A stretch of 64,000 bases of DNA from an uncultured delta proteobacterium (GCA_963848295.1 CAWKDB010000010.1:2848001-2912000), one strand, 5' to 3'; counted from the first letter of the stretch, positions 1 through 64,000 are shown. Made by a program: numbers and translations. The notes: a model not told the origin generated them from the letters alone.

Positions 1-627
1 GGTCTTCACGCACACGACCGGCCGCACGTCGACCAGCTCGGCCTCGTCGCCGGTCAGCTGGAGCGCGGGATCGCCGCAGAACGCCTCGGCATCGCCGTGA
101 TGCTCCGCAAACGCGCGCAGATCCTCCTCGAGGCGCGCGTAGAACGCGCCGATCGTCTCGTAGTCCGATGACATCGGCGTGATGCGATCGCGGTGGCTTC
201 CGCGCTTGAAGGTGCCACCGGGCTCGAAGCCGGTACCTTCAGGCTCGTTCGAGTCGGCCGGTCGCTCGAGGTGCGTGAAGTGTTGCAGCACGGCCGCGCT
301 GAACGGTGCGAGCCGCACGACCACGGGCGCCGGCAGGTTTCCCGGCGTGAGCGGGAAGTTGTCTCGGCCGAAGTGCGGCGTGCCGCCGATCGCGGACGTC
401 AGGTTCCACACCGCGACGAGGTGTGCCATCTCTTCCTTGGCGACCTGCACGATCGTGCCGCGCCAGCGCGCGACCGCATCGACGTGCGCGGCCGGCAGTC
501 CCTCGCCGCCGGTCTTGAGGCTGAACGCGGCGTAGAGGTACGTGCACATCAACGTGTGCTCGAGCTCCGCGGCCTCGTAGAGCGCGTGGAGGATTTGCTC
601 CCGACTCGGCGTTCGCATCGCGGGCAT
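1..627 (-). CDS. Ferritin-like domain protein (runs off the left edge of the window)
   Basis: Manual translation from ATG 627: MPAMRTPSREQILHALYEAAELEHTLMCTYLYAAFSLK...VAKEEMAHLVAVWNLTSAIGG; ELEH..YLYA and EEMxH motifs of the VioB-like ferritin family; starts 1 nt after the upstream stop. Confidence 0.85.
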   Translation of the reverse strand, partial: MPAMRTPSREQILHALYEAAELEHTLMCTYLYAAFSLKTGGEGLPAAHVDAVARWRGTIVQVAKEEMAHLVAVWNLTSAIGGTPHFGRDNFPLTPGNLPAPVVVRLAPFSAAVLQHFTHLERPADSNEPEGTGFEPGGTFKRGSHRDRITPMSSDYETIGAFYARLEEDLRAFAEHHGDAEAFCGDPALQLTGDEAELVDVRPVVCVKT

Positions 628-628
628 T

Positions 629-1249
629 CTACCGCAGTGGGCTCGAAGGGTTAGGCGTCGGCGCCGCGACCCGCGCGAGGATGTTGCGGTCGGTGTGATG
701 AAACGGCTGGGCGGTACCGACGACCTGGATCACCGTGTCTTGTTTGTACGACCACGTGCCGTCGTGATGGATCGTGATGGTCATCGCGAACCGCTCGGTC
801 CGAAACGCGTCCTCGAGGAACGGGTTCGAGATGATGCCGTTGACGAGCGAGCCGCGGACCGCCTCGACCGTGAACGTCGTGTCGTCTGCATGTGCCTTGC
901 CGATCGCCATCGCGACCTGGCCGCGCGGAATCGCGAGCGTCATCAAGATCGATCCTGTCGCCGGTTCCCACAACCAGTAGCCGACCTGATCGTGAAACAT
1001 CGCGACCTCGCCCGGCTTGACGATGTGCGTGTGATAGCGCAACCCGTAGAACAGCTGCGGACCGTTCGTCTGCGCGTCGATCGGCTGGAGCTCGATGCGT
1101 TCGACGAATCGATTGGTCTCGCCGCCGGTCGCGACCGGATGAGTGTCGATGCCGATGTCTCCAGACCACACCCCGGCGAGCGCGCGCAACGGGCCGAGCT
1201 GATCGAGCGTGTTCGGATCGGGCACCGGTTCGGTGAAGACGTCGCGCAT
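629..1249 (-). CDS. Nitrobindin/FABP-like heme-binding beta-barrel (DUF1794-like)
   Basis: LGPLRALAGVWSG, NGPQLFYGLRY, HDQVGYWLWEP, FHHTDRN motifs; start trimmed to MRDVF. Confidence 0.88.
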   Translation of the reverse strand: MRDVFTEPVPDPNTLDQLGPLRALAGVWSGDIGIDTHPVATGGETNRFVERIELQPIDAQTNGPQLFYGLRYHTHIVKPGEVAMFHDQVGYWLWEPATGSILMTLAIPRGQVAMAIGKAHADDTTFTVEAVRGSLVNGIISNPFLEDAFRTERFAMTITIHHDGTWSYKQDTVIQVVGTAQPFHHTDRNILARVAAPTPNPSSPLR

Positions 1250-1360
1250 GCGGCCCGCATTCTTCCCTCGGTCCGGGCCCCACATGCAAGGTCCCCGGCG
1301 TGTCGAGCTGTCGGTGCAGGCGCGGTGCGACTGCGCGGCTGTCGGCGCCGTCCGGATGGC

Positions 1361-1971
1361 ATGCGCTCGACCGTCGTATTGCTCGCTGTGATCGCTTGCG
1401 GGCACTCCGCAGCCTCGGTTCCCGATGGTCGCCCCGGAACGGACGCCGCGATCAGCGATGCCATCATCGGTGGCGACGCCGGAGGTTGCGGGGCCGAGAC
1501 CTGCCGAAGCCGACCGGAGCCTGCATCGGCTCCGAGCTCGACGCGAGCAGCGCGAGCTTGAGCATCACCGCGACCGGAGACACGATCACGCGTTGTGACA
1601 CCGGCCTGGGCGTGCGGGTCACGGCATTCGGCTCGGCGACCACGACGCTCGCGCTGTCGTCGTTCAACAACATCATCGCCGACCACACCACCACCGGGAT
1701 CGCGCTCGACATCGGCGATGCGCGCTCGGACTCGACCGTCGATACCGGCCACGATGCGCTGTGGGGCAACGGCGCGAACTTCAGCGGCGACGCGATCGAG
1801 GGTCCGGGAGACGTGAAGCAGGACTGCTTGCTCGACGCCGGGGCGCCGCCCGGGCTTCGTACCGGCTCGCCTTGTCTCGGCGCGGGCGATCCTGCGAACA
1901 GCTCGCCGCACGATTTTTGGGACCAACCGCGCGGCACGCCGCCGGACATCGGCGCAGTCGAGTCACCGTGA
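1361..1971 (+). pseudogene. Frameshifted or internally deleted lipoprotein with choice-of-anchor-Q-like C-terminus
   Basis: Signal/lipobox MRSTVVLLAVIAC in one frame; C-terminal SPCLGAG...D..PRG.PPDIGAVE in another frame; switch near 1490-1520. Confidence 0.55.
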
Positions 1972-2092
1972 AGTCGGCGGGCTGACGCGATGAGCTCGGA
2001 CGAACCGCAACGCACTCGGTCACCTGCGAGCGTTGCGTTCCGTGCATCCGATCGGGCGCGGCCGGCGAAGTGAGGGGCCAGGAGGACCCTCG

Positions 2093-3652
2093 ATGCCCGA
2101 TCGCACCACGTTCCCTACGTCGTTCGCCCTTGGCCTTGCTGTCGCAGTCGCCGGCTGTGACCCCAGCACCACCGCGGAGGATGCGCACGTCCGCGTCGCG
2201 CACCTGTCGCCGGACGCGCCGAGCGTCGACTTCTGCGTCGCGCCTCACGGCGGCACGGCGTTCGTCGGCCCGATCCTCGCGACCAACGGGCTCGCGACCG
2301 GCCTGGCGTATGGCAATGCGACGAAGTACTTCGACCTCGCCGCCGACACCTACGACGTGCGGCTCGTCGCGCCGGGCTCCGCCGACTGCAACACCTCGCT
2401 CGGCGGGCTCGCCGACTTCACGAACCTGCCGAGCCTCGCGCCCGGCGACTCGGTGACGCTCGCGGCGGAAGGACTCGCGACGCTCGGCTCCGAGACGCCG
2501 CTGCGCATCGCGGCGTACGTCGACGACACCGAGGTCGACAGTGGCCAGGCCAAGCTCCGGTTCATCCACGCGTCGCCCGGCACGCCGGCGGTCGATGTCG
2601 GCGTCGGCGGTGGTGCGGTGTTCACCTCGGTGTTCACCGACGTCGCCTACGGCGACACCGCGGCGGCGGACAGCGGCTATGTCGAGACCGCGCCGATCTC
2701 CGGCGCCGAGATCAGCGCGCGCGCCCACGGCTCGTCGAGTGACGCGCTGTCGATCAAGCCCGCGGTGCTCCCCGCCGGTGCGATCGCGACCGCGTTCGCG
2801 ATCGGCGAGATCGGCTCGGCGACGACGCCGTTGCGCGTCCTGCTCTGCGTCGACAACGCGGCGGCCGTCGGCCTGATGTCGCAGTGCTCGGTCGTCGGCG
2901 GGACGCCGTCGCGCGCGCACGTCCGCGTCGCTCACCTGTCGCCCGATCTGCGCGCGGTCGACTTCTGTCTCGCGCCGGCCGGTACCACCGCGTTCAGCGC
3001 GCCGGTGCTCGCGTCGCTCGGCGTGCAAGACGGCCTGACGTATGCCGCGGTCACGACCTACGTCGACTTGCCGGTCGGCAAGTACGACATCCGCGTGATC
3101 ATCGCGAACGCGACCGGCTGCTCGATCCCCGCGATCCCTGACACGCTTGGCGTCAGCGTCGACAACGATCAGACCGCGACGATCGCGGCGCTCGGTGACT
3201 CCGATCCCACCGGCCTCGCGGCTCACGATCCGCCGTTGCACCTCGCGCTGTTCACGGACTCGACGACCGTGCCGAGTGGCTCCGCGCAGCTACGGTTCAT
3301 CCACGCGTCGCCCGGCACGCCGGCGGTCGACGTCGGCCTCGGCTCGGGCGCGTCGTTCACGAAGGTGTTCGCGGACGTGTCGTTCGGCGACATCGCGACG
3401 AACACCGGCATCGACGCGCTCGGCTATGTCCAGACCGCGGCGCCGCTGACCACGACCGTCGCGGCGCGGCTCGCGAACACGACCGGCGATGCGCTCGTGC
3501 TGCCGGGCGTGACGCTGCCCGGCGAAGGCATCATCACGGCGTTCGCGATCGGCAACAAGACCGGCGCGAGCTCGCCGCCGCTGCAGGTCCTGCTGTGCGA
3601 TGACAACGCCGCGCCGAACGGCCTGATGTCGAGCTGCATGCTCGCGCCGTGA
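2093..3652 (+). CDS. DUF4397-domain lipoprotein, internally duplicated
   Basis: Lipobox VAGC; two halves each with AHVRVAHLSPD..VDFC and LRFIHASPGTPAVDVG. Confidence 0.85.
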   Translation: MPDRTTFPTSFALGLAVAVAGCDPSTTAEDAHVRVAHLSPDAPSVDFCVAPHGGTAFVGPILATNGLATGLAYGNATKYFDLAADTYDVRLVAPGSADCNTSLGGLADFTNLPSLAPGDSVTLAAEGLATLGSETPLRIAAYVDDTEVDSGQAKLRFIHASPGTPAVDVGVGGGAVFTSVFTDVAYGDTAAADSGYVETAPISGAEISARAHGSSSDALSIKPAVLPAGAIATAFAIGEIGSATTPLRVLLCVDNAAAVGLMSQCSVVGGTPSRAHVRVAHLSPDLRAVDFCLAPAGTTAFSAPVLASLGVQDGLTYAAVTTYVDLPVGKYDIRVIIANATGCSIPAIPDTLGVSVDNDQTATIAALGDSDPTGLAAHDPPLHLALFTDSTTVPSGSAQLRFIHASPGTPAVDVGLGSGASFTKVFADVSFGDIATNTGIDALGYVQTAAPLTTTVAARLANTTGDALVLPGVTLPGEGIITAFAIGNKTGASSPPLQVLLCDDNAAPNGLMSSCMLAP

Positions 3653-3657
3653 CGCGG

Positions 3658-4497
3658 CTACCCCGGCTGCCAGAACGGCTCGGCGCCACCCCAGAATGCG
3701 TGATACGTGCGCAGCGCGCGAGAGATCGCAGCGACGCCGCCGAACGCCTTGGTCTGCGACGGATAACGCGCGATCGCGTCGAGCTTGTGCTGTTCGTGCT
3801 CGGTGATCGCGACCGTGGACAGCCTCCAGCTCGCGGCCTGGAGCGCGGGCGGCCACAGCGCCTCGAGCGGCGGGCCACGGCGAGCCGCCGCGATCGCGCG
3901 CAGCACGACGGCGAGCCGCTTGGCCGATAACAACGGCGACCGACGCGCCGGCCAGGTCGAACGCGCAGCCACCGGGTGGGCGCGGCGCATCGTCCGCGAC
4001 AGCGCGTAGAAGTCTTCGTAGAACCACACGCGATCGAGCCAGTCACGAGCGATCGCCATGTCGATCGCCGCGAGCGAGGCCTCGACGTGATCGATGTGAT
4101 TGCCGATGCCGAACGGGATCAGGACGCGGGTCGGCCCGAGCTCCGCGAGCTGGTCGAGGCTGCCGCGCACGGCGGCGAGCGTGGCGAAGCCGTCGCGCTG
4201 CGCCGGGGTCGTGAAGAACGACCAGCCGGTGAGGTACGGGCGGCGAAACGCGCGTTCGACGTGATCGAGCCGGAGCACCTCGGCGCCGAGCACGGTGCAC
4301 GCCGCGAGGTCTTCGGCCCGCCGGGTGTCGTAGTCGGCGAACTTGCGCATGCTCGGCGCGATCTCGTCGAGCGGCGGACCCCGCGTGTAGATGGAAGCGA
4401 TCACGACGCGATCGCCCGCGGCAGTCCAGCGCGCGATCGTCCCACCCACCGACAGCGCGGCGTCGTCGAGGTGGGGCGAGATGACGAGGGTCGTCAC
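3658..4497 (-). CDS. PIG-L/LmbE family deacetylase
   Basis: ISPHLDD, RRAED, GNHIDH, YED, Y.SQ motifs; GTG start. Confidence 0.88.
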   Translation of the reverse strand: MTTLVISPHLDDAALSVGGTIARWTAAGDRVVIASIYTRGPPLDEIAPSMRKFADYDTRRAEDLAACTVLGAEVLRLDHVERAFRRPYLTGWSFFTTPAQRDGFATLAAVRGSLDQLAELGPTRVLIPFGIGNHIDHVEASLAAIDMAIARDWLDRVWFYEDFYALSRTMRRAHPVAARSTWPARRSPLLSAKRLAVVLRAIAAARRGPPLEALWPPALQAASWRLSTVAITEHEQHKLDAIARYPSQTKAFGGVAAISRALRTYHAFWGGAEPFWQPG

Positions 4498-4558
4498 CTC
4501 CGAGAGTATGACCGGTCGGCCGCGCCGCAGCTTGACCGACTTGTCCGCTCGCGCGACC

Positions 4559-7408
4559 ATGGGTTTGATGGGGGATTCGCCGACGGAGCGTGAGCAGACT
4601 GCGCTGCCGACCGTCCTCGAACCGGGCCCGACCGGCGACGACTCGGCGACCGAGCTCACCACCGGCGCACGCCTCGGTCGCTACATCGTGCTCGATCGCG
4701 TCGGCCGTGGCGGCATGGGCGTGGTCTACGCCGCTTACGATCCGGATCTCGATCGCAAGGTCGCGGTCAAGCTGATGCGGGCGCGCGCCGGGCTCGGCAG
4801 CGCGGGCAGCGCGTGGTTGCTGCGCGAAGCCCAGGCGATGGCGGCGCTGACTCATCCGAACGTCGCGGCGGTCTACGACGTCGGCACGATCGACGATCAG
4901 CTATTCCTCGCGATGGAGCTGCTCGAAGGGTCGCTCGCGCGCTGGCTCGATCACGATCATCCGTGGCGCGACGTCGTGGCGCGCTTCCTCGAAGCGGGGC
5001 ACGGACTCGCCGCCGCGCACGGCGCCGGGATCGTCCACCGCGACTTCAAGCCCGACAACGTGCTGCTCACCAGCGACGGCCACGCAAAGGTCACCGATTT
5101 CGGGCTCGCGCGCGCCGATCCGTTGTCGAGCGGCTTGCTGTCGCCCGCGGGCTTGCTGCAATCGCCGATGACCGTCGCCGGCGAGATCGTGGGCACGCCG
5201 GTGTTCATGCCGCCCGAGCAGTTGCGAGGCGAGACCAGCGACGCGCGCGGCGATCAGTTCGCGTACTGCATGTCGTTCTTTCGCGCGCTGTACAAGACCG
5301 ATCCGTTCGGCGTCAAGGGCGACGGCCGACTCGATGCGATCAGCGCGAACAAGTTGATCGATCCGCCGACCGGCAGTCCCGCGCCCGCGTGGATGTATCG
5401 CGCGATCATCCGCGGGCTGCGCGCCGACCCTGCCGAGCGCTGGCCGGACATGGCTGCGTTGATCGCGACGCTCGAGCGCGATCCCGCGGTCACGCGCCGT
5501 CGAATCGCGATCGGCGCGGCGCTCGGCGTCGCGCTCGTCGGCATCGCCACCGCCTACGCGCTCGCTTCGCACTCGTCGGCGCCACCGTTGTGCTCCGGGG
5601 CCGACGGCAAGCTCGCCGGCGTGTGGGACGCGACCGCGCGCAGCGGCGTCGAGGCGGCGTTCGCCACGTCGCACGCACCGGGCGAGCCGGACGCGCTCCA
5701 CGACACCGAGCGCGAGCTCGATAGCTACGCGCACGACTGGGTCGCGATGCGCACCGAAGCGTGCGAGGCCACTCGGATCCGCGGCGACCAGACCGAGGAG
5801 GTGCTGACGTTGCGCACCGATTGCCTCGACTCGCGTCTCGTCGAGCTGCGCACGTTCGTTCGCGAGCTCGCGATCGCCGACGACAAGATGGTGTCGCACG
5901 CCGCCGCCGGCGCGAAGGCCCTGAGCGGCCTCGCCGGTTGTGCGGACGTGCCGGCGCTGCGTGCTCCCGATCGCCTGCCGAGTGAGCCCGACGCCCGCGC
6001 GCGCGTGGTCGCGCTACGCGACAAGCTCGCCGAAGGACGCGGCTTGTTGCAAGCGGTGCGGCTCAAGGAGGCGATCGCGATCGCGAAGCCGGCGGCGGCG
6101 GAAGCGACGAAGCTCGGCCATCGACCGACCGAAGCCGAGGCGTTGCTCCTCGCGGGCGAGATCGAGCTCCAGATGTCGTCGCCCGCCGCCGAAGGCGACT
6201 TGTTCGACGCCGGGCTCGCCGCGGAGGCCGGCAAGTCCGACGCGGTCAAGCTCGAGTCGTGGCTCTACCTGACGTCGGTCGCGCTCACCGGATCGAAGTT
6301 CGAGCTCGCGCTCCGGCGCTCGCAGGAAGCGAAGGCGACGCTCGAGCGCCTCGGCAAGCCGTGGCGCCAGGAAGCCCAGCTCCTGCGCTTGGAGGTCCAG
6401 ATCAACGGGCTCCAAGGCCACCTGCCCGAAGCGCTCGCCGCCGCCGAAGAACAACGCAAGCTGGTCGAGCGCGAGGAGGGCACGACGACACTCGAATACG
6501 CGAACGCGTTGAAAGCGAAAGCCGATGTGCTCGGCGAGCTCGGTCGCCAGGCCGAAGCGCTCGACGACTTTCGCACGGTGCTCGCGATCACCGAGCAGCA
6601 GCTCGGCCCGAAGCACGGCGACCTCGCGGTCGTGCTCACGAACATGGCGATCGTCGAGTACTACCTCGGCCGGCCCGAGGAGAGCGCGAAGCACGCGCGG
6701 CGAGCGCTCGCGATCACCGAAGCGGTCTACGGCGCCGACTCGCCCGAGACCGCCGCGGCGCTGACGATGGTCGGCACCGCGCTGCTCGCACAACGAGACT
6801 ACGCGGGCGCACTCGAGACGTTCCAGCGCAGCGAGAGAGCCGTCGAGCACGCGTTAGGCCCCGAGCACCCATCGCTCGCCGACCCGCTCGCGAACATCGG
6901 CAGCATGCTCGTCCAGCTCAAGCGGCCCGCCGAAGCCGTCCCGTACCTCGAGCGCGCGATCGCGATCGCGACCAAGAACGCGGCCGGCGACAGCCTCGAC
7001 ATCGTCCAGCTGCTCGCTTCGCAGTGCGATGTGTTACGTGCCGCCGGTCAGCTCGACGCTGCGGTCGCGGCGGGGCGACGGGCGCTCGCGATGGGCGAGA
7101 AGGCCTTCGGCAAGACGAGCTCGCGGCTGTTCGATCCGCTGAGCACGCTCGGGCGCGCGTTGCTCGCCGCCAAGCAACCGCGCGAAGCATCCGAGCTGCT
7201 CGATCGAGCGCTCGCCGCGCCGGCGGGCAATCCGAGCTCGCTGCCGGAGGTCGAGCTCGCTGCGGCGCAAGCCGCGTGGCGCACCGGCGGCGCTCGCGAC
7301 AAGGCGCTCGAGCTCGGTCGCAAGGCGCGCGATGACTACGGCAAGCTCGGTGCGCGTTGGGCCGCCGAGCTCGCCGAGGTCAACGTCTGGCTCGCCCACC
7401 CCGAGTAG
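4559..7408 (+). CDS. Hanks-type Ser/Thr kinase with transmembrane segment and TPR repeats
   Basis: GRGGMGVV, VAVK, HRDFKPDN, DFG, GTPVFMPPE; C-terminal TPRs (LGPKHGD, LGPEHP). Confidence 0.93.
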   Translation: MGLMGDSPTEREQTALPTVLEPGPTGDDSATELTTGARLGRYIVLDRVGRGGMGVVYAAYDPDLDRKVAVKLMRARAGLGSAGSAWLLREAQAMAALTHPNVAAVYDVGTIDDQLFLAMELLEGSLARWLDHDHPWRDVVARFLEAGHGLAAAHGAGIVHRDFKPDNVLLTSDGHAKVTDFGLARADPLSSGLLSPAGLLQSPMTVAGEIVGTPVFMPPEQLRGETSDARGDQFAYCMSFFRALYKTDPFGVKGDGRLDAISANKLIDPPTGSPAPAWMYRAIIRGLRADPAERWPDMAALIATLERDPAVTRRRIAIGAALGVALVGIATAYALASHSSAPPLCSGADGKLAGVWDATARSGVEAAFATSHAPGEPDALHDTERELDSYAHDWVAMRTEACEATRIRGDQTEEVLTLRTDCLDSRLVELRTFVRELAIADDKMVSHAAAGAKALSGLAGCADVPALRAPDRLPSEPDARARVVALRDKLAEGRGLLQAVRLKEAIAIAKPAAAEATKLGHRPTEAEALLLAGEIELQMSSPAAEGDLFDAGLAAEAGKSDAVKLESWLYLTSVALTGSKFELALRRSQEAKATLERLGKPWRQEAQLLRLEVQINGLQGHLPEALAAAEEQRKLVEREEGTTTLEYANALKAKADVLGELGRQAEALDDFRTVLAITEQQLGPKHGDLAVVLTNMAIVEYYLGRPEESAKHARRALAITEAVYGADSPETAAALTMVGTALLAQRDYAGALETFQRSERAVEHALGPEHPSLADPLANIGSMLVQLKRPAEAVPYLERAIAIATKNAAGDSLDIVQLLASQCDVLRAAGQLDAAVAAGRRALAMGEKAFGKTSSRLFDPLSTLGRALLAAKQPREASELLDRALAAPAGNPSSLPEVELAAAQAAWRTGGARDKALELGRKARDDYGKLGARWAAELAEVNVWLAHPE

Positions 7409-7454
7409 CGCTACTTCGTCGCGGTGCCACGGTCGCGACGGCGTCGATCAGCGC

Positions 7455-8177
7455 TCAGTACGTGCCGGCCGGCGGCTTGATCAAGTTGACCGAGGGGTTG
7501 CCCGCGGCGTCGACCGTGCCCTGCAGCGTGAAGGTCGCCGGGGTGCTATCGCAGTCGGCGTCGCCGATCGCGTAGGCGGTGAATGATGTCGCGCTCGTGC
7601 CGACGAACGAATAGCCGTACGTGCTCTCCTCGTCGACCGAGAAGCCCATCGCGTTCCATTGTGGGTCGGCCTTGAACGCGGATGGCGTCGCCTTGCACTT
7701 GTTGTTGATCGCTGTCCCCGGCGTCGTCTCGGTGCCGCCCTTCATGCCGCAGCAACCGTTGGTCGCGCTGACGCCGGTCGGCAGGAACGCGGCGTTGCCG
7801 ACGGTGAACGACGAGGTTTCGCCGAAGGCGCGCTTCTGCATCTTGCCGATCGCGTTGAGCTCGAGCGCCGCTTCGGACGGACCGCCGGAGTGCTTGTGAC
7901 CTTTTCTCTCGCCGTCGTCCGATTTCGACATGCACGCGATCGCGTCCTTCTCGTCCTTGATGTTCGCGACGCACGAGCGCACCTCGTCGGACCACTTGTC
8001 ACCGATGCACGCGGCGACCGCATCTGCCATCACCTTCTTGTCGGCGAGCTTGGTCGCGACCTTCGCGGCCTTCGCGAGCGCTTCGTCACAGCTCGGGGCG
8101 GCGGCCTTTTTGCAACCCGCGAGCGAGACGGCCAGCGCGATCGAGAGGGCGAAGATGAGGTTGGGGGGCGTGGTCAT
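7455..8177 (-). CDS. Lipoprotein with C-terminal type IV pilin-like globular domain
   Basis: Lipobox LAGC; Cys-helical N-domain; SEAALELNAIGK...W.AMGF...YGY.F...FTAYAIGDADCD resembles deltaproteobacterial PilA head. Confidence 0.6.
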   Translation of the reverse strand: MTTPPNLIFALSIALAVSLAGCKKAAAPSCDEALAKAAKVATKLADKKVMADAVAACIGDKWSDEVRSCVANIKDEKDAIACMSKSDDGERKGHKHSGGPSEAALELNAIGKMQKRAFGETSSFTVGNAAFLPTGVSATNGCCGMKGGTETTPGTAINNKCKATPSAFKADPQWNAMGFSVDEESTYGYSFVGTSATSFTAYAIGDADCDSTPATFTLQGTVDAAGNPSVNLIKPPAGTY

Positions 8178-8241
8178 GGGCCCGCAGCATAGGGTGCGGC
8201 TCGGTCGATCGCACCCGTGGCGGGTGTAATCTGTTCGATAC

Positions 8242-9222
8242 ATGGCGATGTCTCGATGGCAGTGCACGTTCCTGGCCGCGGTCGCGGCGAGCTGCGGTGG
8301 CGGGTCGTCGCATCATCTCAACGACGCGTCGTCGAGCACGAGCTCGCCCGGCATCTACGTCACGCAAGGTGGATCGGTGCTGGTGTTCGACATCACCGCG
8401 AACGGCGACGCCGCACCCGTGCGGACGATCGCGGGCGCCAACACCGGCCTCGGCTTGCCGATCGGGATCGCGGTCGATCATCGCAACGACATCTTCGTCG
8501 CCGATCGCACCCAATCGGTGGTCGCGATCTTCGCGACGAACGCGAACGGCGACGTCGCGCCGGTCAGCACGCTGACCGCGCCGAACATGCTGTCGCCCGA
8601 AGGGCTCGCGCTCGGCCCGAGTGAAGACGTCTACGCCTCGACCTGCCCGGACTGCGGGGAGTCGGCCGGCGGCGACACCGCGATCTTCCATTTCCCGGCC
8701 GGCTCGATGACGAGCGACTTCTCGATCGATGGCGCCGACACCGGGCTCAGCGATCCCGATGCGTTGACGGTGGACGCGAACCACGATCTGTTCGTGTCGA
8801 ACGCGTTCGGCGGCTTGGTCTCGATCTATGCGCAAGGCGCGAACGGCGATGCCGCACCGACGAGCTCGTTCACCCCGGCGGGCGGCCCGAACATTCAAGG
8901 AATGGCGCACGGCACGAGCACGATCGCGATCGCCGATCCCAGCGATGGCGTCGCGCTCTACGCCGCGTCGTCGGTCGGCGACGCGACCCCGGCCGCGACG
9001 ATCGCGAGCTCGGCGCAGTTTCCGCTGGCCTATCCCGGCGGGATCTTCTTCGACGAGACGGTGTCACCGCCGGATCTCTACGTCGTCGACTACTCCGGCA
9101 ACGCGATCTACATCGTCCACACCGCCGGCACCGAGCCCGCGCTCTCGCTCGCGAGCGTGACGACGATCAGCGGTCCGACGACCGGGCTCACCTCGCCACT
9201 GCAGATCGCCGTCGTTCACTGA
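8242..9222 (+). CDS. NHL-repeat beta-propeller lipoprotein
   Basis: Lipobox AASC; repeated P.GIAVD / ANGD.AP..TI.G..TGL motifs. Confidence 0.78.
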   Translation: MAMSRWQCTFLAAVAASCGGGSSHHLNDASSSTSSPGIYVTQGGSVLVFDITANGDAAPVRTIAGANTGLGLPIGIAVDHRNDIFVADRTQSVVAIFATNANGDVAPVSTLTAPNMLSPEGLALGPSEDVYASTCPDCGESAGGDTAIFHFPAGSMTSDFSIDGADTGLSDPDALTVDANHDLFVSNAFGGLVSIYAQGANGDAAPTSSFTPAGGPNIQGMAHGTSTIAIADPSDGVALYAASSVGDATPAATIASSAQFPLAYPGGIFFDETVSPPDLYVVDYSGNAIYIVHTAGTEPALSLASVTTISGPTTGLTSPLQIAVVH

Positions 9223-9238
9223 GCCCGCAGCCGCTGAC

Positions 9239-10642
9239 TCAGCTCGGCGCGGTCACCGGGCCATCGTGTGCGGGGTTGCCGCCGAACATGTGCCAACCGT
9301 CGAGCGTGTGGTCGCCGACTTCGAGCGCGATGACGTAGCCGTCCTCGGTGGTCGCGTAGACCCAGCCGCGCGCGACGATCGGCTCGGCGATGACGTGATG
9401 GCCGATCGAGTACGACCACAGCGTGTAGCCGGTGTCGACGTCGAGGCCGAACAGCTGGCCATCGCGGGTCGACACGACGACCTGCGGGCCGGCGAGCGCG
9501 ACCGATCCGAGCGAGCGCGGATCGCCCTTCGCCTGATAGCGCCGGCGCCAGCGCTGCGCGCCGGTCGCCGCGTCGGTCGCCGCGAGCTCGCCGGCCATCG
9601 CGACGTAGCGCACGCCGTGATCGACGACTGGGCGCGAGCCTTCGAACGCCCACACTGCCTCGGGCTGCTCGATGTTCTGCGGCACATCGCTCGTCGTGTC
9701 GCCGTGACCGGCGTCGTGCTTCGCGATGACCTCGCCGCTGGCGGCGGAGACGACGATCTGTTGCTCGACGCCGGCGTGACGGCGCGTGACGTACAAGCGG
9801 TCGCCGTCGAGCCACGGAGCGGTCGTCGCAAAGAGCGGCTTGTGCCACAGCGGTTTGCCGTCGCGGCGGCGGAACCGAAACGTCCAACCGGCGACGGTCG
9901 AGACGTAGACCGAGTCACCCGCGATCACCGGCGCGGCGAGCAGCTCGCTGCCGACCCAGCTCGACCACATCGGCTCCCCGGTCTTGACCGCATACGCCGA
10001 CAGGTCTTGCGAGGCGCCGTCCGGGTGCGCGGCGAACACGAGGCCGTCGGCGACCGCGGTCTGCGATAACGTCTGCGTGCCGATGTAGCGCCGCCACAGC
10101 GTCTTGCCGGTCTTGGCCTCGAGCGCGAACAACGAGCAGCTCTCGGTGTTGAACACCACGCGACCGTCGTCGTAGACGGGGGCGGTCGGCCCGGGATCGG
10201 ACAGCCCTGCGTTGGTCCAGTCGATCTGACCGGTCGTCGCGTCGAGCGCGTAGAACGCGTTCGAGTTGAACCCGCCGGAGACGTAGACCTTGTCGTCGCC
10301 GAACGCGACCGCCGGCAGCTGCTCGGCCTCCGGAATGCGCGCGACCCACGCCCGGCGATCGTCGGCGAACCGAAACGCGACGGCGCCGCCGCGCGGAGGC
10401 GTCGGGACCGCAACCGGGACGACCGCACGATCCGCGCCGAAGTCGAGCACCGCGGTCGACCGAACCGCGGCTGGCTCCACCACGGGCGGTGCGATCGGTC
10501 CGGCGAGATCGATCCCGGGCGCGGGGCGCAACGCCGGTGGCGGGGTTGGCGCGGTCGGTCGCGACGACGTCGCCGCCGGTGGGCTTGTCGGCGAGCTACA
10601 GGCCGCGATCGCGAGCAGTGCACATGAACGCGTGATCATCAT
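9239..10642 (-). CDS. PQQ-like beta-propeller lipoprotein (BamB-like repeats)
   Basis: Lipobox IAAC; repeated ALDA.TG...W motifs; 4 nt overlap with the VIT-vWA gene. Confidence 0.85.
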   Translation of the reverse strand: MMITRSCALLAIAACSSPTSPPAATSSRPTAPTPPPALRPAPGIDLAGPIAPPVVEPAAVRSTAVLDFGADRAVVPVAVPTPPRGGAVAFRFADDRRAWVARIPEAEQLPAVAFGDDKVYVSGGFNSNAFYALDATTGQIDWTNAGLSDPGPTAPVYDDGRVVFNTESCSLFALEAKTGKTLWRRYIGTQTLSQTAVADGLVFAAHPDGASQDLSAYAVKTGEPMWSSWVGSELLAAPVIAGDSVYVSTVAGWTFRFRRRDGKPLWHKPLFATTAPWLDGDRLYVTRRHAGVEQQIVVSAASGEVIAKHDAGHGDTTSDVPQNIEQPEAVWAFEGSRPVVDHGVRYVAMAGELAATDAATGAQRWRRRYQAKGDPRSLGSVALAGPQVVVSTRDGQLFGLDVDTGYTLWSYSIGHHVIAEPIVARGWVYATTEDGYVIALEVGDHTLDGWHMFGGNPAHDGPVTAPS

Positions 10643-13011
10643 TTTCCCTCGATGAGAAACCGCGCGGCGGCCGGATCGTCATCCGACATCGGCGGGTCGG
10701 GCGGCGGTGGCGGCGGTGGCGGCTGGAGCGTGAACGGGTAATTCACTTGCACGGTGCCGCCATCGGGCACGGCCGGGAACTCGATCTCCGCGACGACGCC
10801 GGAGATGCAGCCGGTGAGCGCGCTATCGTCGATGCCATCGGCGGTCGAGCTGAGGACGTGGCCGTCGGCGCCGACCGAGAAGTGCACGGTCACGACACCG
10901 GCGAGCGTGCGGTGCTCGATCAGCGCACGCTGGTAACACTCGTGGATCGCCGCGATCCGCCGGCGCACGTAGCGGTGGATCACATTCTTGTCGAGATCGC
11001 CGATCGAGACCGCCTGGCCCACGACGATCGTCGGCATCGCCGCGATGCGGCCGAACCCGCCACCACCGACGCCGGAGCCGCTCATGCCAAAGCCGCGGCC
11101 GATCGTGCCGTAGCTGACGACATCGGCCATGCCGATGTCGCCGTAGCCGATGCCGCCACCGCTGGCCTCGGCGATGTGGTCCGGCACCTCGACCGGCACC
11201 GCGATCGTCGTCGCCGGCCCACCGCTGGTGACGCGCGACGCATCGACCGCGACGAACGCGGTGTACGGCGTCATCAAGTGCTGCGCGAGCGCGAGCTCGG
11301 TGATCTGCTTGACCACGGCCGGATCGGCTTTTCGGATCAGAGCGCGCGACAGCTCGGTGATGCGCTGGCGCGCCCAGACGGTCGCGATCGCGGGGCGCGT
11401 TGCGTCGTGATCGGGCAACGTCACCGGAACCTCGAACGCGACTGCTCGGCCGCCGAGCATGCCGCGCACCGTGACGGTGGCGCTGCCGCCGCGATCGTAG
11501 TGACCCGACACGACGAGCGGCTGACCGGCGAACAGATCGGGCAACGCGTTCGGGGTTGCATCGCGCACCGCGAGCCCGCCCCAGTCGACGCGAAGATCGG
11601 TCAGCACCGGCGCGTCGATCCGGCGCACGAACGCGGCGACCGCACGCGCCGTATCCTCGTCGGGACGCACGTACTGGACGTCGCCGCGCCCGACCACCGC
11701 GAGCTCGTCGAGCAAGTAGCGATTGACCGCCGAGCCGACCCCGAAGCTGAACAGCCGGGCGGCGCCGAGCTTCGCGCTCACGGTCGCGAGCACGTCGTCT
11801 TCGTTCCCGACGTAGCCATCGGTGAGAAACGCGACGATCCGCAACCGCGCCGGATCGTGCGGCACCGCGAGCGCCGCGGCGATGCCGGTCGTCATCTCGG
11901 TACCGCCGTTCGCGTCGAGCTTCGCGAGCCAATCGAGCGTGAGCGCGACGTTCTGCGGCTTGTTCGCGATCGGTGCCGCGCCGAGCGCGCTCGCGCGATC
12001 CGCGAAGCGCACGATCTGAAACGTATCGTCGGGTCGCAGCTTGCGCAGCGCCTCGCCGATGACTTGCTTGGCTTTTGCGAGCGGCGCGCCGCGCATCGAC
12101 GACGACGTGTCGAGCACGAACACGAGCTCGCGCGGCGTGATCGTCTCGGGGGCGGGCGCGGCCGGCGGTTGAGCGACGAGCAGGAAGCTGCCGTCGCCGC
12201 CATCGCGATAGCCGAGCACGCCGAACCGCGGCGTGTCGCCGGCGACGCGATAGCGCAGCACGAAGTCTTTGTTCGGGATGGTGTCGCCGGGCGCGAGCTC
12301 GATCGACGCACGCGACGGGCCCGGCCGCGCGAGCACGAGTCGATGCGAAGGCGAGGTCACATCTTCGATCGGCACGCCGGCATCGAGCTCGACGCTCAAG
12401 CTGATGTCGTGCGAGCTGCGAACCCCGGGAGGCAGTACGGGCGCTTGCACGGTCGGGTCCTTACCAGCGCTGGGCAAGTAGCGCGGGCCGACGACCATCG
12501 GGAACGCGAGCTCGTAGCCGCCGTCGGCGTAAGGCAACCGCTCGACGTAGCGCAGCGTGACGTCGATCTCGGCCGCGGGCTCGAGGTTCGCGATCGACTG
12601 CGTGAACAGATTCGGCCGCTCCTCGGTGAGCAGCGCGGCGACGAGCCCTTTGCGGCGCGCGGCTCGATAGATCTGCTTCGCGGCCTCGCGCGGCTGGATC
12701 GTGCCGTGGATGACGTGCGTGCCGTTCGTGATCGTCAGCTCGGTGACCGCGGCGTCGTCGGGCAGTGGGAACAGGTAGACCGCCTCGATCTTCGTCGGGT
12801 ACGGATTGCGAAAGTGCTGGGTCACGGTTGCATCGGCGAGGAAGCCGTCGACGCGGATGTGAACGTCGGTGTGGGCGAGCGGAACGTCGATCGTCTTGCC
12901 GTGCTCGCGAGTCACGAGCCGGCCTTCGGTCGTCGCATCGCCACTCGTCGCGCGCGCAACGGCGGACGCGGACAATAGGATCCCGATCACCAGCGCGCTG
13001 GTGTTGCGCAT
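10639..13011 (-). CDS. Secreted VIT + vWA protein with AgmX/PglI (TonB-C-like) C-terminal domain
   Basis: Signal peptide; VIT (EAVYLFPLP); MIDAS DTSSS, GGT, LTDG; C-terminal IHECYQRAL...G.V...EFPA..DGGTVQVNYPF. Confidence 0.88.
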   Translation of the reverse strand: MRNTSALVIGILLSASAVARATSGDATTEGRLVTREHGKTIDVPLAHTDVHIRVDGFLADATVTQHFRNPYPTKIEAVYLFPLPDDAAVTELTITNGTHVIHGTIQPREAAKQIYRAARRKGLVAALLTEERPNLFTQSIANLEPAAEIDVTLRYVERLPYADGGYELAFPMVVGPRYLPSAGKDPTVQAPVLPPGVRSSHDISLSVELDAGVPIEDVTSPSHRLVLARPGPSRASIELAPGDTIPNKDFVLRYRVAGDTPRFGVLGYRDGGDGSFLLVAQPPAAPAPETITPRELVFVLDTSSSMRGAPLAKAKQVIGEALRKLRPDDTFQIVRFADRASALGAAPIANKPQNVALTLDWLAKLDANGGTEMTTGIAAALAVPHDPARLRIVAFLTDGYVGNEDDVLATVSAKLGAARLFSFGVGSAVNRYLLDELAVVGRGDVQYVRPDEDTARAVAAFVRRIDAPVLTDLRVDWGGLAVRDATPNALPDLFAGQPLVVSGHYDRGGSATVTVRGMLGGRAVAFEVPVTLPDHDATRPAIATVWARQRITELSRALIRKADPAVVKQITELALAQHLMTPYTAFVAVDASRVTSGGPATTIAVPVEVPDHIAEASGGGIGYGDIGMADVVSYGTIGRGFGMSGSGVGGGGFGRIAAMPTIVVGQAVSIGDLDKNVIHRYVRRRIAAIHECYQRALIEHRTLAGVVTVHFSVGADGHVLSSTADGIDDSALTGCISGVVAEIEFPAVPDGGTVQVNYPFTLQPPPPPPPPDPPMSDDDPAAARFLIEGK

Positions 13012-13099
13012 GACTGCTCCTCGCGACGCGGAGCGGCCCGCGTTCACCACTTCGACAGTGGCGCGCGCGATCGGTTCCCCGAGATTCGGCTAGGACCCG

Positions 13100-14005
13100 C
13101 TACGGCAGGCAGGTGCCGCCGAGTGCGCTGGTCGAATCGCCGCACGTCGAGCCGACCCGACACGTCAGGCCGGGGCAACATGGATCGGTCAACACGCCGG
13201 CGTTCTGGCCACTCTCGGTCTCGCAGCCGGCCGTCCCGCTCGGAGCACACGTCGCCGGCAGAGGTAGCCCGTGGGTCGCCTGCGAGTACTCGGCGGAGGT
13301 CAAGCAATACGAGCTTTCGCCGCCGGAACCGAGTGGATCGCACTCGAGCGTCGACACGAGGATCCCGCCGGGACACGTGTCGCTGCCGCCACCGTCGCCA
13401 CCACTGCTCGACTGCGGCGGCGCGATCGTCACCTGAACCGTGAGCGGGTTGTTCGCCACCGCGGTCGCAAGCGTGATCAACGTCGCCGGGTCATCGATCG
13501 ACGCGCAATCCGTGCTCGCCACGACTGACACTTCGAGCCCGAAGGTCGCGCCGGTCGGCTCGCTCGCGGCGAACCCGACGCTGCCGTTGATCGTTCCCGC
13601 GGTCTTGTGGTCGTGCAGGCCGGGGAAACATCCGGTGTGCGAGCTATGCCCGCCGGTGCCGGATAGCCTGAACGCGAGCATCGGCTGGCAGCCGTTCGGA
13701 TCGGCGAAGCTCACGTCGAGGATGTCAGTGAACGGAACGTCGTCGAAGATCAGCGAGCCGAGCGAGAACGAGAGCGACACCGGCACGGAGGTGATCGACG
13801 GCACCATCGGCGACGTGCTCGTCGCGGTGATCAGCGTGGTGACGGCCGTCGAGTCGACGTACGTCACGGGTACGGTGTTGCCGCTGCCGTCTTCGAGTAC
13901 GAAATGCGCCATCAAGCAGTCGAGATCATCCGAGCCGCAGGTCGGCGGTGGGCTCGTGCACGCAGCAAGGCAGACACCCGACGCGAGTAGGATCCGTGAC
14001 ATCAA
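13100..14005 (-). CDS. Cys-rich hypothetical lipoprotein
   Basis: Lipobox LAAC; Cys-rich C-terminus; genome-typical codon use. Confidence 0.7.
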   Translation of the reverse strand: MMSRILLASGVCLAACTSPPPTCGSDDLDCLMAHFVLEDGSGNTVPVTYVDSTAVTTLITATSTSPMVPSITSVPVSLSFSLGSLIFDDVPFTDILDVSFADPNGCQPMLAFRLSGTGGHSSHTGCFPGLHDHKTAGTINGSVGFAASEPTGATFGLEVSVVASTDCASIDDPATLITLATAVANNPLTVQVTIAPPQSSSGGDGGGSDTCPGGILVSTLECDPLGSGGESSYCLTSAEYSQATHGLPLPATCAPSGTAGCETESGQNAGVLTDPCCPGLTCRVGSTCGDSTSALGGTCLP

Positions 14006-14135
14006 GACATCTATCGTAGTCGAACCGACGATCCGGCGTCGGGTAAGTATCGGGTCCGCTGCGTGACGGACCAGCGTCTTCGACCCACATGCCTGCGCGA
14101 CGGGCGTCGGGCGAGCGGCGTGCCATCATCGAGCC

Positions 14136-14727
14136 GTGCAGCGCACCGGCCTCGCGTTCGTCTGCCTCGCGGCGTGCGCTGGACCACTCGTCCCGATCGA
14201 GCCGATGCCGATCGCTTGAGTCATGCCGGGCAACCGCGGTTCGTACGAAAAGGCGGCGTCGCGCTCTCCGGCCGGAACTGCGGCGAGGCATACCAGCGCG
14301 CGGTCACCGGCGTGCCCGAGGCTGCGGCGCTGATGCGCGAACGTTCGAGCTACATGACGGCGTACGGTGCGCTGATCTCCAGCGTCCCCGTGCTGCCGAT
14401 CGGTTCACTCGCCGCCGGTGATGCGTTCGCCGATCACGGCACGCGCGATGCGGTGATCGGGGCGGCTTCGGGCTCGCGCTGACTTCGTTCGTGGTCGGGA
14501 TCGCGATGGGACACGTCGCGATGACCAAGCGCAGCGAGGCCGTACACCTCTACAATGCGCGGTACGCGCGGCTCGTCCCAGCACCGCCGCCGGCGCCGAC
14601 CGATTGCCGCGCTGCCTGCGCGCTCGACGGCGCGCGGTGCGGCAGCTTCGAGCAAGACGAATGTCCTCGCCGGCCCGACGCGATGTGCAGCAGGTGGTAC
14701 CCGTGCGACGCCGCGTACTGCGAGTGA
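14136..14727 (+). pseudogene. Frameshifted membrane lipoprotein
   Basis: VQRTGLAFVCLAAC signal, then AYQRAVTGVPEAAALM...TM, then GGFGLALTSFVVG...AVHLYNAR in three successive frames; shifts near 14210 and 14460. Confidence 0.5.
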
Positions 14728-14741
14728 CGAACCCCGCGGCT

Positions 14742-14840
14742 AAGTTGACAATAGAGACAGCGTCACCAAATTCTTCCAGTCGATGCCACTAGATAGACAG
14801 GGGGCCTCTGGGCACAAGTTGACAATAGAGACAGCGTCCC
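14742..14840 (+). repeat. Direct repeat pair AAGTTGACAATAGAGACAGCGTC (dispersed family, locus A)
   Basis: Identical 23-mers at 14742 and 14816 (period 74). Confidence 0.9.
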
Positions 14841-15560
14841 TCAGTCGCACTCGGTCGGCGCGCAGAAGACTTCGACGGAGTCGAGGCCGGCGCCGGTATC
14901 GGGCACGAGGGTCAGGATCTGATCGTTCGGCGGGCAGCTGACCATCGACGGGTTCATGGTGTCGGAGCCGGTATTTGCGATCGGGACCGCGACGGTCGTC
15001 GTGGATCTGCCGGTGATGTCGATGCCGGTGCAGTAGATGGTCGCGCTCAGGAACAAGGTGCGGTAGTGGCTGCCGTAGACCTGCATGCCGGTGACCGCCG
15101 TGCCGTCTGCACATTCGGCGAGCCCGGTCAGCGCGGCCGGTGTGAACCCCGCGCCGCCGACGCCGACCACGTCTATCGTGTAGACCGCGCCGGTGTGGGC
15201 GCCGGTGTGATCGATCGTGATCGGCGCACACGCGATCCGGATCCCTTGGGCCGAGTCGGTGTCGCCGCCGTTCACCGGCTGTTCGCTCATGTAGAGCGCC
15301 ACGCCGATGATCCGATCGGTCGCGAGACACGCCAGCGCCATCTTCGTGCCGCCGCCGGTACTGAGACCGACCTGGCCTTCGTCGGTGCCGATCAGGCCCG
15401 CGCCGACCTTGCACGTCAGGTTCGACGCATCCAGCGCGTCCGAGCCCTCTGGGGCATCGACCGCACGGGCGTCGATGCCCGCCCCGGCGATCGGGGTCGT
15501 GAACTGGCACGCTGGCGCGAGCAGGAGAGCGGTACTGCGAAGTGCGGCCGTGAGGTTCAA
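14841..15560 (-). CDS. Cys-rich exported protein, possible beta-prism (jacalin/VOMI-like) fold
   Basis: TTG start overlapping the receiver stop; hydrophobic leader ending in C; three C......I.G...(I/V).(I/V).C repeats. Confidence 0.62.
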   Translation of the reverse strand: MNLTAALRSTALLLAPACQFTTPIAGAGIDARAVDAPEGSDALDASNLTCKVGAGLIGTDEGQVGLSTGGGTKMALACLATDRIIGVALYMSEQPVNGGDTDSAQGIRIACAPITIDHTGAHTGAVYTIDVVGVGGAGFTPAALTGLAECADGTAVTGMQVYGSHYRTLFLSATIYCTGIDITGRSTTTVAVPIANTGSDTMNPSMVSCPPNDQILTLVPDTGAGLDSVEVFCAPTECD

Positions 15561-15996
15561 GACTGGAGTGGAGCCGGTTGGTTGAGCAAGAGCCAGTATA
15601 GTCCGACCTGCCGGATCGCCTCGACGAACTGCGTGAAGTCGACCGGCTTGCGAATGTAGCTGTTCGCTCCGAGGTCGTAACTGCGCAGCAGATCTTGGTC
15701 TTCGACCGACGCTGTCAAGATGACGACCGGCAACAGCTTCGTGCGCTCGTCCGCCCGCATGCCACGGAGCACCTCGAGCCCACCGAGCTTCGGCAGCTTG
15801 AGATCGAGCAACACGAGCTGCGGCACTTCGGTGACCGGGCGATTCGCGTGCTTGCCGCGGCGGAACAAGTAGTCGAGTGCCTCGGCGCCGTCGTGCGCGA
15901 CGACGACGCGATTGATGACGTTGCTCTTCGCGAGCGCGCGCAGCGTGAGCTCTTCGTCGTCGGGGTTGTCTTCGACGAGCAGGATGACGCGATCGA

Positions 15997-16000
<4 letters not shown>
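15557..16000 (-). CDS. Single-domain response regulator (Rcp1-like)
   Basis: LLVEDNPDD, LLDLKLP, LTAS, GANSYIRKPVDF; TTG overlapping the kinase stop. Confidence 0.92.
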
Positions 16001-17703
<1,703 letters not shown>

Positions 17704-17737
17704 GCGATCAATGTAGCGCGGTCTCGTCGCGGGAAGG

Positions 17738-18376
17738 TCAGCGATAGCCATCCTCGAACGCGAGGATCTCGCTCGGCCGGGCCCGCCGGGCCGCGCCGAC
17801 GATCGCCAGCGTGTGCAGGTCGCCACCGAGCGCCTCGTTCGCGCCGGCGTCGGCGGCGACCCACGCCGTGCCGTCCGCGATCCGCATCGGGTCGATGAGG
17901 TCGTCGCTGTGGATCGGCCGAAACCGCCAGGCCGCATCGAAGTTGCAAGGGCCTCGGCCGCACCCGTGCTTCGCTTGGACGAGTGAGCCGCGAACGTCGA
18001 CGTAGTAGACGCGCCCGGCGTCGAGGTTCGCTTCGAGTGCCTCGACACTGCCTGCGCCATCGCGAGCCCAACCCACGAACCAATGTTGCCCCGGTGCGAA
18101 CGCGACCGCGAAGCTCGTCCCCGCGGCGCTATCGCCGAGAAACTGTGCGTTCTCGTCGACGATGCGCACGGTCGGGGTGCCGGCGAAGCGATAGCCTCGT
18201 GATGCGCGGGCACAGATCTCGTCCGGGGCGCAATCGCCGTCGCGCGGCTCGGAGTGATGGACGAACACGACGGTCGCGTGCGCTGGATCGGCCTTACCGG
18301 CGATCGTCGTCGCGTGCATGTACGACGGCATCGCGCCACACCCGGTCGCGACGAGGCACGCGGCGGCGAGCTTCAT
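17738..18376 (-). CDS. Hypothetical lipoprotein (DUF2846-like)
   Basis: MKLAAACLVATGC; PGQHWF, LDAGRVYYV motifs. Confidence 0.65.
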   Translation of the reverse strand: MKLAAACLVATGCGAMPSYMHATTIAGKADPAHATVVFVHHSEPRDGDCAPDEICARASRGYRFAGTPTVRIVDENAQFLGDSAAGTSFAVAFAPGQHWFVGWARDGAGSVEALEANLDAGRVYYVDVRGSLVQAKHGCGRGPCNFDAAWRFRPIHSDDLIDPMRIADGTAWVAADAGANEALGGDLHTLAIVGAARRARPSEILAFEDGYR

Positions 18377-18492
18377 GCGGTCAACGGTAGGGGAGCGCGG
18401 ACGCAGTCGCCGTGAAGTTCTCGTGAATCCGAAACGACAATGACTCGACGTCTGTCGAGGACGCCGAGTCATCGCCGGGAGGATCGCGTGAG

Positions 18493-18711
18493 CTAGCGGG
18501 TCGCGGCCGCGGGCGGGCGAACGCACATCGCGGTGCGGACGCCGCTCGGACGGCATGCGATCGCCGCGGCGTTGACGCTCTTGTGATGCAGCACCGTCGT
18601 GGTCGGCGACGCGCCGCCGCCGGCGCCGCCGACGGCCTCGAGTTGCTCGCCGTCGAGGACGCGAACGGTCGAGGCGACGAGCGAGAGCTTCTTGTTGCTG
18701 ATCTTCTTCAT
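18493..18711 (-). CDS. Putative lanthipeptide/RiPP precursor (double-glycine leader)
   Basis: GGAG Shine-Dalgarno; KKLSL..STVRVL leader, EQLEAVGG cleavage motif; core with 8 Ser/Thr and 2 Cys; directly downstream of lanC. Confidence 0.75.
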   Translation of the reverse strand: MKKISNKKLSLVASTVRVLDGEQLEAVGGAGGGASPTTTVLHHKSVNAAAIACRPSGVRTAMCVRPPAAATR

Positions 18712-18830
18712 GGGAGGCTCCGAATAAAGGGTGAGGTTCCAGTCCGGGGAGCGACGCCAGCCGGCGCGTCGCGAGTCCTACCCAAGAGCCCCCGCCCCGA
18801 CGTTTCGGCTCATCTCTCTACAATTTTTTA

Positions 18831-20054
18831 TCAGCGAGCGATCGACAGCATCAAAGCTCGATCCCACGCGGGGTTGGAGCCGTCGACCGCCGACTGCAAC
18901 GCCAGCGCGACGCCGGCGGCGCCGGTCACGATGCCGACCGAGGCGACGCCGAGCGCGAGTCCGGGATCCACGACCTGTGGCGCGAACCCACCGACCGGGT
19001 CGACCTTGCGCAGGTCGAGCGCCGCTTCGAACCACGTGCGAGCGGCGGCCTCGAGCACCGGATCACCATCGTCGCGAGCCGCGCGCGCGAACATCGCGCC
19101 GAGCCCGGCGGCGCCATGACACAAGCACGCATCGACCACCCCGGTCGTCGCGCGCGGGCGCGCCGCCGCCGCGTGCGCGAGCACCCGCGCACGAGCGACC
19201 CAATCGGCGCGGCCCATCGCAAGGCCGGCTTCGCGCAACGCGGTCGCCACCGACAGCTCGCCGTAACACCAGCCGAGGCGCGAGGGCACGCCGTTGTCGC
19301 CGCGGTGGACGAAGTCGGCGAACCGATGCTCCGGCAGCTCGCGCGCGAGCAACCAAGCCACCGCGCCTTCGGCCAGCTCGCGAGCGATCTCGGGCGAGAC
19401 CCCGCGCGCGACGCACGCCGCCAGTAACGCGATCACCGCCGGTGAACCGTGGGCGAGCCCGAGGTTGTATGCGCCGTCGGGATACTGCGCACGCAGATCG
19501 GCGTCGAACATCTCGTCGGGCAGCGGCCACGCGATGCCGTCGGGCATGCGCTCGGCGAGCCGATCGAGCCGCGCGACGATCTGCTCGAGCATCGCGTGTG
19601 CGATATCCCGCGGGGCGCGTTCGAGCGCGTAGACCCCGATGCCGACGACGCCACCGGTCAGATCGTAGTCGGTCGGCGACGCCGGCGCGGCGAGCTCGGC
19701 GAGCACCGCCTCGTCGATCGCGGCATTCGGGTCCTCACCATCCGCGTCGATCACGCGACCGATCAGGTGCTCGGTGGCCCACGCCACGCCGACGTATCCG
19801 TGATGCAACATCGCGGGCATCGGCTCGGCGGCGAGCGCATCGATCGCACGCTCGAGGTAGCGCGCCGCGACCGCGTCGTAATCGCGATCGGGAGTCGCGG
19901 CGTGCAGGTAGCTGTAGAACACGGCGAGCCCGGCGTCGCCGTCGGCGAGCGTCGCGCTGACCCGCCAGTCCGGCGGCGGATCACGCAGCGCGGCTGCGAC
20001 CGCATCGATCGCTTCGCGAGCGCGGCGCGCGGAATCGCCAACCAGCTGAGCCAC
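18831..20054 (-). CDS. lanC: LanC-like lanthionine cyclase
   Basis: G.AG repeats, YDLTGG..GIG, NLGLAHG, GWCYG, CLCHG (Zn ligands intact); GTG start. Confidence 0.9.
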   Translation of the reverse strand: MAQLVGDSARRAREAIDAVAAALRDPPPDWRVSATLADGDAGLAVFYSYLHAATPDRDYDAVAARYLERAIDALAAEPMPAMLHHGYVGVAWATEHLIGRVIDADGEDPNAAIDEAVLAELAAPASPTDYDLTGGVVGIGVYALERAPRDIAHAMLEQIVARLDRLAERMPDGIAWPLPDEMFDADLRAQYPDGAYNLGLAHGSPAVIALLAACVARGVSPEIARELAEGAVAWLLARELPEHRFADFVHRGDNGVPSRLGWCYGELSVATALREAGLAMGRADWVARARVLAHAAAARPRATTGVVDACLCHGAAGLGAMFARAARDDGDPVLEAAARTWFEAALDLRKVDPVGGFAPQVVDPGLALGVASVGIVTGAAGVALALQSAVDGSNPAWDRALMLSIAR

Positions 20055-20123
20055 GTAACCGTTCTTAACGCAATCCGAGCAACCCGTGGGCGGTCCGCCG
20101 CGCCCTTCGAGTAATGTCCGCGC

Positions 20124-20858
20124 ATGGCGCATACGAAGATCGAGATCAAGACCGAAGACGGCACCTGCCCGGCTTACGTGTTCAAGCCCGACGGCAAGGG
20201 CCCGTGGCCGGGCGTCCTGATGTTCATGGATGGGATCGGGATTCGCCCGTCGCAGCTCGAGATCGCGGCGCGCATCGCCGCGGCCGGGTACTACACGCTG
20301 CTGCCCGACGTGTTCTATCGCATGGGCGCGTACGAGCCGATCGTGCCCGCGAAGGTGTTCGGCGATGCCGAGTGGCGCACCACGTGGTTCGGCAAGGTCA
20401 TGCAGATCGCGAGCGTCGACAACATCATGCGCGACACCAAGGCGTTCCTCGCGCACTTCGCGGCGCAGCCCGATGTCAAAGGCAACGCGATCGGTGTGAC
20501 CGGATACTGCATGGGCGGCCGGCTCTCCGTGTGCGCGGCCGGTTACTTCGGCGCGAAGATCGCCGCGTGCGGCTCGTACCATCCCGGCGGCCTCGTCACC
20601 GACACGCCGGATAGCCCGCACAAGCTCGCGCCGCAGATCAAGGCGAAGCTGTTCATCGGGCCGTCGACCGACGACTTGCAAGGCGATGATCGAAAGCAGC
20701 TCGCGCAGGCGCTCACCGACGCGAAGGTCGATTTCACGATCGAGCAGTTCCACGCCAAGCACGGTTGGGTGCCGACCGACATGCCGGTTCACGATGCCGC
20801 CGAGGCCGAGCGCCACTACAAGACGCTGTTCGAGCTGTTCGCGCGGACCCTGACCTGA
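20124..20858 (+). CDS. Dienelactone hydrolase family protein
   Basis: GYCMGG nucleophile, MDGIGIRP, HGW. Confidence 0.93.
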   Translation: MAHTKIEIKTEDGTCPAYVFKPDGKGPWPGVLMFMDGIGIRPSQLEIAARIAAAGYYTLLPDVFYRMGAYEPIVPAKVFGDAEWRTTWFGKVMQIASVDNIMRDTKAFLAHFAAQPDVKGNAIGVTGYCMGGRLSVCAAGYFGAKIAACGSYHPGGLVTDTPDSPHKLAPQIKAKLFIGPSTDDLQGDDRKQLAQALTDAKVDFTIEQFHAKHGWVPTDMPVHDAAEAERHYKTLFELFARTLT

Positions 20859-20866
20859 CGGTTCGC

Positions 20867-21445
20867 GTGACGCTGTCGCATCATCTGTTCACGATGGCGC
20901 ACCACAACGCGTGGGCGAACCATCGCTTGCTCGCGGCGTGCGGCCGGCTCTCCCAAGCGGAGCTCGTCGCCACTCGCACGAGCTTCTTTCCGTCGATCAA
21001 GGCGACGCTGAACCACATCGTCACGGTCGATCGGTACTACGTCGCCGCTCTCGAGCATTGGCGGCGCAACGCTGCGCCGGAGCCGGATCCACGGCGCTAC
21101 TTCGACCCCGAACAGCCGTTCGAGCGCTGCGCCGAGTTGTCGGCGGCGCAACACGAGGTCGATCGTCGGCTGATCGCGCTGTGCCGATCGCTGGACGACG
21201 GCGAGCTCGATCAGCCGGTCGCGATCGCGCGCCGCGTCGGGATCCAGTACGAGACGGTGACGCGCACGCTCGCGCATCTGTTCGAGCATCAGATCCATCA
21301 TCGCGGCCAGGTTCACGCGATGCTCGCGGGGACGACGGTCGCGCCACCGCAACTCGACGAGTTCTTCTGCGCGAACGAGGTGGACCTACGGGCAACCGAG
21401 CTCGCCGAGCTCGGAACGTCCGAAGCCGAGATCTGGAATACCTAG
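20867..21445 (+). CDS. DinB/YfiT family protein
   Basis: NAWANHRL, SFFPSI..TLNH, HQIHHRGQVHAML. Confidence 0.9.
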   Translation: MTLSHHLFTMAHHNAWANHRLLAACGRLSQAELVATRTSFFPSIKATLNHIVTVDRYYVAALEHWRRNAAPEPDPRRYFDPEQPFERCAELSAAQHEVDRRLIALCRSLDDGELDQPVAIARRVGIQYETVTRTLAHLFEHQIHHRGQVHAMLAGTTVAPPQLDEFFCANEVDLRATELAELGTSEAEIWNT

Positions 21446-21900
21446 AGCGAGCCGCCGACCTTGAGCCCGGTCATCGTCGACGACGTATCGATCAGCGGGT
21501 CGTCGCAATGGCGCGAGTCGGTGCAGTGTTCGATCATCGGATCAACCGCGAGCGCGCCTTCGATCGTGACCGCGCTCGCGCCGACGTCGACCCAACCGAA
21601 GTCGCGGCTGTCGTTCGCGTAGTACACCGTGACGCGCCGGCGGCCCGGCGACATCCCGTAGATCCGGAACGCGCCGTGCTCGTCGGTGATCCCGGCTTCG
21701 GTCACGCGTGCGTCTTGCGCTTCGGCGATGATCGTTGCTCCGATCAACGGTGCACCGCTCGTATCGCTCAGCCGGCCGACGACCGAGCCCGGCATGCCAT
21801 GCGGCGCGTAGCCGACGAAGATCTTATCTGTGGGCTCGGACGCGAGCGACGAGAAGTGCGCGCAGCCAGCAACCACCGCGAGCGCGAGAGTCCTCATCAT
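21442..21900 (-). CDS. Carboxypeptidase regulatory-like domain lipoprotein
   Basis: Lipobox VAGC; G...DTSGAPLIGATI...TDEHGAF...PG motif. Confidence 0.72.
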   Translation of the reverse strand: MMRTLALAVVAGCAHFSSLASEPTDKIFVGYAPHGMPGSVVGRLSDTSGAPLIGATIIAEAQDARVTEAGITDEHGAFRIYGMSPGRRRVTVYYANDSRDFGWVDVGASAVTIEGALAVDPMIEHCTDSRHCDDPLIDTSSTMTGLKVGGSL

Positions 21901-22004
21901 CCGAGGATAGCTCGCGGCGCGCGACGAGTCATCGACAAACCTAGGGCCTGTCCCTCCGATCCATCCGGCGATACATCGGGGCGCGGATAGGCGAAGATCG
22001 CGCG

Positions 22005-23618
22005 GTGCCGGTGATGCGCTCGCAAGGTTCGACCCGCGCGACCGGCGTCGTATACACGCCGCGCGAGGTCGCCGAGCCGATGGTGCAGCGCGCGCTCGCG
22101 CCGCTGCTCGCGCATCGCGCGCCCGCGTCGCTGCGCGTGTGCGACCCCGCGATCGGCGAAGGCGCGTTCCTGGTCGAGGTGATGCGCCTGCTCTGCGCAG
22201 CCGGTGGCGAGCCTCGCGACATCGCGGCGCGCTGCTTGTTCGGCGTCGATATCGATGCGCGTGCGGTCGCCGCGGCCCGGACCGCGATCGAGGCGTTCGT
22301 CGGCGCGCCGGTGCCCGAGCTGCGCCAACATCTCCGCGTCGCCGATGCGCTGGCCGACCCGTGGCCGGATCGCGGATTCGATGCGGTCGTCGGCAACCCG
22401 CCGTACGTGCGGCAGGAGCTGTTCGCCGGTCGCAAGCGCGAGCTCGGGCAATTCGCGGTGTTCGACGGCGCGGCGGATCTCTACGTCTACTTCGTCGAGC
22501 TCGCGCATTGCTTGCTCGCGCCCGGCGGCCGGTATTGCCTCGTGATGCCGAACAAGTGGCTGACCGCCGCATACGGCCGGTCGCTGCGCGAGTTCCTCGC
22601 GCGCGCCGCGAGCCTCGAAGGGCTCGTCGATTTCGGGCGAGCGCTGCCGCTGTTCGGCGATGCCGATGCGTTCCCGTGCATCGCGTGGGGCGAGGTCGGC
22701 CGCGAGCGATCAGGTCCGGTTCGCGCGGCGCGCGCGGCGACGAGCGACGTCGCGGTTGAGCTGGCGACGACCCATGACCTCGCGCGCGACCGCTGGAGCT
22801 CGGAGCCGTGGCACGTCGATGCGCCGGCAGATGCGGCGTTGATCGATCGACTCGCGGCTCGTTGGCCCCGGTTCGGCGACGTGATCGGCAAGCCGTCGCG
22901 CGGCGTCGTCACCGGGTGCAATCGCGCGTTCGTGATCGATGCCGCGACGCGCGCCCGCCTCGTCACCGCCGAGCCCGCCGCCGCAGTGCTGATCCGACCG
23001 CTCGTCAAGGGCCGCGACGTGCGGCGCTGGCGGACCGTCCGAGGCGATCGATACATCGTGCTCGTCGACCGCGGCACCTCGCTCGCGCGGCTCCCAGGCG
23101 TGCTCGCCCACCTCGCGCAGTTTCGCGCCGAGCTCGAGCCGCGCACACCGGGCGCTCGCGGTCCCGGTCGCAAGCCCGGGACCTATCGCTGGTACGAGCT
23201 GCAAGATCCGGTCGGTGCCCTCGCGAAGTCGCGCGCGCCGCGCCTGCTCTATCAGGACATCCAGACGCATCCCGTGTGCAGCCTCGATCGCACCGGCGCG
23301 CTCGTCCCCGACACGACGGTGTGGAGCCTACCGACCGATGATCGCGTCGCGCTCGCGGTGTTGAACTCGACGCTCTACGGCTGGTACGCGCGGCGGCGCT
23401 TCCCACCCGCGCTCAATGGCGCCGTGCGACCGAAGGCTGCATACCTCGCGGCGTTCCCGCTCGCGCGTCCGAGCGCCGCGGCGCGCAGGACGATCGAGCT
23501 CCTGGTGGCGACCCGATTGCGCGAGGCCAGCGCCGAGCTCGATCGCGAGCTCGATCGCGCGGTCTGCGATCTCTACGAGCTCGACCGCGCCGAGCGCGAG
23601 CTGTTAGCCGCCACGTAG
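22005..23618 (+). CDS. Orphan gamma-class N6-adenine DNA methyltransferase (Eco57I/TaqI-like)
   Basis: YTP, DPAIGEGAF, GVDID, GNPPY, DLYVYF; C-terminal target-recognition region; no nuclease domain seen. Confidence 0.88.
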   Translation: MPVMRSQGSTRATGVVYTPREVAEPMVQRALAPLLAHRAPASLRVCDPAIGEGAFLVEVMRLLCAAGGEPRDIAARCLFGVDIDARAVAAARTAIEAFVGAPVPELRQHLRVADALADPWPDRGFDAVVGNPPYVRQELFAGRKRELGQFAVFDGAADLYVYFVELAHCLLAPGGRYCLVMPNKWLTAAYGRSLREFLARAASLEGLVDFGRALPLFGDADAFPCIAWGEVGRERSGPVRAARAATSDVAVELATTHDLARDRWSSEPWHVDAPADAALIDRLAARWPRFGDVIGKPSRGVVTGCNRAFVIDAATRARLVTAEPAAAVLIRPLVKGRDVRRWRTVRGDRYIVLVDRGTSLARLPGVLAHLAQFRAELEPRTPGARGPGRKPGTYRWYELQDPVGALAKSRAPRLLYQDIQTHPVCSLDRTGALVPDTTVWSLPTDDRVALAVLNSTLYGWYARRRFPPALNGAVRPKAAYLAAFPLARPSAAARRTIELLVATRLREASAELDRELDRAVCDLYELDRAERELLAAT

Positions 23619-24254
23619 CCGCAGCGTGAACTTTTCGCCGCCGTTGACGCAGCGGAGCTCGCCGCCGTCGCGCCCGATCAGGAACGATGCGATCGCGAGC
23701 ACCTCGCCGACATTCGGCGGCGACTTCGCCGCGGCGCCCGCGGGCCCGGTCAACGTGATCGCGAGATTTCCGTCGGCGGCGACGCACGTGACATCGACCG
23801 TGCGCCCGAGCTGCGAGGTCCCGGCCGCGATATCGAGCACGACCGCGAGCGCATGAGTCATCGCCGGCAGCGCGACCTCGACCTCGGCGTTCGTGAGCTC
23901 GCCGCGCAGCTTCACGCCGGCGCGCTCGGCCGAGCGCTTGAACACGACACCGAGAGGCGATGGCGCGCGTTGCGGCGGCTTGCCGAGCGCGCGATTCGCG
24001 GTGAACAGCCCGTGCAGCTCGTTGACCGCCGCGCGCGCGGTGTCGGCCGCGACCGTAAAATTCGGGTCCCCGAGATTTTCGGCGAGCTCGGTCATCTCGT
24101 CGAGTGCCATCATCAAGCTCTGTAGCTTCGAGGCCGCATCGTGGTGGAACGACGGCATCCGCGACCCGAGCGCGGCGAGCGCGAGCACCGTGTCGAGCGA
24201 CGCCTGCGCGTGCGCACGACACGGGTTGCCGTGTTCATCGAGGTGATCGGGCAT
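23604..24254 (-). CDS. Degenerate histidine-kinase-like protein (possible ChpT-type phosphotransferase)
   Basis: LGSRMPSFHHDAASKLQ H-box-like helix; short alpha/beta C-domain without N, D/G1 or G2 boxes. Confidence 0.55.
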   Translation of the reverse strand: MPDHLDEHGNPCRAHAQASLDTVLALAALGSRMPSFHHDAASKLQSLMMALDEMTELAENLGDPNFTVAADTARAAVNELHGLFTANRALGKPPQRAPSPLGVVFKRSAERAGVKLRGELTNAEVEVALPAMTHALAVVLDIAAGTSQLGRTVDVTCVAADGNLAITLTGPAGAAAKSPPNVGEVLAIASFLIGRDGGELRCVNGGEKFTLRLRGG

Positions 24255-24375
24255 CGTCGAGAGCTTCCACAACTCTACGCGAAGCCGAGGCCTCGATCGA
24301 GAATCGGCCGGAACTGAAACCCGTATAGGGCCTTGTTCGACGAAGAGAGACGGTGGTTTGGTGTAAACTAGGTCG

Positions 24376-24756
24376 GTGACGGTGCCTGTCCTGATCTGTG
24401 ACGACGACCCGGATATCCGGGCCGCCATGCGGCGCACGCTCAAGAGCTACGACGTGACCGAGGCGTCTTCGCCACGCGAGGCGCTCGACTTGCTCAAGGC
24501 CAACACGTTCGCCGCGATCGTGAGCGACTTCTCGCTCGAGGCCGACAGCGACGGGCTCGATCTGCTGCAACACATCAAGGTGATGTACCCGGACACCGTG
24601 CGGTTCCTCGTCACTGGCAATCGCGATATGGAAGTCGCCGTGCGCGCGGTCAACGAAGGTGCGGTTCACCGATTCTTCCTCAAGCCGTGGGACGACACGA
24701 AGCTGCGTGCAGCTCTCGAGATCGTCCTCAGGTCACGGCATAACCCTAGCGAATAA
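24376..24756 (+). CDS. Single-domain response regulator
   Basis: ICDDD, VSD, DGLDLL, VTG, LKPW. Confidence 0.9.
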   Translation: MTVPVLICDDDPDIRAAMRRTLKSYDVTEASSPREALDLLKANTFAAIVSDFSLEADSDGLDLLQHIKVMYPDTVRFLVTGNRDMEVAVRAVNEGAVHRFFLKPWDDTKLRAALEIVLRSRHNPSE

Positions 24757-24764
24757 GGCAACCC

Positions 24765-25922
24765 ATGGGCGGTGGCGTGAAGTTAGGTCGAGTCCTGGTC
24801 GTCGATGACGATGCGGCGATCTTGCGCACGTGCAAGCGCATCCTCGAGCCCGAAGGTTGGCACGTCGTGCTCGCCGACAGCGGCAGCGCCGGACTCGCCG
24901 AGATTTCGAGCGCGACCGAGGCGTTCGATTGCATCGTGTCCGATGTCAACATGCCCGATCTCGACGGCTTCGAGCTGCTCGGCAAGATCCACGACGTCGA
25001 TGACGACATCCCGGTGTTGTTGATGACCGGCGACCCATCGCTCGACGGCGCGGTCAAGGCGATCGATCGCGGCGCGATCTCGTATATCGCCAAGCCGTTC
25101 GATCAAGAAGCGCTCGCGAGCGCGGTCGCGCGAGCTGCGCGACGACACGGTGTGGCGCGCATGCGCCGGCGCGCCGAGGCGTACTCGAACGCGATCTTCG
25201 CCGGCGGTGACATGCGCGAGCTCGCGGCGCGGTTCACCGAGGCGCTCGACCGCTCGTACATGGTCTATCAGCCGATCTTCGACGTCGCGACCGGCCGGAT
25301 CGTCGCGCACGAAGCGTTGATCCGGACCGACGAGGCGACGCTGCGACGGCCGGATATCTTGATCGCCACCGCGGAGCGCCTCGACAAGATCCCCGCACTC
25401 GGCCGCACCGTGCGCGCCGCGGTGGCGACCATGATCGCGAGCTCGCCACTCGAGATGGACTTCTACGTCAATGTCCACGGGCTCGAGCTCGCCGACGAGG
25501 ATCTCTATTCGCCGACCGGCCCGCTCGCCGAGCATGCCGCCCGCGTCGTGCTCGAGCTGACCGAGCGCACCGGGCTCGATGAAGTCGACGCACCGGCTCG
25601 CGTCGCGATGTTGCGCAAGCTCGGCTATCGCATCGCGATCGACGACCTCGGTGCGGGCTACGCCGCGCTCGGCGCGATCGCGACGATCGAGCCGGACATC
25701 GTCAAGCTCGACATGTCGCTCGTGCGCGATGTCGATCGCCATCCGAAGAAGCGCCGGATGATCGGAGCGCTAGCCACGCTGTGCCGCGAGCTCGGCAGCC
25801 GCGTCGTCGCCGAAGGCATCGAGACCGTCGCCGAGCAGACCGCGTGCAGCGACGGCGGCGTCGATCTCTTGCAGGGCTTCCTGCTCGGCAAGCCGAGCCG
25901 CGAGCTCGCGCGCCACTCGTAG
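24765..25922 (+). CDS. REC-EAL c-di-GMP phosphodiesterase
   Basis: Receiver plus YQP, EAL, VN, DDLGAGY, KLD, AEGIE, QG. Confidence 0.92.
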   Translation: MGGGVKLGRVLVVDDDAAILRTCKRILEPEGWHVVLADSGSAGLAEISSATEAFDCIVSDVNMPDLDGFELLGKIHDVDDDIPVLLMTGDPSLDGAVKAIDRGAISYIAKPFDQEALASAVARAARRHGVARMRRRAEAYSNAIFAGGDMRELAARFTEALDRSYMVYQPIFDVATGRIVAHEALIRTDEATLRRPDILIATAERLDKIPALGRTVRAAVATMIASSPLEMDFYVNVHGLELADEDLYSPTGPLAEHAARVVLELTERTGLDEVDAPARVAMLRKLGYRIAIDDLGAGYAALGAIATIEPDIVKLDMSLVRDVDRHPKKRRMIGALATLCRELGSRVVAEGIETVAEQTACSDGGVDLLQGFLLGKPSRELARHS

Positions 25923-25930
25923 TCGTTCCG

Positions 25931-26479
25931 TCACTTGGCGGCGGCGATCAGGTCGCTCAAGATCCGCCACGTCAGGCCCCAGATCACGTAGCCGTCGTAG
26001 CGCCAGCTCGGAAAGCTCGTGCCGAGGCGCGGGTATTCGTACGGAGCATCGAGCTCGCCCGACGCCACGAGCCCGAGTGGCAGCCAGAACGTCGCGACCG
26101 CTTCGGCATTGAGCCGCGGCTCGACCGGTCCATCGAGCGCGAACACGAACGGCGTGACCTCGAGGCCAGCCGGGCCCGACGTGAATGGCTTGAGCGGCGC
26201 GAGCGCACCGAGCGCGCGGGCGCGCCGCAGCTCGAGGCCGAGCTCCTCCTCGGATTCGCGTATCGCGGTCACGAGCAACTCGCGGTCGGCGGGTTGAAAG
26301 CGACCGCCCGGCAGCGAGACATGCCCGGACCAGGGGTCTCCTTGCCGCTCGGCGCGCTTCATCAGCAGCACGCGATCGCCGTCGAGCACCGCCGCGACCG
26401 CCGCGCGCGGCAGGCCGTCGTCGGGCGGCACGATCGGCGCGATCGTCAACCGCCGCGCGAGGCGATGCCCGAGATCCAC
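25931..26479 (-). CDS. Nudix CoA pyrophosphatase
   Basis: PWSGHVSLPGG, AIRESEEELG, IWGLT. Confidence 0.9.
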   Translation of the reverse strand: MDLGHRLARRLTIAPIVPPDDGLPRAAVAAVLDGDRVLLMKRAERQGDPWSGHVSLPGGRFQPADRELLVTAIRESEEELGLELRRARALGALAPLKPFTSGPAGLEVTPFVFALDGPVEPRLNAEAVATFWLPLGLVASGELDAPYEYPRLGTSFPSWRYDGYVIWGLTWRILSDLIAAAK

Positions 26480-26540
26480 GACCTACCTTAGCAAGCGCGG
26501 GAATCACACGCTCGTCTCGGGAGCGAGCTACATTGCGGCG

Positions 26541-27356
26541 ATGCGAACGCGGCAATTCGGCCCGCTCGGGGCGATTCCGGTGCTCGGTCTCGGCACGTGG
26601 AACATGGAGCGCGACGACCGCGCCTCCGCGATCGCCGCGATCCGCCGGGCGATCGAGCTCGGCATGACCCATATCGACACCGCCGAGCTCTACGGTCGCG
26701 GCAAGGTCGAGCAGCTCGTCGGCGAGGCGATCGCCGGCGCGCGCGATCGCGTATTCCTCGCATCGAAGGTGATGCCGAGCAACGCGAGCTACGACGGCAC
26801 GCTGCGCGCGTGCGAGGCGAGCCTTCAGCGGCTCGGGACCGATCACCTCGATCTCTATCTCCTGCACTGGCGGGCCGGCGCACCGCTCGCGGACACGTTC
26901 CGCGCGTTCGAGCAGCTCAAGGTGCAGGGCAAGATCCGCGCGTGGGGCGTGTCGAACTTCGACGACGCCGATCTCGAGGAGGCGCTGGGCGTGTCCGGCC
27001 CCGGCGCGATCGCGTGCAATCAAGTGCTCTATCACCTCGGCGAGCGCACGATCGAGCACCGCGTGATCCCGTGGTGCACCGAGCACGGCGTCGCGGTCGT
27101 CGCGTACAGCCCGCTCGGCGCCGCCGGCGGTTTCCCGCGGTCGCGACCACTCGAGGCGATCGCGAAGCGACTCGGCGCGACGCCGCGGCAAGTCGCGCTC
27201 GCATTCCTCGCCCAGCGCGCGTTCGTGATCCCGAAGTCCGCGAGCGTGCGCCACGTCGAGGAGCTCGCGCGTGAGGTGGAGCTCGATGCGCAGGCGATCG
27301 CCGAGCTCGACGCGACGTTCCCGCTCGCGCCGTGGCGCGGCCTGCCCAGCCTATGA
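26541..27356 (+). CDS. Aldo/keto reductase
   Basis: GLGTW, IDTAELYG, DLYLLHW, GVSNF, AYSPL, IPKS. Confidence 0.95.
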   Translation: MRTRQFGPLGAIPVLGLGTWNMERDDRASAIAAIRRAIELGMTHIDTAELYGRGKVEQLVGEAIAGARDRVFLASKVMPSNASYDGTLRACEASLQRLGTDHLDLYLLHWRAGAPLADTFRAFEQLKVQGKIRAWGVSNFDDADLEEALGVSGPGAIACNQVLYHLGERTIEHRVIPWCTEHGVAVVAYSPLGAAGGFPRSRPLEAIAKRLGATPRQVALAFLAQRAFVIPKSASVRHVEELAREVELDAQAIAELDATFPLAPWRGLPSL

Positions 27357-28528
27357 GTGAACGTGAATTCGATCTCGTCATGCTCGGCGCCACCGGCTTC
27401 ACCGGCCGGCTCGTCGCCGAGTACCTCGCGGGCCGTAAGCCCGCGCGCTGGGCGATCGCCGGGCGCAACCGCGACAAGCTCGACCAGCTCGGCATCGCCG
27501 CGCCGATCGTCGTCGCGGACACGCTCGACCCTGCCGCGTGCGCCGCGCTCGCCCGCCGGACGCGCGTCATGTGTACGACGGTCGGCCCGTACGCGAAGTA
27601 CGGCAGCGCGCTCGTCGCCGCGTGCGCCGAGGCCGGCACGCACTACTGCGATCTCACCGGCGAGGTGAGCTGGATGCGCGAAACGATCGACGCGAACCAC
27701 GAGCGCGCGATCGCGAGCGGCGCGCGCATCGTCCCGGCGTGCGGGTTCGATTCGATCCCGAGCGACCTCGGCACCTGGGCGACACAGCAGGCGTTCATCG
27801 CGAAGTTCGGACGACCCGCGGCGCGAGTCACCGCGCTGTTCGGTCCACTCTCGGGCTCGATGTCGGGCGGCACCGCGGCGAGCGCGTTCGGGCTCGCCGA
27901 AGCGATGAAAGACCCGGCGGTGCGTCGCGTGCTGCGCAACCCGTACTCGCTCGATCCCGATCCCGACGCCCCGCACCCGAAGATCAACGCACCCCTCGTC
28001 GGTTGGAACGCGGCGGTCGGCATGTTCTTCGTGCCGTTCTTCATGGCGGCGACGAACGCGCCGGTCGTGCGCCGTGGCCATGCGCTCGCGGGCTATCCGT
28101 GGGGCAAGGAGTTCGTCTATCACGAGGTGATGTCGACGCCGGGCAACCTCAAGGGCGCGGTGCTCGCGGCGCAGATCACCGGTGGGCTCGCCGCGCTGTC
28201 GGCGGCGATGAAGCGACCGAAGCTCCGCGAGTTTCTGCGCAAGCGCGCGCCGCAACCGGGCGAAGGTCCGTCGGCCGAGAAGCGCGAGCGCGGCCATTGG
28301 AAGGTTCGCTACGTCGCCGAGCGCGAGGACCAGGCGTTGATCTACGTCGCCTCGGATCGCGGCGATCCGGGCTACGCATCGACGTGCCGGATGCTCGGCG
28401 AATCGGCGCTGTGCCTCGCGTACGATCCGCTGACCTCGTCCGCGGGCGTCACGACGCCTTCGGTCGCGATGGGCCAGGCGCTGCTCGACCGCCTGCGCGC
28501 GGCGGGTCTCACGTTCGACGTCGCGTAG
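27353..28528 (+). CDS. Saccharopine dehydrogenase-like / trans-acting enoyl reductase
   Basis: GATGFTG, AGRN, GPY, DLTGE, GFDSIPSD, DPGY. Confidence 0.92.
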   Translation: MSEREFDLVMLGATGFTGRLVAEYLAGRKPARWAIAGRNRDKLDQLGIAAPIVVADTLDPAACAALARRTRVMCTTVGPYAKYGSALVAACAEAGTHYCDLTGEVSWMRETIDANHERAIASGARIVPACGFDSIPSDLGTWATQQAFIAKFGRPAARVTALFGPLSGSMSGGTAASAFGLAEAMKDPAVRRVLRNPYSLDPDPDAPHPKINAPLVGWNAAVGMFFVPFFMAATNAPVVRRGHALAGYPWGKEFVYHEVMSTPGNLKGAVLAAQITGGLAALSAAMKRPKLREFLRKRAPQPGEGPSAEKRERGHWKVRYVAEREDQALIYVASDRGDPGYASTCRMLGESALCLAYDPLTSSAGVTTPSVAMGQALLDRLRAAGLTFDVA

Positions 28529-28607
28529 TCGTCGCGGCCCCTCGGGGCCGTTGCCTCGGGCGTGCTCGCTAGATCGCCGCGCCCCATGTATCTCGCTCGC
28601 GATCACC

Positions 28608-28710
28608 GCAAGGTGACAAAAGAGACAGCGTCCCCAGCGCAAGCTCAGCAATCACTGCTACCTGCGAGGCTTGCGGATTCGAGCAAGGTGACAAAAGAGA
28701 CAGCGTCCCC
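28608..28710 (+). repeat. Direct repeat pair GCAAGGTGACAAAAGAGACAGCGTCCCC (locus B)
   Basis: Identical 28-mers at 28608 and 28683 (period 75). Confidence 0.92.
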
Positions 28711-28721
28711 GACAATAGCGC

Positions 28722-30215
28722 GTGGCGTATCGGTTCCTCGCGTGGGTTCTGCGAGTCATCACGCGCGTGTTCTTTCGCCAGGTCGAGGTCGCCGGGCTCG
28801 AGCACGTGCCGAGCGACGGCCCGGTGCTGTTCGCCGGCAATCATCCGAACTCGCTGATCGATCCGATCCTGATCATCACGACGTGCGGTCGCAAGGTTCA
28901 CTTTGCGGCGAAGGACACGCTGTTCAAGGGCCGGCTGATGCGCGCGGTGCTGCGCGGCCTGGGCGCGGTCCCGGTGGCGCGCAGGGACGACCATGGCGGC
29001 GCGGTCGACAACGACGCGGCGTTCACCGCGATGTTCGACGTGCTCGGCCAAGGCGGCGCGATCGGCATCTTCCCCGAGGGGCTGTCGCACGACGAGTCGC
29101 AGCTCGCGCGACTCAAGACCGGCGCCGCGCGACTCGCGATCGGCGGCGCGCAACGCACCGGCCGGCCGATCTCGATCGTCCCGTGCGGCCTGACGTTCAT
29201 CCATCCGAAGCGGTTTCGCAGCCGGGTGCTCGTGCAATACGGACCGCCGGTGATCGTCGATCGAACCGCACCGCCTTTCGGCGCTGCTGACGACCGGGTG
29301 CGCGCCCCGGTCGTCGAGCCCGGCGACGTGCGCCAGGTGACGGCGGAGCTCGACGGGGCGCTGCGCCGGCTCACGATCAACGCGCCCGATTGGGATACGG
29401 TGCGCGCGCTCGACGTCGTGCGCCGGCTCTATCAGCCGCAAGAGATCTCGATCGAGGATCGGGTCGAGCTCGCGCGCAGGTTCAACACGTATTACTCCGC
29501 GGTCGCCGGCGATCCGCGCGTGCAATTGCTGATGACCCGCGTGCGCGCCTACCAAGACGCGCTCGAGGACCTCGGCGTCACCGATCGCGAGCTCGCGCGC
29601 GACCTGTCGAAGGCCGAGGTGACGGCGCGCGTGATCCGCCACCTCGCGCTCGTCGCGTTCTGGCTGCCGCTGACCGCGCCCGGGGTGCCGTTTCATTTGC
29701 CTTCGCTCGCGTTCGCGCGACTCGCCGGATCGCGCCTGACTCCGCGCAAGGACGTGATCGCGACGACGAAGCTGATGATCGGTATGCTGATCGTGATCGT
29801 CGCGTACGGCGCCGCGATCGCGGTGCTCGGCTGGAAGCTCGGCTTGCCGTGGGCGTTGCTCGCGTCCCTCGTGCTGCCGCTGTCGGGCTGGGCGACGCTG
29901 CGCGTGCTCGACCGCCTCCGCCTCGCGCGCCGCGGCCTCGGCGTGCTGTTTCGGCGGTTGCGATTTCGCCGCGAGGTCCACGCGTTGCGCGCCGAGCGCG
30001 AGCGGCTCGTCGCCGACGTGATCGCGACGGTCAGCGCGGTCAGGCCCGCCGAGCTGCCGGCGATGTTCCCGGCCGATCATCCGGGTCGGGCCGATGGCCG
30101 GGGCTTGCCCGCGGCGGGCAGTGCCGCCGAAGCGCGGCGTGGGTCCATCGAGGAGTCGCGCGCGGCTCGCCGCAACGCCGATCTCGACAGCGAATACGAC
30201 AAGCACGAGTCATGA
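28722..30215 (+). CDS. PlsC-family acyltransferase with C-terminal membrane helices
   Basis: NHPNSLID, FAAK, FPEG motifs; carries two in-frame hairpin elements. Confidence 0.92.
   Translation: MAYRFLAWVLRVITRVFFRQVEVAGLEHVPSDGPVLFAGNHPNSLIDPILIITTCGRKVHFAAKDTLFKGRLMRAVLRGLGAVPVARRDDHGGAVDNDAAFTAMFDVLGQGGAIGIFPEGLSHDESQLARLKTGAARLAIGGAQRTGRPISIVPCGLTFIHPKRFRSRVLVQYGPPVIVDRTAPPFGAADDRVRAPVVEPGDVRQVTAELDGALRRLTINAPDWDTVRALDVVRRLYQPQEISIEDRVELARRFNTYYSAVAGDPRVQLLMTRVRAYQDALEDLGVTDRELARDLSKAEVTARVIRHLALVAFWLPLTAPGVPFHLPSLAFARLAGSRLTPRKDVIATTKLMIGMLIVIVAYGAAIAVLGWKLGLPWALLASLVLPLSGWATLRVLDRLRLARRGLGVLFRRLRFRREVHALRAERERLVADVIATVSAVRPAELPAMFPADHPGRADGRGLPAAGSAAEARRGSIEESRAARRNADLDSEYDKHES
29256..29317 (+). 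mobile_element. 57 bp twin-hairpin in-frame element (copy 1)
   Basis: GTCGA at 29256 and 29313; stems GCACCGCC/GGCGCTGC and GACGACCGGG/CCCGGTCGTC; 43/52 identity to the copy at 44744. Confidence 0.8.
30091..30152 (-). mobile_element. 57 bp twin-hairpin in-frame element (copy 2, antisense to host gene)
   Basis: Reverse complement CTCGA-TGGACCCACGCCGCGCTTCGGCGGCACTGCCCGCCGCGGGCAAGCCCCGGCC-ATCGG; same length and hairpin layout. Confidence 0.7.
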
Positions 30216-30865
30216 CCCGACCACTTGTCATCTTGCTCCACGGGCTCGCGCGCGGCCACGGCTCGATGGCAGGGCTCGGCGGCCACCTGCGCGCGCATGG
30301 CTTCGAGACGTGGAGCCGGACGTATCCGTCGCGCAAGCACTCGCTGTCGTATCTGTCGAGCGCCGTCGGTGATTGGATCGCCGAGGCCGCGGCCGGACGC
30401 CCGCTCTACGCGATCACGCATTCGATGGGCGGCCTGATCGTGCGGCACTTGCACGACCCGCGGCTGCACTGGCAACGCATCGTGATGCTCGCGCCGCCGA
30501 ATCGCGGCAGTCAGCTCGCCGCAGGCCTGTCGCGCAATCCGGTGTTCCGCTGGTACTTCGGTCCCGCTGGACTCGAGCTCGCCGAAGGCGCCGCGACGTG
30601 GCCGATGCCGCCCGCGCCGTTCGCCGTGATCGCAGGCACCCGCAGCCGGGCGTGGAACAACCCGACGAGCTGGACGGTCGGACGGCGGTTCCCCGTCGGG
30701 ATGCGCAACGACGGCACGGTCGCGGTCGACGAGACCAAGCTCGACGGCATGACCGACTTCGCCGAGGTCGACGCGACCCACACGTGGATCATGGACTCGC
30801 CGATCGTCCGCCAGCTCGCGGTCGAGTACCTGCGCGATGCGCGTTTCGCCGCGCTCCCGGCGTGA
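30212..30865 (+). CDS. Alpha/beta hydrolase (lipase/esterase)
   Basis: LLHGL, THSMGG, APPNRGS, NDGTV, HT. Confidence 0.9.
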   Translation: MTRPLVILLHGLARGHGSMAGLGGHLRAHGFETWSRTYPSRKHSLSYLSSAVGDWIAEAAAGRPLYAITHSMGGLIVRHLHDPRLHWQRIVMLAPPNRGSQLAAGLSRNPVFRWYFGPAGLELAEGAATWPMPPAPFAVIAGTRSRAWNNPTSWTVGRRFPVGMRNDGTVAVDETKLDGMTDFAEVDATHTWIMDSPIVRQLAVEYLRDARFAALPA

Positions 30866-30897
30866 CGATCTGATCGCGCTCGTGTTACGAGCTTGAA

Positions 30898-31524
30898 GTG
30901 TTCGGCCGGTTCCTGCCCCGAGAGACCAGCTTCTTCGATTTCTTCGAGCAGCATGCCGAGCTGACGATCGAAGGCGTTAAAGAGTTCCTGTCGATGGTGA
31001 CGACCGCGGCGAACATCCCGGCGAAGTGCCGCCGGATCTCGGACATCGAGCACGAGACCGACACGATCACCCACCGCTGCGTCGAAGCACTGCACAAGAC
31101 GTTCATCACCCCGATCGATCGCGACTCGATCCACCGCCTGATCACGAAGATGGACGACGTCATGGACTACGTCGAAGCCGCCGCCGAACGCATCGAGCTG
31201 TACGAGCTGACAACCATGACGAGCGACGTGCGCGACCTCGCCGACGTGCTCTATCGATCCACCCTGCAAGTCGAGCAGTGTGTGCGCGGGCTACGCACGC
31301 TCGGCGATCCGCACGCGACCTTGAAGTTGTGCATCGACATCAATCGGCTCGAGAATGAAGCCGATGCAATCCTTCGCCGCTCGGTCGCGCGGTTGTTCAA
31401 AGAGGACAACAACGTGATCCACATCATCAAGTGGAAAGAGATCTACGAGAATCTCGAGGCCGCGAGTGATCGCTGCGAAGACGTCGCGAACATCATCGAG
31501 GGCGTGATCCTCGAGCACGCATAA
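30898..31524 (+). CDS. DUF47 / Pit accessory (PhoU-like) protein
   Basis: IEHETD, TFITPIDR, LENEAD, D.CEDVANIIE; upstream of pit. Confidence 0.93.
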   Translation: MFGRFLPRETSFFDFFEQHAELTIEGVKEFLSMVTTAANIPAKCRRISDIEHETDTITHRCVEALHKTFITPIDRDSIHRLITKMDDVMDYVEAAAERIELYELTTMTSDVRDLADVLYRSTLQVEQCVRGLRTLGDPHATLKLCIDINRLENEADAILRRSVARLFKEDNNVIHIIKWKEIYENLEAASDRCEDVANIIEGVILEHA

Positions 31525-31527
31525 TCG

Positions 31528-32547
31528 ATGGACGTCGGCACCGTCGTCATCGCCACTATCGCCCTGGCGTTGGTGTTCGACATCATCAACGGCTTTCACG
31601 ACGCCGCGAACTCGATCGCCACGATCGTCTCGACCCGCGTGTTGTCGCCGCGCGCCGCGGTCGTGTGGGCAGCGGCGTTCAACTTCCTCGCGCTGTGGAT
31701 CTTCAAGCTGTCGGTCGCGAAGACGATCGCGAACATCGTGTTCGTCGATCCGAACGAACCGGGCTTCGTGTTCGTCGTCAGCTGCGGGTTGCTCGGCGCG
31801 ATCGCGTGGAATCTGCTGACGTGGTGGCTCGGCCTGCCGTCGTCGAGCTCGCACGCGCTGATCGGGGGGCTGTCCGGCGCTGGCATCGCGTTCCACGGCA
31901 TCGGCGTGCTCAACACCGACAAGCTTTATCCGACGCTAGGGTTCATCGTGCTCGCACCGATCATCGGCCTCGTGATCGGCATGGTGATGATGATCGCCGT
32001 GTCGTGGGCGTTCCGCCGCGCGCGACCTCGCACCGTCGACAAGACGTTCCGCCGCGCCCAACTGCTGTCGGCGGCGGCGTACTCGCTCGGCCATGGCGGC
32101 AACGACGCGCAAAAGACGATCGGGGTGATCGCGCTCGTGCTCGTGGCATCGCGACACCTCACGAAGACCGAGGTCGATGCCGGCGATGTGCCGAGTTGGA
32201 TCATCTTTGCGTCGTACGGCTGCATGGCGCTCGGCACCGCGGTCGGCGGCTGGCGGATCGTGAAGACGATGGGCATGGGCATCACGCCGCTCAAGCCGGT
32301 CGGCGGATTCTGCGCGGAGGTCGCGGGCGCGATCACGCTGTTCGGCGCCACGGCCCTGAAGATTCCGGTCTCGACGACGCACACGATCACCGGCGCGATC
32401 GTGGGGGTCGGCTCGGTTCAGAAGCTCAGAGGCATCCGATGGGGCCTGGCCACGCGCATCCTGTGGGCGTGGATCTTGACGATCCCGATGGCTGCGCTCG
32501 TCGGCGCCGCCACGCTGCTCGCCGCGCGCGCGTTTGGCGCGTACTGA
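31528..32547 (+). CDS. pit: Inorganic phosphate transporter (PiT family)
   Basis: NGFHDAAN, GLPSSSSHAL, HGGNDAQK, PVSTTH. Confidence 0.95.
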   Translation: MDVGTVVIATIALALVFDIINGFHDAANSIATIVSTRVLSPRAAVVWAAAFNFLALWIFKLSVAKTIANIVFVDPNEPGFVFVVSCGLLGAIAWNLLTWWLGLPSSSSHALIGGLSGAGIAFHGIGVLNTDKLYPTLGFIVLAPIIGLVIGMVMMIAVSWAFRRARPRTVDKTFRRAQLLSAAAYSLGHGGNDAQKTIGVIALVLVASRHLTKTEVDAGDVPSWIIFASYGCMALGTAVGGWRIVKTMGMGITPLKPVGGFCAEVAGAITLFGATALKIPVSTTHTITGAIVGVGSVQKLRGIRWGLATRILWAWILTIPMAALVGAATLLAARAFGAY

Positions 32548-32576
32548 TTGTCAGACCCTCGATCCAGATTCGGGCC

Positions 32577-33182
32577 GTGGCCAAGCTCTACTTCCGCTAC
32601 GGGACGATGGATTCGGCGAAGTCGATGAACCTGCTCGCGGTGGCGCACAACTACCGCAAGCAAGGCAAGCGTGTGGTGATGATGAAGCCTCGGCGCGACA
32701 CCCGGTTCGGCGCTGGCAAGATCTCGTCGCGCTCGGGCCTCGAAGCTGAAGCCGACGTCATGGTCGACGACGACACGGTGCTCGACCCGCGCGACTTCGC
32801 CGGGCTCGACTGCGTGCTCGTCGATGAAGCGCAGTTCCTGGCGCCGAGCCTGATCGAGGATCTGCGCCGGATCACGGTCGATCCGGGTGTGCCGGTGATC
32901 TGCTACGGGCTGCGCACCGACTTCCGCACGAAGCTGTTCCCGGGCGCGCAGCGGCTGATGGAGCTCGCGGACGGCATCGAAGAGGTCAAGGTCACTTGTC
33001 AGTACTGCCAGAAGAAGGCGATCTGCAACCTGCGATTCGTCAACGGCACGCCGACCGTTGTCGGCCCGCAGATCCACCTCGGCGCGGACGAGCACTACGC
33101 GCCCGTGTGCTGGGCGCACTACGACGAAGCGACCAAGCAGATCTCGGCCGAAGCGAGCGGCGCGGTCCTGCGCCCGAGCTGA
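32577..33182 (+). CDS. tdk: Thymidine kinase
   Basis: LYFRYGTMDSAKS, VDEAQFL, YGLRTDF, Zn-binding Cys; GTG start. Confidence 0.95.
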   Translation: MAKLYFRYGTMDSAKSMNLLAVAHNYRKQGKRVVMMKPRRDTRFGAGKISSRSGLEAEADVMVDDDTVLDPRDFAGLDCVLVDEAQFLAPSLIEDLRRITVDPGVPVICYGLRTDFRTKLFPGAQRLMELADGIEEVKVTCQYCQKKAICNLRFVNGTPTVVGPQIHLGADEHYAPVCWAHYDEATKQISAEASGAVLRPS

Positions 33183-33284
33183 GGGACGGTGTTCACTTTG
33201 ACAACCGCCGTGCTGGGCTGAGGCTTGTTGTCGCCCGCACTTAGCTAGTTAGCTAGCTAGGGACGGTGTTCACTTTGACAACCG
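33182..33284 (-). repeat. Direct repeat pair AGGGACGGTGTTCACTTTGACAACCG (locus C1, family in reverse orientation)
   Basis: Identical 26-mers at 33182 and 33259 (period 77). Confidence 0.9.
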
Positions 33285-33356
33285 GCGCGTGGCAGACGCT
33301 TGTCGCTTGGCTGGAACGCGCCACCGTACGACCGCCACCGTCACCCACGGTCGCGC

Positions 33357-33456
33357 AGCGCAAGTTGACAAAAGAGACAGCGTCCCCACCGAAGCGTCCC
33401 CACCGAAGCGCAAGTTGACAAAAGAGACAGCGTCCCCACCGAAGCGACAGCGTCCC
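33357..33456 (+). repeat. Direct repeat pair AGCGCAAGTTGACAAAAGAGACAGCGTCCCCACCGAAGCG plus partial units (locus C2)
   Basis: 40-mers at 33357 and 33407 (period 50) with extra GCGTCCCCACCGAA and GACAGCGTCCC subunits. Confidence 0.9.
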
Positions 33457-35357
33457 TAATTCAGATCTGCTCGGCGGGTTCGCCATTCGTTGAAGAGCGC
33501 GGGGAAGCGCGGATCGCGTTGCAGCGGCGCTAGGTCGGCGTCGGTCTCCATCTTTTCGGTGTGCTCGTATTCGTGCTCGATCGCGCGCGAGACTTGTTCG
33601 AGCGCCTTGTCGATCTGGCCAAGCGCCGCGTAGGCGCAAGCGGCCGAGTGATAGATGTACGGATTTTCGGGCCCGAAGCGCTGGCCGCCGGAGGCGAGAT
33701 CGGCGGCGAGCTTGTAGTCACCGATCGCGTGCGCGTGAATACATGCGTTGTTCCACGCCATGACGAGCGCGGTGCGCGCTTCACCGGCGTCTTTCGCCGG
33801 CTCGGGCAACGCGATCACGCGGCGCAAGATCTGCAGCGCTTGCGGGCGATCGATGCCGAAGCTCGAGTTGTAGAGATGTGGCACGAGCAGGACCTCGTTC
33901 GGTAGCTTGTCGAGGATCGCAGCGAGGTGCTGGGGAGCATGGCGCGCGACTTGGCTCGCGAGATCGGCGAGCTCTTCCATCGTCGTATCGCCGACCACGG
34001 CATCGTCGAGTAGCGAGAGCGCCGGGCCGACCTCGTCGGGCGCGTGCTCGGCGGCCTCGCCGATCACGAGCAACCGCACCGACGGCTTCGACGTGCGCGC
34101 GAGCGCGATCGCCTCTTCGACCCGCTCTTGGCGAATCAGCACGATCGCGAGGTAGCCGGCAGCATCACACGCCGGATCGAACGCACTCGCCCGGCGCAGC
34201 AACCGTTCGGCGATCGCCGCGGCGCTCGGATCGTCCGGATCGTGCTCGAGCGCGACCTCGACGAGCATGCCGGCGAGCTCGCGCTTGCTCCAGGCGCTCT
34301 GGCCGACCGCCCACGCGAGCGCCGGTTCTTCGCCTTGGCGACGAAACCGATCGGCGAACGGGTTGCCGGCGAGCACGAACGGGGCCTCGCCATCGCCGGA
34401 CGCATGTGACTTCGTGGCGTCGTCGACGGTATCGAATCGCGCCCACGCGATCGGAATGACGTCCGACAGGCGCGCGATAATCCACAGCAGGAAATGCACC
34501 TGGTCGGCTGACGTCGCTGGCACCGCGAAGCGCTCGACCCACATCAGCGACGAGCGATGGCGACGATCGTGGATCGCATCGGCCCGGGAGAACGGCTCGA
34601 ACTCGTCGGCGCGCTCGTCTTGATAGACCGAGAGCCACAGCGCGAAGAACGCGTTGACCACGGACTCTTCGCCGAGCAACGGTTCGCCAGACAGCTTCAG
34701 CGCGACGCCGAAGCTCTCCCAGTCGTAGTCATCGATGATCTCGGGATAGCGCTCGATCGGAAACGTCACGGTGTGCTCGAACGGCGGGGTGCCATTGCGC
34801 CAATGGCTCTCGAGCGCGACCGCTTCGACGATGTCGTCGTCTTCGTCGTCCTCGTCGTCTTCGTCGGCATCATCTTCGGTCGCCTCGGCGACCGTCGGCA
34901 CTTCGGGATCCGCGGCGTCGGGATCCTCGTACAGCACCATCTCTTCCCAGCCGGTGCCCGGGCCGGGTGCGTCGGCGGGGGCGATCGCGCGCGCTTGCGC
35001 GGCCGCGGCTTCGGCCGCTTCACCGGCGGTGAGCTCGAGCCACGCGACGCCGTCGATACCGGTCTCGACCTTGACGAGCCACACCCCGTCGAGCTCGAGC
35101 TCGGCGGCGGCTTGCTCGAGTGCCGCGCGTTGTTCGCCGAGCTCTCCCGCGGTCGGCGGCAACCACGGCGCGGCGTGCCACTGGCGCGGGGGCTCCGAGC
35201 CCGGATCGTCGACCTCGCTCGGCTCGGTCACGCTGGCGCTGGCGAGCAGCTGCCACAGCTGGCGTTGTTGCGCGGCGTCGAGCGGCCGCTTGCTGCGCGC
35301 GATCACGATGCCTCGCGCCAAGTCGCTGCGTCGCGGCTCGAGGCCGACGATCTCCAT
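33456..35357 (-). CDS. Hypothetical protein with acidic tract and C-terminal TPR ('TPR end-of-group'-like)
   Basis: 633 aa; Asp/Glu tract; C-terminal AACAYAALG..D.AL..V..AI...D.DL..L..DPRF. Confidence 0.8.
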   Translation of the reverse strand: MEIVGLEPRRSDLARGIVIARSKRPLDAAQQRQLWQLLASASVTEPSEVDDPGSEPPRQWHAAPWLPPTAGELGEQRAALEQAAAELELDGVWLVKVETGIDGVAWLELTAGEAAEAAAAQARAIAPADAPGPGTGWEEMVLYEDPDAADPEVPTVAEATEDDADEDDEDDEDDDIVEAVALESHWRNGTPPFEHTVTFPIERYPEIIDDYDWESFGVALKLSGEPLLGEESVVNAFFALWLSVYQDERADEFEPFSRADAIHDRRHRSSLMWVERFAVPATSADQVHFLLWIIARLSDVIPIAWARFDTVDDATKSHASGDGEAPFVLAGNPFADRFRRQGEEPALAWAVGQSAWSKRELAGMLVEVALEHDPDDPSAAAIAERLLRRASAFDPACDAAGYLAIVLIRQERVEEAIALARTSKPSVRLLVIGEAAEHAPDEVGPALSLLDDAVVGDTTMEELADLASQVARHAPQHLAAILDKLPNEVLLVPHLYNSSFGIDRPQALQILRRVIALPEPAKDAGEARTALVMAWNNACIHAHAIGDYKLAADLASGGQRFGPENPYIYHSAACAYAALGQIDKALEQVSRAIEHEYEHTEKMETDADLAPLQRDPRFPALFNEWRTRRADLN

Positions 35358-35397
35358 GCGTGCTACGAGCGTATCGCAAGCCGCGCGGGCCGGCAGC

Positions 35398-36804
35398 TCA
35401 GCACTCGATGATGTTGACCGCGAGCCCTCCGCGCGCGGTCTCCTTGTACTTGCTGCTCATGTCCGCGCCGGTCCGCCACATCGTCTTGATCACCTTGTCG
35501 AGCGACACCTTGTGCGTGCCGTCGCCTTGCAGCGCGAGCCGCGCCGCGTTGATCGCCTTGACCGCGCCCATCGCGTTGCGCTCGATGCAGGGTACCTGGA
35601 CGAGTCCGCCGATCGGATCGCAGGTCAACCCGAGGTTGTGCTCCATGCCGATCTCCGCGGCATTTTCGACCTGCGCCGGCGTGCCCCCCATCACCTCGGC
35701 GAGCGCGCCCGCCGCCATCGAGCATGCGACCCCGACCTCGCCCTGACAGCCGACCTCCGCGCCGCTGATCGACGCGTTCTTCTTGTACAACGCGCCGATC
35801 GCGCCGGCGGTGAGCAAGAACCGCAGCGTGCCTTCGTCGTCGGCGTTCGGCACGAACCGCCGGTAGTACGTGATCACGGCCGGGATGATGCCGGCGGCGC
35901 CGTTCGTGGGCGCGGTCACGACCCGGCCGCCCGCCGCGTTCTCTTCGTTGACCGCGAGCGCGAATAGATTCACCCAGTCCATGATCGTCAGCGGGTCGGC
36001 GGTGCCGTGATCGCTCTTGAGCTTGCGATAGAGCTGCGCGGCGCGACGCTTGACCTTCAGTCCGCCCGGCAAGATCCCTTCGCGTTCGCAACCGCGCTTC
36101 ACGCACGCATCCATCGCAGACCACAGGGCGAGCAGGCGGTGCCGGACCACAGCCTCGGGCCCGAGTCGAAGCGAGTCGGGCTCGCCGCGAGTCGGGACGA
36201 CCGCCTTCTCGTTCTCGAGCATCAACGTCGAGATCGCCATGCCGTGCTCGGTCGAATGACGGAGCAGCTCCTCGGCGGAGTTGAACGGATACGGCACCGA
36301 CAGCTGATCGGCGGGCACCGAGCCATCCGCCGGCGCCCCCGCGTGATCGACGACGAAACCGCCACCCACCGAATAGTAGATCCGCTCGACGATGATGCCA
36401 GCCACGCCGAATGCGGTGAACCGCATGCCGTTCGAGTGCAGCGGCAGCTTCTCGCGGCGATGAAACAGCAGCGCCTCCGGAACGAGCGTGACCTCGTGGC
36501 GGCCGAGTAGCTTCAACCGCCGGCTGGACTCGACCGCGGCGATGCGACGCTCGACCGCATCGATGTCCACGGTCGCCGGCTCGTCGCCCTCGAGGCCCAA
36601 GATGATCGCGCGATCGCTGCCGTGACCCTTGCCGGTGAAGCCGAGGCTGCCGAACAGCTCGACCTTCACGCTGGTCACCGCTTCGAGCTGCCCATCGGCG
36701 ACAAGCCGCTCGGCAAACCGCTTCGCGGCGCGCATCGGCCCGACCGTGTGCGAGCTCGATGGCCCGATGCCGATCTTGAAGATGTCGAAGACGGAGATGT
36801 GCAC
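35398..36804 (-). CDS. sdaA: L-serine ammonia-lyase (Fe-S, single chain)
   Basis: [47 protein letters not shown]. Confidence 0.97.
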
Positions 36805-36833
36805 GAACAGCGCCTCGATCGAGTGTAGCTCGT

Positions 36834-37760
36834 TTAGCGCGTGCGGCCGCGACGGGCGGCGGCGCGACGAGCCGCGCGAGCCGCGCGAGACCTGGCGACA
36901 CGCGCCTCGCGGTCGGCGCGGTCCTGCGCGCTACGGAGCTCGCGAGCGGTGGTGTCCTTCGCGCGATGGATCTCACGATCGGCGAGCTGCTTCGCGCGCT
37001 TGGCCTCGCGCGCCTTCTGCTCCTTCACACGCCTGGTCTCGCGCGCCGACGTGGCATCGAGCCCCAGCCGGACGGTCAGGCCATCGAGCATGGCTTGCAG
37101 ACCGAGCTCGAAGCGGTTGTTCGTGGCGAACGTCTCGCTGATCTCGAAGAACACCTCGGCAGGCTGACGCGACCCGATGAGCTCCGCGAGCTGCGGGTAC
37201 TCGCCCGTCGCGACCTGCGACTTCGCGAGGTCGTTCACGGCGCGCGCCTGGTCGAACGACGAGTGGTCCTCGACCGACCGCTGCACCGAGCCGAACACGT
37301 AGTCATCGACGAGCGTCAGCAACTGGATTTTGTCCGGCATCGACAGCGGCAGCTCGGCGACCGCGGACAGCGAATGTTCGATGTGGCGCAGTCCGTTCGG
37401 CCCGACGCGCGCACGGTCGAGCGATGCGATCGCCCAGGGGTGTGCGGTGAACGTGGCGTGCGTCGCGCGTGCGATGGTCTCGACGCCGGCGCGCCAACCG
37501 CGGGGCAGCGGCGTCGAGTGGCTGATGGCCTCGCCCATCAGCGCTTCATCGATGATCGTGAGCAGATCGTCCTTGGTACGGACGTAGTAGTAGAGCGTCA
37601 TCGTTCCCGCGCCGAGCTCGTCGGCGATCCGTCGCATCGACACCGCCTCGAACCCTTCGTGATCTGCGATCGCGACAGCTACTCGCGCGATCTGCTCGCG
37701 CGTGAACCGCGGCTTGCGAGACCCCGGCGGCGGCTCGGCCCAGATCGGGACGTTTGACAC
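36834..37760 (-). CDS. TetR family regulator with long basic C-terminal tail
   Basis: [31 protein letters not shown]; TetR_C-type domain; divergent from the ABC exporter. Confidence 0.92.
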
Positions 37761-37800
37761 GCCGTACAGTGTACTGCTAATGCTATTCGTATGACGTACG
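37754..37800. promoter_or_regulatory. Divergent promoter with probable TetR operators
   Basis: TTGACA 37754; palindromes CGTACAGTGTAC (37763) and CGTATGACGTACG (37788) in a 30 bp intergenic gap. Confidence 0.6.
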
Positions 37801-38825
37801 ATGATGACGTACAAACCACGAACAAGGGCGTTCGCGCCGAGAACCTCGGCAAGCGGTTCGGCGAGCTGTGGGCGCTGCGCGGGCTCGACCTCGACGTGCG
37901 CCCCGGCAAGGTGCTCGGCTTGCTCGGCCACAACGGCGCCGGCAAGACGACCGCGATCCGGATCCTCACGACGCTGACGACGCCGACCGAAGGCCGCGCG
38001 ATCGTCGCCGGTCACGACGTCATGATCGAGGCGTCGCACGTGCGCGAACGCATCGGGGTCGCCGGTCAGGCCGCGACGGTCGACGGCCTGCTCACCGCGC
38101 GAGCGAACCTCGAGATGGTCGCGCGGCTCTATCACCTGTCGCGCGCGCGCGCCCGCGAGCGGGCGGGCGAACTGCTCGAGCGGTTCGAGCTCGCCGCCGA
38201 CGGGGACCGCCTCGTCAAGACGTACTCGGGCGGCATGCGGCGCCGGCTCGATCTCGCCGCGAGCCTCGTCGCCGCGCCCCCCGTGTTGTTCCTCGACGAG
38301 CCAACGACCGGCCTCGATCCCCGCAGCCGTAGCGAGCTGTGGCAGCTCCTCACCGAGCGTGTGCGCGGCGGTACGACGCTCGTGCTCACGACGCAATACC
38401 TCGAAGAAGCCGATCGCCTCGCCGACGAGATCGTCGTGCTCGACCACGGCACCGTCGCCGCACGCGGGACGCCGATGCAGTTGAAGACGACGATCGGTGG
38501 GGACCGAGTGACCGTCGCCGTCGCCGCGGCCGACGATGCGCCTCGCGCTCGCGTCGCTCTGTTGCCGTTCGCCGAGGGCGAGCCGGTGATCGAAGCGGCT
38601 CCGGACGCCCACGCCAACGCCCAAGGCATCGCGATCGGCACGACCGCACCTAGCCGGGTCGTGCTGCGCGGCAAGCCGGGGTTGCGGCTGGTCGAGGTCG
38701 TGCGCGCTCTCGACGCCGCCGGGATCGACGCGATCGATGTCGCCCGCCGCGAGACGACGCTCGATGACGTGTTCCTCGCGATCACCGATCGCAGCCGCAA
38801 GCCCGCCTCGGAGGTCGTGGCGTGA
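37791..38825 (+). CDS. ABC exporter ATPase (DrrA family)
   Basis: GHNGAGKTT, YSGGMRRRLD, LDEPTTGLDP. Confidence 0.95.
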   Translation: MTYDDDVQTTNKGVRAENLGKRFGELWALRGLDLDVRPGKVLGLLGHNGAGKTTAIRILTTLTTPTEGRAIVAGHDVMIEASHVRERIGVAGQAATVDGLLTARANLEMVARLYHLSRARARERAGELLERFELAADGDRLVKTYSGGMRRRLDLAASLVAAPPVLFLDEPTTGLDPRSRSELWQLLTERVRGGTTLVLTTQYLEEADRLADEIVVLDHGTVAARGTPMQLKTTIGGDRVTVAVAAADDAPRARVALLPFAEGEPVIEAAPDAHANAQGIAIGTTAPSRVVLRGKPGLRLVEVVRALDAAGIDAIDVARRETTLDDVFLAITDRSRKPASEVVA

Positions 38826-39619
38826 GCGCCCGCTATCTGATCGTTGACAGCCTCGTGCTCGCGCGCCGCCACATCGCGCACATCCGGCAAATTCCCGAGA
38901 AGCTGCTCGACGTCACGCTCCAGCCGCTGATGTTCGTCTTGATGTTCGCGTACGTGTTCGGCGGCGTGATCTCGATCCCCGATGGCAGCTATCGCGAATA
39001 CCTGATCGGCGGCGTGATCGTGCAGTCGCTCGGCTTCGGCATCATGGGCCCGGCGACCGCGATCGCGACCGACGTGCGCGAAGGCGTGGTCGATCGGTTT
39101 CGCTCGCTGCCTATCTCGCGCGCGTCGTACCTGATCGGGCACTTGATCGCCGAGGTCGGCGCGACGCTCGTCGGGATCACCGTGCTGTCTCTCGCCGGCC
39201 TCGTCGTCGGCTGGGGCATCTATTCGAGCGTGCCCGCAGCGGTCGCCGCCTACGGGTTGATCATTTTGTTCGCGTTCTCGATGGTGTGGATGGGCACGTG
39301 GCTCGGGTTGAGCGTCCGGTCGCCGGACAGCGCGCAAGGCGTGGTGTTTCTCGTCGTGTTTCCGATGACGTTCCTGGCAAGCACGTTCGTCCCGCTCGAC
39401 GGCCTGACGCCGGTGTTGCGCACGATCGCGTCGTGGAATCCGGTGAGCGTGCTCGCCGCGGCGATCCGCGAGCTGTTCGGCAACCCGACCGCACTCCCGG
39501 GACATGCCGCCTGGCCGTTGCGCCACGCGGTCGTGTCGTCGCTGTTGTGCTGTGCGCTGATCGTCGCGGTATCCGCGCCGATGGCGATCCGCGCGTTCCG
39601 CAAGCGAACGAGCGACTAA
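38822..39619 (+). CDS. ABC-2 permease (DrrB family)
   Basis: Six TM helices; G..DRFRSLP, WNPVS. Confidence 0.93.
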   Translation: MSARYLIVDSLVLARRHIAHIRQIPEKLLDVTLQPLMFVLMFAYVFGGVISIPDGSYREYLIGGVIVQSLGFGIMGPATAIATDVREGVVDRFRSLPISRASYLIGHLIAEVGATLVGITVLSLAGLVVGWGIYSSVPAAVAAYGLIILFAFSMVWMGTWLGLSVRSPDSAQGVVFLVVFPMTFLASTFVPLDGLTPVLRTIASWNPVSVLAAAIRELFGNPTALPGHAAWPLRHAVVSSLLCCALIVAVSAPMAIRAFRKRTSD

Positions 39620-40239
39620 CGCGGATCTGTCGGCGGTGGCGGGAGCGCCGCGGGTGCGGGCTGAGTCTGCGTGTCGGACGCGACGTACTTGTTGTAGATC
39701 TGATCGAACACGCGCCAGCGCTCCGACGACGGATCGTCGGGCAGCTCGCCGAACGCGAAGCCGATGATGCGATCGTCGAGGTTCGATAGCACGCGGACGC
39801 CGTTGCGATAGCGCGCGACGTGCAGGCCATCGAGATCGAACGTGACCGCGGGCAGACCGTACGGCGTGAACGCGTTCGCGGTCGGATCGCCGAGGCTGAT
39901 CGGCAGCGAGATCCTGTGCGCGTAATACGTGCCGCCCATCCAACCGAACGCGCGGATCGGCCCGCCACCACCCGAGTTGTCGACCAAGAACACGACCGAC
40001 GTGCCATCGGGAAACGTCTGCCCGTGACATGGCCGGCCGGCGTAGACCATCGCGCGCAGCGTATGCTCGCTGTCGAGCGGATCGTCGTCGCACGGATGAG
40101 TGTACGGCGCGCGGGTGCCGACCTTCGAGCCGAACTCGTCGCCGAGCTCGAACCCGTCGAGAGTAGGCAGCGGCTCCGGCTTCGGCGTCGAACCGTGCAG
40201 GCACGCGGCGACCGCGACGAGCAGCACGGCCGCGCGCAT
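39616..40239 (-). CDS. Hypothetical lipoprotein
   Basis: MRAAVLLVAVAAC; TGATG overlap with the serA stop. Confidence 0.7.
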   Translation of the reverse strand: MRAAVLLVAVAACLHGSTPKPEPLPTLDGFELGDEFGSKVGTRAPYTHPCDDDPLDSEHTLRAMVYAGRPCHGQTFPDGTSVVFLVDNSGGGGPIRAFGWMGGTYYAHRISLPISLGDPTANAFTPYGLPAVTFDLDGLHVARYRNGVRVLSNLDDRIIGFAFGELPDDPSSERWRVFDQIYNKYVASDTQTQPAPAALPPPPTDPR

Positions 40240-41465
40240 CAAAACAAGATCCGGGTCTTGATGCTCGTCTCGAGCGAGGCGACGGCGACCTTGACGTCGT
40301 TCGACACGTCGTGGTCGAGATCCATGATCAAGTAACCGATGTCGGCATCGGTCGACAGCAGCTGCGCGCGAATGTTCGCGTGGAGGTCGGACACGATCTT
40401 GTTGACGTCGCGCAAGACGCCCGGGACGTTGCGGTGAATGTTGAGGATGCGGTGGACGCCCGGCATGATCGGGAGCTCGACCTGGGGGAAGTTGACCGAG
40501 CCGGTCGTCGTGCCCTGGTTGATGAACTTGAGCAGCGCGGCCGAGACCTCGCGGCCGATCGCCTCTTGCGCCTCCTCGGTCGAGCCGCCGATATGCGGCG
40601 TGAGGATCACGTTCGGCAAGTTGCGCAGCGGCGATGCGAAGCCTTCGCTGTTGGTCGCGGGCTCGGTCGGATAGACATCGACCGCCGCGCCGCCGATGTG
40701 GCCACGCTTGATCGCGTCGGCGAGTGCTTCGATCACGACGACCGTGCCGCGGCTCGCGTTGAGCAAGCATGCGCCCGGCTTCATCTGCGCGAGCTCGGCG
40801 GCGTCGATCATGTTCTTCGTCGACGGCGTCTCGGGAACGTGCAGCGTCACGAAGTCGGCCTCGGCGAGCAGGTCGGCGAGCTTCGCCATCGAACGGTTGT
40901 TACCCATCGGCAACCGCGCGGCGATGTCGAAGAACATGACCCGCATGCCGAACGATTCGGCGAGCACGCCGATCTGGCTGCCGATGTGACCGTAGCCGAC
41001 GATGCCGATCGTCTTGCCGCGCACTTCGTGGCTACCGACCGCGAGTTTCTTCCACTGGCCCTCGTGAACCTCGCGCGAGCGATCGCCGAGGTGGCGAGAC
41101 AGCATGACGATCTCGGCGAGGATCATCTCGGCGACCGAGCGCGTGTTCGAGAACGGGGCGTTGAACACCGGCACGCCGCGGCGATTCGCGTGGAGCAGCG
41201 CGACCTGGTTCGTGCCGATGCAGAACGCTCCGACCGCGAGCAAGCGGCGGGCCTCGTCGAGCACGCGCGGAGTGATCTGCGTCTTGCTGCGAATCCCGAC
41301 GATGTGGGCATCGCGAACCCGCGCCGCGAGCTGGTCTTCCGGCAGCGCGCCCGACACGGTCTCGACATGAAACCCATCCGCCTTGAACGCCTCGGCGGCC
41401 ACCGGATGGATGTTCTCGAGCAAGACGATCTTGATCTCGGATTTCGGAAACGACGTCGCGGCCAT
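40239..41465 (-). CDS. serA: D-3-phosphoglycerate dehydrogenase
   Basis: FCIGTNQV, NTRSVAE, GYGHIG, TPHIGGSTEEAQ, C-terminal ACT domain. Confidence 0.97.
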   Translation of the reverse strand: MAATSFPKSEIKIVLLENIHPVAAEAFKADGFHVETVSGALPEDQLAARVRDAHIVGIRSKTQITPRVLDEARRLLAVGAFCIGTNQVALLHANRRGVPVFNAPFSNTRSVAEMILAEIVMLSRHLGDRSREVHEGQWKKLAVGSHEVRGKTIGIVGYGHIGSQIGVLAESFGMRVMFFDIAARLPMGNNRSMAKLADLLAEADFVTLHVPETPSTKNMIDAAELAQMKPGACLLNASRGTVVVIEALADAIKRGHIGGAAVDVYPTEPATNSEGFASPLRNLPNVILTPHIGGSTEEAQEAIGREVSAALLKFINQGTTTGSVNFPQVELPIMPGVHRILNIHRNVPGVLRDVNKIVSDLHANIRAQLLSTDADIGYLIMDLDHDVSNDVKVAVASLETSIKTRILF

Positions 41466-41496
41466 GCGCCGCAGACTCTATCAGGTATCGTTCGCC

Positions 41497-42096
41497 ATGC
41501 ACTTGGCTCAGCGGCTGCGCGACGAACCACCGCCACGCGCGCCGGATGTCTGCGCGCGCGTCGTGGGAAAGCATGGCTCGTGGTTGGGCTTCGCCGCCTA
41601 CGGCGCGCTCTACGCGGTCTCGGCGATGGCGTTCGCGCTGGCGTTGGCCGTCTACGTCGTGTTCGAGCCGATCGCACATTGGGTGACCGGCACGCCGGAC
41701 TACGTCGAGTTATCGACCGGCTGGTGGGTCGCGATCCTGGCGGCGTCGATTGTGACGAGCGCACCGCTAAGCGCGTTACCGTTTCTGCGCTGGGTTCGGC
41801 GCCGGCGCGACGACCTCGCGATCGTCGCGCGCGATGGCACGGTCGTCGACGCGATCATCCAGAGCACGACGTGGGCGACGTCGTACGGCGTGACCCAACT
41901 GATGCGGTTGCGCCGACCGACTCACTGCACGATCTACGTGCGCCCGCTACGGGGCGACGGTGCGACGTACCGCGCGTTCGTGCGCCACGACGACTGGGTG
42001 CGGCCCGATTATCCGGTCAAGCTCGTCACCGCGGAACGCTCGTATGCACTCGTGCTCGGGCCCGACAAGATTGAGTTCGTCGCTCGGCGTCGCTGA
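41497..42096 (+). CDS. Hypothetical membrane protein
   Basis: Two hydrophobic helices followed by an OB-like beta region; fills the gap between serA and the ParB-like gene. Confidence 0.65.
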   Translation: MHLAQRLRDEPPPRAPDVCARVVGKHGSWLGFAAYGALYAVSAMAFALALAVYVVFEPIAHWVTGTPDYVELSTGWWVAILAASIVTSAPLSALPFLRWVRRRRDDLAIVARDGTVVDAIIQSTTWATSYGVTQLMRLRRPTHCTIYVRPLRGDGATYRAFVRHDDWVRPDYPVKLVTAERSYALVLGPDKIEFVARRR

Positions 42097-42122
42097 ACGC
42101 GGCTTCGGCTACAGTCCGCGCC

Positions 42123-43118
42123 ATGGCGAAAGCGAAGACCTCGGCGCCGAAGAAGGCGACGACACCGCGCAAGAAGAAGGTCAAGGCCGAGCCGGGCTCG
42201 GTCGGGTTGACTGCCGCAGAGCTGACGACCGCCTCGCCGAGCGCCGAGATCGGCAAGCTGCGCGGGTTGCTCGAAGCCGCCGGCGGCAACGTGCTCGCGG
42301 TGTATCGCGAGCCGCTCGGTGGCCACTGGGTCGCGCTCGCGGCGCTGCCGATCGATAGAGTCCAGCCGACGCCCTACCAGCGCGAGCTGTCGAAGGCGCA
42401 CGCCGATCGGCTCGCGAGCGTCATTCCGAAGGTCGGGCGGTTCCTCGATCCGGTGATCGCGGTCCCCGACGGCGCCGGAGGGTTCATCACGCCGAACGGC
42501 ATGCACCGGCTCACCGCGATGACCCAGCTCGGCGCGAAGACGATCGTCGCCCTCGTCATGCCGGAGCCCGAGATCGCGTTTCGCATCCTCGCGCTGAACA
42601 CCGAGAAGGCGCACAACCTCAAGGACAAGGCGCTCGAGGTGATCCGCATGGCGCGGGCGATCGCCGAGGCCGGCGGCCGGAGCGAAGCCGACGTCGCGTT
42701 CGAGCTCGAGCAGCCATCGCTCGTCACGATCGGCGTGTGCTACGAGAAGAACCCGCGCTTCTCGGGCGGTGCTTACAACTCGGTCGTCACGAAGTGCGAG
42801 GCGTTCTCGACCGAGCCCATGGCGAAGAGCTTGAAGTTGCGCGAGGCGCACGCCGACAAGCTGCTCGAGCTCGATGAAGCCGTCGCCGTCGCAGTGGGCA
42901 AGCTCAAAGCCGCCGGCTGGACCAGCGGCTATCTCAAGCCGATCGTGGTCGCGCGCGTCAATCCGTTGCGGTTCGCGAAGCTCGGGCCCGACGAGCGCGC
43001 CGACTTCGACAAGACGCTCGACAAGATGATCGACGGCGCCAAGAAGTTCGATGCGTCGAAGGTCAAGGCGCAGGACGTCGCGATCGCGGCCGCGGTCGGC
43101 GGCGGCGAAGGAGAATAG
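42123..43118 (+). CDS. ParB/Srx-like N-terminal domain protein
   Basis: PTPYQR, FLDPVIAV, PNGMHRL.A, ALNTEK; Lys-rich N-terminal tail. Confidence 0.8.
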   Translation: MAKAKTSAPKKATTPRKKKVKAEPGSVGLTAAELTTASPSAEIGKLRGLLEAAGGNVLAVYREPLGGHWVALAALPIDRVQPTPYQRELSKAHADRLASVIPKVGRFLDPVIAVPDGAGGFITPNGMHRLTAMTQLGAKTIVALVMPEPEIAFRILALNTEKAHNLKDKALEVIRMARAIAEAGGRSEADVAFELEQPSLVTIGVCYEKNPRFSGGAYNSVVTKCEAFSTEPMAKSLKLREAHADKLLELDEAVAVAVGKLKAAGWTSGYLKPIVVARVNPLRFAKLGPDERADFDKTLDKMIDGAKKFDASKVKAQDVAIAAAVGGGEGE

Positions 43119-43120
43119 CG

Positions 43121-43612
43121 TTAGAAGAAGTAGTAGTGGATACCGGCGCCGCCCTCGAGCTGGCCGTCGATGCTCGTGCCGTCGGCGTCTTCGAGACCAA
43201 ACGAGAAGCCGCCGGTGAAGCTGAGGGCGACGTTCGCGGCGATGAACAGGCGGATCTGAAACGCCGGCTCGAGAAACACGCGGGTCGCACGCCGCATCAA
43301 CGTGTTGCCGTCGATGCCCGGCGACACGCTCGCGAGACCGAGGCCGGCGCCGAGCCCGAAGTCGGACATCGCGGTCGAGTGGACGTGATAGAAGAACCGG
43401 CCGCCGAATTCGATCTCGTCACCGGGGCCGGCCGGGTCGTTGATCCCGAAAAAGCCGCCGACGTGAAACCGCCCCGCGTCGTAGTTGGCAGACAGGCCGG
43501 CGAGCCCACTGAGCTCGGCTTCGACGCCGACGCCGACCGTGCCCGCTTGGCCGCCTGCGCGCGCCGTGGCTGCCGCTGCGAGTAACAATGTCGCGATCGC
43601 GATGGTCTTCAT
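43121..43612 (-). CDS. Small outer-membrane beta-barrel protein
   Basis: Signal peptide (ARA), alternating beta strands, C-terminal GIHYYFF. Confidence 0.8.
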   Translation of the reverse strand: MKTIAIATLLLAAAATARAGGQAGTVGVGVEAELSGLAGLSANYDAGRFHVGGFFGINDPAGPGDEIEFGGRFFYHVHSTAMSDFGLGAGLGLASVSPGIDGNTLMRRATRVFLEPAFQIRLFIAANVALSFTGGFSFGLEDADGTSIDGQLEGGAGIHYYFF

Positions 43613-43666
43613 GACGGCGATGCTCGCGCTCCCACCGATTCGGCGCAACTGCGGTAAGGTCGCGAC

Positions 43667-44689
43667 GTGATCGCTCCGGAGCTCGAGCTCTCGGATCTCG
43701 ACGCTCGACACTGGCGCAACTGGTGGCGGCTGCTCGTGCCACCGCGCGTGCTCGACGATCGCCGCTGGGCACTCGTCGTGATCGACGGCGATACCGCGCA
43801 CATCGTGAAGCTCGTGATCGCCGGCCCCGACGGGCGCGGAGCGGGTGGATCGATCGCGCCGCCGCTGCCGCTGACCGGCACGTCCGAGCGCGAGCTGACG
43901 GCCTTTGCGACGAAGCTCGGGGTCGGAGCGGTCGTCGTCATCGATCGCCGGCTGATCGGCGAGCTGTCGGCCGAGATCGAAGCGGCGCTGCGGCCGGATC
44001 AAGACGGCGCCGCGCAAGCGTTGATCGCCTGGCGGTCGGTCAAGCAGCGCGCCGGCAAAGGGCTATGGACGTCGCCGGCGTTGCTCGAGCTCCTGCCCGC
44101 TCCGTCGCACGAGGCGATCCAGCGAACGTTCGATCTGCTCGTGCCGGATCATACGGCGCTCGTCGCTTACGTGATCGAAGACGATCGCCAGCGGGTTCAC
44201 TCGTCGATCATCGCGGTCAAGGACGGCGGCGACATCGCGCGCGCCGCGACCCATCGGGCGATCGCGGATCTCGTGTCCGAGTCGACACTCGCTCGCGATT
44301 GGCAGAAGGGCTACAAGCGCGTGCTCGAGGCGGTCGAGGAGCGGTTCGCCAAGCCGAGCATCGCGCTGTTCATCGAGCGCGCGACCTTGCTGCGCATCGT
44401 CACCGGTCCGAGCGACCAGCTCGCGCGCGAGCTGAACGCAAAGAGGGTCGTGATCGATCCGGCGCCGGCGTGGTTGCTCGGGCTGCTCGGAGGCGCCGCG
44501 GTGGCGGCGATGGCAGGTCGCGCCGCGAGTGCGCTCGCTAGCATGCTGCCGCAGGCGACGCGTGATCGAGCGTCGGCACTCGCCCACCGCGCGGGTGCGG
44601 CGATGAAAGAATCGGGCGCGCATCCGTTCGCGCTACTCGGCTTCGATCCGCTCGAGTTGTGGGCGCGCCTGAAGCACTACTACCGTTGA
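43667..44689 (+). CDS. Hypothetical protein
   Basis: 340 aa with genome-typical codon use; TAAGGT 6 nt before GTG. Confidence 0.75.
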   Translation: MIAPELELSDLDARHWRNWWRLLVPPRVLDDRRWALVVIDGDTAHIVKLVIAGPDGRGAGGSIAPPLPLTGTSERELTAFATKLGVGAVVVIDRRLIGELSAEIEAALRPDQDGAAQALIAWRSVKQRAGKGLWTSPALLELLPAPSHEAIQRTFDLLVPDHTALVAYVIEDDRQRVHSSIIAVKDGGDIARAATHRAIADLVSESTLARDWQKGYKRVLEAVEERFAKPSIALFIERATLLRIVTGPSDQLARELNAKRVVIDPAPAWLLGLLGGAAVAAMAGRAASALASMLPQATRDRASALAHRAGAAMKESGAHPFALLGFDPLELWARLKHYYR

Positions 44690-45303
44690 GTCTCGGCGAG
44701 CGAGCCGTTGTCCTCGACGTAGAAGTCGCCGCACCGCGCGCACTCGACGGTCGGGGCTTGCCCCCGGCCGTCAACAGCGCCGAATGGCGATGCGGTTCGA
44801 TCGACCGATGCGGGCAGCGTCTCGCCGCACTTGCACGCCCAGCCGATGCGCGTGGCCGGCGCACCGACGACGAGCGCGTGCGGCCCGACATCGCGGGTGA
44901 CCACCGCTCCCGCCCCGATCATCGCGTACTCGCCGATCGTGACGCCGCAGACGATCGTGGCGTTCGCGCCGACCGTCGCGCCGCGACACACGAGCGTCCG
45001 CGCGTACTCGGTCTTGCGCGGGACGTGGGCGCGCGGATGCTTGACGTTCGTGAACACGCACGACGGGCCGAGGAACACGTCGTCCTCGAGCGTCACGCCG
45101 TCGTAGATCGAGACGTGGTTCTGGATCCGGCAGCCGTGCCCGATCCGGACCACGCCGACGAAGCACCCTTGGCCGATCGAGCAGCGGTCGCCGATCCAGG
45201 CGCCTTGCATGACGTGAACGAACTGCCAGATCCGCGTGTCCTTGCCGACGTGCGTGCCCGGGCCGTCGACGATCGCCGAAGCGTGAATCTGTGCGTCTGC
45301 CAC
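44680..45303 (-). CDS. Hexapeptide-repeat N-acetyltransferase (WbpD/WlbB-like)
   Basis: IQNHVSIYDGVTLEDDVFLGPSCVFTN, GANATIVCG, C-terminal CKCG..L..C..CG. Confidence 0.92.
   Translation of the reverse strand: MADAQIHASAIVDGPGTHVGKDTRIWQFVHVMQGAWIGDRCSIGQGCFVGVVRIGHGCRIQNHVSIYDGVTLEDDVFLGPSCVFTNVKHPRAHVPRKTEYARTLVCRGATVGANATIVCGVTIGEYAMIGAGAVVTRDVGPHALVVGAPATRIGWACKCGETLPASVDRTASPFGAVDGRGQAPTVECARCGDFYVEDNGSLAETQR
44744..44805 (-). mobile_element. 57 bp twin-hairpin in-frame element (copy 3)
   Basis: Reverse complement GTCGA-TCGAACCGCATCGCCATTCGGCGCTGTTGACGGCCGGGGGCAAGCCCCGACC-GTCGA; lies between the two Cys pairs. Confidence 0.8.
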
Positions 45304-45326
45304 TTTGCGCTAGGATGCGCTAGCCC

Positions 45327-46175
45327 GTGCCGAAACGTCCACCCCGTGTTGCACGCGAGCTGCCTCGGCCGCGCGATCTGCCCGGCAATGGCCCGACGCT
45401 CGCGTATCGCGGTCGTGGCGGCGAGCTGTGGCACGGCGATGCGCTCGAGCTGCTCGGGCGCATGAAAGATCGTTCCGTCGATCTCGTCGTCGCCGATCCG
45501 CCCTATGCGATCGCGAAGGAGGCGTGGGACGAGTTCGCGTCGCTCGAGGCCTACGTCGCGTGGTGCGACCTGTGGCTCGCTGAAGTCGCGCGCGTGCTCG
45601 CTCCGCACGGCTCGGCGTACGTCTGCGGGTTCTCCGAGATCCTCGCCGACGTCAAAGTGCGGAGCGCGAGTCGGTTCGCCGGCTGCCGCTGGCTCGTCTG
45701 GTACTACAAGAACAAGGCGAACCTCGGGCGCGACTGGGGCCGGTCGCACGAGTCGATCTTGCACCTGCGCGGGCCGGACGCGCGGCTCGACGTCGACGCC
45801 GTGCGCGTGCCGTACAACGGCCACACCACGAAGTATCCGGCGCGCGTCCAGGCCGTGTCGTCGCAATACGGCGGCGCGCAAGCCAAGCGCGACACGTGGC
45901 AGCCGAACCCGCTCGGTGCGAAACCGCGTGACGTCATCGAGATCCCGGTGATCTGCAACGGCATGGCGGAGAAGACACCGCACGCGACCCAGAAGCCCGA
46001 GGCGCTGATCGAGCGACTGGTCCTGGCGTCGAGCGGCGAAGGTCAGCTCGTCGTCGATCCGTTCGCGGGATCGGGCACGACCGCGGTCGTCGCGGCCCGG
46101 CTCGACCGGCGGTGGTTCACGTGCGACGCCGATGCGCGCTATGTCGGGCTCGCGCGCGACCGCTTGCGCGCGTGA
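45327..46175 (+). CDS. Orphan beta-class N6/N4 DNA methyltransferase
   Basis: ADPPY precedes HATQKP and DPFAGSGTT. Confidence 0.92.
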   Translation: MPKRPPRVARELPRPRDLPGNGPTLAYRGRGGELWHGDALELLGRMKDRSVDLVVADPPYAIAKEAWDEFASLEAYVAWCDLWLAEVARVLAPHGSAYVCGFSEILADVKVRSASRFAGCRWLVWYYKNKANLGRDWGRSHESILHLRGPDARLDVDAVRVPYNGHTTKYPARVQAVSSQYGGAQAKRDTWQPNPLGAKPRDVIEIPVICNGMAEKTPHATQKPEALIERLVLASSGEGQLVVDPFAGSGTTAVVAARLDRRWFTCDADARYVGLARDRLRA

Positions 46176-48518
46176 CTAGAACTGCGGCTTGAGGCCCATC
46201 TCTTTGATCAGATTCTGGGCGCCGTCGACCGCATCCATCACCCACAGCATGTAGCGCGCGTCGACCGAGATCGTCCGCGTGGTCGCGCCGTTGAACACGA
46301 CGTCGGACGCGAGGCCCTCTTCGTTGCCGTCGAACGCGAGCCCGACGAGCTCGCCCTTGTTGTTGAGCGTCGGCGAGCCCGAGTTGCCACCGGTGATGTC
46401 GAGATCCGATTCGAAGTCGACGGGCAATTGGCCGCCGAGCGTGCGGGCGCCATAGGTGCCCCACTTCTTCGCCTTGATCGCGGCGAGCAGCTTCGCCGGC
46501 GAGTTGAACGGCTCCTTGCCGGTGTCGAGCTTGAGGATCTGCGACGCCGTCGTGAACGGCCAGTTCGCTTCGTCGTGGAGCTCGGGGTGGAGCGACTTGA
46601 TCGTGCCGTACGTGATCCGCAACGTCGCGTTCGCGTCGGGCGCCAGCGCCCCACCGAGCACCGCCTTGACCGCTTCGACGTAGAGCGGAGCGACGAGCGC
46701 GAGCTCGCCTGCGCGCGCATCGCTCTTTTTCTCTTCAGCCTTGGCGATCGGCCATACGCGGAGCGCCGCCTGCACGAACGGATCCTTCTGCGCCGCAACC
46801 CGCCGCGAGTTGCCCTTCTGGAGCAGCTCGAGTCGCGTCGTTTCGTTCTCGATCGCGGCCGAGCTGCCGTCCTTGGCGACCGGCGCATCCTCCGCCTTGT
46901 ACCAAGCGTCGATCGTCTTATCGATCAACGCCTCGTCGATCTTCGTGGTCTTCTTGACGCCGAGCAGCGTCGCGAGCCACGGCCGCTCCGCTTCGGGCAG
47001 GAGCGTCGCGCGCACGAGCGCCAGGCGAAAGTCCGCATGATCGAGCGTGCGATCGTAGGTCTTCAGTAGCTGCTTCTGGCCGCCGACCGCGCGCTCGAGG
47101 TCGCGGTCCTGGAAACCGGGCTTGCGCGCCGCATCCGGCTTCGCGCGCTCTTCGTTCCACCGGATCAGCGACAGCGACGTGCTGAGCAGTCGCGAGCCAA
47201 AAAACGCCTGGCTGCGATCGAAATCGACGCGCGCGGTGCGATGCGCTTCGGCTTCGATCGACTCGAGCTTGTCGATCGCCTGTGCGTACTTCTCGTTGCC
47301 CGGCTTGGCCGCCCACTCCTTGGCCTTCTTGTCGAGTGCGTCCTTCTGCGCGAGCAACTCGGGGTCCTTCTTGAGGCCCTCCTCAGTTCCGCGGAACTTC
47401 TCGAGACTGTTCTGCGCGAACTGCTTCGCGACGCCGGCCTTGATCGCGGTCTCGCCTCCGTCCTTGAGGTGCTCCTCGTCGAGCTTGTAGCGCTGCTCGA
47501 GATACTCGATCAGGTACGGATAGAACCACTCGACATCGTTGTGGACGCTCGCCGCGGTCTCGAGCCGATCGGTCCGACCGGGATAGCCGGTGATCATCAC
47601 GAAGTCGCTGGCCTTGACGCCAGCGGACGACACCTTGAGGAAGTGCTTCGGTTGGTACGGCACGTTGTCGGGCGAGAACGTCGCGGGCTTGCCGTCCTTG
47701 CCGACGTACGCGCGGAAGTACGACCAGTCGCCGGTGTGGCGCGGCCAGTGCCAGTTGTCGACCTCGCCGCCGTAATCACCGATCGCGCGATCCGGAACGT
47801 AGACGAGCCGGACGTCCTTGATGTCGAGCATCTCGATCAAGTAGTAGAGGCCGCCGCGGAAAAATCCCGAGACCTGACAGCGAATCTCCGGGCGATCTTT
47901 CTCGCAAGTTGCGACCAGCTGCTTCGTTCGCTTCTCGATCTCGTCGTGACGCGCGACCGGATCCTTGATCGCGTCGAGGCCATCGCGGATGTCTTTCGTG
48001 ACATCGCGAAACGCTTGCGCGACCTCCACGTGCTGGTTCGGACCCGCGCTCTTCTCGTCGGCCTTCGTCTTCGCGAGGAAGCCGTGCTCGACGAGGTTGT
48101 TGTCGGGCGTCGAGTTGAGCTGGAGCGCGCCCTGCGCGCAGTGATGGTTCGTGACGATCAACCCCTCGGGCGACACGAACGACGCGGTGCAGCCACCGAG
48201 CCACACGACCGCGGCGAGCGGATCGGCGAGCGGGTCCGACAGCGTCTTCGCGTCGAGCTTCACGCCCATCTTGTCGAAGTTGTCGACGTGCTGCGGCAGC
48301 GTCATCTGCGACGGCATCCACATGCCGCCCGGATCCTGGTACTGCTCCCGAAACCCGCGCGATGGGTCGGCCGCCGCGGTCAGCCCGGTCCTCGAATTCG
48401 TTTCGTTGGGGTTCGTGGTGTGCGACGATCCGAGCTCGTCGGCGGTCGTCACCGGCTTCTTGGTGCCGCCGCCGCATGCAGCGACGAGCGCGAGCGCGAG
48501 CGTTATCTTGCGATTCAT
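46176..48518 (-). CDS. S46 family dipeptidyl peptidase (lipoprotein)
   Basis: GGMWMP, GCTASFVS, TNHHC, DNWHWPRHTGD, DITGGNSGSP. Confidence 0.96.
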   Translation of the reverse strand: MNRKITLALALVAACGGGTKKPVTTADELGSSHTTNPNETNSRTGLTAAADPSRGFREQYQDPGGMWMPSQMTLPQHVDNFDKMGVKLDAKTLSDPLADPLAAVVWLGGCTASFVSPEGLIVTNHHCAQGALQLNSTPDNNLVEHGFLAKTKADEKSAGPNQHVEVAQAFRDVTKDIRDGLDAIKDPVARHDEIEKRTKQLVATCEKDRPEIRCQVSGFFRGGLYYLIEMLDIKDVRLVYVPDRAIGDYGGEVDNWHWPRHTGDWSYFRAYVGKDGKPATFSPDNVPYQPKHFLKVSSAGVKASDFVMITGYPGRTDRLETAASVHNDVEWFYPYLIEYLEQRYKLDEEHLKDGGETAIKAGVAKQFAQNSLEKFRGTEEGLKKDPELLAQKDALDKKAKEWAAKPGNEKYAQAIDKLESIEAEAHRTARVDFDRSQAFFGSRLLSTSLSLIRWNEERAKPDAARKPGFQDRDLERAVGGQKQLLKTYDRTLDHADFRLALVRATLLPEAERPWLATLLGVKKTTKIDEALIDKTIDAWYKAEDAPVAKDGSSAAIENETTRLELLQKGNSRRVAAQKDPFVQAALRVWPIAKAEEKKSDARAGELALVAPLYVEAVKAVLGGALAPDANATLRITYGTIKSLHPELHDEANWPFTTASQILKLDTGKEPFNSPAKLLAAIKAKKWGTYGARTLGGQLPVDFESDLDITGGNSGSPTLNNKGELVGLAFDGNEEGLASDVVFNGATTRTISVDARYMLWVMDAVDGAQNLIKEMGLKPQF

Positions 48519-48547
48519 GCATTCGACATAGCAGAGATTTTCAAGCG

Positions 48548-48966
48548 GTGGCTAGGCCAACGCGCCGCGACAGGCTGCGACAGGGTGGGGCTCGAGGCGC
48601 AAGCTATGTCTCGCGTTCCCCGACGTCGTCGAACGGCCGAGCCACGGCATGGCGACGTGGTTCGTGCGCGGCAAGAAGTCGTTCGCGACGTTCTCGAATG
48701 ATCACCATGGCGATGGCAGCCTCGCGTTCGTGTGCGCTGCGCCGGACGGGATGCAGGCCGCGCTCGTCGAGCACAACCCCGCCGCGTACTACTTGCCACC
48801 GTACGTCGCGCGGCTCGGCTGGGTCGGCGTACGGTTGGATCGCGACCTCGCCTCGGCCGAGATCGCGAGCGTCATTGCAAACGCGTACGCGACAGTCGCC
48901 GCCAAGACGCCGGCTAGCGGGCGCGCGAAGATCAGGCGTCGTGGTTCAGCTCGCGGGCCTGCTTGA
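48548..48966 (+). pseudogene. MmcQ/YjbR family protein with out-of-frame 5' end
   Basis: RKLCLAFPDVVERPSHG..TWFVRGKK...PPYV..LGWVGVRLD; that frame has no start between TAG 48553 and ATG 48649; GTG 48548 (VARPTRRDRLR) is in another frame. Confidence 0.6.
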
Positions 48967-51900
48967 ACAGCTGCTCGGCGCGGTGGAACGCCTCGATCGC
49001 TTGCTGCGCATTGTTCTCGACCGCCGCGGCGACCGCGTACGGGCTGGCGGCCGAGACGTGGTAGCGATCCTCTTGGTACGTCGCGTCGGCCCACGCCTTC
49101 CACGCCGCTCCGGCCTTCTGCGCCGCCGCCGGTGCGATCGGCTCGTGGTCGCGGATCGCCTTGTTGTGCCATTGCGCCGCCGCGGCCGCTTTCTGCTTGG
49201 CGGCGGCGACCGGGCCGGCTTGCACCGCGACCTGCGCATCCTTGGCCTTTAGCTCGTTGGCGTGTTGCGCCTTCTGCGCGGCCACGCCCGTCGGGCGGCG
49301 CAGGTGCTCGTTGGCTTCACGTTCGCGATTGTCATCGATCTGCTCGTGGTCGTCACCGACCGGAGCGACGTCGTGGTCGTGTGACTGCTCCCACTTGGTC
49401 TCGTTGGGCTTGAGCTTGCTCCATATGTGCTCGTCTCCCGGATACCAGGTCGCGCCGAGGTCCGAGAGCTCCGCGTAATCGGGCTCCCACACATGATAGA
49501 GCCCGCGCAGCTGGTTCTCGAAGTCCGCCTTCGCCTTCGCATCGTGGCCATCGAGGTCGACGATGCCCTCGTAGGCCTTGTTCTCCTGCTCCTTGTATCG
49601 CGTGCACACGCCGAGCAGATCGTTGTAGCGCTTCTTGCCCTTGACGACCTCGTTGTCGTCGACGTAGTTGCCGAGCTCCTGCCTGCGCGAGGCGATGTGG
49701 TGGAGCATCTCGCCGTAGGCGGTGATATTGCCGGTCTCGGTGAACTTCGCCTGAGCGGTGGTGATCTGGTTGTAGAGCGAATCGAGCGCCTCGATCTTGG
49801 CTTGCGCCTCCTTCGTCGCCTCCTTCTTCTTGCCGGCGTCGCGGAGCTGCTTCGCCGTCACGCCCGGATCCTCGACGACGAGCGCCTTGTACAGCGGCTT
49901 GAGGTTCGCGAGACCCTCGGGGAAGTCGTACATCGAGCCGCCGCTGCCGTTTCCCAGCGGCACGCGGACGACCGCCTCGATCATCTGCATGCGGTCGTGA
50001 TCGTTCTTGCCGATGAACGTCGCGAGCGCCTGGGCGACCAGCTTCTTGTCACCGTGTGCCGCATTGATCGAGCGGCGTAGCGTCTTCCAGTCGTCGCCGT
50101 TGCGCGTGCTCGCGAAGTGGTGGTCCCAGCTCACCGCGTCGGTTGCGGCGCCGATGATCGTGTTGTAGTCGGCGTCCGACAGGAACATTCCGCTCTGATC
50201 GCTCGACTCCTCCGGCTTGAGGCCGTCTGCGCCGGTCGCCTTGCTCAGCAGGCTCTTCTGCCGGCTGCGATCGTCGTGGTCGAGCAGCGTCTTCTGGAGA
50301 TCGGTGTGCGCGTCGGTCTGCGCGAGATCGCCGCTCGCCTTGTTGTCCGCGCTCACGGCGGTTTCGACCGCCTGGGTCTGGCTCCCGCTGAGCTTCCACT
50401 TGTCCACGCCGATGCTGCCACCGCCCTGGCTCGACGCCGCATCGATCTCGGTCTGCTTTCCGTCCTTATCGGTGACGAGGCGCTGCGAGGTCCCCGCGCT
50501 GCCGCCGAGCTCGAGGTTGACCTTGAACACGCTCACCGCGACCTTGTCCGAGTCGGTCGAAGCCTTCGAGGTCTCGTGCTCTTCGAGCAACTTGGGATAC
50601 TTCGTCATCAACGCTTCGAGATCGGCCTGCGAACGCGCGCGCAGGATCTCGTCCTTGATCGCGACCTCGTCCGCGGTCAGGTGGAACGTCGCCCCGGTCC
50701 CGGTCGCGGTCTTGTGCGCGTGATCGAACGAGCCCTTTGCGAACCCGACGCTCGCCGAGCCGCCGGCGCCGAGCTCGGTGTCGCTGTCGACCGCGACGCG
50801 GACCAGCAGCTCGTCGTGGGCCTTCTCGAGGATGAACTTCAACGTGCCGTTGTGGGAGACGCCGCCGTGCCCACCGATCCCGAGTCCGGCCGCGTCCGCG
50901 TCGAGGTGGGCCTTGGCCTCGCCGCCGCCGGCGACGTCCAGCTCGATCTTGTCGCCGTCGGCCATCTTGCGAATGGCCTCGGGATTGTCGAGCGACGCGG
51001 CGCGCGCGGCGTTCGCGGCGGCGGCGCCACCACCGCGCCAGCCATCGCGCCACGCCGTCGAGATCTGCGCGAGCTCGGGATACTTGCCGTTGCCCGCGTT
51101 CTGCGCGTTCACGACGTGCAGTTGATCGAGGTACTCCTTGCACTCGTCGGAGCTCATCACGTGCTGGAAGCTGAGATCTGCTGAGCCCTTCACCGAGATA
51201 TCGCCGCCGCCGCCGAATGAACCATCGCGCCGCGAGCCGTCGGTCTCGTCATATTTCCGCGCCGCATCGGCCGAGCCGCCGAGGCTCGCGCCGAGATGCA
51301 CGGCGACGACGACGACGAACCTACCCTCGAGCGACTTGTCCTCGCCGGCGTACGGCTTGACGCTGATCACGACGTGGCCGTCGCCTGCCACGGACACCCC
51401 GGTCTTGACCGTATTCGAGATGCCCTTGGTCTTCTGGCTCAGATCGGGCTCGCGGTCCGGATTGGGCGTGGAGAACGGGTGGCCGTTATCCCAGGTGTGG
51501 ATGTTGTCGCGACCCGCAGCGCCACTGCCGCCGAGGCCGAACCCGTCGCGATCGGCCTGGAGGTGGCCCTCGACCGACGAGTTGTTCGTGTTGCCGGTCC
51601 GGAGCTCGCCGGTCTTCGGGTCGACGGTCCCGACTTGCGAGGTGTTCGAGACGCCACCGCCGACCTTGCCGTCGCCGCGCATGAGGTTCTCGGTGTGCGA
51701 GCTCGACATCTTGAAGTCGTCGACCTGCTGGACCTGCTCGTGCGTGCTGCTCGCCCCGCCCAACCCCGCGTTGAGCGTGCTCTTGTCCGCAGCCGTCGCC
51801 GTGACGGCGTTGCCCTTGCCGTCGTCGCTGGTCTCGACCTCGCTGTGGGCCTTGGTCCGCGTGAGCCCCTTGTGATCGAGCAGGTTCTGCGTGCTGTGGG

Positions 51901-52723
51901 TGGACGTCGACGAATCACCGCCTGTGACGACCTGGTTCGAGCTCGACGTGCCTAGCGCGGCGCTGGTGTAGTTGAACGACGCGTTCGTCGAATGGTTGCG
52001 GGTCGAAGCCGCGCCGCCGACGGTCGAGGTCGTCTCTTCTTTTACCTCGGTGTTGTACTTCAGCTTCTCGCCCAAGCCGCCGCGGCCGAGCTCCTGCCGG
52101 GCGAGATGATCGTCGACGACCTTGTCCGTCGTCGCCTTCGTCGTGCCGGCCGCATTGCGCCGCGCGAGCATCTGGTTCAGCGCCGCCTGAGACGTCGCCG
52201 GGTTGTCGATCAGGGCGAGGTCGGCGGCGGTTGACTGCACCTTCTTGTCGGACGCTGCCACCCAGCCCTCGAACTGGCGCTTCTGATCCTTGAGCCGGTC
52301 GAGCTTGGCCTCATCGCCCGCGGCCTTCGCCTTCTCGATGTCGCGTTCGACGTCGCGCAAGCCCGCGGACATCATCTGGTGGTTGAACACCGCGGTGTCC
52401 TGCTCGGTCTTGAGCTTCACCGCCTCGGTGTGAACCCGGTCGTCGCGCGGCGTCTGCTTGGCCGCGTTGTCGGATTGGAGGACCGCGACGACGCTTTGCA
52501 CGTAGCTGTTGCCGCGCGCGCCGTGAAGCGCTCGAAGCATCGCATCGCGATCGGCGGGATGCGCGTCGATGACCGCCGCGACCTCGTCGGGCGGAGGCGT
52601 GCCACGAGCGAACAACGCGGAGAGTGCGGCGGTTCCGCTTCCGCTACTTGCCTCTGCCTTGGCGACCGAGCTTTCGCCGCCCGAAGGCGATTGTTGAGCT
52701 TCCTGCTCCGATGCACGCCCCAC
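48932..52723 (-). CDS. 1263 aa hypothetical protein, possible injected or secreted effector
   Basis: N-terminal LRALHGARGNSYVQ motif; long G/S/T-rich beta region; helical C-terminus; no signal peptide seen. Confidence 0.75.
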   Translation of the reverse strand: MGRASEQEAQQSPSGGESSVAKAEASSGSGTAALSALFARGTPPPDEVAAVIDAHPADRDAMLRALHGARGNSYVQSVVAVLQSDNAAKQTPRDDRVHTEAVKLKTEQDTAVFNHQMMSAGLRDVERDIEKAKAAGDEAKLDRLKDQKRQFEGWVAASDKKVQSTAADLALIDNPATSQAALNQMLARRNAAGTTKATTDKVVDDHLARQELGRGGLGEKLKYNTEVKEETTSTVGGAASTRNHSTNASFNYTSAALGTSSSNQVVTGGDSSTSTHSTQNLLDHKGLTRTKAHSEVETSDDGKGNAVTATAADKSTLNAGLGGASSTHEQVQQVDDFKMSSSHTENLMRGDGKVGGGVSNTSQVGTVDPKTGELRTGNTNNSSVEGHLQADRDGFGLGGSGAAGRDNIHTWDNGHPFSTPNPDREPDLSQKTKGISNTVKTGVSVAGDGHVVISVKPYAGEDKSLEGRFVVVVAVHLGASLGGSADAARKYDETDGSRRDGSFGGGGDISVKGSADLSFQHVMSSDECKEYLDQLHVVNAQNAGNGKYPELAQISTAWRDGWRGGGAAAANAARAASLDNPEAIRKMADGDKIELDVAGGGEAKAHLDADAAGLGIGGHGGVSHNGTLKFILEKAHDELLVRVAVDSDTELGAGGSASVGFAKGSFDHAHKTATGTGATFHLTADEVAIKDEILRARSQADLEALMTKYPKLLEEHETSKASTDSDKVAVSVFKVNLELGGSAGTSQRLVTDKDGKQTEIDAASSQGGGSIGVDKWKLSGSQTQAVETAVSADNKASGDLAQTDAHTDLQKTLLDHDDRSRQKSLLSKATGADGLKPEESSDQSGMFLSDADYNTIIGAATDAVSWDHHFASTRNGDDWKTLRRSINAAHGDKKLVAQALATFIGKNDHDRMQMIEAVVRVPLGNGSGGSMYDFPEGLANLKPLYKALVVEDPGVTAKQLRDAGKKKEATKEAQAKIEALDSLYNQITTAQAKFTETGNITAYGEMLHHIASRRQELGNYVDDNEVVKGKKRYNDLLGVCTRYKEQENKAYEGIVDLDGHDAKAKADFENQLRGLYHVWEPDYAELSDLGATWYPGDEHIWSKLKPNETKWEQSHDHDVAPVGDDHEQIDDNREREANEHLRRPTGVAAQKAQHANELKAKDAQVAVQAGPVAAAKQKAAAAAQWHNKAIRDHEPIAPAAAQKAGAAWKAWADATYQEDRYHVSAASPYAVAAAVENNAQQAIEAFHRAEQLFKQARELNHDA

Positions 52724-52858
52724 GGCTCAAGTTTACGCCGGCTGGCGCCGATCTCTTCCTCGATTCCAGCCCCCGCGACCGAGTCCAATCTGACCCGTGT
52801 TCGTGACTACCATTTCGACTCCAGGCGCTAGCGCGGGCGATGTAAGGGCGGCGTAAGA

Positions 52859-54943
52859 CTATTCGTCGGCCGGCAGCGCGAAGCTCGCGAAGAAATTCTT
52901 GACCTCGGCGGCGGGCACTTTTTGTCGCGCCTCTTCGCCGAGATCGCGCACGTCGAGCAGCTCGTCGGGGACCTCGAGCAAGAACCGCGAAGGCGTGCGC
53001 GGCATCGTGCGGCCGCGATTCACGCGAGTGCACGCGCGGGTCAGGTACAGCTTGCGCTGCGCGCGCGTGATCCCGACGTAGCACAGCCGGCGCTCTTCGC
53101 TGATGTCGGTCGCGTGGTCCGCATCGACGGCCGGGACTTGCTCCCGGCCCGCAGCGCCGCCGGATGGCGGTGCGGTCCTGATGCCGACGTCGGTCACCTG
53201 CGGCTGCAACGTCCGCGCGTGCGGCAGCAGCTCCTCTTCGAGCCCGATCATGAAGCACACCGGAAACTCGAGGCCCTTCGCACCGTGCAGCGTGCACAGC
53301 ACGACCTTGTCACCGTCGTCGTGCTTCTCGTCCTTGCTGTCGAGCGAGAGATGGCGCAGGTACTCGGCGAGATCGGTCCGGCCTTTGGCGGCGAACTTGC
53401 CGAGCGACCCGAGCAACCCTTCGACGTTGTCGATCCGCCGCTGCGCCGCGGCCATGCTGCCCGATGCCGCCCGCAGGTCTTCGTAGAGGCCGATGTCCTT
53501 GACCAGCGAGCGCGTCACCGCGACGACATCGATCCCGGCTTCGAACCCGGCGCGTACGCGCTCGACCGCCGCGATGAAGCCATCGATCCCGGCGCGCGCG
53601 GCGCCGTGGACCTCGGTGTTGCGCAGCGCATCCCACAGCGTCGCGTGATTGGCCTGCGCCACCGCCGCGAGCTTGTCGACCGTGGTCGTGCCGATGCCGC
53701 GCGCCGGATAGTTCAACACCCGGCGCAGCGCGAGCTCGTCCCTCGGGTTGATCGCGACCCGCAGGTACGCGATCAGGTCCTTGACTTCCTTGCGCTCGAA
53801 GAACTGCTGGCCGCCGTACATCACGTACGGCACGTCGAGCTGGCGCAGCTCGTCCTCGACCACCTTCGCCTGGACGTTCGAGCGATAGAGGATCGCGATG
53901 TCGGACCAGCGCCGGCCGTCTTGTTGGAGCTGGCGGATCTCGCGCGCGACCCACTTCGCTTCGTCGTCGGCGGTCGGCGCGACGGCGTGGGTGATCGCGT
54001 CGCCGTCCGGCAGCTGCGACCACAGCGTCTTGCCGTGGCGGTTCTTGTTGTTCGCGATCACCGCGTTCGCCGCTGCGAGGATCGACTTGGTCGAGCGATA
54101 GTTTTGCTCGAGCTTGACGATCTTGGCGCCGGGAAACAGCTCGCCGAACTTCAAGATGTTCGTCGGGTCTGCGCCGCGCCAGCTGTAGATCGATTGATCG
54201 TCGTCGCCGACCACGCACAGGTTGCCGTGATCGCGCACGAGGTGCTGGACCATCCGCAGCTGCGCGCGGTTCGTGTCTTGAAACTCGTCGACCATCACGT
54301 ACTCGAACCGCTCGGCCCAGGCGTTGCCGGTGGCGGGATCGCGCTCCCACAGCCGGACCGGTTCCACGATCAGGTCGTCGAAGTCGAACGCCGCACACGC
54401 GCGCAGGCCCTCCTGATACTTCGGATAGATCTGCTGGGTCATCGCATCGTAGTCGTCGAGTGGGTTGCCCTCGAAGTCATCGGGCGCGATGAACGCGTTC
54501 TTCGCGAGCGAGATCCGGGTCAAGATCGCCTTCGCGTCGTAGCGGCGATCGCCGTCGCGGACGACCCGCATCGCTTCGCGCACCGCGCCGAGCTGATCGG
54601 AGCCGTCGTAGATCACGAAGCCGCGCGGCATGCCGAGCGCCTTGCGTTCGATCCGCAGCACTTGCAGGCCGAGCGCGTGAAACGTCCCGATCGTGAGCTC
54701 GCGCGCGACCGCCTTGTCGCCGAGCAGCGCCGAGACTCGCTCGCGCATCTCCTCGGCCGCTTTGTTCGTGAACGTGACCGCGCAGATCCGCTGCGGCGGC
54801 ACGCCCTGCGCCAGCAAGTGCGCGATCCGGAACGTGATCACGCGGGTCTTGCCCGAGCCTGCGCCGGCGAGCACCAGCACCGGGCCTCGGCCGTGGCTCG
54901 CCGCATCGCGCTGCGGCGGATTGAGCTTGCCGAGATCGACCAC
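52859..54943 (-). CDS. UvrD/PcrA/Rep family DNA helicase
   Basis: AGAGSGKT, TFTNKAA, VDEFQDTN, GDDDQSIY, LEQNYRS, HGAKGLEF, EERRLCYVGITRA. Confidence 0.97.
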   Translation of the reverse strand: MVDLGKLNPPQRDAASHGRGPVLVLAGAGSGKTRVITFRIAHLLAQGVPPQRICAVTFTNKAAEEMRERVSALLGDKAVARELTIGTFHALGLQVLRIERKALGMPRGFVIYDGSDQLGAVREAMRVVRDGDRRYDAKAILTRISLAKNAFIAPDDFEGNPLDDYDAMTQQIYPKYQEGLRACAAFDFDDLIVEPVRLWERDPATGNAWAERFEYVMVDEFQDTNRAQLRMVQHLVRDHGNLCVVGDDDQSIYSWRGADPTNILKFGELFPGAKIVKLEQNYRSTKSILAAANAVIANNKNRHGKTLWSQLPDGDAITHAVAPTADDEAKWVAREIRQLQQDGRRWSDIAILYRSNVQAKVVEDELRQLDVPYVMYGGQQFFERKEVKDLIAYLRVAINPRDELALRRVLNYPARGIGTTTVDKLAAVAQANHATLWDALRNTEVHGAARAGIDGFIAAVERVRAGFEAGIDVVAVTRSLVKDIGLYEDLRAASGSMAAAQRRIDNVEGLLGSLGKFAAKGRTDLAEYLRHLSLDSKDEKHDDGDKVVLCTLHGAKGLEFPVCFMIGLEEELLPHARTLQPQVTDVGIRTAPPSGGAAGREQVPAVDADHATDISEERRLCYVGITRAQRKLYLTRACTRVNRGRTMPRTPSRFLLEVPDELLDVRDLGEEARQKVPAAEVKNFFASFALPADE
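53124..53188 (-). mobile_element. 60 bp twin-hairpin in-frame element (copy 4)
   Basis: Encodes GIRTAPPSGGAAGREQVPAV just before motif VI; stems CCGCC/GGCGG and GGCCGGGA/TCCCGGCC; flanks GTCGG/GTCGA. Confidence 0.75.
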
Positions 54944-55016
54944 GGAGCGAGCACGCTACGGATCCGCGACCGCGCCGTCAACGCGAATGCGCGCCCACGC
55001 GCTACGATGTCGTGGC

Positions 55017-55559
55017 GTGCGCTCCAGTTACGAACAGTTGGTCGACGAGCTGCGCGCCGAGTTCCCGCGGTTCCGCATCGTTCGCAAGGATCGGTCGCGT
55101 CTGCATCGCGCGATCGACATCGGGTTGCGGATCGTCACATTCGGCCGGATGAGGACCTACCTCGACTCGTTTCAGACCACGATCGGCGCGACGGTCTACG
55201 TCACGCCGGATTGGGACGACTGGGAGCCCGACCGCCGCTACGTGACGCTACGCCACGAGGCGATCCACCTGCGACAATTTCGACGGTTCACGCTGCCCGG
55301 GATGGCGGTGCTCTACGTGCTGTTCCCGCTGCCGATCGGCCTGGCCTGGTTTCGCGCGCACTTCGAGAAGGAGGCGTACGCCGAGAGCATCCGGGCGGCG
55401 GCCGAGGTCTGGGGTAGCGACTACCCGAAGCGACCCGATTTTCGCAACCACGTGGTCTCGCAATTTCTCGGGGCGAGCTACGGATGGATGTGGCCGTTTC
55501 GCGCCGCCATCGAACGTTGGTACGATGCGGTCTTGGCCACGCTCGGTCAGCAGTCATAG
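55017..55559 (+). CDS. HExxH zincin-like hypothetical protein
   Basis: [25 protein letters not shown] start. Confidence 0.75.
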
Positions 55560-57897
55560 AGTCGGTGCAGCTTGCGATCCGATCGTAGGCATCGATCTCG
55601 GGACGTCGAATACCGTCGTCGCGTATGCGGAACCCGCGGGCGTAGCGAAGGTGCTCGCCGACGAAGCGAGCTTCAAGATCCATCCGTCGGTCGTGTCGTT
55701 CCACCCGAACGGCGGCGTCGTGGTCGGCGCCGCGGCCAAGCAGCGCAAGGTCATCGATCCGAAGAACACGATCTTCTCGGTCAAGCGGTTGATCGGCCGC
55801 AGCTACGACTCGCGCGAGGTCCAGACCGCGAAGCCGCGGATGCCGTATCAGATCAAGGAGGGGCCGAACCACCTCCCGATCATCGTCACGCGCGGCGGCG
55901 AGTTCGCGGTGCCGGAGATCTCGGCGATCGTGCTCGACCACATGAAGAACGTGGCATCGGGCGCGCTCGGAGCGCCGGTGTCACGCGCGGTCGTCACCGT
56001 CCCGGCGACGTTCAACGATGCGCAGCGTTCGGCGACCGCGACCGCCGGCGCGATCGCAGGGCTCACGATCTTGCGCGTGCTCAACGAGCCGACCGCGGCG
56101 GCGCTCGCGTACGGCCACGCGAAGGATCTGCGCCAGACGATCGCGGTCTACGACTTCGGCGGCGGCACGTTCGACATCACGATCTTGAAGCTCGACGATC
56201 AGGTCTACGAGGTGCTCGGCACCGCCGGCGACACGTTCCTCGGCGGCGATGACCTCGACGAGCGGCTCGTCGATCGCATGGTCGAGAAGTTCCTCGCCGA
56301 GAATCGCATCGACCTGCGCGACAACGAGGTGTCGATGATGCGGCTGCGTGCGGTCGCGGAGCAGACCAAGATCGAGCTGTCGCGCCGATCGCGTGCGGTC
56401 GTGCGGATCGACGAGATCGCGTATGGCGCGAAGGGCAAGCCGCTCAACCTCCAGGTCGAAGTCACGCGCGACGAGTTCGTGGCGCAGGTCGCCGACATCA
56501 TCGATCGCACGTTCCCGGTCGTCCGCGAGGCGCTGACGCTCGCCGGGCTCGACACCCGCCGGATCGACGACGTGTTGCTCGTCGGCGGCACGACGAAGAT
56601 CCCCTACGTGCGCGATCAGGTCGCGAAGTTCTTCGGCAAGGCGCCACGCACCGACGTCAATCCCGAAGAGGCGGTCGCCTCGGGAGCCGCCCTGCAGGCG
56701 CTCGCGCTCGATCGCGTGCTCAAGCGACCCTCTGGCAAGACGAACGTGCCGGTGCCGATCGGCGAGTTTGCCGACGAATCGCCGACGCGCGAGGGCAGCG
56801 ACCTCGATGCCGCGCTCAACTTCGTCACGACCGAGAGCGAGCCGACCGAGACCACGAAGACCACGCCGAAGCGCGAGATGCCGATGCCGCAGGTCGAAGA
56901 CGAGCTGTCCGAGCTCACCTTCGAGACCCCGAAGCGGCCGACGAGCTCGTACGGCATGGCGCGGACGGTGACCGGCGAGCGAGCTCCCGCGCGAGGAGCG
57001 CAAGTCGATCGCCTGGAAGGCGAGCGCACCCCACCGCCGCAAGCGACGCCACTGGGTCGGATCACGAAGCCGGCGAACCCACCGCCGATGACGACGATGG
57101 TCGGCGTCCCGAACGCGCCGCCCCCGCAAGCCACGCCACCGACGACGACGCGGGGCACCGATCGCTCGGTGCCGATCTCGCGGCCTCCCGCCTCGCCGCC
57201 GGCGATCGCCCTGCCGCCGCTCGCCGCCCCGCCGATGCCGCCTCCCGCCGTGCCGCCGATGCCGCCTCCCGCCGTGCCGCCGGCGTCGCCGGCGGCTCGC
57301 ACGATCATGCTCGATCCCCCGGCGTCACCTCCGATGGCGCGCACGATGCTCGATCCCGCCGCGAGCAGCACCGCGCCCGGCATGGGCCCGGCCGAGACGC
57401 TCCAGACGCCGGCGTCGACCGCGAAAGGCTTCACGCCGCCGGCGGCCTACCCTCAGAGCTATCCGGTGATGCAGGCCCGGTCCGCGCCGGTCGTGCTCGA
57501 CGTGACGCCGCGCGGCCTCGGCATCGGCACGGTTGCCGGCTACTGCGAGGAGCTGATCCGGCGCAACGCGCGCGTGCCGACCGAGACGCGCAAGCTGTTC
57601 ACGACCTCGCGCGATCGCCAAGACGTCGTTCACATCATCGTGTGCCAAGGCGAGTCGCGCCGGCTCGACGACAACACCGTGATCGGCGACCTCAAGCTCG
57701 ACAACTTGCCGCCGCGCGAACGAGGCGAGACCTCGATCGAGGTCACGTTCATGCTCGACGCCTCCGGCATCTTGCAAGTGCGCGCGCGCGACGCTCAGAC
57801 CGGTCGCGAGCAACGCGCGACGCTGGACCTCGTCGGTTCCGTGCCCGACGCTGACGTCGCGTCGTCGCGCAACCGCGTCCAAGCGCTGCGTCGCTAG
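55525..57897 (+). CDS. Atypical Hsp70/DnaK family protein with Pro-rich insertion
   Basis: [38 protein letters not shown]; beta substrate-binding domain after LDVTP; start uncertain. Confidence 0.92.
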
Positions 57898-57909
57898 CGG
57901 CCCAACAGG

Positions 57910-57929
57910 GACCTTTTGCAATAAAGGTC
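57910..57929. terminator. Hairpin between convergent genes
   Basis: GACCTTT-TGCAAT-AAAGGTC; weak stem. Confidence 0.35.
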
Positions 57930-57972
57930 GATGCGTCCTTGCTTCGCCCGACACGTGGTTGATCGATCCGGC

Positions 57973-58281
57973 TCAATTGACCGCGAAGCCGACGGCGGCG
58001 CCGAGGCCCGCGCCGATCACCGCGCCGGTCGCGACCTGTGCGGTCGAGCCGTGCAACGCCGCGGCGACCACGCCGCCCGCGAGCGCTCCGCCAAGACCGC
58101 CGACCGCGAGCGCGCGCGCCGCGTCGCGGTGCTCCACCGGCGCCGGCGCGTTGACTTGGTTGATCACGGTGACCTGGGTCGGCTTGCTGCCTAGCACGCC
58201 GCCGATCGCACTGACCGCCGATTTCGTGGCGGCGCAGCCGGCGAGCTGAGCGACGACGAGGATCGCAAAGGTGAGCTTCAT
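57973..58281 (-). CDS. Small lipoprotein with glycine zipper
   Basis: Lipobox LAGC; GxxxGxxxG C-terminus. Confidence 0.72.
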   Translation of the reverse strand: MKLTFAILVVAQLAGCAATKSAVSAIGGVLGSKPTQVTVINQVNAPAPVEHRDAARALAVGGLGGALAGGVVAAALHGSTAQVATGAVIGAGLGAAVGFAVN

Positions 58282-58430
58282 GCTCGCAAGCGTACGATGC
58301 ACGGATGCGCGACGACCTGGCAGTCGCGTGCAGCGGCTGGCAATGTGCCCGCCAAAGTCGGCGGCCGCGCCGCGATCGATCGGCCCCGGGGTTCAGAAAC
58401 CCGAGACTGGATTCGTTCGCCATAACGGCA

Positions 58431-59696
58431 TCAGTCACCGCCTTCGTCGGGATCGCTCGACAGCGACGGGCTGCCCTTCTTCGGGCGCGCCGGTTTTGCC
58501 GGCGATGGCGCCGCTGCATCGTCGGCTTTGCCCGAGAGGCGCGACGACGATTTCTTGTCCGCCTTGGGTGTATCGCCAGCGGCGGCGGGCTCGGAGCCGC
58601 ACCATGGCAACTTGATCGCGCGCTTCTCGGCGAGCGTCCGCGGGTCGAGCACGCCGAGCTCGCCGAGCCGATCCCCGTGCAGCAAGACGAGCAAGCTCTT
58701 GGTCCCGGCGACGACGGTCGCTCCGATCAAGTGGTTAAAGTTCTTGGTGATCTGTTGCTTGCACTTGTCGCTGATCTTGTCACCGTCGTGCCAGTAGGCG
58801 TCGAGCTCGTCGGCCTTGCACACCATCTTCGGGATCTTGCGGACGAGCTGCACGCGCTTGCTCGTCGCGAGCTCGAACGTCGTCAGCGTCGAGAACCCGT
58901 GCTCGGCGACCCCGACGCGGCCCTTGTCGAGCAGCGAGAACGAGCCCTTGTACGTCGTCAGCGGCCGATCGTCCTTGCCGATCGCGGTGAGCGGCCCGAC
59001 CTGCGAGCCGTCGGCCTTGAACTCCCACACCGCGGAGTACGGGCCTTGGTCGGCCCCCTCGACGAAGATCTCGTCGCCCGAGAAGTAGACCGCGATCGGA
59101 TCGTTCGACAGCCCCTTGTCGCCGCGAATCGAGAAGCTCGACTGATGCTCCTTGGTCGCGGCGTCGAACAGGTGGACCTCGTCGCCGGCGAGCACCGCGA
59201 CCTTCGTGCCGTCGAGGTTCCACGCCATGTGCGCGATCTTGTCCTTCGCGCCCTTGCTGTCCTTGGGCAGGCAGAAGCCGCGGGCACAGCCGTCGTCGAT
59301 CGAGACGTCGACGCTGTAGCCGGGCAGCGGCGCCGGCGTGCGATACGTGACGGTGGCCTTGGTCGGGTCGACCGTCCAGCAGCCGACGACGCCGAGCAGC
59401 CGCGTCGGGTTCGTATCGATCGCGCACACGACCGCCTCGCCGTTGACCGATGCGAGCTCGAGCTTCGGCGCGCCGTCGTCTTTGAGCGCGGTCGGCAAGC
59501 ACGTCGATCCTTCGGGCGCGATCTCGAGGGCCGCAGCATGGCGCTTCGCCTCGCGATCCGCCTCGGTTTCCGGCGGCGGCGCCGGCTTCGCGACCGGCTT
59601 CGCGACCGGCTCCACGACCGTTTTCTTGTTGCCGCCGCAGGCGACGAGAGCGAGGAGCAAACACACACCGCGATTACGCGCGACGAGACGTCCCAT
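58431..59696 (-). CDS. Hypothetical lipoprotein, probable beta-propeller
   Basis: Lipobox LVAC; AWNLDGTKVAV-type blade; low-complexity tail. Confidence 0.78.
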   Translation of the reverse strand: MGRLVARNRGVCLLLALVACGGNKKTVVEPVAKPVAKPAPPPETEADREAKRHAAALEIAPEGSTCLPTALKDDGAPKLELASVNGEAVVCAIDTNPTRLLGVVGCWTVDPTKATVTYRTPAPLPGYSVDVSIDDGCARGFCLPKDSKGAKDKIAHMAWNLDGTKVAVLAGDEVHLFDAATKEHQSSFSIRGDKGLSNDPIAVYFSGDEIFVEGADQGPYSAVWEFKADGSQVGPLTAIGKDDRPLTTYKGSFSLLDKGRVGVAEHGFSTLTTFELATSKRVQLVRKIPKMVCKADELDAYWHDGDKISDKCKQQITKNFNHLIGATVVAGTKSLLVLLHGDRLGELGVLDPRTLAEKRAIKLPWCGSEPAAAGDTPKADKKSSSRLSGKADDAAAPSPAKPARPKKGSPSLSSDPDEGGD

Positions 59697-59737
59697 GCGG
59701 TCGTTGTACGATCCCGAGCGAGCTGATACAAGGTGCC

Positions 59738-60337
59738 GTGGCGCGACGGACGAGGATCGAGCGCAACACGACCGAGACTCAGATCGCGATCGCGCTCGAT
59801 CTGGACGGCTCTGGCCAGCGCTCGATCGCGACGCCACTCCCGTTCCTCAGCCACATGCTCGAGGCCTTCGCGCGCCACGGCGTGTTCGACGTCGAGATCG
59901 CGGCGACCGGCGACATCGAGATCGACGGCCATCACACCGTCGAGGACATCGGGCTCGTGCTCGGCAACGCGTTCGAGCAAGCGCTCGGCGACCGCGCCGG
60001 CATCGTCCGCTACGGCTGGGCGACGTTGCCGATGGACGAAGTGCTCGTCACCGTCGCGGTCGATTTTTGCGGCCGGCCCGCGTTCGTGTGGAAGGTCGCA
60101 GGGCTCGAAGGCAAGTGGATCGGAGACTTCGACTGCGAGCTCGTCAAGGAGTTCTTCGCCGCGTTCGCGACGCGCGCCCAGTGCAACCTCCACGTCGTGG
60201 TCCACTACGGCGGCAACGCGCACCACATGATCGAGTGCATGTTCAAAGCGTTCGCACGTGCCGCCGATGCCGCGACGCGAATCGACCCTCGGCTCGGCGG
60301 CGCGGTGCCCTCGACCAAGGGCACGCTGACGACGTGA
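59738..60337 (+). CDS. hisB: Imidazoleglycerol-phosphate dehydratase
   Basis: FLSHML, IDGHHTVED, PMDE, NAHHMIE, PSTKG. Confidence 0.97.
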   Translation: MARRTRIERNTTETQIAIALDLDGSGQRSIATPLPFLSHMLEAFARHGVFDVEIAATGDIEIDGHHTVEDIGLVLGNAFEQALGDRAGIVRYGWATLPMDEVLVTVAVDFCGRPAFVWKVAGLEGKWIGDFDCELVKEFFAAFATRAQCNLHVVVHYGGNAHHMIECMFKAFARAADAATRIDPRLGGAVPSTKGTLTT

Positions 60338-60990
60338 CGTCGACCGACCCGGTGCAACGCTCCGCGTCGCGGCACGCATCGGCGAAGCCGACGCCGTCGA
60401 TCGCGATCGTCGACGTGTGCTCGGGCAACTTGCGCTCGGTCGCGCGCGCGATCGCCCGGGTCGGTGGCACGCCGGTCGTCACCCGCGATCCTGATGTTGT
60501 CCGGTCGGCGGACAAAGTGATCGTGCCCGGCCAAGGCGCGTTCGACGTATTCATGCGCGGGCTGACCGAGCGAGGCCTCGGCGAGGTGTTGCGCGAAGCG
60601 ATCGCGAGCGGGCGGCCGTATCTCGGGATCTGCCTCGGCCTGCAAGTGCTGTTCGATCACGGCGACGAGGGCGACTGCGCAGGCTTGGGGTTCTTCGCGG
60701 GCCGCGTGACGAAGCTGGCACCGAGCGACCGCCGGCTCAAGGTCCCGCACATGGGGTGGAACCAAGTCCGCCAGCGCCGAGCGGTCGCCGGGATCGCCGA
60801 CGGCGACTACGTCTACTTCGTGCACTCTTATCGCGCGGTGCCCGTCGATCCATCGCTCGTCGCGCTCGAGGCCGACCATGGCGAGTCGTTCTGTGCCGCG
60901 ATCGCGAAGGACAACGTGCTCGCCGTGCAGTTTCATCCCGAGAAGAGCCAAGCGGTCGGCTTGCGGCTGCTCGAGAGCTTCGTCGCATGA
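60334..60990 (+). CDS. hisH: Imidazole glycerol phosphate synthase, glutaminase subunit
   Basis: GNLRSV, PGQG, GICLG, PHMGWN, YFVHSY, QFHPEKS. Confidence 0.96.
   Translation: MTSTDPVQRSASRHASAKPTPSIAIVDVCSGNLRSVARAIARVGGTPVVTRDPDVVRSADKVIVPGQGAFDVFMRGLTERGLGEVLREAIASGRPYLGICLGLQVLFDHGDEGDCAGLGFFAGRVTKLAPSDRRLKVPHMGWNQVRQRRAVAGIADGDYVYFVHSYRAVPVDPSLVALEADHGESFCAAIAKDNVLAVQFHPEKSQAVGLRLLESFVA
60339..60400 (+). mobile_element. 57 bp twin-hairpin in-frame element (divergent copy 5)
   Basis: GTCGA at 60339 and 60396; stems GCAACGC/GCGTCGC and GCATCGGC/GCCGACGC; removal gives MTSIAIVD. Confidence 0.65.
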
Positions 60991-61709
60991 AGTTATATCC
61001 GGCGATCGACGTGCTCGGCGGCCGAGCGGTTCGGCTAGAACAAGGCAGCCGCGAACGTGCGACCGTGTTCCACGAGGATCCGGTCGCGCTCGTCGCCGAG
61101 CTCGCCGCCGGCGGAGCGGATCGGTTGCATGTCGTCGATCTCGATGGCGCGTTCGGTGACCCGCGTCAGCACGTGTTGATCGCGCGCATCGTCGAGGCCG
61201 CACCGATCGAGGTCGAGGTCGGCGGTGGCATTCGCGATCGCGCTGCGCTCGATGCCGTGCTGGTCACCGGGGCGAAGCTCGCGGTGCTCGGCACCGCGGC
61301 GGTGCGCTCGCCGCTGTTCGTGGAGGCAGCGTGCCGCGCGTACCCCGGCCGGGTCATCGTCGCGGTCGACGCGAGGGACGGCATCGTCGCCGTCGATGGC
61401 TGGACCGCGAGCGGCGGCGTCTCGGCGATCGAGCTCGGCCGCCGTGCAGACGCCTGGGGTGCTGCGGCGTTGCTCTACACCGACGTCGCGCGCGACGGCC
61501 TGAGCCGCGGCCCGAACGTGGCCGCGACCGCCGAGCTCGCACGCGCGGTCGGCTGCGAAGTGATCGCATCGGGTGGGGTGGGCTCGCTCGCGGATCTCGT
61601 GGCGCTGCGCGACGCGGGAATCGTCGCCGCGGTCGTCGGCCGTGCGCTGTACGATCGCGCGTTCACCGTCGGCGAAGCCGTCCGCGTCGCCCATGGAGGC
61701 GCGGCGTGA
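60987..61709 (+). CDS. hisA: ProFAR isomerase
   Basis: [38 protein letters not shown]. Confidence 0.96.
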
Positions 61710-61840
61710 CGCTCGCCCGTCGCATCATCCCGTGCTTCGACGTCAACGATCGAACGTTCGCCGCCAGCGAAGCCCCGCGCGTCGCCCACGAAGGCGCGGC
61801 ATGACGCTCGCCCGTCGCATCATCCCGTGCCTCGACGTCA
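61651..61840 (+). repeat. Diverged 95 bp tandem duplication of the hisA/hisF junction
   Basis: 61651-61745 aligns without gaps to 61746-61840; contains mini-ORF 61706-61804. Confidence 0.9.
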
Positions 61841-62556
61841 AAGACGGTCGCGTCGTCAAAGGCATCAGCTTCGTTCAGCTCCGCGATGCCGGCGATCCGG
61901 TCGAGCAAGCCGCCGCCTACGACGCGCAAGGCGCCGACGAGCTGTGTTACCTCGACATCTCCGCGTCGCCCGAGGGTCGGGCCACGCTCGTCGAGATCGT
62001 CGCGCGCACCGCAGATCAGATCTTCGCGCCGCTCACGGTCGGTGGAGGCGTGCGCTCGGTCGCGGATGCCGAGCGCTTGCTCGAAGCCGGCGCCGACAAG
62101 ATCGCGGTCAACACCGCCGCACTGCGCCGCCCCGAGCTAATCGCGGAGATCGCGGCGCGGTTCGGCACGCAGGCGATCGTGATCGCAGTCGATGCGAAAC
62201 GCGACGGCACTGCGTGGGGCGTGTTCAGCAACGGCGGACGCACGCCCGAGGGCCTCGACGCCCTCACGTGGTGCCGCCGCGTCGCCGACCTCGGCGCGGG
62301 TGAGCTGCTCGTGACGAGCATGGATCGCGACGGCACCGGCACCGGCTACGATCTCGAGCTCGTGGCGGCGGTCGCGACCGCGGTTTCGATCCCGGTCATC
62401 GCGTCGGGCGGAGTCGGCGAGCTCGCGCACCTCGCCGACGGTCTCGAAGCCGGCGCCGACGCGGTGCTCGCCGCCTCGATCTTCCACTTCGGCACGCACA
62501 CGATCGGCGAGGCGAAGCGGTTCCTGTCGGATCGCGGCATCAGCGTACGTCGCTGA
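61801..62556 (+). CDS. hisF: Imidazole glycerol phosphate synthase, cyclase subunit
   Basis: [36 protein letters not shown]. Confidence 0.97.
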
Positions 62557-62560
62557 GCGG

Positions 62561-62704
62561 TCAACGCCGCCGAGGCCCGAGCTCTCCGAGCAGCTCGCGA
62601 TTACTTCGTAGGACCCGCTTGGCTCGAAGGATCGACACGATCAGAAGCGCGAAGGCGATCAGGACCGTGGGTAGCGAGTGACGCACGATCCCGAACGCGA
62701 TCAT
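62561..62704 (-). other. Possible small membrane ORF or gene remnant inside the his cluster
   Basis: MIAFGIVRHSLPTVLIAFALLIVSILRAKR...; 47 aa; next to repeat locus D. Confidence 0.3.
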
Positions 62705-62787
62705 CGGGCCACTGAGCCCGATCCCCCAGCCGTCGCCGGAGCTCGCATGCGGCCGCTATCGACCGGCTCGCGCGAGGGTTGCCGGGC

Positions 62788-62877
62788 GGTTGACAAAGTG
62801 AACACCGTCCCCAGCTAAAGCGCTGGGATCGTTCCGTTCTTGATCGGGCGAGGGTTGACAGAGTGAACACCGTCCCC
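62788..62877 (+). repeat. Direct repeat pair GGTTGACA(A/G)AGTGAACACCGTCCCC (locus D)
   Basis: 25-mers at 62788 and 62853 (period 65, one mismatch). Confidence 0.9.
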
Positions 62878-62917
62878 GTAATTGACTTCGCGATCTGCGA
62901 CCGCGAATGTACGAGGC

Positions 62918-63559
62918 GTGCCACAGCCGGTGTTCGACGATCGCGGGTTGGTGCCGTGCATCGTGCAAGATGCCGACGTCGGCACGGTGCTGATGCTCGC
63001 TTGGATGAACGCGGAGGCGCTGGAGGCGACGCGGAGGACCGGTGTGGTGCACTTCTGGTCGCGATCGCGCCAGGCGTTGTGGAAGAAGGGCGAGACGTCG
63101 GGCAACACGCTCGCGCTGGTGGAGCTCAGGCTCGATTGCGATGCGGATACGGTCCTCGCGCGCGTTCGCCCCGCGGGGCCGACCTGCCACACCGGCGCGA
63201 TCAGCTGCTTCGGCGCCGCGCCGCACAATCTCGATGAACCGGCCTCGACGATCATCGATCGGCTCGCACGCACGCTCGCGGCGCGCCGCGACTCGGCGAC
63301 GGGAGTGAAGAGCTATACGAAGTCGCTGCTCGATGCCGGCATGCCGAAGATCCTCGCGAAGATCGCCGAGGAGCACGGCGAGCTGGCGGCCGAGCTGCCC
63401 TCTGGCGACGATGCCGACGTCGTCCACGAGACGGCCGACCTGTTGTTCCACGTCATGGTCGGGCTCACCGCGCGCAAGATCCCGATCGAGAACGTGCTCC
63501 GCGAGCTCGCGCGCCGGTTCGGGACGAGCGGTCACGTCGAGAAGGCGTCGCGCTCGTGA
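62918..63559 (+). CDS. hisIE: Bifunctional phosphoribosyl-AMP cyclohydrolase / phosphoribosyl-ATP pyrophosphatase
   Basis: [41 protein letters not shown]. Confidence 0.96.
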
Positions 63560-64000
63560 TCGAGCTCGATCCGTCGGCCCTACTCGCGCCTGGCGGCGGG
63601 CTCGACCGCGCGATTCCGTACTACGAAGATCGCGCCGAGCAGCGCTTGATGTCGGCGGCAGTGACGCGCGCGCTCGAAGATGCGCGACCGCTCGATCGTC
63701 GAAGCCGGTACCGGCACCGGCAAGACGCTCGCCTATCTCATCCCGGCGCTACAATCCGGCAAGCGCGTCGTGGTGTCGACCGGCACGCGCGCGCTGCAAG
63801 ATCAGATCGCGCGTCACGACATCCCGTTGCTGCGTACGATCGTGTCGCGCCCGTTCACCGCGGTCGTGCTCAAGGGCGTCGCGAACTACGTGTGCAAGCG
63901 CCGGCTCGCCGAGGCGACGTCGCGGCTCACGCTGCCATCGTTTGCGGGCGAGGCGCGCGGCGGCAAAGAAACGCTCGCGCTCGCCGATTGGGCCGAGCAC
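63556..64000 (+). CDS. DinG/YoaA family helicase (5' part; one extra base near 63694)
   Basis: YEDRAEQ..M Q-motif, then [25 protein letters not shown] in the next frame. Confidence 0.85.

Follow-up and report, generated by a model that had tools for sequence, protein, structure and literature searches.

A 57-nucleotide two-hairpin repeat at TCGA sites of a Kofleriaceae genome, probably a non-autonomous transposon translated within its host genes

The window analysed here, a 64-kb stretch of DNA, contains short related hairpin segments inside unrelated conserved genes, raising the question of what these segments are, how they came to lie in coding sequence and whether they are translated with their hosts. 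The window belongs to a 7.8-Mb Kofleriaceae genome (Myxococcota), an 85 % complete metagenome assembly of a free-living soil myxobacterium. An earlier note on this DNA had listed five in-frame copies of such an element, four of which proved genuine and far above chance (Table 1; nhmmer E-values of 5.6e-17 to 1.7e-9), with covariance scores of 51.8–81.3 bits compared to 22.4 bits for the next best match in the window. The nhmmer matches spanned 29253–29319 (+), 30091–30153 (-), 44742–44806 (-) and 53122–53178 (-), and translation of the inserts gave the peptides originally quoted. The proposed period of 57 or 60 nt with TCGA-like ends was borne out as exactly 57 nt from TCGA to TCGA in copies 1, 2 and 3; in copy 2 the outer end has degenerated and reads CCGA on the + strand. 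The left end of copy 4 is non-canonical and its span from TCGG to TCGA is 60 nt, yet in the closest relative precisely 57 nt are missing at this place. On recounting, copies 1 and 3 were identical at 44 of 53 internal positions, a small correction to the 43 of 52 given at first reading.

Table 1. Coordinates of the element copies, their host genes and the hisH insert, counted from the first nucleotide of the window.
Feature	Coordinates	Strand	Evidence
Host gene 1: acyltransferase, 497 aa, two copies	28722..30215	+	Pfam PF01553, E = 6.1e-20
Copy 1, sense, read as VDRTAPPFGAADDRVRAPVV; TCGA at 29257-29260 and 29314-29317	29257..29317	+	nhmmer E = 9.7e-15; 78.1 bits
Copy 2, antisense to the acyltransferase gene, read as DGRGLPAAGSAAEARRGSI	30091..30151	-	nhmmer E = 1.7e-9; 51.8 bits
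Host gene 2: hexapeptide-repeat acetyltransferase, 207 aa	44680..45303	-	Pfam PF00132, E = 5.5e-24
Copy 3, sense, read as VDRTASPFGAVDGRGQAPTV	44744..44804	-	nhmmer E = 5.6e-17; 81.3 bits
Host gene 3: UvrD/PcrA-type helicase, 694 aa	52859..54943	-	PF00580, E = 4.1e-81; PF13361, E = 2.3e-72; PcrA 1pjr, E = 2.2e-148
Copy 4, sense, read as GIRTAPPSGGAAGREQVPAV	53124..53187	-	nhmmer E = 2.9e-12; 70.9 bits
63-nt (21-aa) lineage-specific insert directly following the hisH start codon	60338..60400	+	Orthologue comparison
hisH	60334-60990

The four window sites were compared with 17–19 orthologues each, none of which carried the insert. Copy 1 is absent from 19/19 acyltransferase orthologues and copy 2 from all 17 that reach its site; the copy 3 segment occurs in 0/19 acetyltransferase orthologues, and copy 4 is missing from each of the 18 UvrD orthologues that cover the position, confirming that empty alleles exist. 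The closest relative, G100, which is approximately 90 % identical to this genome, has copy 1 at the same site and lacks the other three, showing a 48-nt gap with an intact ATCGAA at the site of copy 2 and gaps of exactly 57 nt at the sites of copies 3 and 4. Copy 3 sits between the two cysteine pairs of the C-terminal CxCG...CxxCG motif of the acetyltransferase and is predicted to form a coil, with a modelled pLDDT below 50 at residues 171–178. Copy 4 immediately precedes helicase motif VI (EERRLCYVGITRA), where PcrA (1pjr) has 3 residues and the host protein has 32.

The fifth segment, in hisH, had been taken for a divergent copy. It is a real insertion, absent from G100 and from the 18/18 orthologues listed, with one TCGA at 60340 and a second 57 nt further on, at 60397, and by hand count it matches the family consensus at 37 of 57 positions. 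Its membership of the family is only putative: the covariance model scored it at 17.8 bits (E = 0.064), the level of background matches, the HMM gave no match, and no other copy of it was found in the genome.

A genome-wide nhmmer search (E ≤ 0.01) recovered 183 units, which were grouped into 157 loci. Each 57-nt unit consists of TCGA, a 7-nt spacer, a first hairpin of 8 bp with a 4-nt loop, a second hairpin of 9–11 bp with a 5-nt loop, and a closing TCGA. The consensus stems are G/C throughout, and compensatory changes at 10 of the 19 stem pairs bear out the two covarying stem-loops described earlier and extend them to the whole family. Double changes occupied 36 cells of the stems compared to 14.3 in shuffles, a value reached by 0/500 shuffles, and 88.8 % of the stem cells were paired compared to 28–62 % when the partners were slid. 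The mean DNA folding energy of the units was approximately -17 kcal/mol, as against -11.6 kcal/mol for shuffles. No terminal inverted repeats beyond TCGA were seen in the consensus, in which the left end reads TCGATCGAACC and the reverse complement of the right end TCGACGGCCGG, and no Rfam family matches the element. Most loci (146 of the 157) are single-copy; arrays of as many as five tandem units also occur inside genes, and the only ArgS gene found in the genome holds five.

The position of the loci was determined relative to gene calls from a crude codon-usage gene finder (6377 genes, 86.6 % coding), which placed 116 loci inside genes, 8 partly inside and 33 between genes. The genic loci lie in 107 host genes, 88 of which pass a stricter filter, and Pfam domains (E ≤ 1e-5) were detected in 38 of 43 host proteins tested, including UvrD, an Era-like GTPase, SbcD, an acyl-CoA dehydrogenase, a PKS, SNF2, two Lhr helicases, CinA, Ser/Thr kinases and ArgS. 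Many host proteins are DNA-repair or helicase proteins and sense copies outnumber antisense copies by 72:44 (P = 0.012, or 0.04 allowing for stop codons), both of which would fit a non-mobile origin in which a 19-residue protein module was selected, or a motif was spread by recombination or gene conversion. However, copies are found in either orientation and are read in four frames, giving unrelated peptides, 33 loci are intergenic, the covariation is that of nucleic-acid hairpins and the insertions are evenly spread along the host proteins. This origin is disfavoured and appears highly improbable; a repeat that is non-coding by origin accords better with the sequences, its Gly/Pro/Ala-rich loop being likely transcribed and translated with the host genes.

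The codon phases of the genic loci were 91:23:2, indistinguishable from those of TCGA within genes (79.4 : 18.1 : 2.5 %; chi-square P = 0.79), which in this genome is mostly read as NTC|GAN. The in-frame pattern of the genic loci therefore follows from a TCGA target that falls in matching codon phases of GC-rich genes. The reading frame is indeed kept in genic loci, as had been claimed, but no special selection is needed to explain it. The unit is also poor in stop codons since it is only 19 codons long and GC-rich, so that in combination with the phase of TCGA an insertion usually adds a loop. Measured against the available targets, the depletion of genic loci is only about three-fold. Insertions bearing a stop appear to have been purged from genes: from the stop frequencies of intergenic copies, approximately 13.6 % of genic insertions should carry a stop, giving about 16 expected cases, and only 2 of the 41 non-genic loci look like an interrupted in-frame ORF (binomial P = 6e-6).

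Comparison with relatives gave filled and empty versions of many sites; element counts in relatives are limited by the number of candidates scored, 36–150 per genome. In G100, 53 loci were found, and the 39 with an orthologous region in the present genome comprise 27 sites that are empty here, 6 shared copies and 6 partly deleted remnants. The gap is exactly 57 nt at 19 of the 27 empty sites. Clean pairs have two TCGA 57 nt apart when filled and one when empty. Only 11 of the 27 empty sites retain TCGA, in central position, compared to 4.6 expected (P = 0.0034), and copies 2 and 4 of the window have non-canonical junctions. This enrichment, the clean pairs and the phase match all support TCGA as the target, as first suggested. 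At the GTCGAC of a PVDNDAAF site, two species each carry a 57-nt TCGA-flanked copy, in sense orientation in G006 and antisense in G018, while five empty orthologues among those listed have a single (G/A)TCGA(C/T). Element positions in shared orthologous copies are identical at 230 of 256, compared to 88–92 % for the whole loci, indicating that they diverge at the rate of their flanks, which also speaks against the protein-module and gene-conversion origin. Array lengths differ between this genome and G100, with two loci holding 1 unit in G100 and 4 in G000, and although the two genomes are about 90 % identical their copy sets are lineage-specific. Of 90 genus mates, 30 were found to carry the family; none of the 56 genomes from 24 other genera of the order did.

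The remnants bear on whether the element reaches the protein at all. Two hairpins as stable as these could mark a tiny intron-like or processed segment that is removed from the transcript, leaving the proteins unchanged. Such removal would tolerate stops and any length within genes, yet stop-bearing interruptions are rare and the genic remnants differ by multiples of three, with gaps of 39, 15 and 36 nt at the G100 loci L202, L235 and L244 and of 48 nt at copy 2. Together with the lack of any matching Rfam family this makes removal from the transcript very improbable.

Taken together, the 57-nt two-hairpin units are very probably a non-autonomous transposon that inserts at TCGA by means of an enzyme encoded elsewhere, and are likely translated as a loop of 19 residues. 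From the filled and empty pairs we infer transposition as the process, with TCGA, or its central CG, duplicated on insertion; the duplicated length may lie anywhere from CG to TCGA, since the outer T varies independently at the two ends of the unit. The hairpins would be the part recognised for mobilisation. The enzyme would act in trans, insertion at a TCGA mostly in the NTC|GAN phase would usually add a loop and leave the gene unbroken, copies whose frame contains a stop would be purged, and the surviving copies would drift and shrink by in-frame deletions.

Two types of enzyme could account for such insertions. IS630/IS5-type elements duplicate their target at TA or CTAG, and the element might similarly be a MITE-like derivative of a DDE-type IS that makes a staggered cut at the palindromic TCGA and duplicates 2–4 bp, its parent IS being lost or lying in the unassembled 15 % of the genome. 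The single TCGA of empty sites and the pair in filled ones, the palindromic target and the occurrence of both orientations at the same site (G006 and G018) are consistent with this mechanism, and the flanking TCGAs vary more at their left T and right A than at the bases between, a pattern predicted by duplication of CG alone in a T-CG-A context. The consensus however lacks terminal inverted repeats beyond TCGA, and no longer relative with the same ends, that is an autonomous IS, was found in this genome, so that a DDE-type parent is unlikely.

The second candidate is an HUH transposase of the Y1, IS200/RAYT type, which would move a REP/REPIN- or PATE-like element as single-stranded DNA. It would insert the element 3' of TCGA, the second TCGA being the element's own right-end cleavage site and not a target duplication. 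This proposal concerns the enzyme and is compatible with the transposon reading. It would account for the two different subterminal hairpins, the lack of terminal inverted repeats and the specific tetranucleotide at both junctions, and nine Y1 transposase matches above the Pfam cut-off were present in the genome. Published REPs likewise have stems of 8–9 bp and loops of 4–5 nt and lie inside repair genes, their CGTC class being described without a dedicated transposase (PMC3733652). Against it, 0/9 Y1 genes in the 85 %-complete assembly are flanked by the element, the best score within 1.5 kb being 15.5 bits compared to 50–87 for true copies, and the Y1 genes form an IS200-like repeat of their own with unrelated AT-rich ends. 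Nor do the Y1 counts of relatives follow their element counts (2 in G100, 3 in G046 and 4 in G060, compared to 34 and 37 in the element-free G044 and G099), and on contig C10 the element showed no orientation bias with replication (approximately 33 +/35 - left of the GC-skew minimum and 22 +/24 - right of it, arrays uncollapsed). Mobilisation by the Y1 enzymes of this genome therefore appears rather doubtful. Solo half-elements, or pairs split around a gene, were also not found in this genome, extending the earlier remark that no mobilising enzyme was visible from the window to the genome.

A bolder version of the transposon reading, to be held only tentatively, is that the element is recently or currently active, has coding DNA as its main niche with copies in more than 100 genes, and is moved by an enzyme that has so far had no known connection with such elements, as no partner of the RAYT or IS type is visible. 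If true, it would continually supply host proteins with new loops and with segments of variable length. To our knowledge, in-frame selfish repeats have so far been regarded chiefly as a peculiarity of Rickettsia and a handful of REP-rich genomes, while here a large free-living soil myxobacterium carries one in approximately 107 genes. The clear target, clean filled and empty pairs and lineage-specific copy sets make the insertion dynamics measurable, including the rate at which selfish DNA makes new protein loops, the tolerated fraction of gene insertions and decay by drift and in-frame deletion. Target phase and a length of 3n provide a simple rule by which an element can look 'frame-aware' without sensing the frame. 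The family poses a defined search problem, that of the enzyme moving a 57-nt two-hairpin element into TCGA, and explains unexpected 19-residue loops and tandem repeats in proteins annotated from Kofleriaceae metagenome-assembled genomes (MAGs).

Several known families share features with the element. Mycobacterial interspersed repetitive units (MIRUs) lie between the genes of operons. The 57-nt family resembles MIRU-VNTRs in its GC-rich units of 50-odd nt, tandem arrays and copy numbers that differ between relatives, but is mostly inside genes and mostly single-copy. PATEs, which derive from IS200/IS605, and REPINs are non-autonomous and share a pair of subterminal hairpins, the absence of inverted termini and a specific short sequence where they insert. 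The 57-nt element has all these features, but this genome yielded neither an IS nor a RAYT with matching ends that could be its parent, and no replication-strand bias was seen on contig C10. Of the traits of MITEs it shows a probable target-site duplication and lacks terminal inverted repeats and a related autonomous IS in this genome.

Closer parallels are found among repeats known from coding sequence. The GTAG- and CGTC-tagged REPs (Di Nocera et al. 2013, PMC3733652) form hairpin pairs that encode 20–30 aa within ORFs, in hosts such as UvrD/Rep helicases, excinuclease subunits and tRNA synthetases, although most REPs surveyed there are intergenic. The 57-nt element has similar GC-rich hairpins (stems of 8 and 9–11 bp), no dedicated transposase was found for it, which the CGTC class lacks too, and it lies in UvrD-type and tRNA-synthetase genes. 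It differs in that three quarters of its loci are genic, and in its lack of a GTAG or CGTC head tag, CGTC occurring only on the 3' side as the last two stem bases of hairpin 2 plus TC. Its consensus also lacks A/T pairs at stem positions 1 and 2 and the 3-nt CCA tail, both described for the CGTC class (PMC3733652), and its two hairpins differ in sequence and keep a fixed order, whereas REP dimers consist of one REP repeated head to head. No myxobacterium is named in PMC3733652 (0 occurrences of 'Myxococc' or 'Haliangium'). Rickettsia palindromic elements (RPEs; Ogata et al. 2000, summarised in PMC10969869 and PMC2229807) are small non-autonomous hairpin repeats found in frame in unrelated genes of AT-rich, reduced genomes of obligate intracellular alphaproteobacteria; they measure 100–150 bp, fold into a single long stem-loop and end in inverted repeats, and about 19 of 44 RPE-1 copies lie in ORFs (PMC2229807). 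The 57-nt element is likewise a small non-autonomous hairpin repeat that is both intergenic and in frame in unrelated conserved genes, adds a peptide, has no known transposase and counts repair and translation proteins among its hosts. Unlike RPEs it is 57 nt long, folds into two separate hairpins of G and C only, lacks inverted termini and has TCGA as a defined target; it is also predominantly genic (116/157 loci), forms arrays of up to 5 units and occupies a free-living host of approximately 8 Mb. The element is RPE- and intragenic-REP-like, a known kind of repeat in a new variant.

The four main segments lie where the earlier note had placed them in the window (see table below) and belong to a family of two-hairpin elements with a 57-nt period. 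A profile search of the whole assembly of this Kofleriaceae genome (G000; 7.78 Mb, 68 % G+C) recovered copies 1-4 with E values of 5.6e-17 to 1.7e-9, and they scored 51.8-81.3 bits with a covariance model, compared to 22.4 bits for the next best match in the window. That match, at 11097-11145 on the forward strand (E = 0.008), begins with a TCGA-like sequence and includes a stem resembling that of hairpin 2 but lacks hairpin 1; it may be a decayed remnant or due to chance. Copies 1 and 3, previously singled out for their likeness, are identical at 44 of 53 internal positions. Copies also exist genome-wide: two nhmmer rounds on the assembly gave 183 units at E <= 0.01, 120 of them at E <= 1e-8, which form 157 loci; 146 of these hold one unit, and the other 11 hold tandem arrays in which 2-5 units recur at intervals of exactly 57 nt. 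The consensus unit is GTCGA TCGAACC GCGCCGCC ATTC GGCGGCGC TGC CGGCCGGGG GCAAG CCCCGGCCG TCGA. A truncated copy containing only the left half through hairpin 1 (L049:198-267, C10:3347513-3347582 on the contig of the window) shares the GNAT gene C10:3347316-3347816 with a full copy.

Copies of the element in the window and the tandem array in the arginyl-tRNA synthetase gene of the same genome
Feature	Position	Strand	Basis or content
Copy 1	TCGA at 29257 to TCGA at 29314-29317	+	Sequence inspection, profile and covariance model
Copy 2	30091-30151	-	Sequence inspection, profile and covariance model
Copy 3	44744-44804	-	Sequence inspection, profile and covariance model
Copy 4	53124-53187	-	Sequence inspection, profile and covariance model
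argS host locus (L292)	G000 C11:700343-702295		Array C11:700843-701133, 5 x 57-nt units (95 aa), frame stays open

The compensatory changes described for stem 2 were found as covariation in the two hairpins across 24 aligned copies, in which 10 of the 19 stem pairs were changed on both sides. Doubly changed cells numbered 36 in these copies compared to 14.3 in shuffles, with none of 500 shuffles reaching the observed value, and stem pairing was 88.8 % compared to 28-62 % when the partners were slid by 1-3 columns. The hairpins thus belong to the nucleic acid itself. Genic and intergenic copies showed no difference in hairpin stability (P = 0.58), and a search of the element against Rfam gave no family match, only two sub-threshold chance matches.

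Empty alleles were found among orthologues for all four window copies. In the acyltransferase copy 1 is absent from 19 of 19 orthologues and copy 2 from all 17 that reach the site, while the copy 3 segment occurs in none of 19 orthologues of the hexapeptide-repeat acetyltransferase. The UvrD orthologues covering the site of copy 4 (17 genus mates and one from another family, the closest relatives all being uncultured MAGs) read TDV-x-DADHATD in 18 of 18 cases, and the window protein has 19-20 residues more. One row each in the UvrD and acyltransferase alignments comes from the unpublished genome G010, and the conclusions are independent of it. The closest relative, G100, with about 90 % DNA identity, has copy 1 at the identical site and lacks the other three, with gaps of exactly 57 nt at copies 3 and 4 and of 48 nt at copy 2, where it reads ATCGAA. 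In the reverse comparison of the 53 best-scoring G100 loci, 14 had no orthologous region in the G000 assembly, 27 were empty in G000 with gaps that ranged from 53 to 66 nt and measured exactly 57 nt in 19 cases, 6 were shared and 6 were partly deleted remnants in G000 with gaps of 15-39 nt. At two loci a tandem array has one unit in G100 and four in G000. Copies present in both genomes match at 230 of 256 positions (90 %), as do their surroundings, and have therefore undergone simple drift after insertion. On these alignments the segments are insertions and not ancestral stretches. All genomes compared are of MAG quality.

Orthologues of two host proteins also carry inserts of other kinds. Three UvrD orthologues (L009, L010 and L012) have their own inserts of 5-6 residues exactly where copy 4 sits, and this UvrD loop therefore accepts insertions repeatedly. 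About 12 genus-mate UvrD proteins contain an acidic, proline-rich segment of 20-50 residues after about residue 444 (P0003 numbering), which is missing from G000 and its nearest clade. In two genus-mate acetyltransferases (L165 and L172) the loop between the Cys pairs, where copy 3 sits, has unrelated inserts of 7 and about 17 residues.

The proposal that TCGA is the target gained support from the empty sites, from enrichment and from matching codon phases. Filled sites are bounded by TCGA at both ends, at a distance of 57 nt, and a single TCGA is present at empty sites, as at loci L201, L203, L205, L219, L231, L234 and L239. TCGA was central in 11 of 27 empty sites compared to 4.6 expected (P = 0.0034) and TCG in 21 of 27 compared to 14.7 expected (P = 0.012); some targets have mutated at 10-20 % divergence. 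The clearest case is a GTCGAC in the acyltransferase gene, encoding V-D of PVDNDAAF, which is occupied by a sense copy in genome G006 and by an antisense copy in G018, both 57 nt long and flanked by TCGA. The site is empty, with a single (G/A)TCGA(C/T), in G000, in three others and in G002, which is very close to G006. The outer TCGA bases are less conserved than the inner bases, with the outer T changed to G independently at the two ends (7, 5 and 2 cases), so that the duplicated part may be CG alone within a T-CG-A context.

Gene context was assigned with a purpose-written codon-usage gene finder that called 6377 genes covering 86.6 % of the assembly. These home-made calls place 116 of the 157 loci within genes, 8 across a gene end and 33 between genes. 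The genic loci fall in 107 host genes, 88 of which passed a stricter gene filter, and are spread evenly along the host proteins. A Pfam domain at E <= 1e-5 was detected in 38 of 43 host proteins tested, a set made up of the three hosts from the window, those belonging to the 39 genic loci that scored highest elsewhere, and ArgS, added for its array. The supported hosts include UvrD, an Era-type GTPase, SbcD, acyl-CoA dehydrogenase, polyketide synthase, an SNF2 helicase, two Lhr helicases, CinA, several Ser/Thr kinases, a sigma-70 factor and arginyl-tRNA synthetase. In the latter the five tandem units (GDHTAPPFGGADRRAQVAA x5) are read through between profile positions 82 and 94 of the catalytic domain; no other tRNA-synt_1d locus was found in the assembly, which is 85 % complete, and a second argS is possible.

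Sense copies are read with the codon boundaries GTC/GAT/CGA in 62 cases, TCG/ATC in 9 and the third frame in 1, and antisense copies with the same codon boundaries in 29 cases, TCG/ACG in 14 and the third frame in 1. The 91,695 TCGA occurrences in G000 genes have the phases NTC/GAN (79.4 %), TCG/ANN (18.1 %) and NNT/CGA (2.5 %), and the 91:23:2 distribution of the 116 genic loci fits these proportions (chi-square P = 0.79). The part of the earlier note that described insertion into genes with the frame kept was upheld, while the frame pattern itself follows the phase of TCGA and its unevenness needs no frame sensing: an insert of 57 nt, being a multiple of three, preserves the frame at any TCGA, and codon usage sets the common phase. 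Genes contain 90 % of TCGA sites compared to 74 % of element loci (P = 7e-9), a depletion of genic insertions of only about three-fold in odds. Genic copies are sense rather than antisense in a ratio of 72:44 (P = 0.012 against 1:1; P = 0.04 once the stop codons possible in each element frame were allowed for), which leaves a residual sense bias. A stricter ORF-span test recovered 64 of the 116 genic and 1 of the 41 non-genic loci in G000. In G100 it classed 17 of 50 loci as genic (13 sense f1, 3 antisense r3 and 1 antisense r1), which replicates the gene bias only roughly.

The element would be transcribed and translated with its host gene as an extra loop, which we infer from stop codons and gap lengths. 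Stops occur in 6-24 % of intergenic units across the six frames, from which about 13.6 % of random genic insertions are expected to bear a stop. An ORF with an in-frame interruption is suggested at only 2 of the 41 non-genic loci (2 of 118, binomial P = 6e-6). At these two, C2:994876-994940 and C2:1099965-1100026, alone among the non-genic loci, coding signal continues past the element without a change of frame or strand, and a stop-bearing copy may have disrupted a gene at each. The gap at copy 2 relative to G100 (48 nt) and those of the remnants L202 (39 nt), L235 (15 nt) and L244 (36 nt) are multiples of three; the alignments of L215, L228 and L243 were too ambiguous for gap phase. Reading of the element by ribosomes would account for both the scarcity of stops and these gaps, whereas its excision from the RNA would not. 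Gly, Pro and Ala are abundant in the peptides encoded by both main frames. The acetyltransferase insert is modelled as coil (mean pLDDT of the model 78.5), with pLDDT below 50 at residues 171-178, and falls between the Cys pairs of the C-terminal motif. The UvrD insert is directly N-terminal to helicase motif VI, where there are 32 residues compared to 3 in PcrA; the UvrD model (mean pLDDT 66.7, below 50 over residues 568-676), in which residues 587-607 are predicted coil, is too poor for the insert. Among sequencing runs, three of soil DNA from one study and none of RNA were listed for the sequence; their contigs that align to window positions 28001-48000 were short, low-depth pieces with no 57-nt joint at any copy.

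A further segment in hisH had been taken for a divergent copy. The gene, whose start overlaps the hisB stop, contains a 63-nt insert after the start codon with TCGA at 60340 and 60397, and this insert is absent from the 18 of 18 orthologues shown and from G100, which all begin (M)IAIVDVC. By this comparison it is a real, young in-frame insertion. Its membership in the family is tentative: 37 of 57 positions agree with the family consensus by hand count, but its model score is at background, the HMM misses it and the genome has no second copy.

The covariance-model scan suggested for relatives found the family in 30 of the other 90 genus members and in none of 56 genomes from 24 other genera of the order. 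Counting only scored candidates, the copy-rich genomes are G100 with at least 58 (58 of 58), G050 with at least 49, G046 with at least 40 and G060 with at least 34, alongside G000 itself, and most genomes of the genus, about 60, yielded no copy. Together with the G000/G100 comparison these uneven counts indicate that the family probably spread in independent, recent bursts. The element was not found in viral contigs, where the one pattern match scored 12.7 bits with the model, a chance value.

No mobilising enzyme had been visible in the window, and this was borne out genome-wide. None of the nine Y1_Tnp (HUH) genes in G000 is flanked by an element, Y1 and element counts are unrelated across 91 genomes, and the AT-rich ends of the Y1 genes, which form their own IS200-like repeat of about 80-88 % identity, are unrelated to the element, so these transposases were rejected as partners. 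The IS200-like family itself (loci L021-L029, for example C2:329920-330669 and C10:3657361-3658119) comprises about eight Y1 genes that share this identity over about 780 nt and have conserved ends, and it occurs in nearly all genomes of the genus (87 of 90), with as many as 37 matches in one genome. Half-element HMMs gave no sign of an autonomous parent in G000: the 32 solo matches to the left half and the 7 to the right half all had E >= 0.38, and none paired up within 6 kb. Since the element has no inverted termini, an HUH-type single-strand mechanism is conceivable but rather doubtful, and movement by a DDE-type mechanism with a 2-4-bp duplication was judged unlikely. Element orientation showed no replication-strand bias. 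The cumulative GC skew of the 4.9-Mb contig C10 has its minimum at about 2.90 Mb, and the window (2.848-2.912 Mb) is therefore probably at or near the replication origin.

Both the observation and the interpretation in the earlier note stand, and its remark that no description was known from myxobacteria agrees with full-text searches of the main body of papers, in which none was found for Myxococcota or Kofleriaceae. The family is notable for the share of copies inside genes, for a defined TCGA target that accounts for the frame pattern and for clean evidence of recent lineage-specific spread. Rickettsia palindromic elements (RPEs) are described as 100-150 bp long with one long stem-loop, with 19 ORF insertions of RPE-1 (PMC10969869, PMC2229807), and the GTAG/CGTC-tagged REPs as mostly intergenic, with intragenic dimers that encode 20-30 aa, often in repair genes and tRNA synthetases, and a CGTC class without a transposase (PMC3733652). 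A guanylate kinase that carries an RPE has reportedly been compared with and without its insert (cited in PMC2229807). The present family differs from the RPEs in having no long palindrome, and from the tagged REPs in lacking the GTAG/CGTC head tag, an A/T start of the stem and a RAYT, but works like both as an in-frame palindromic repeat.
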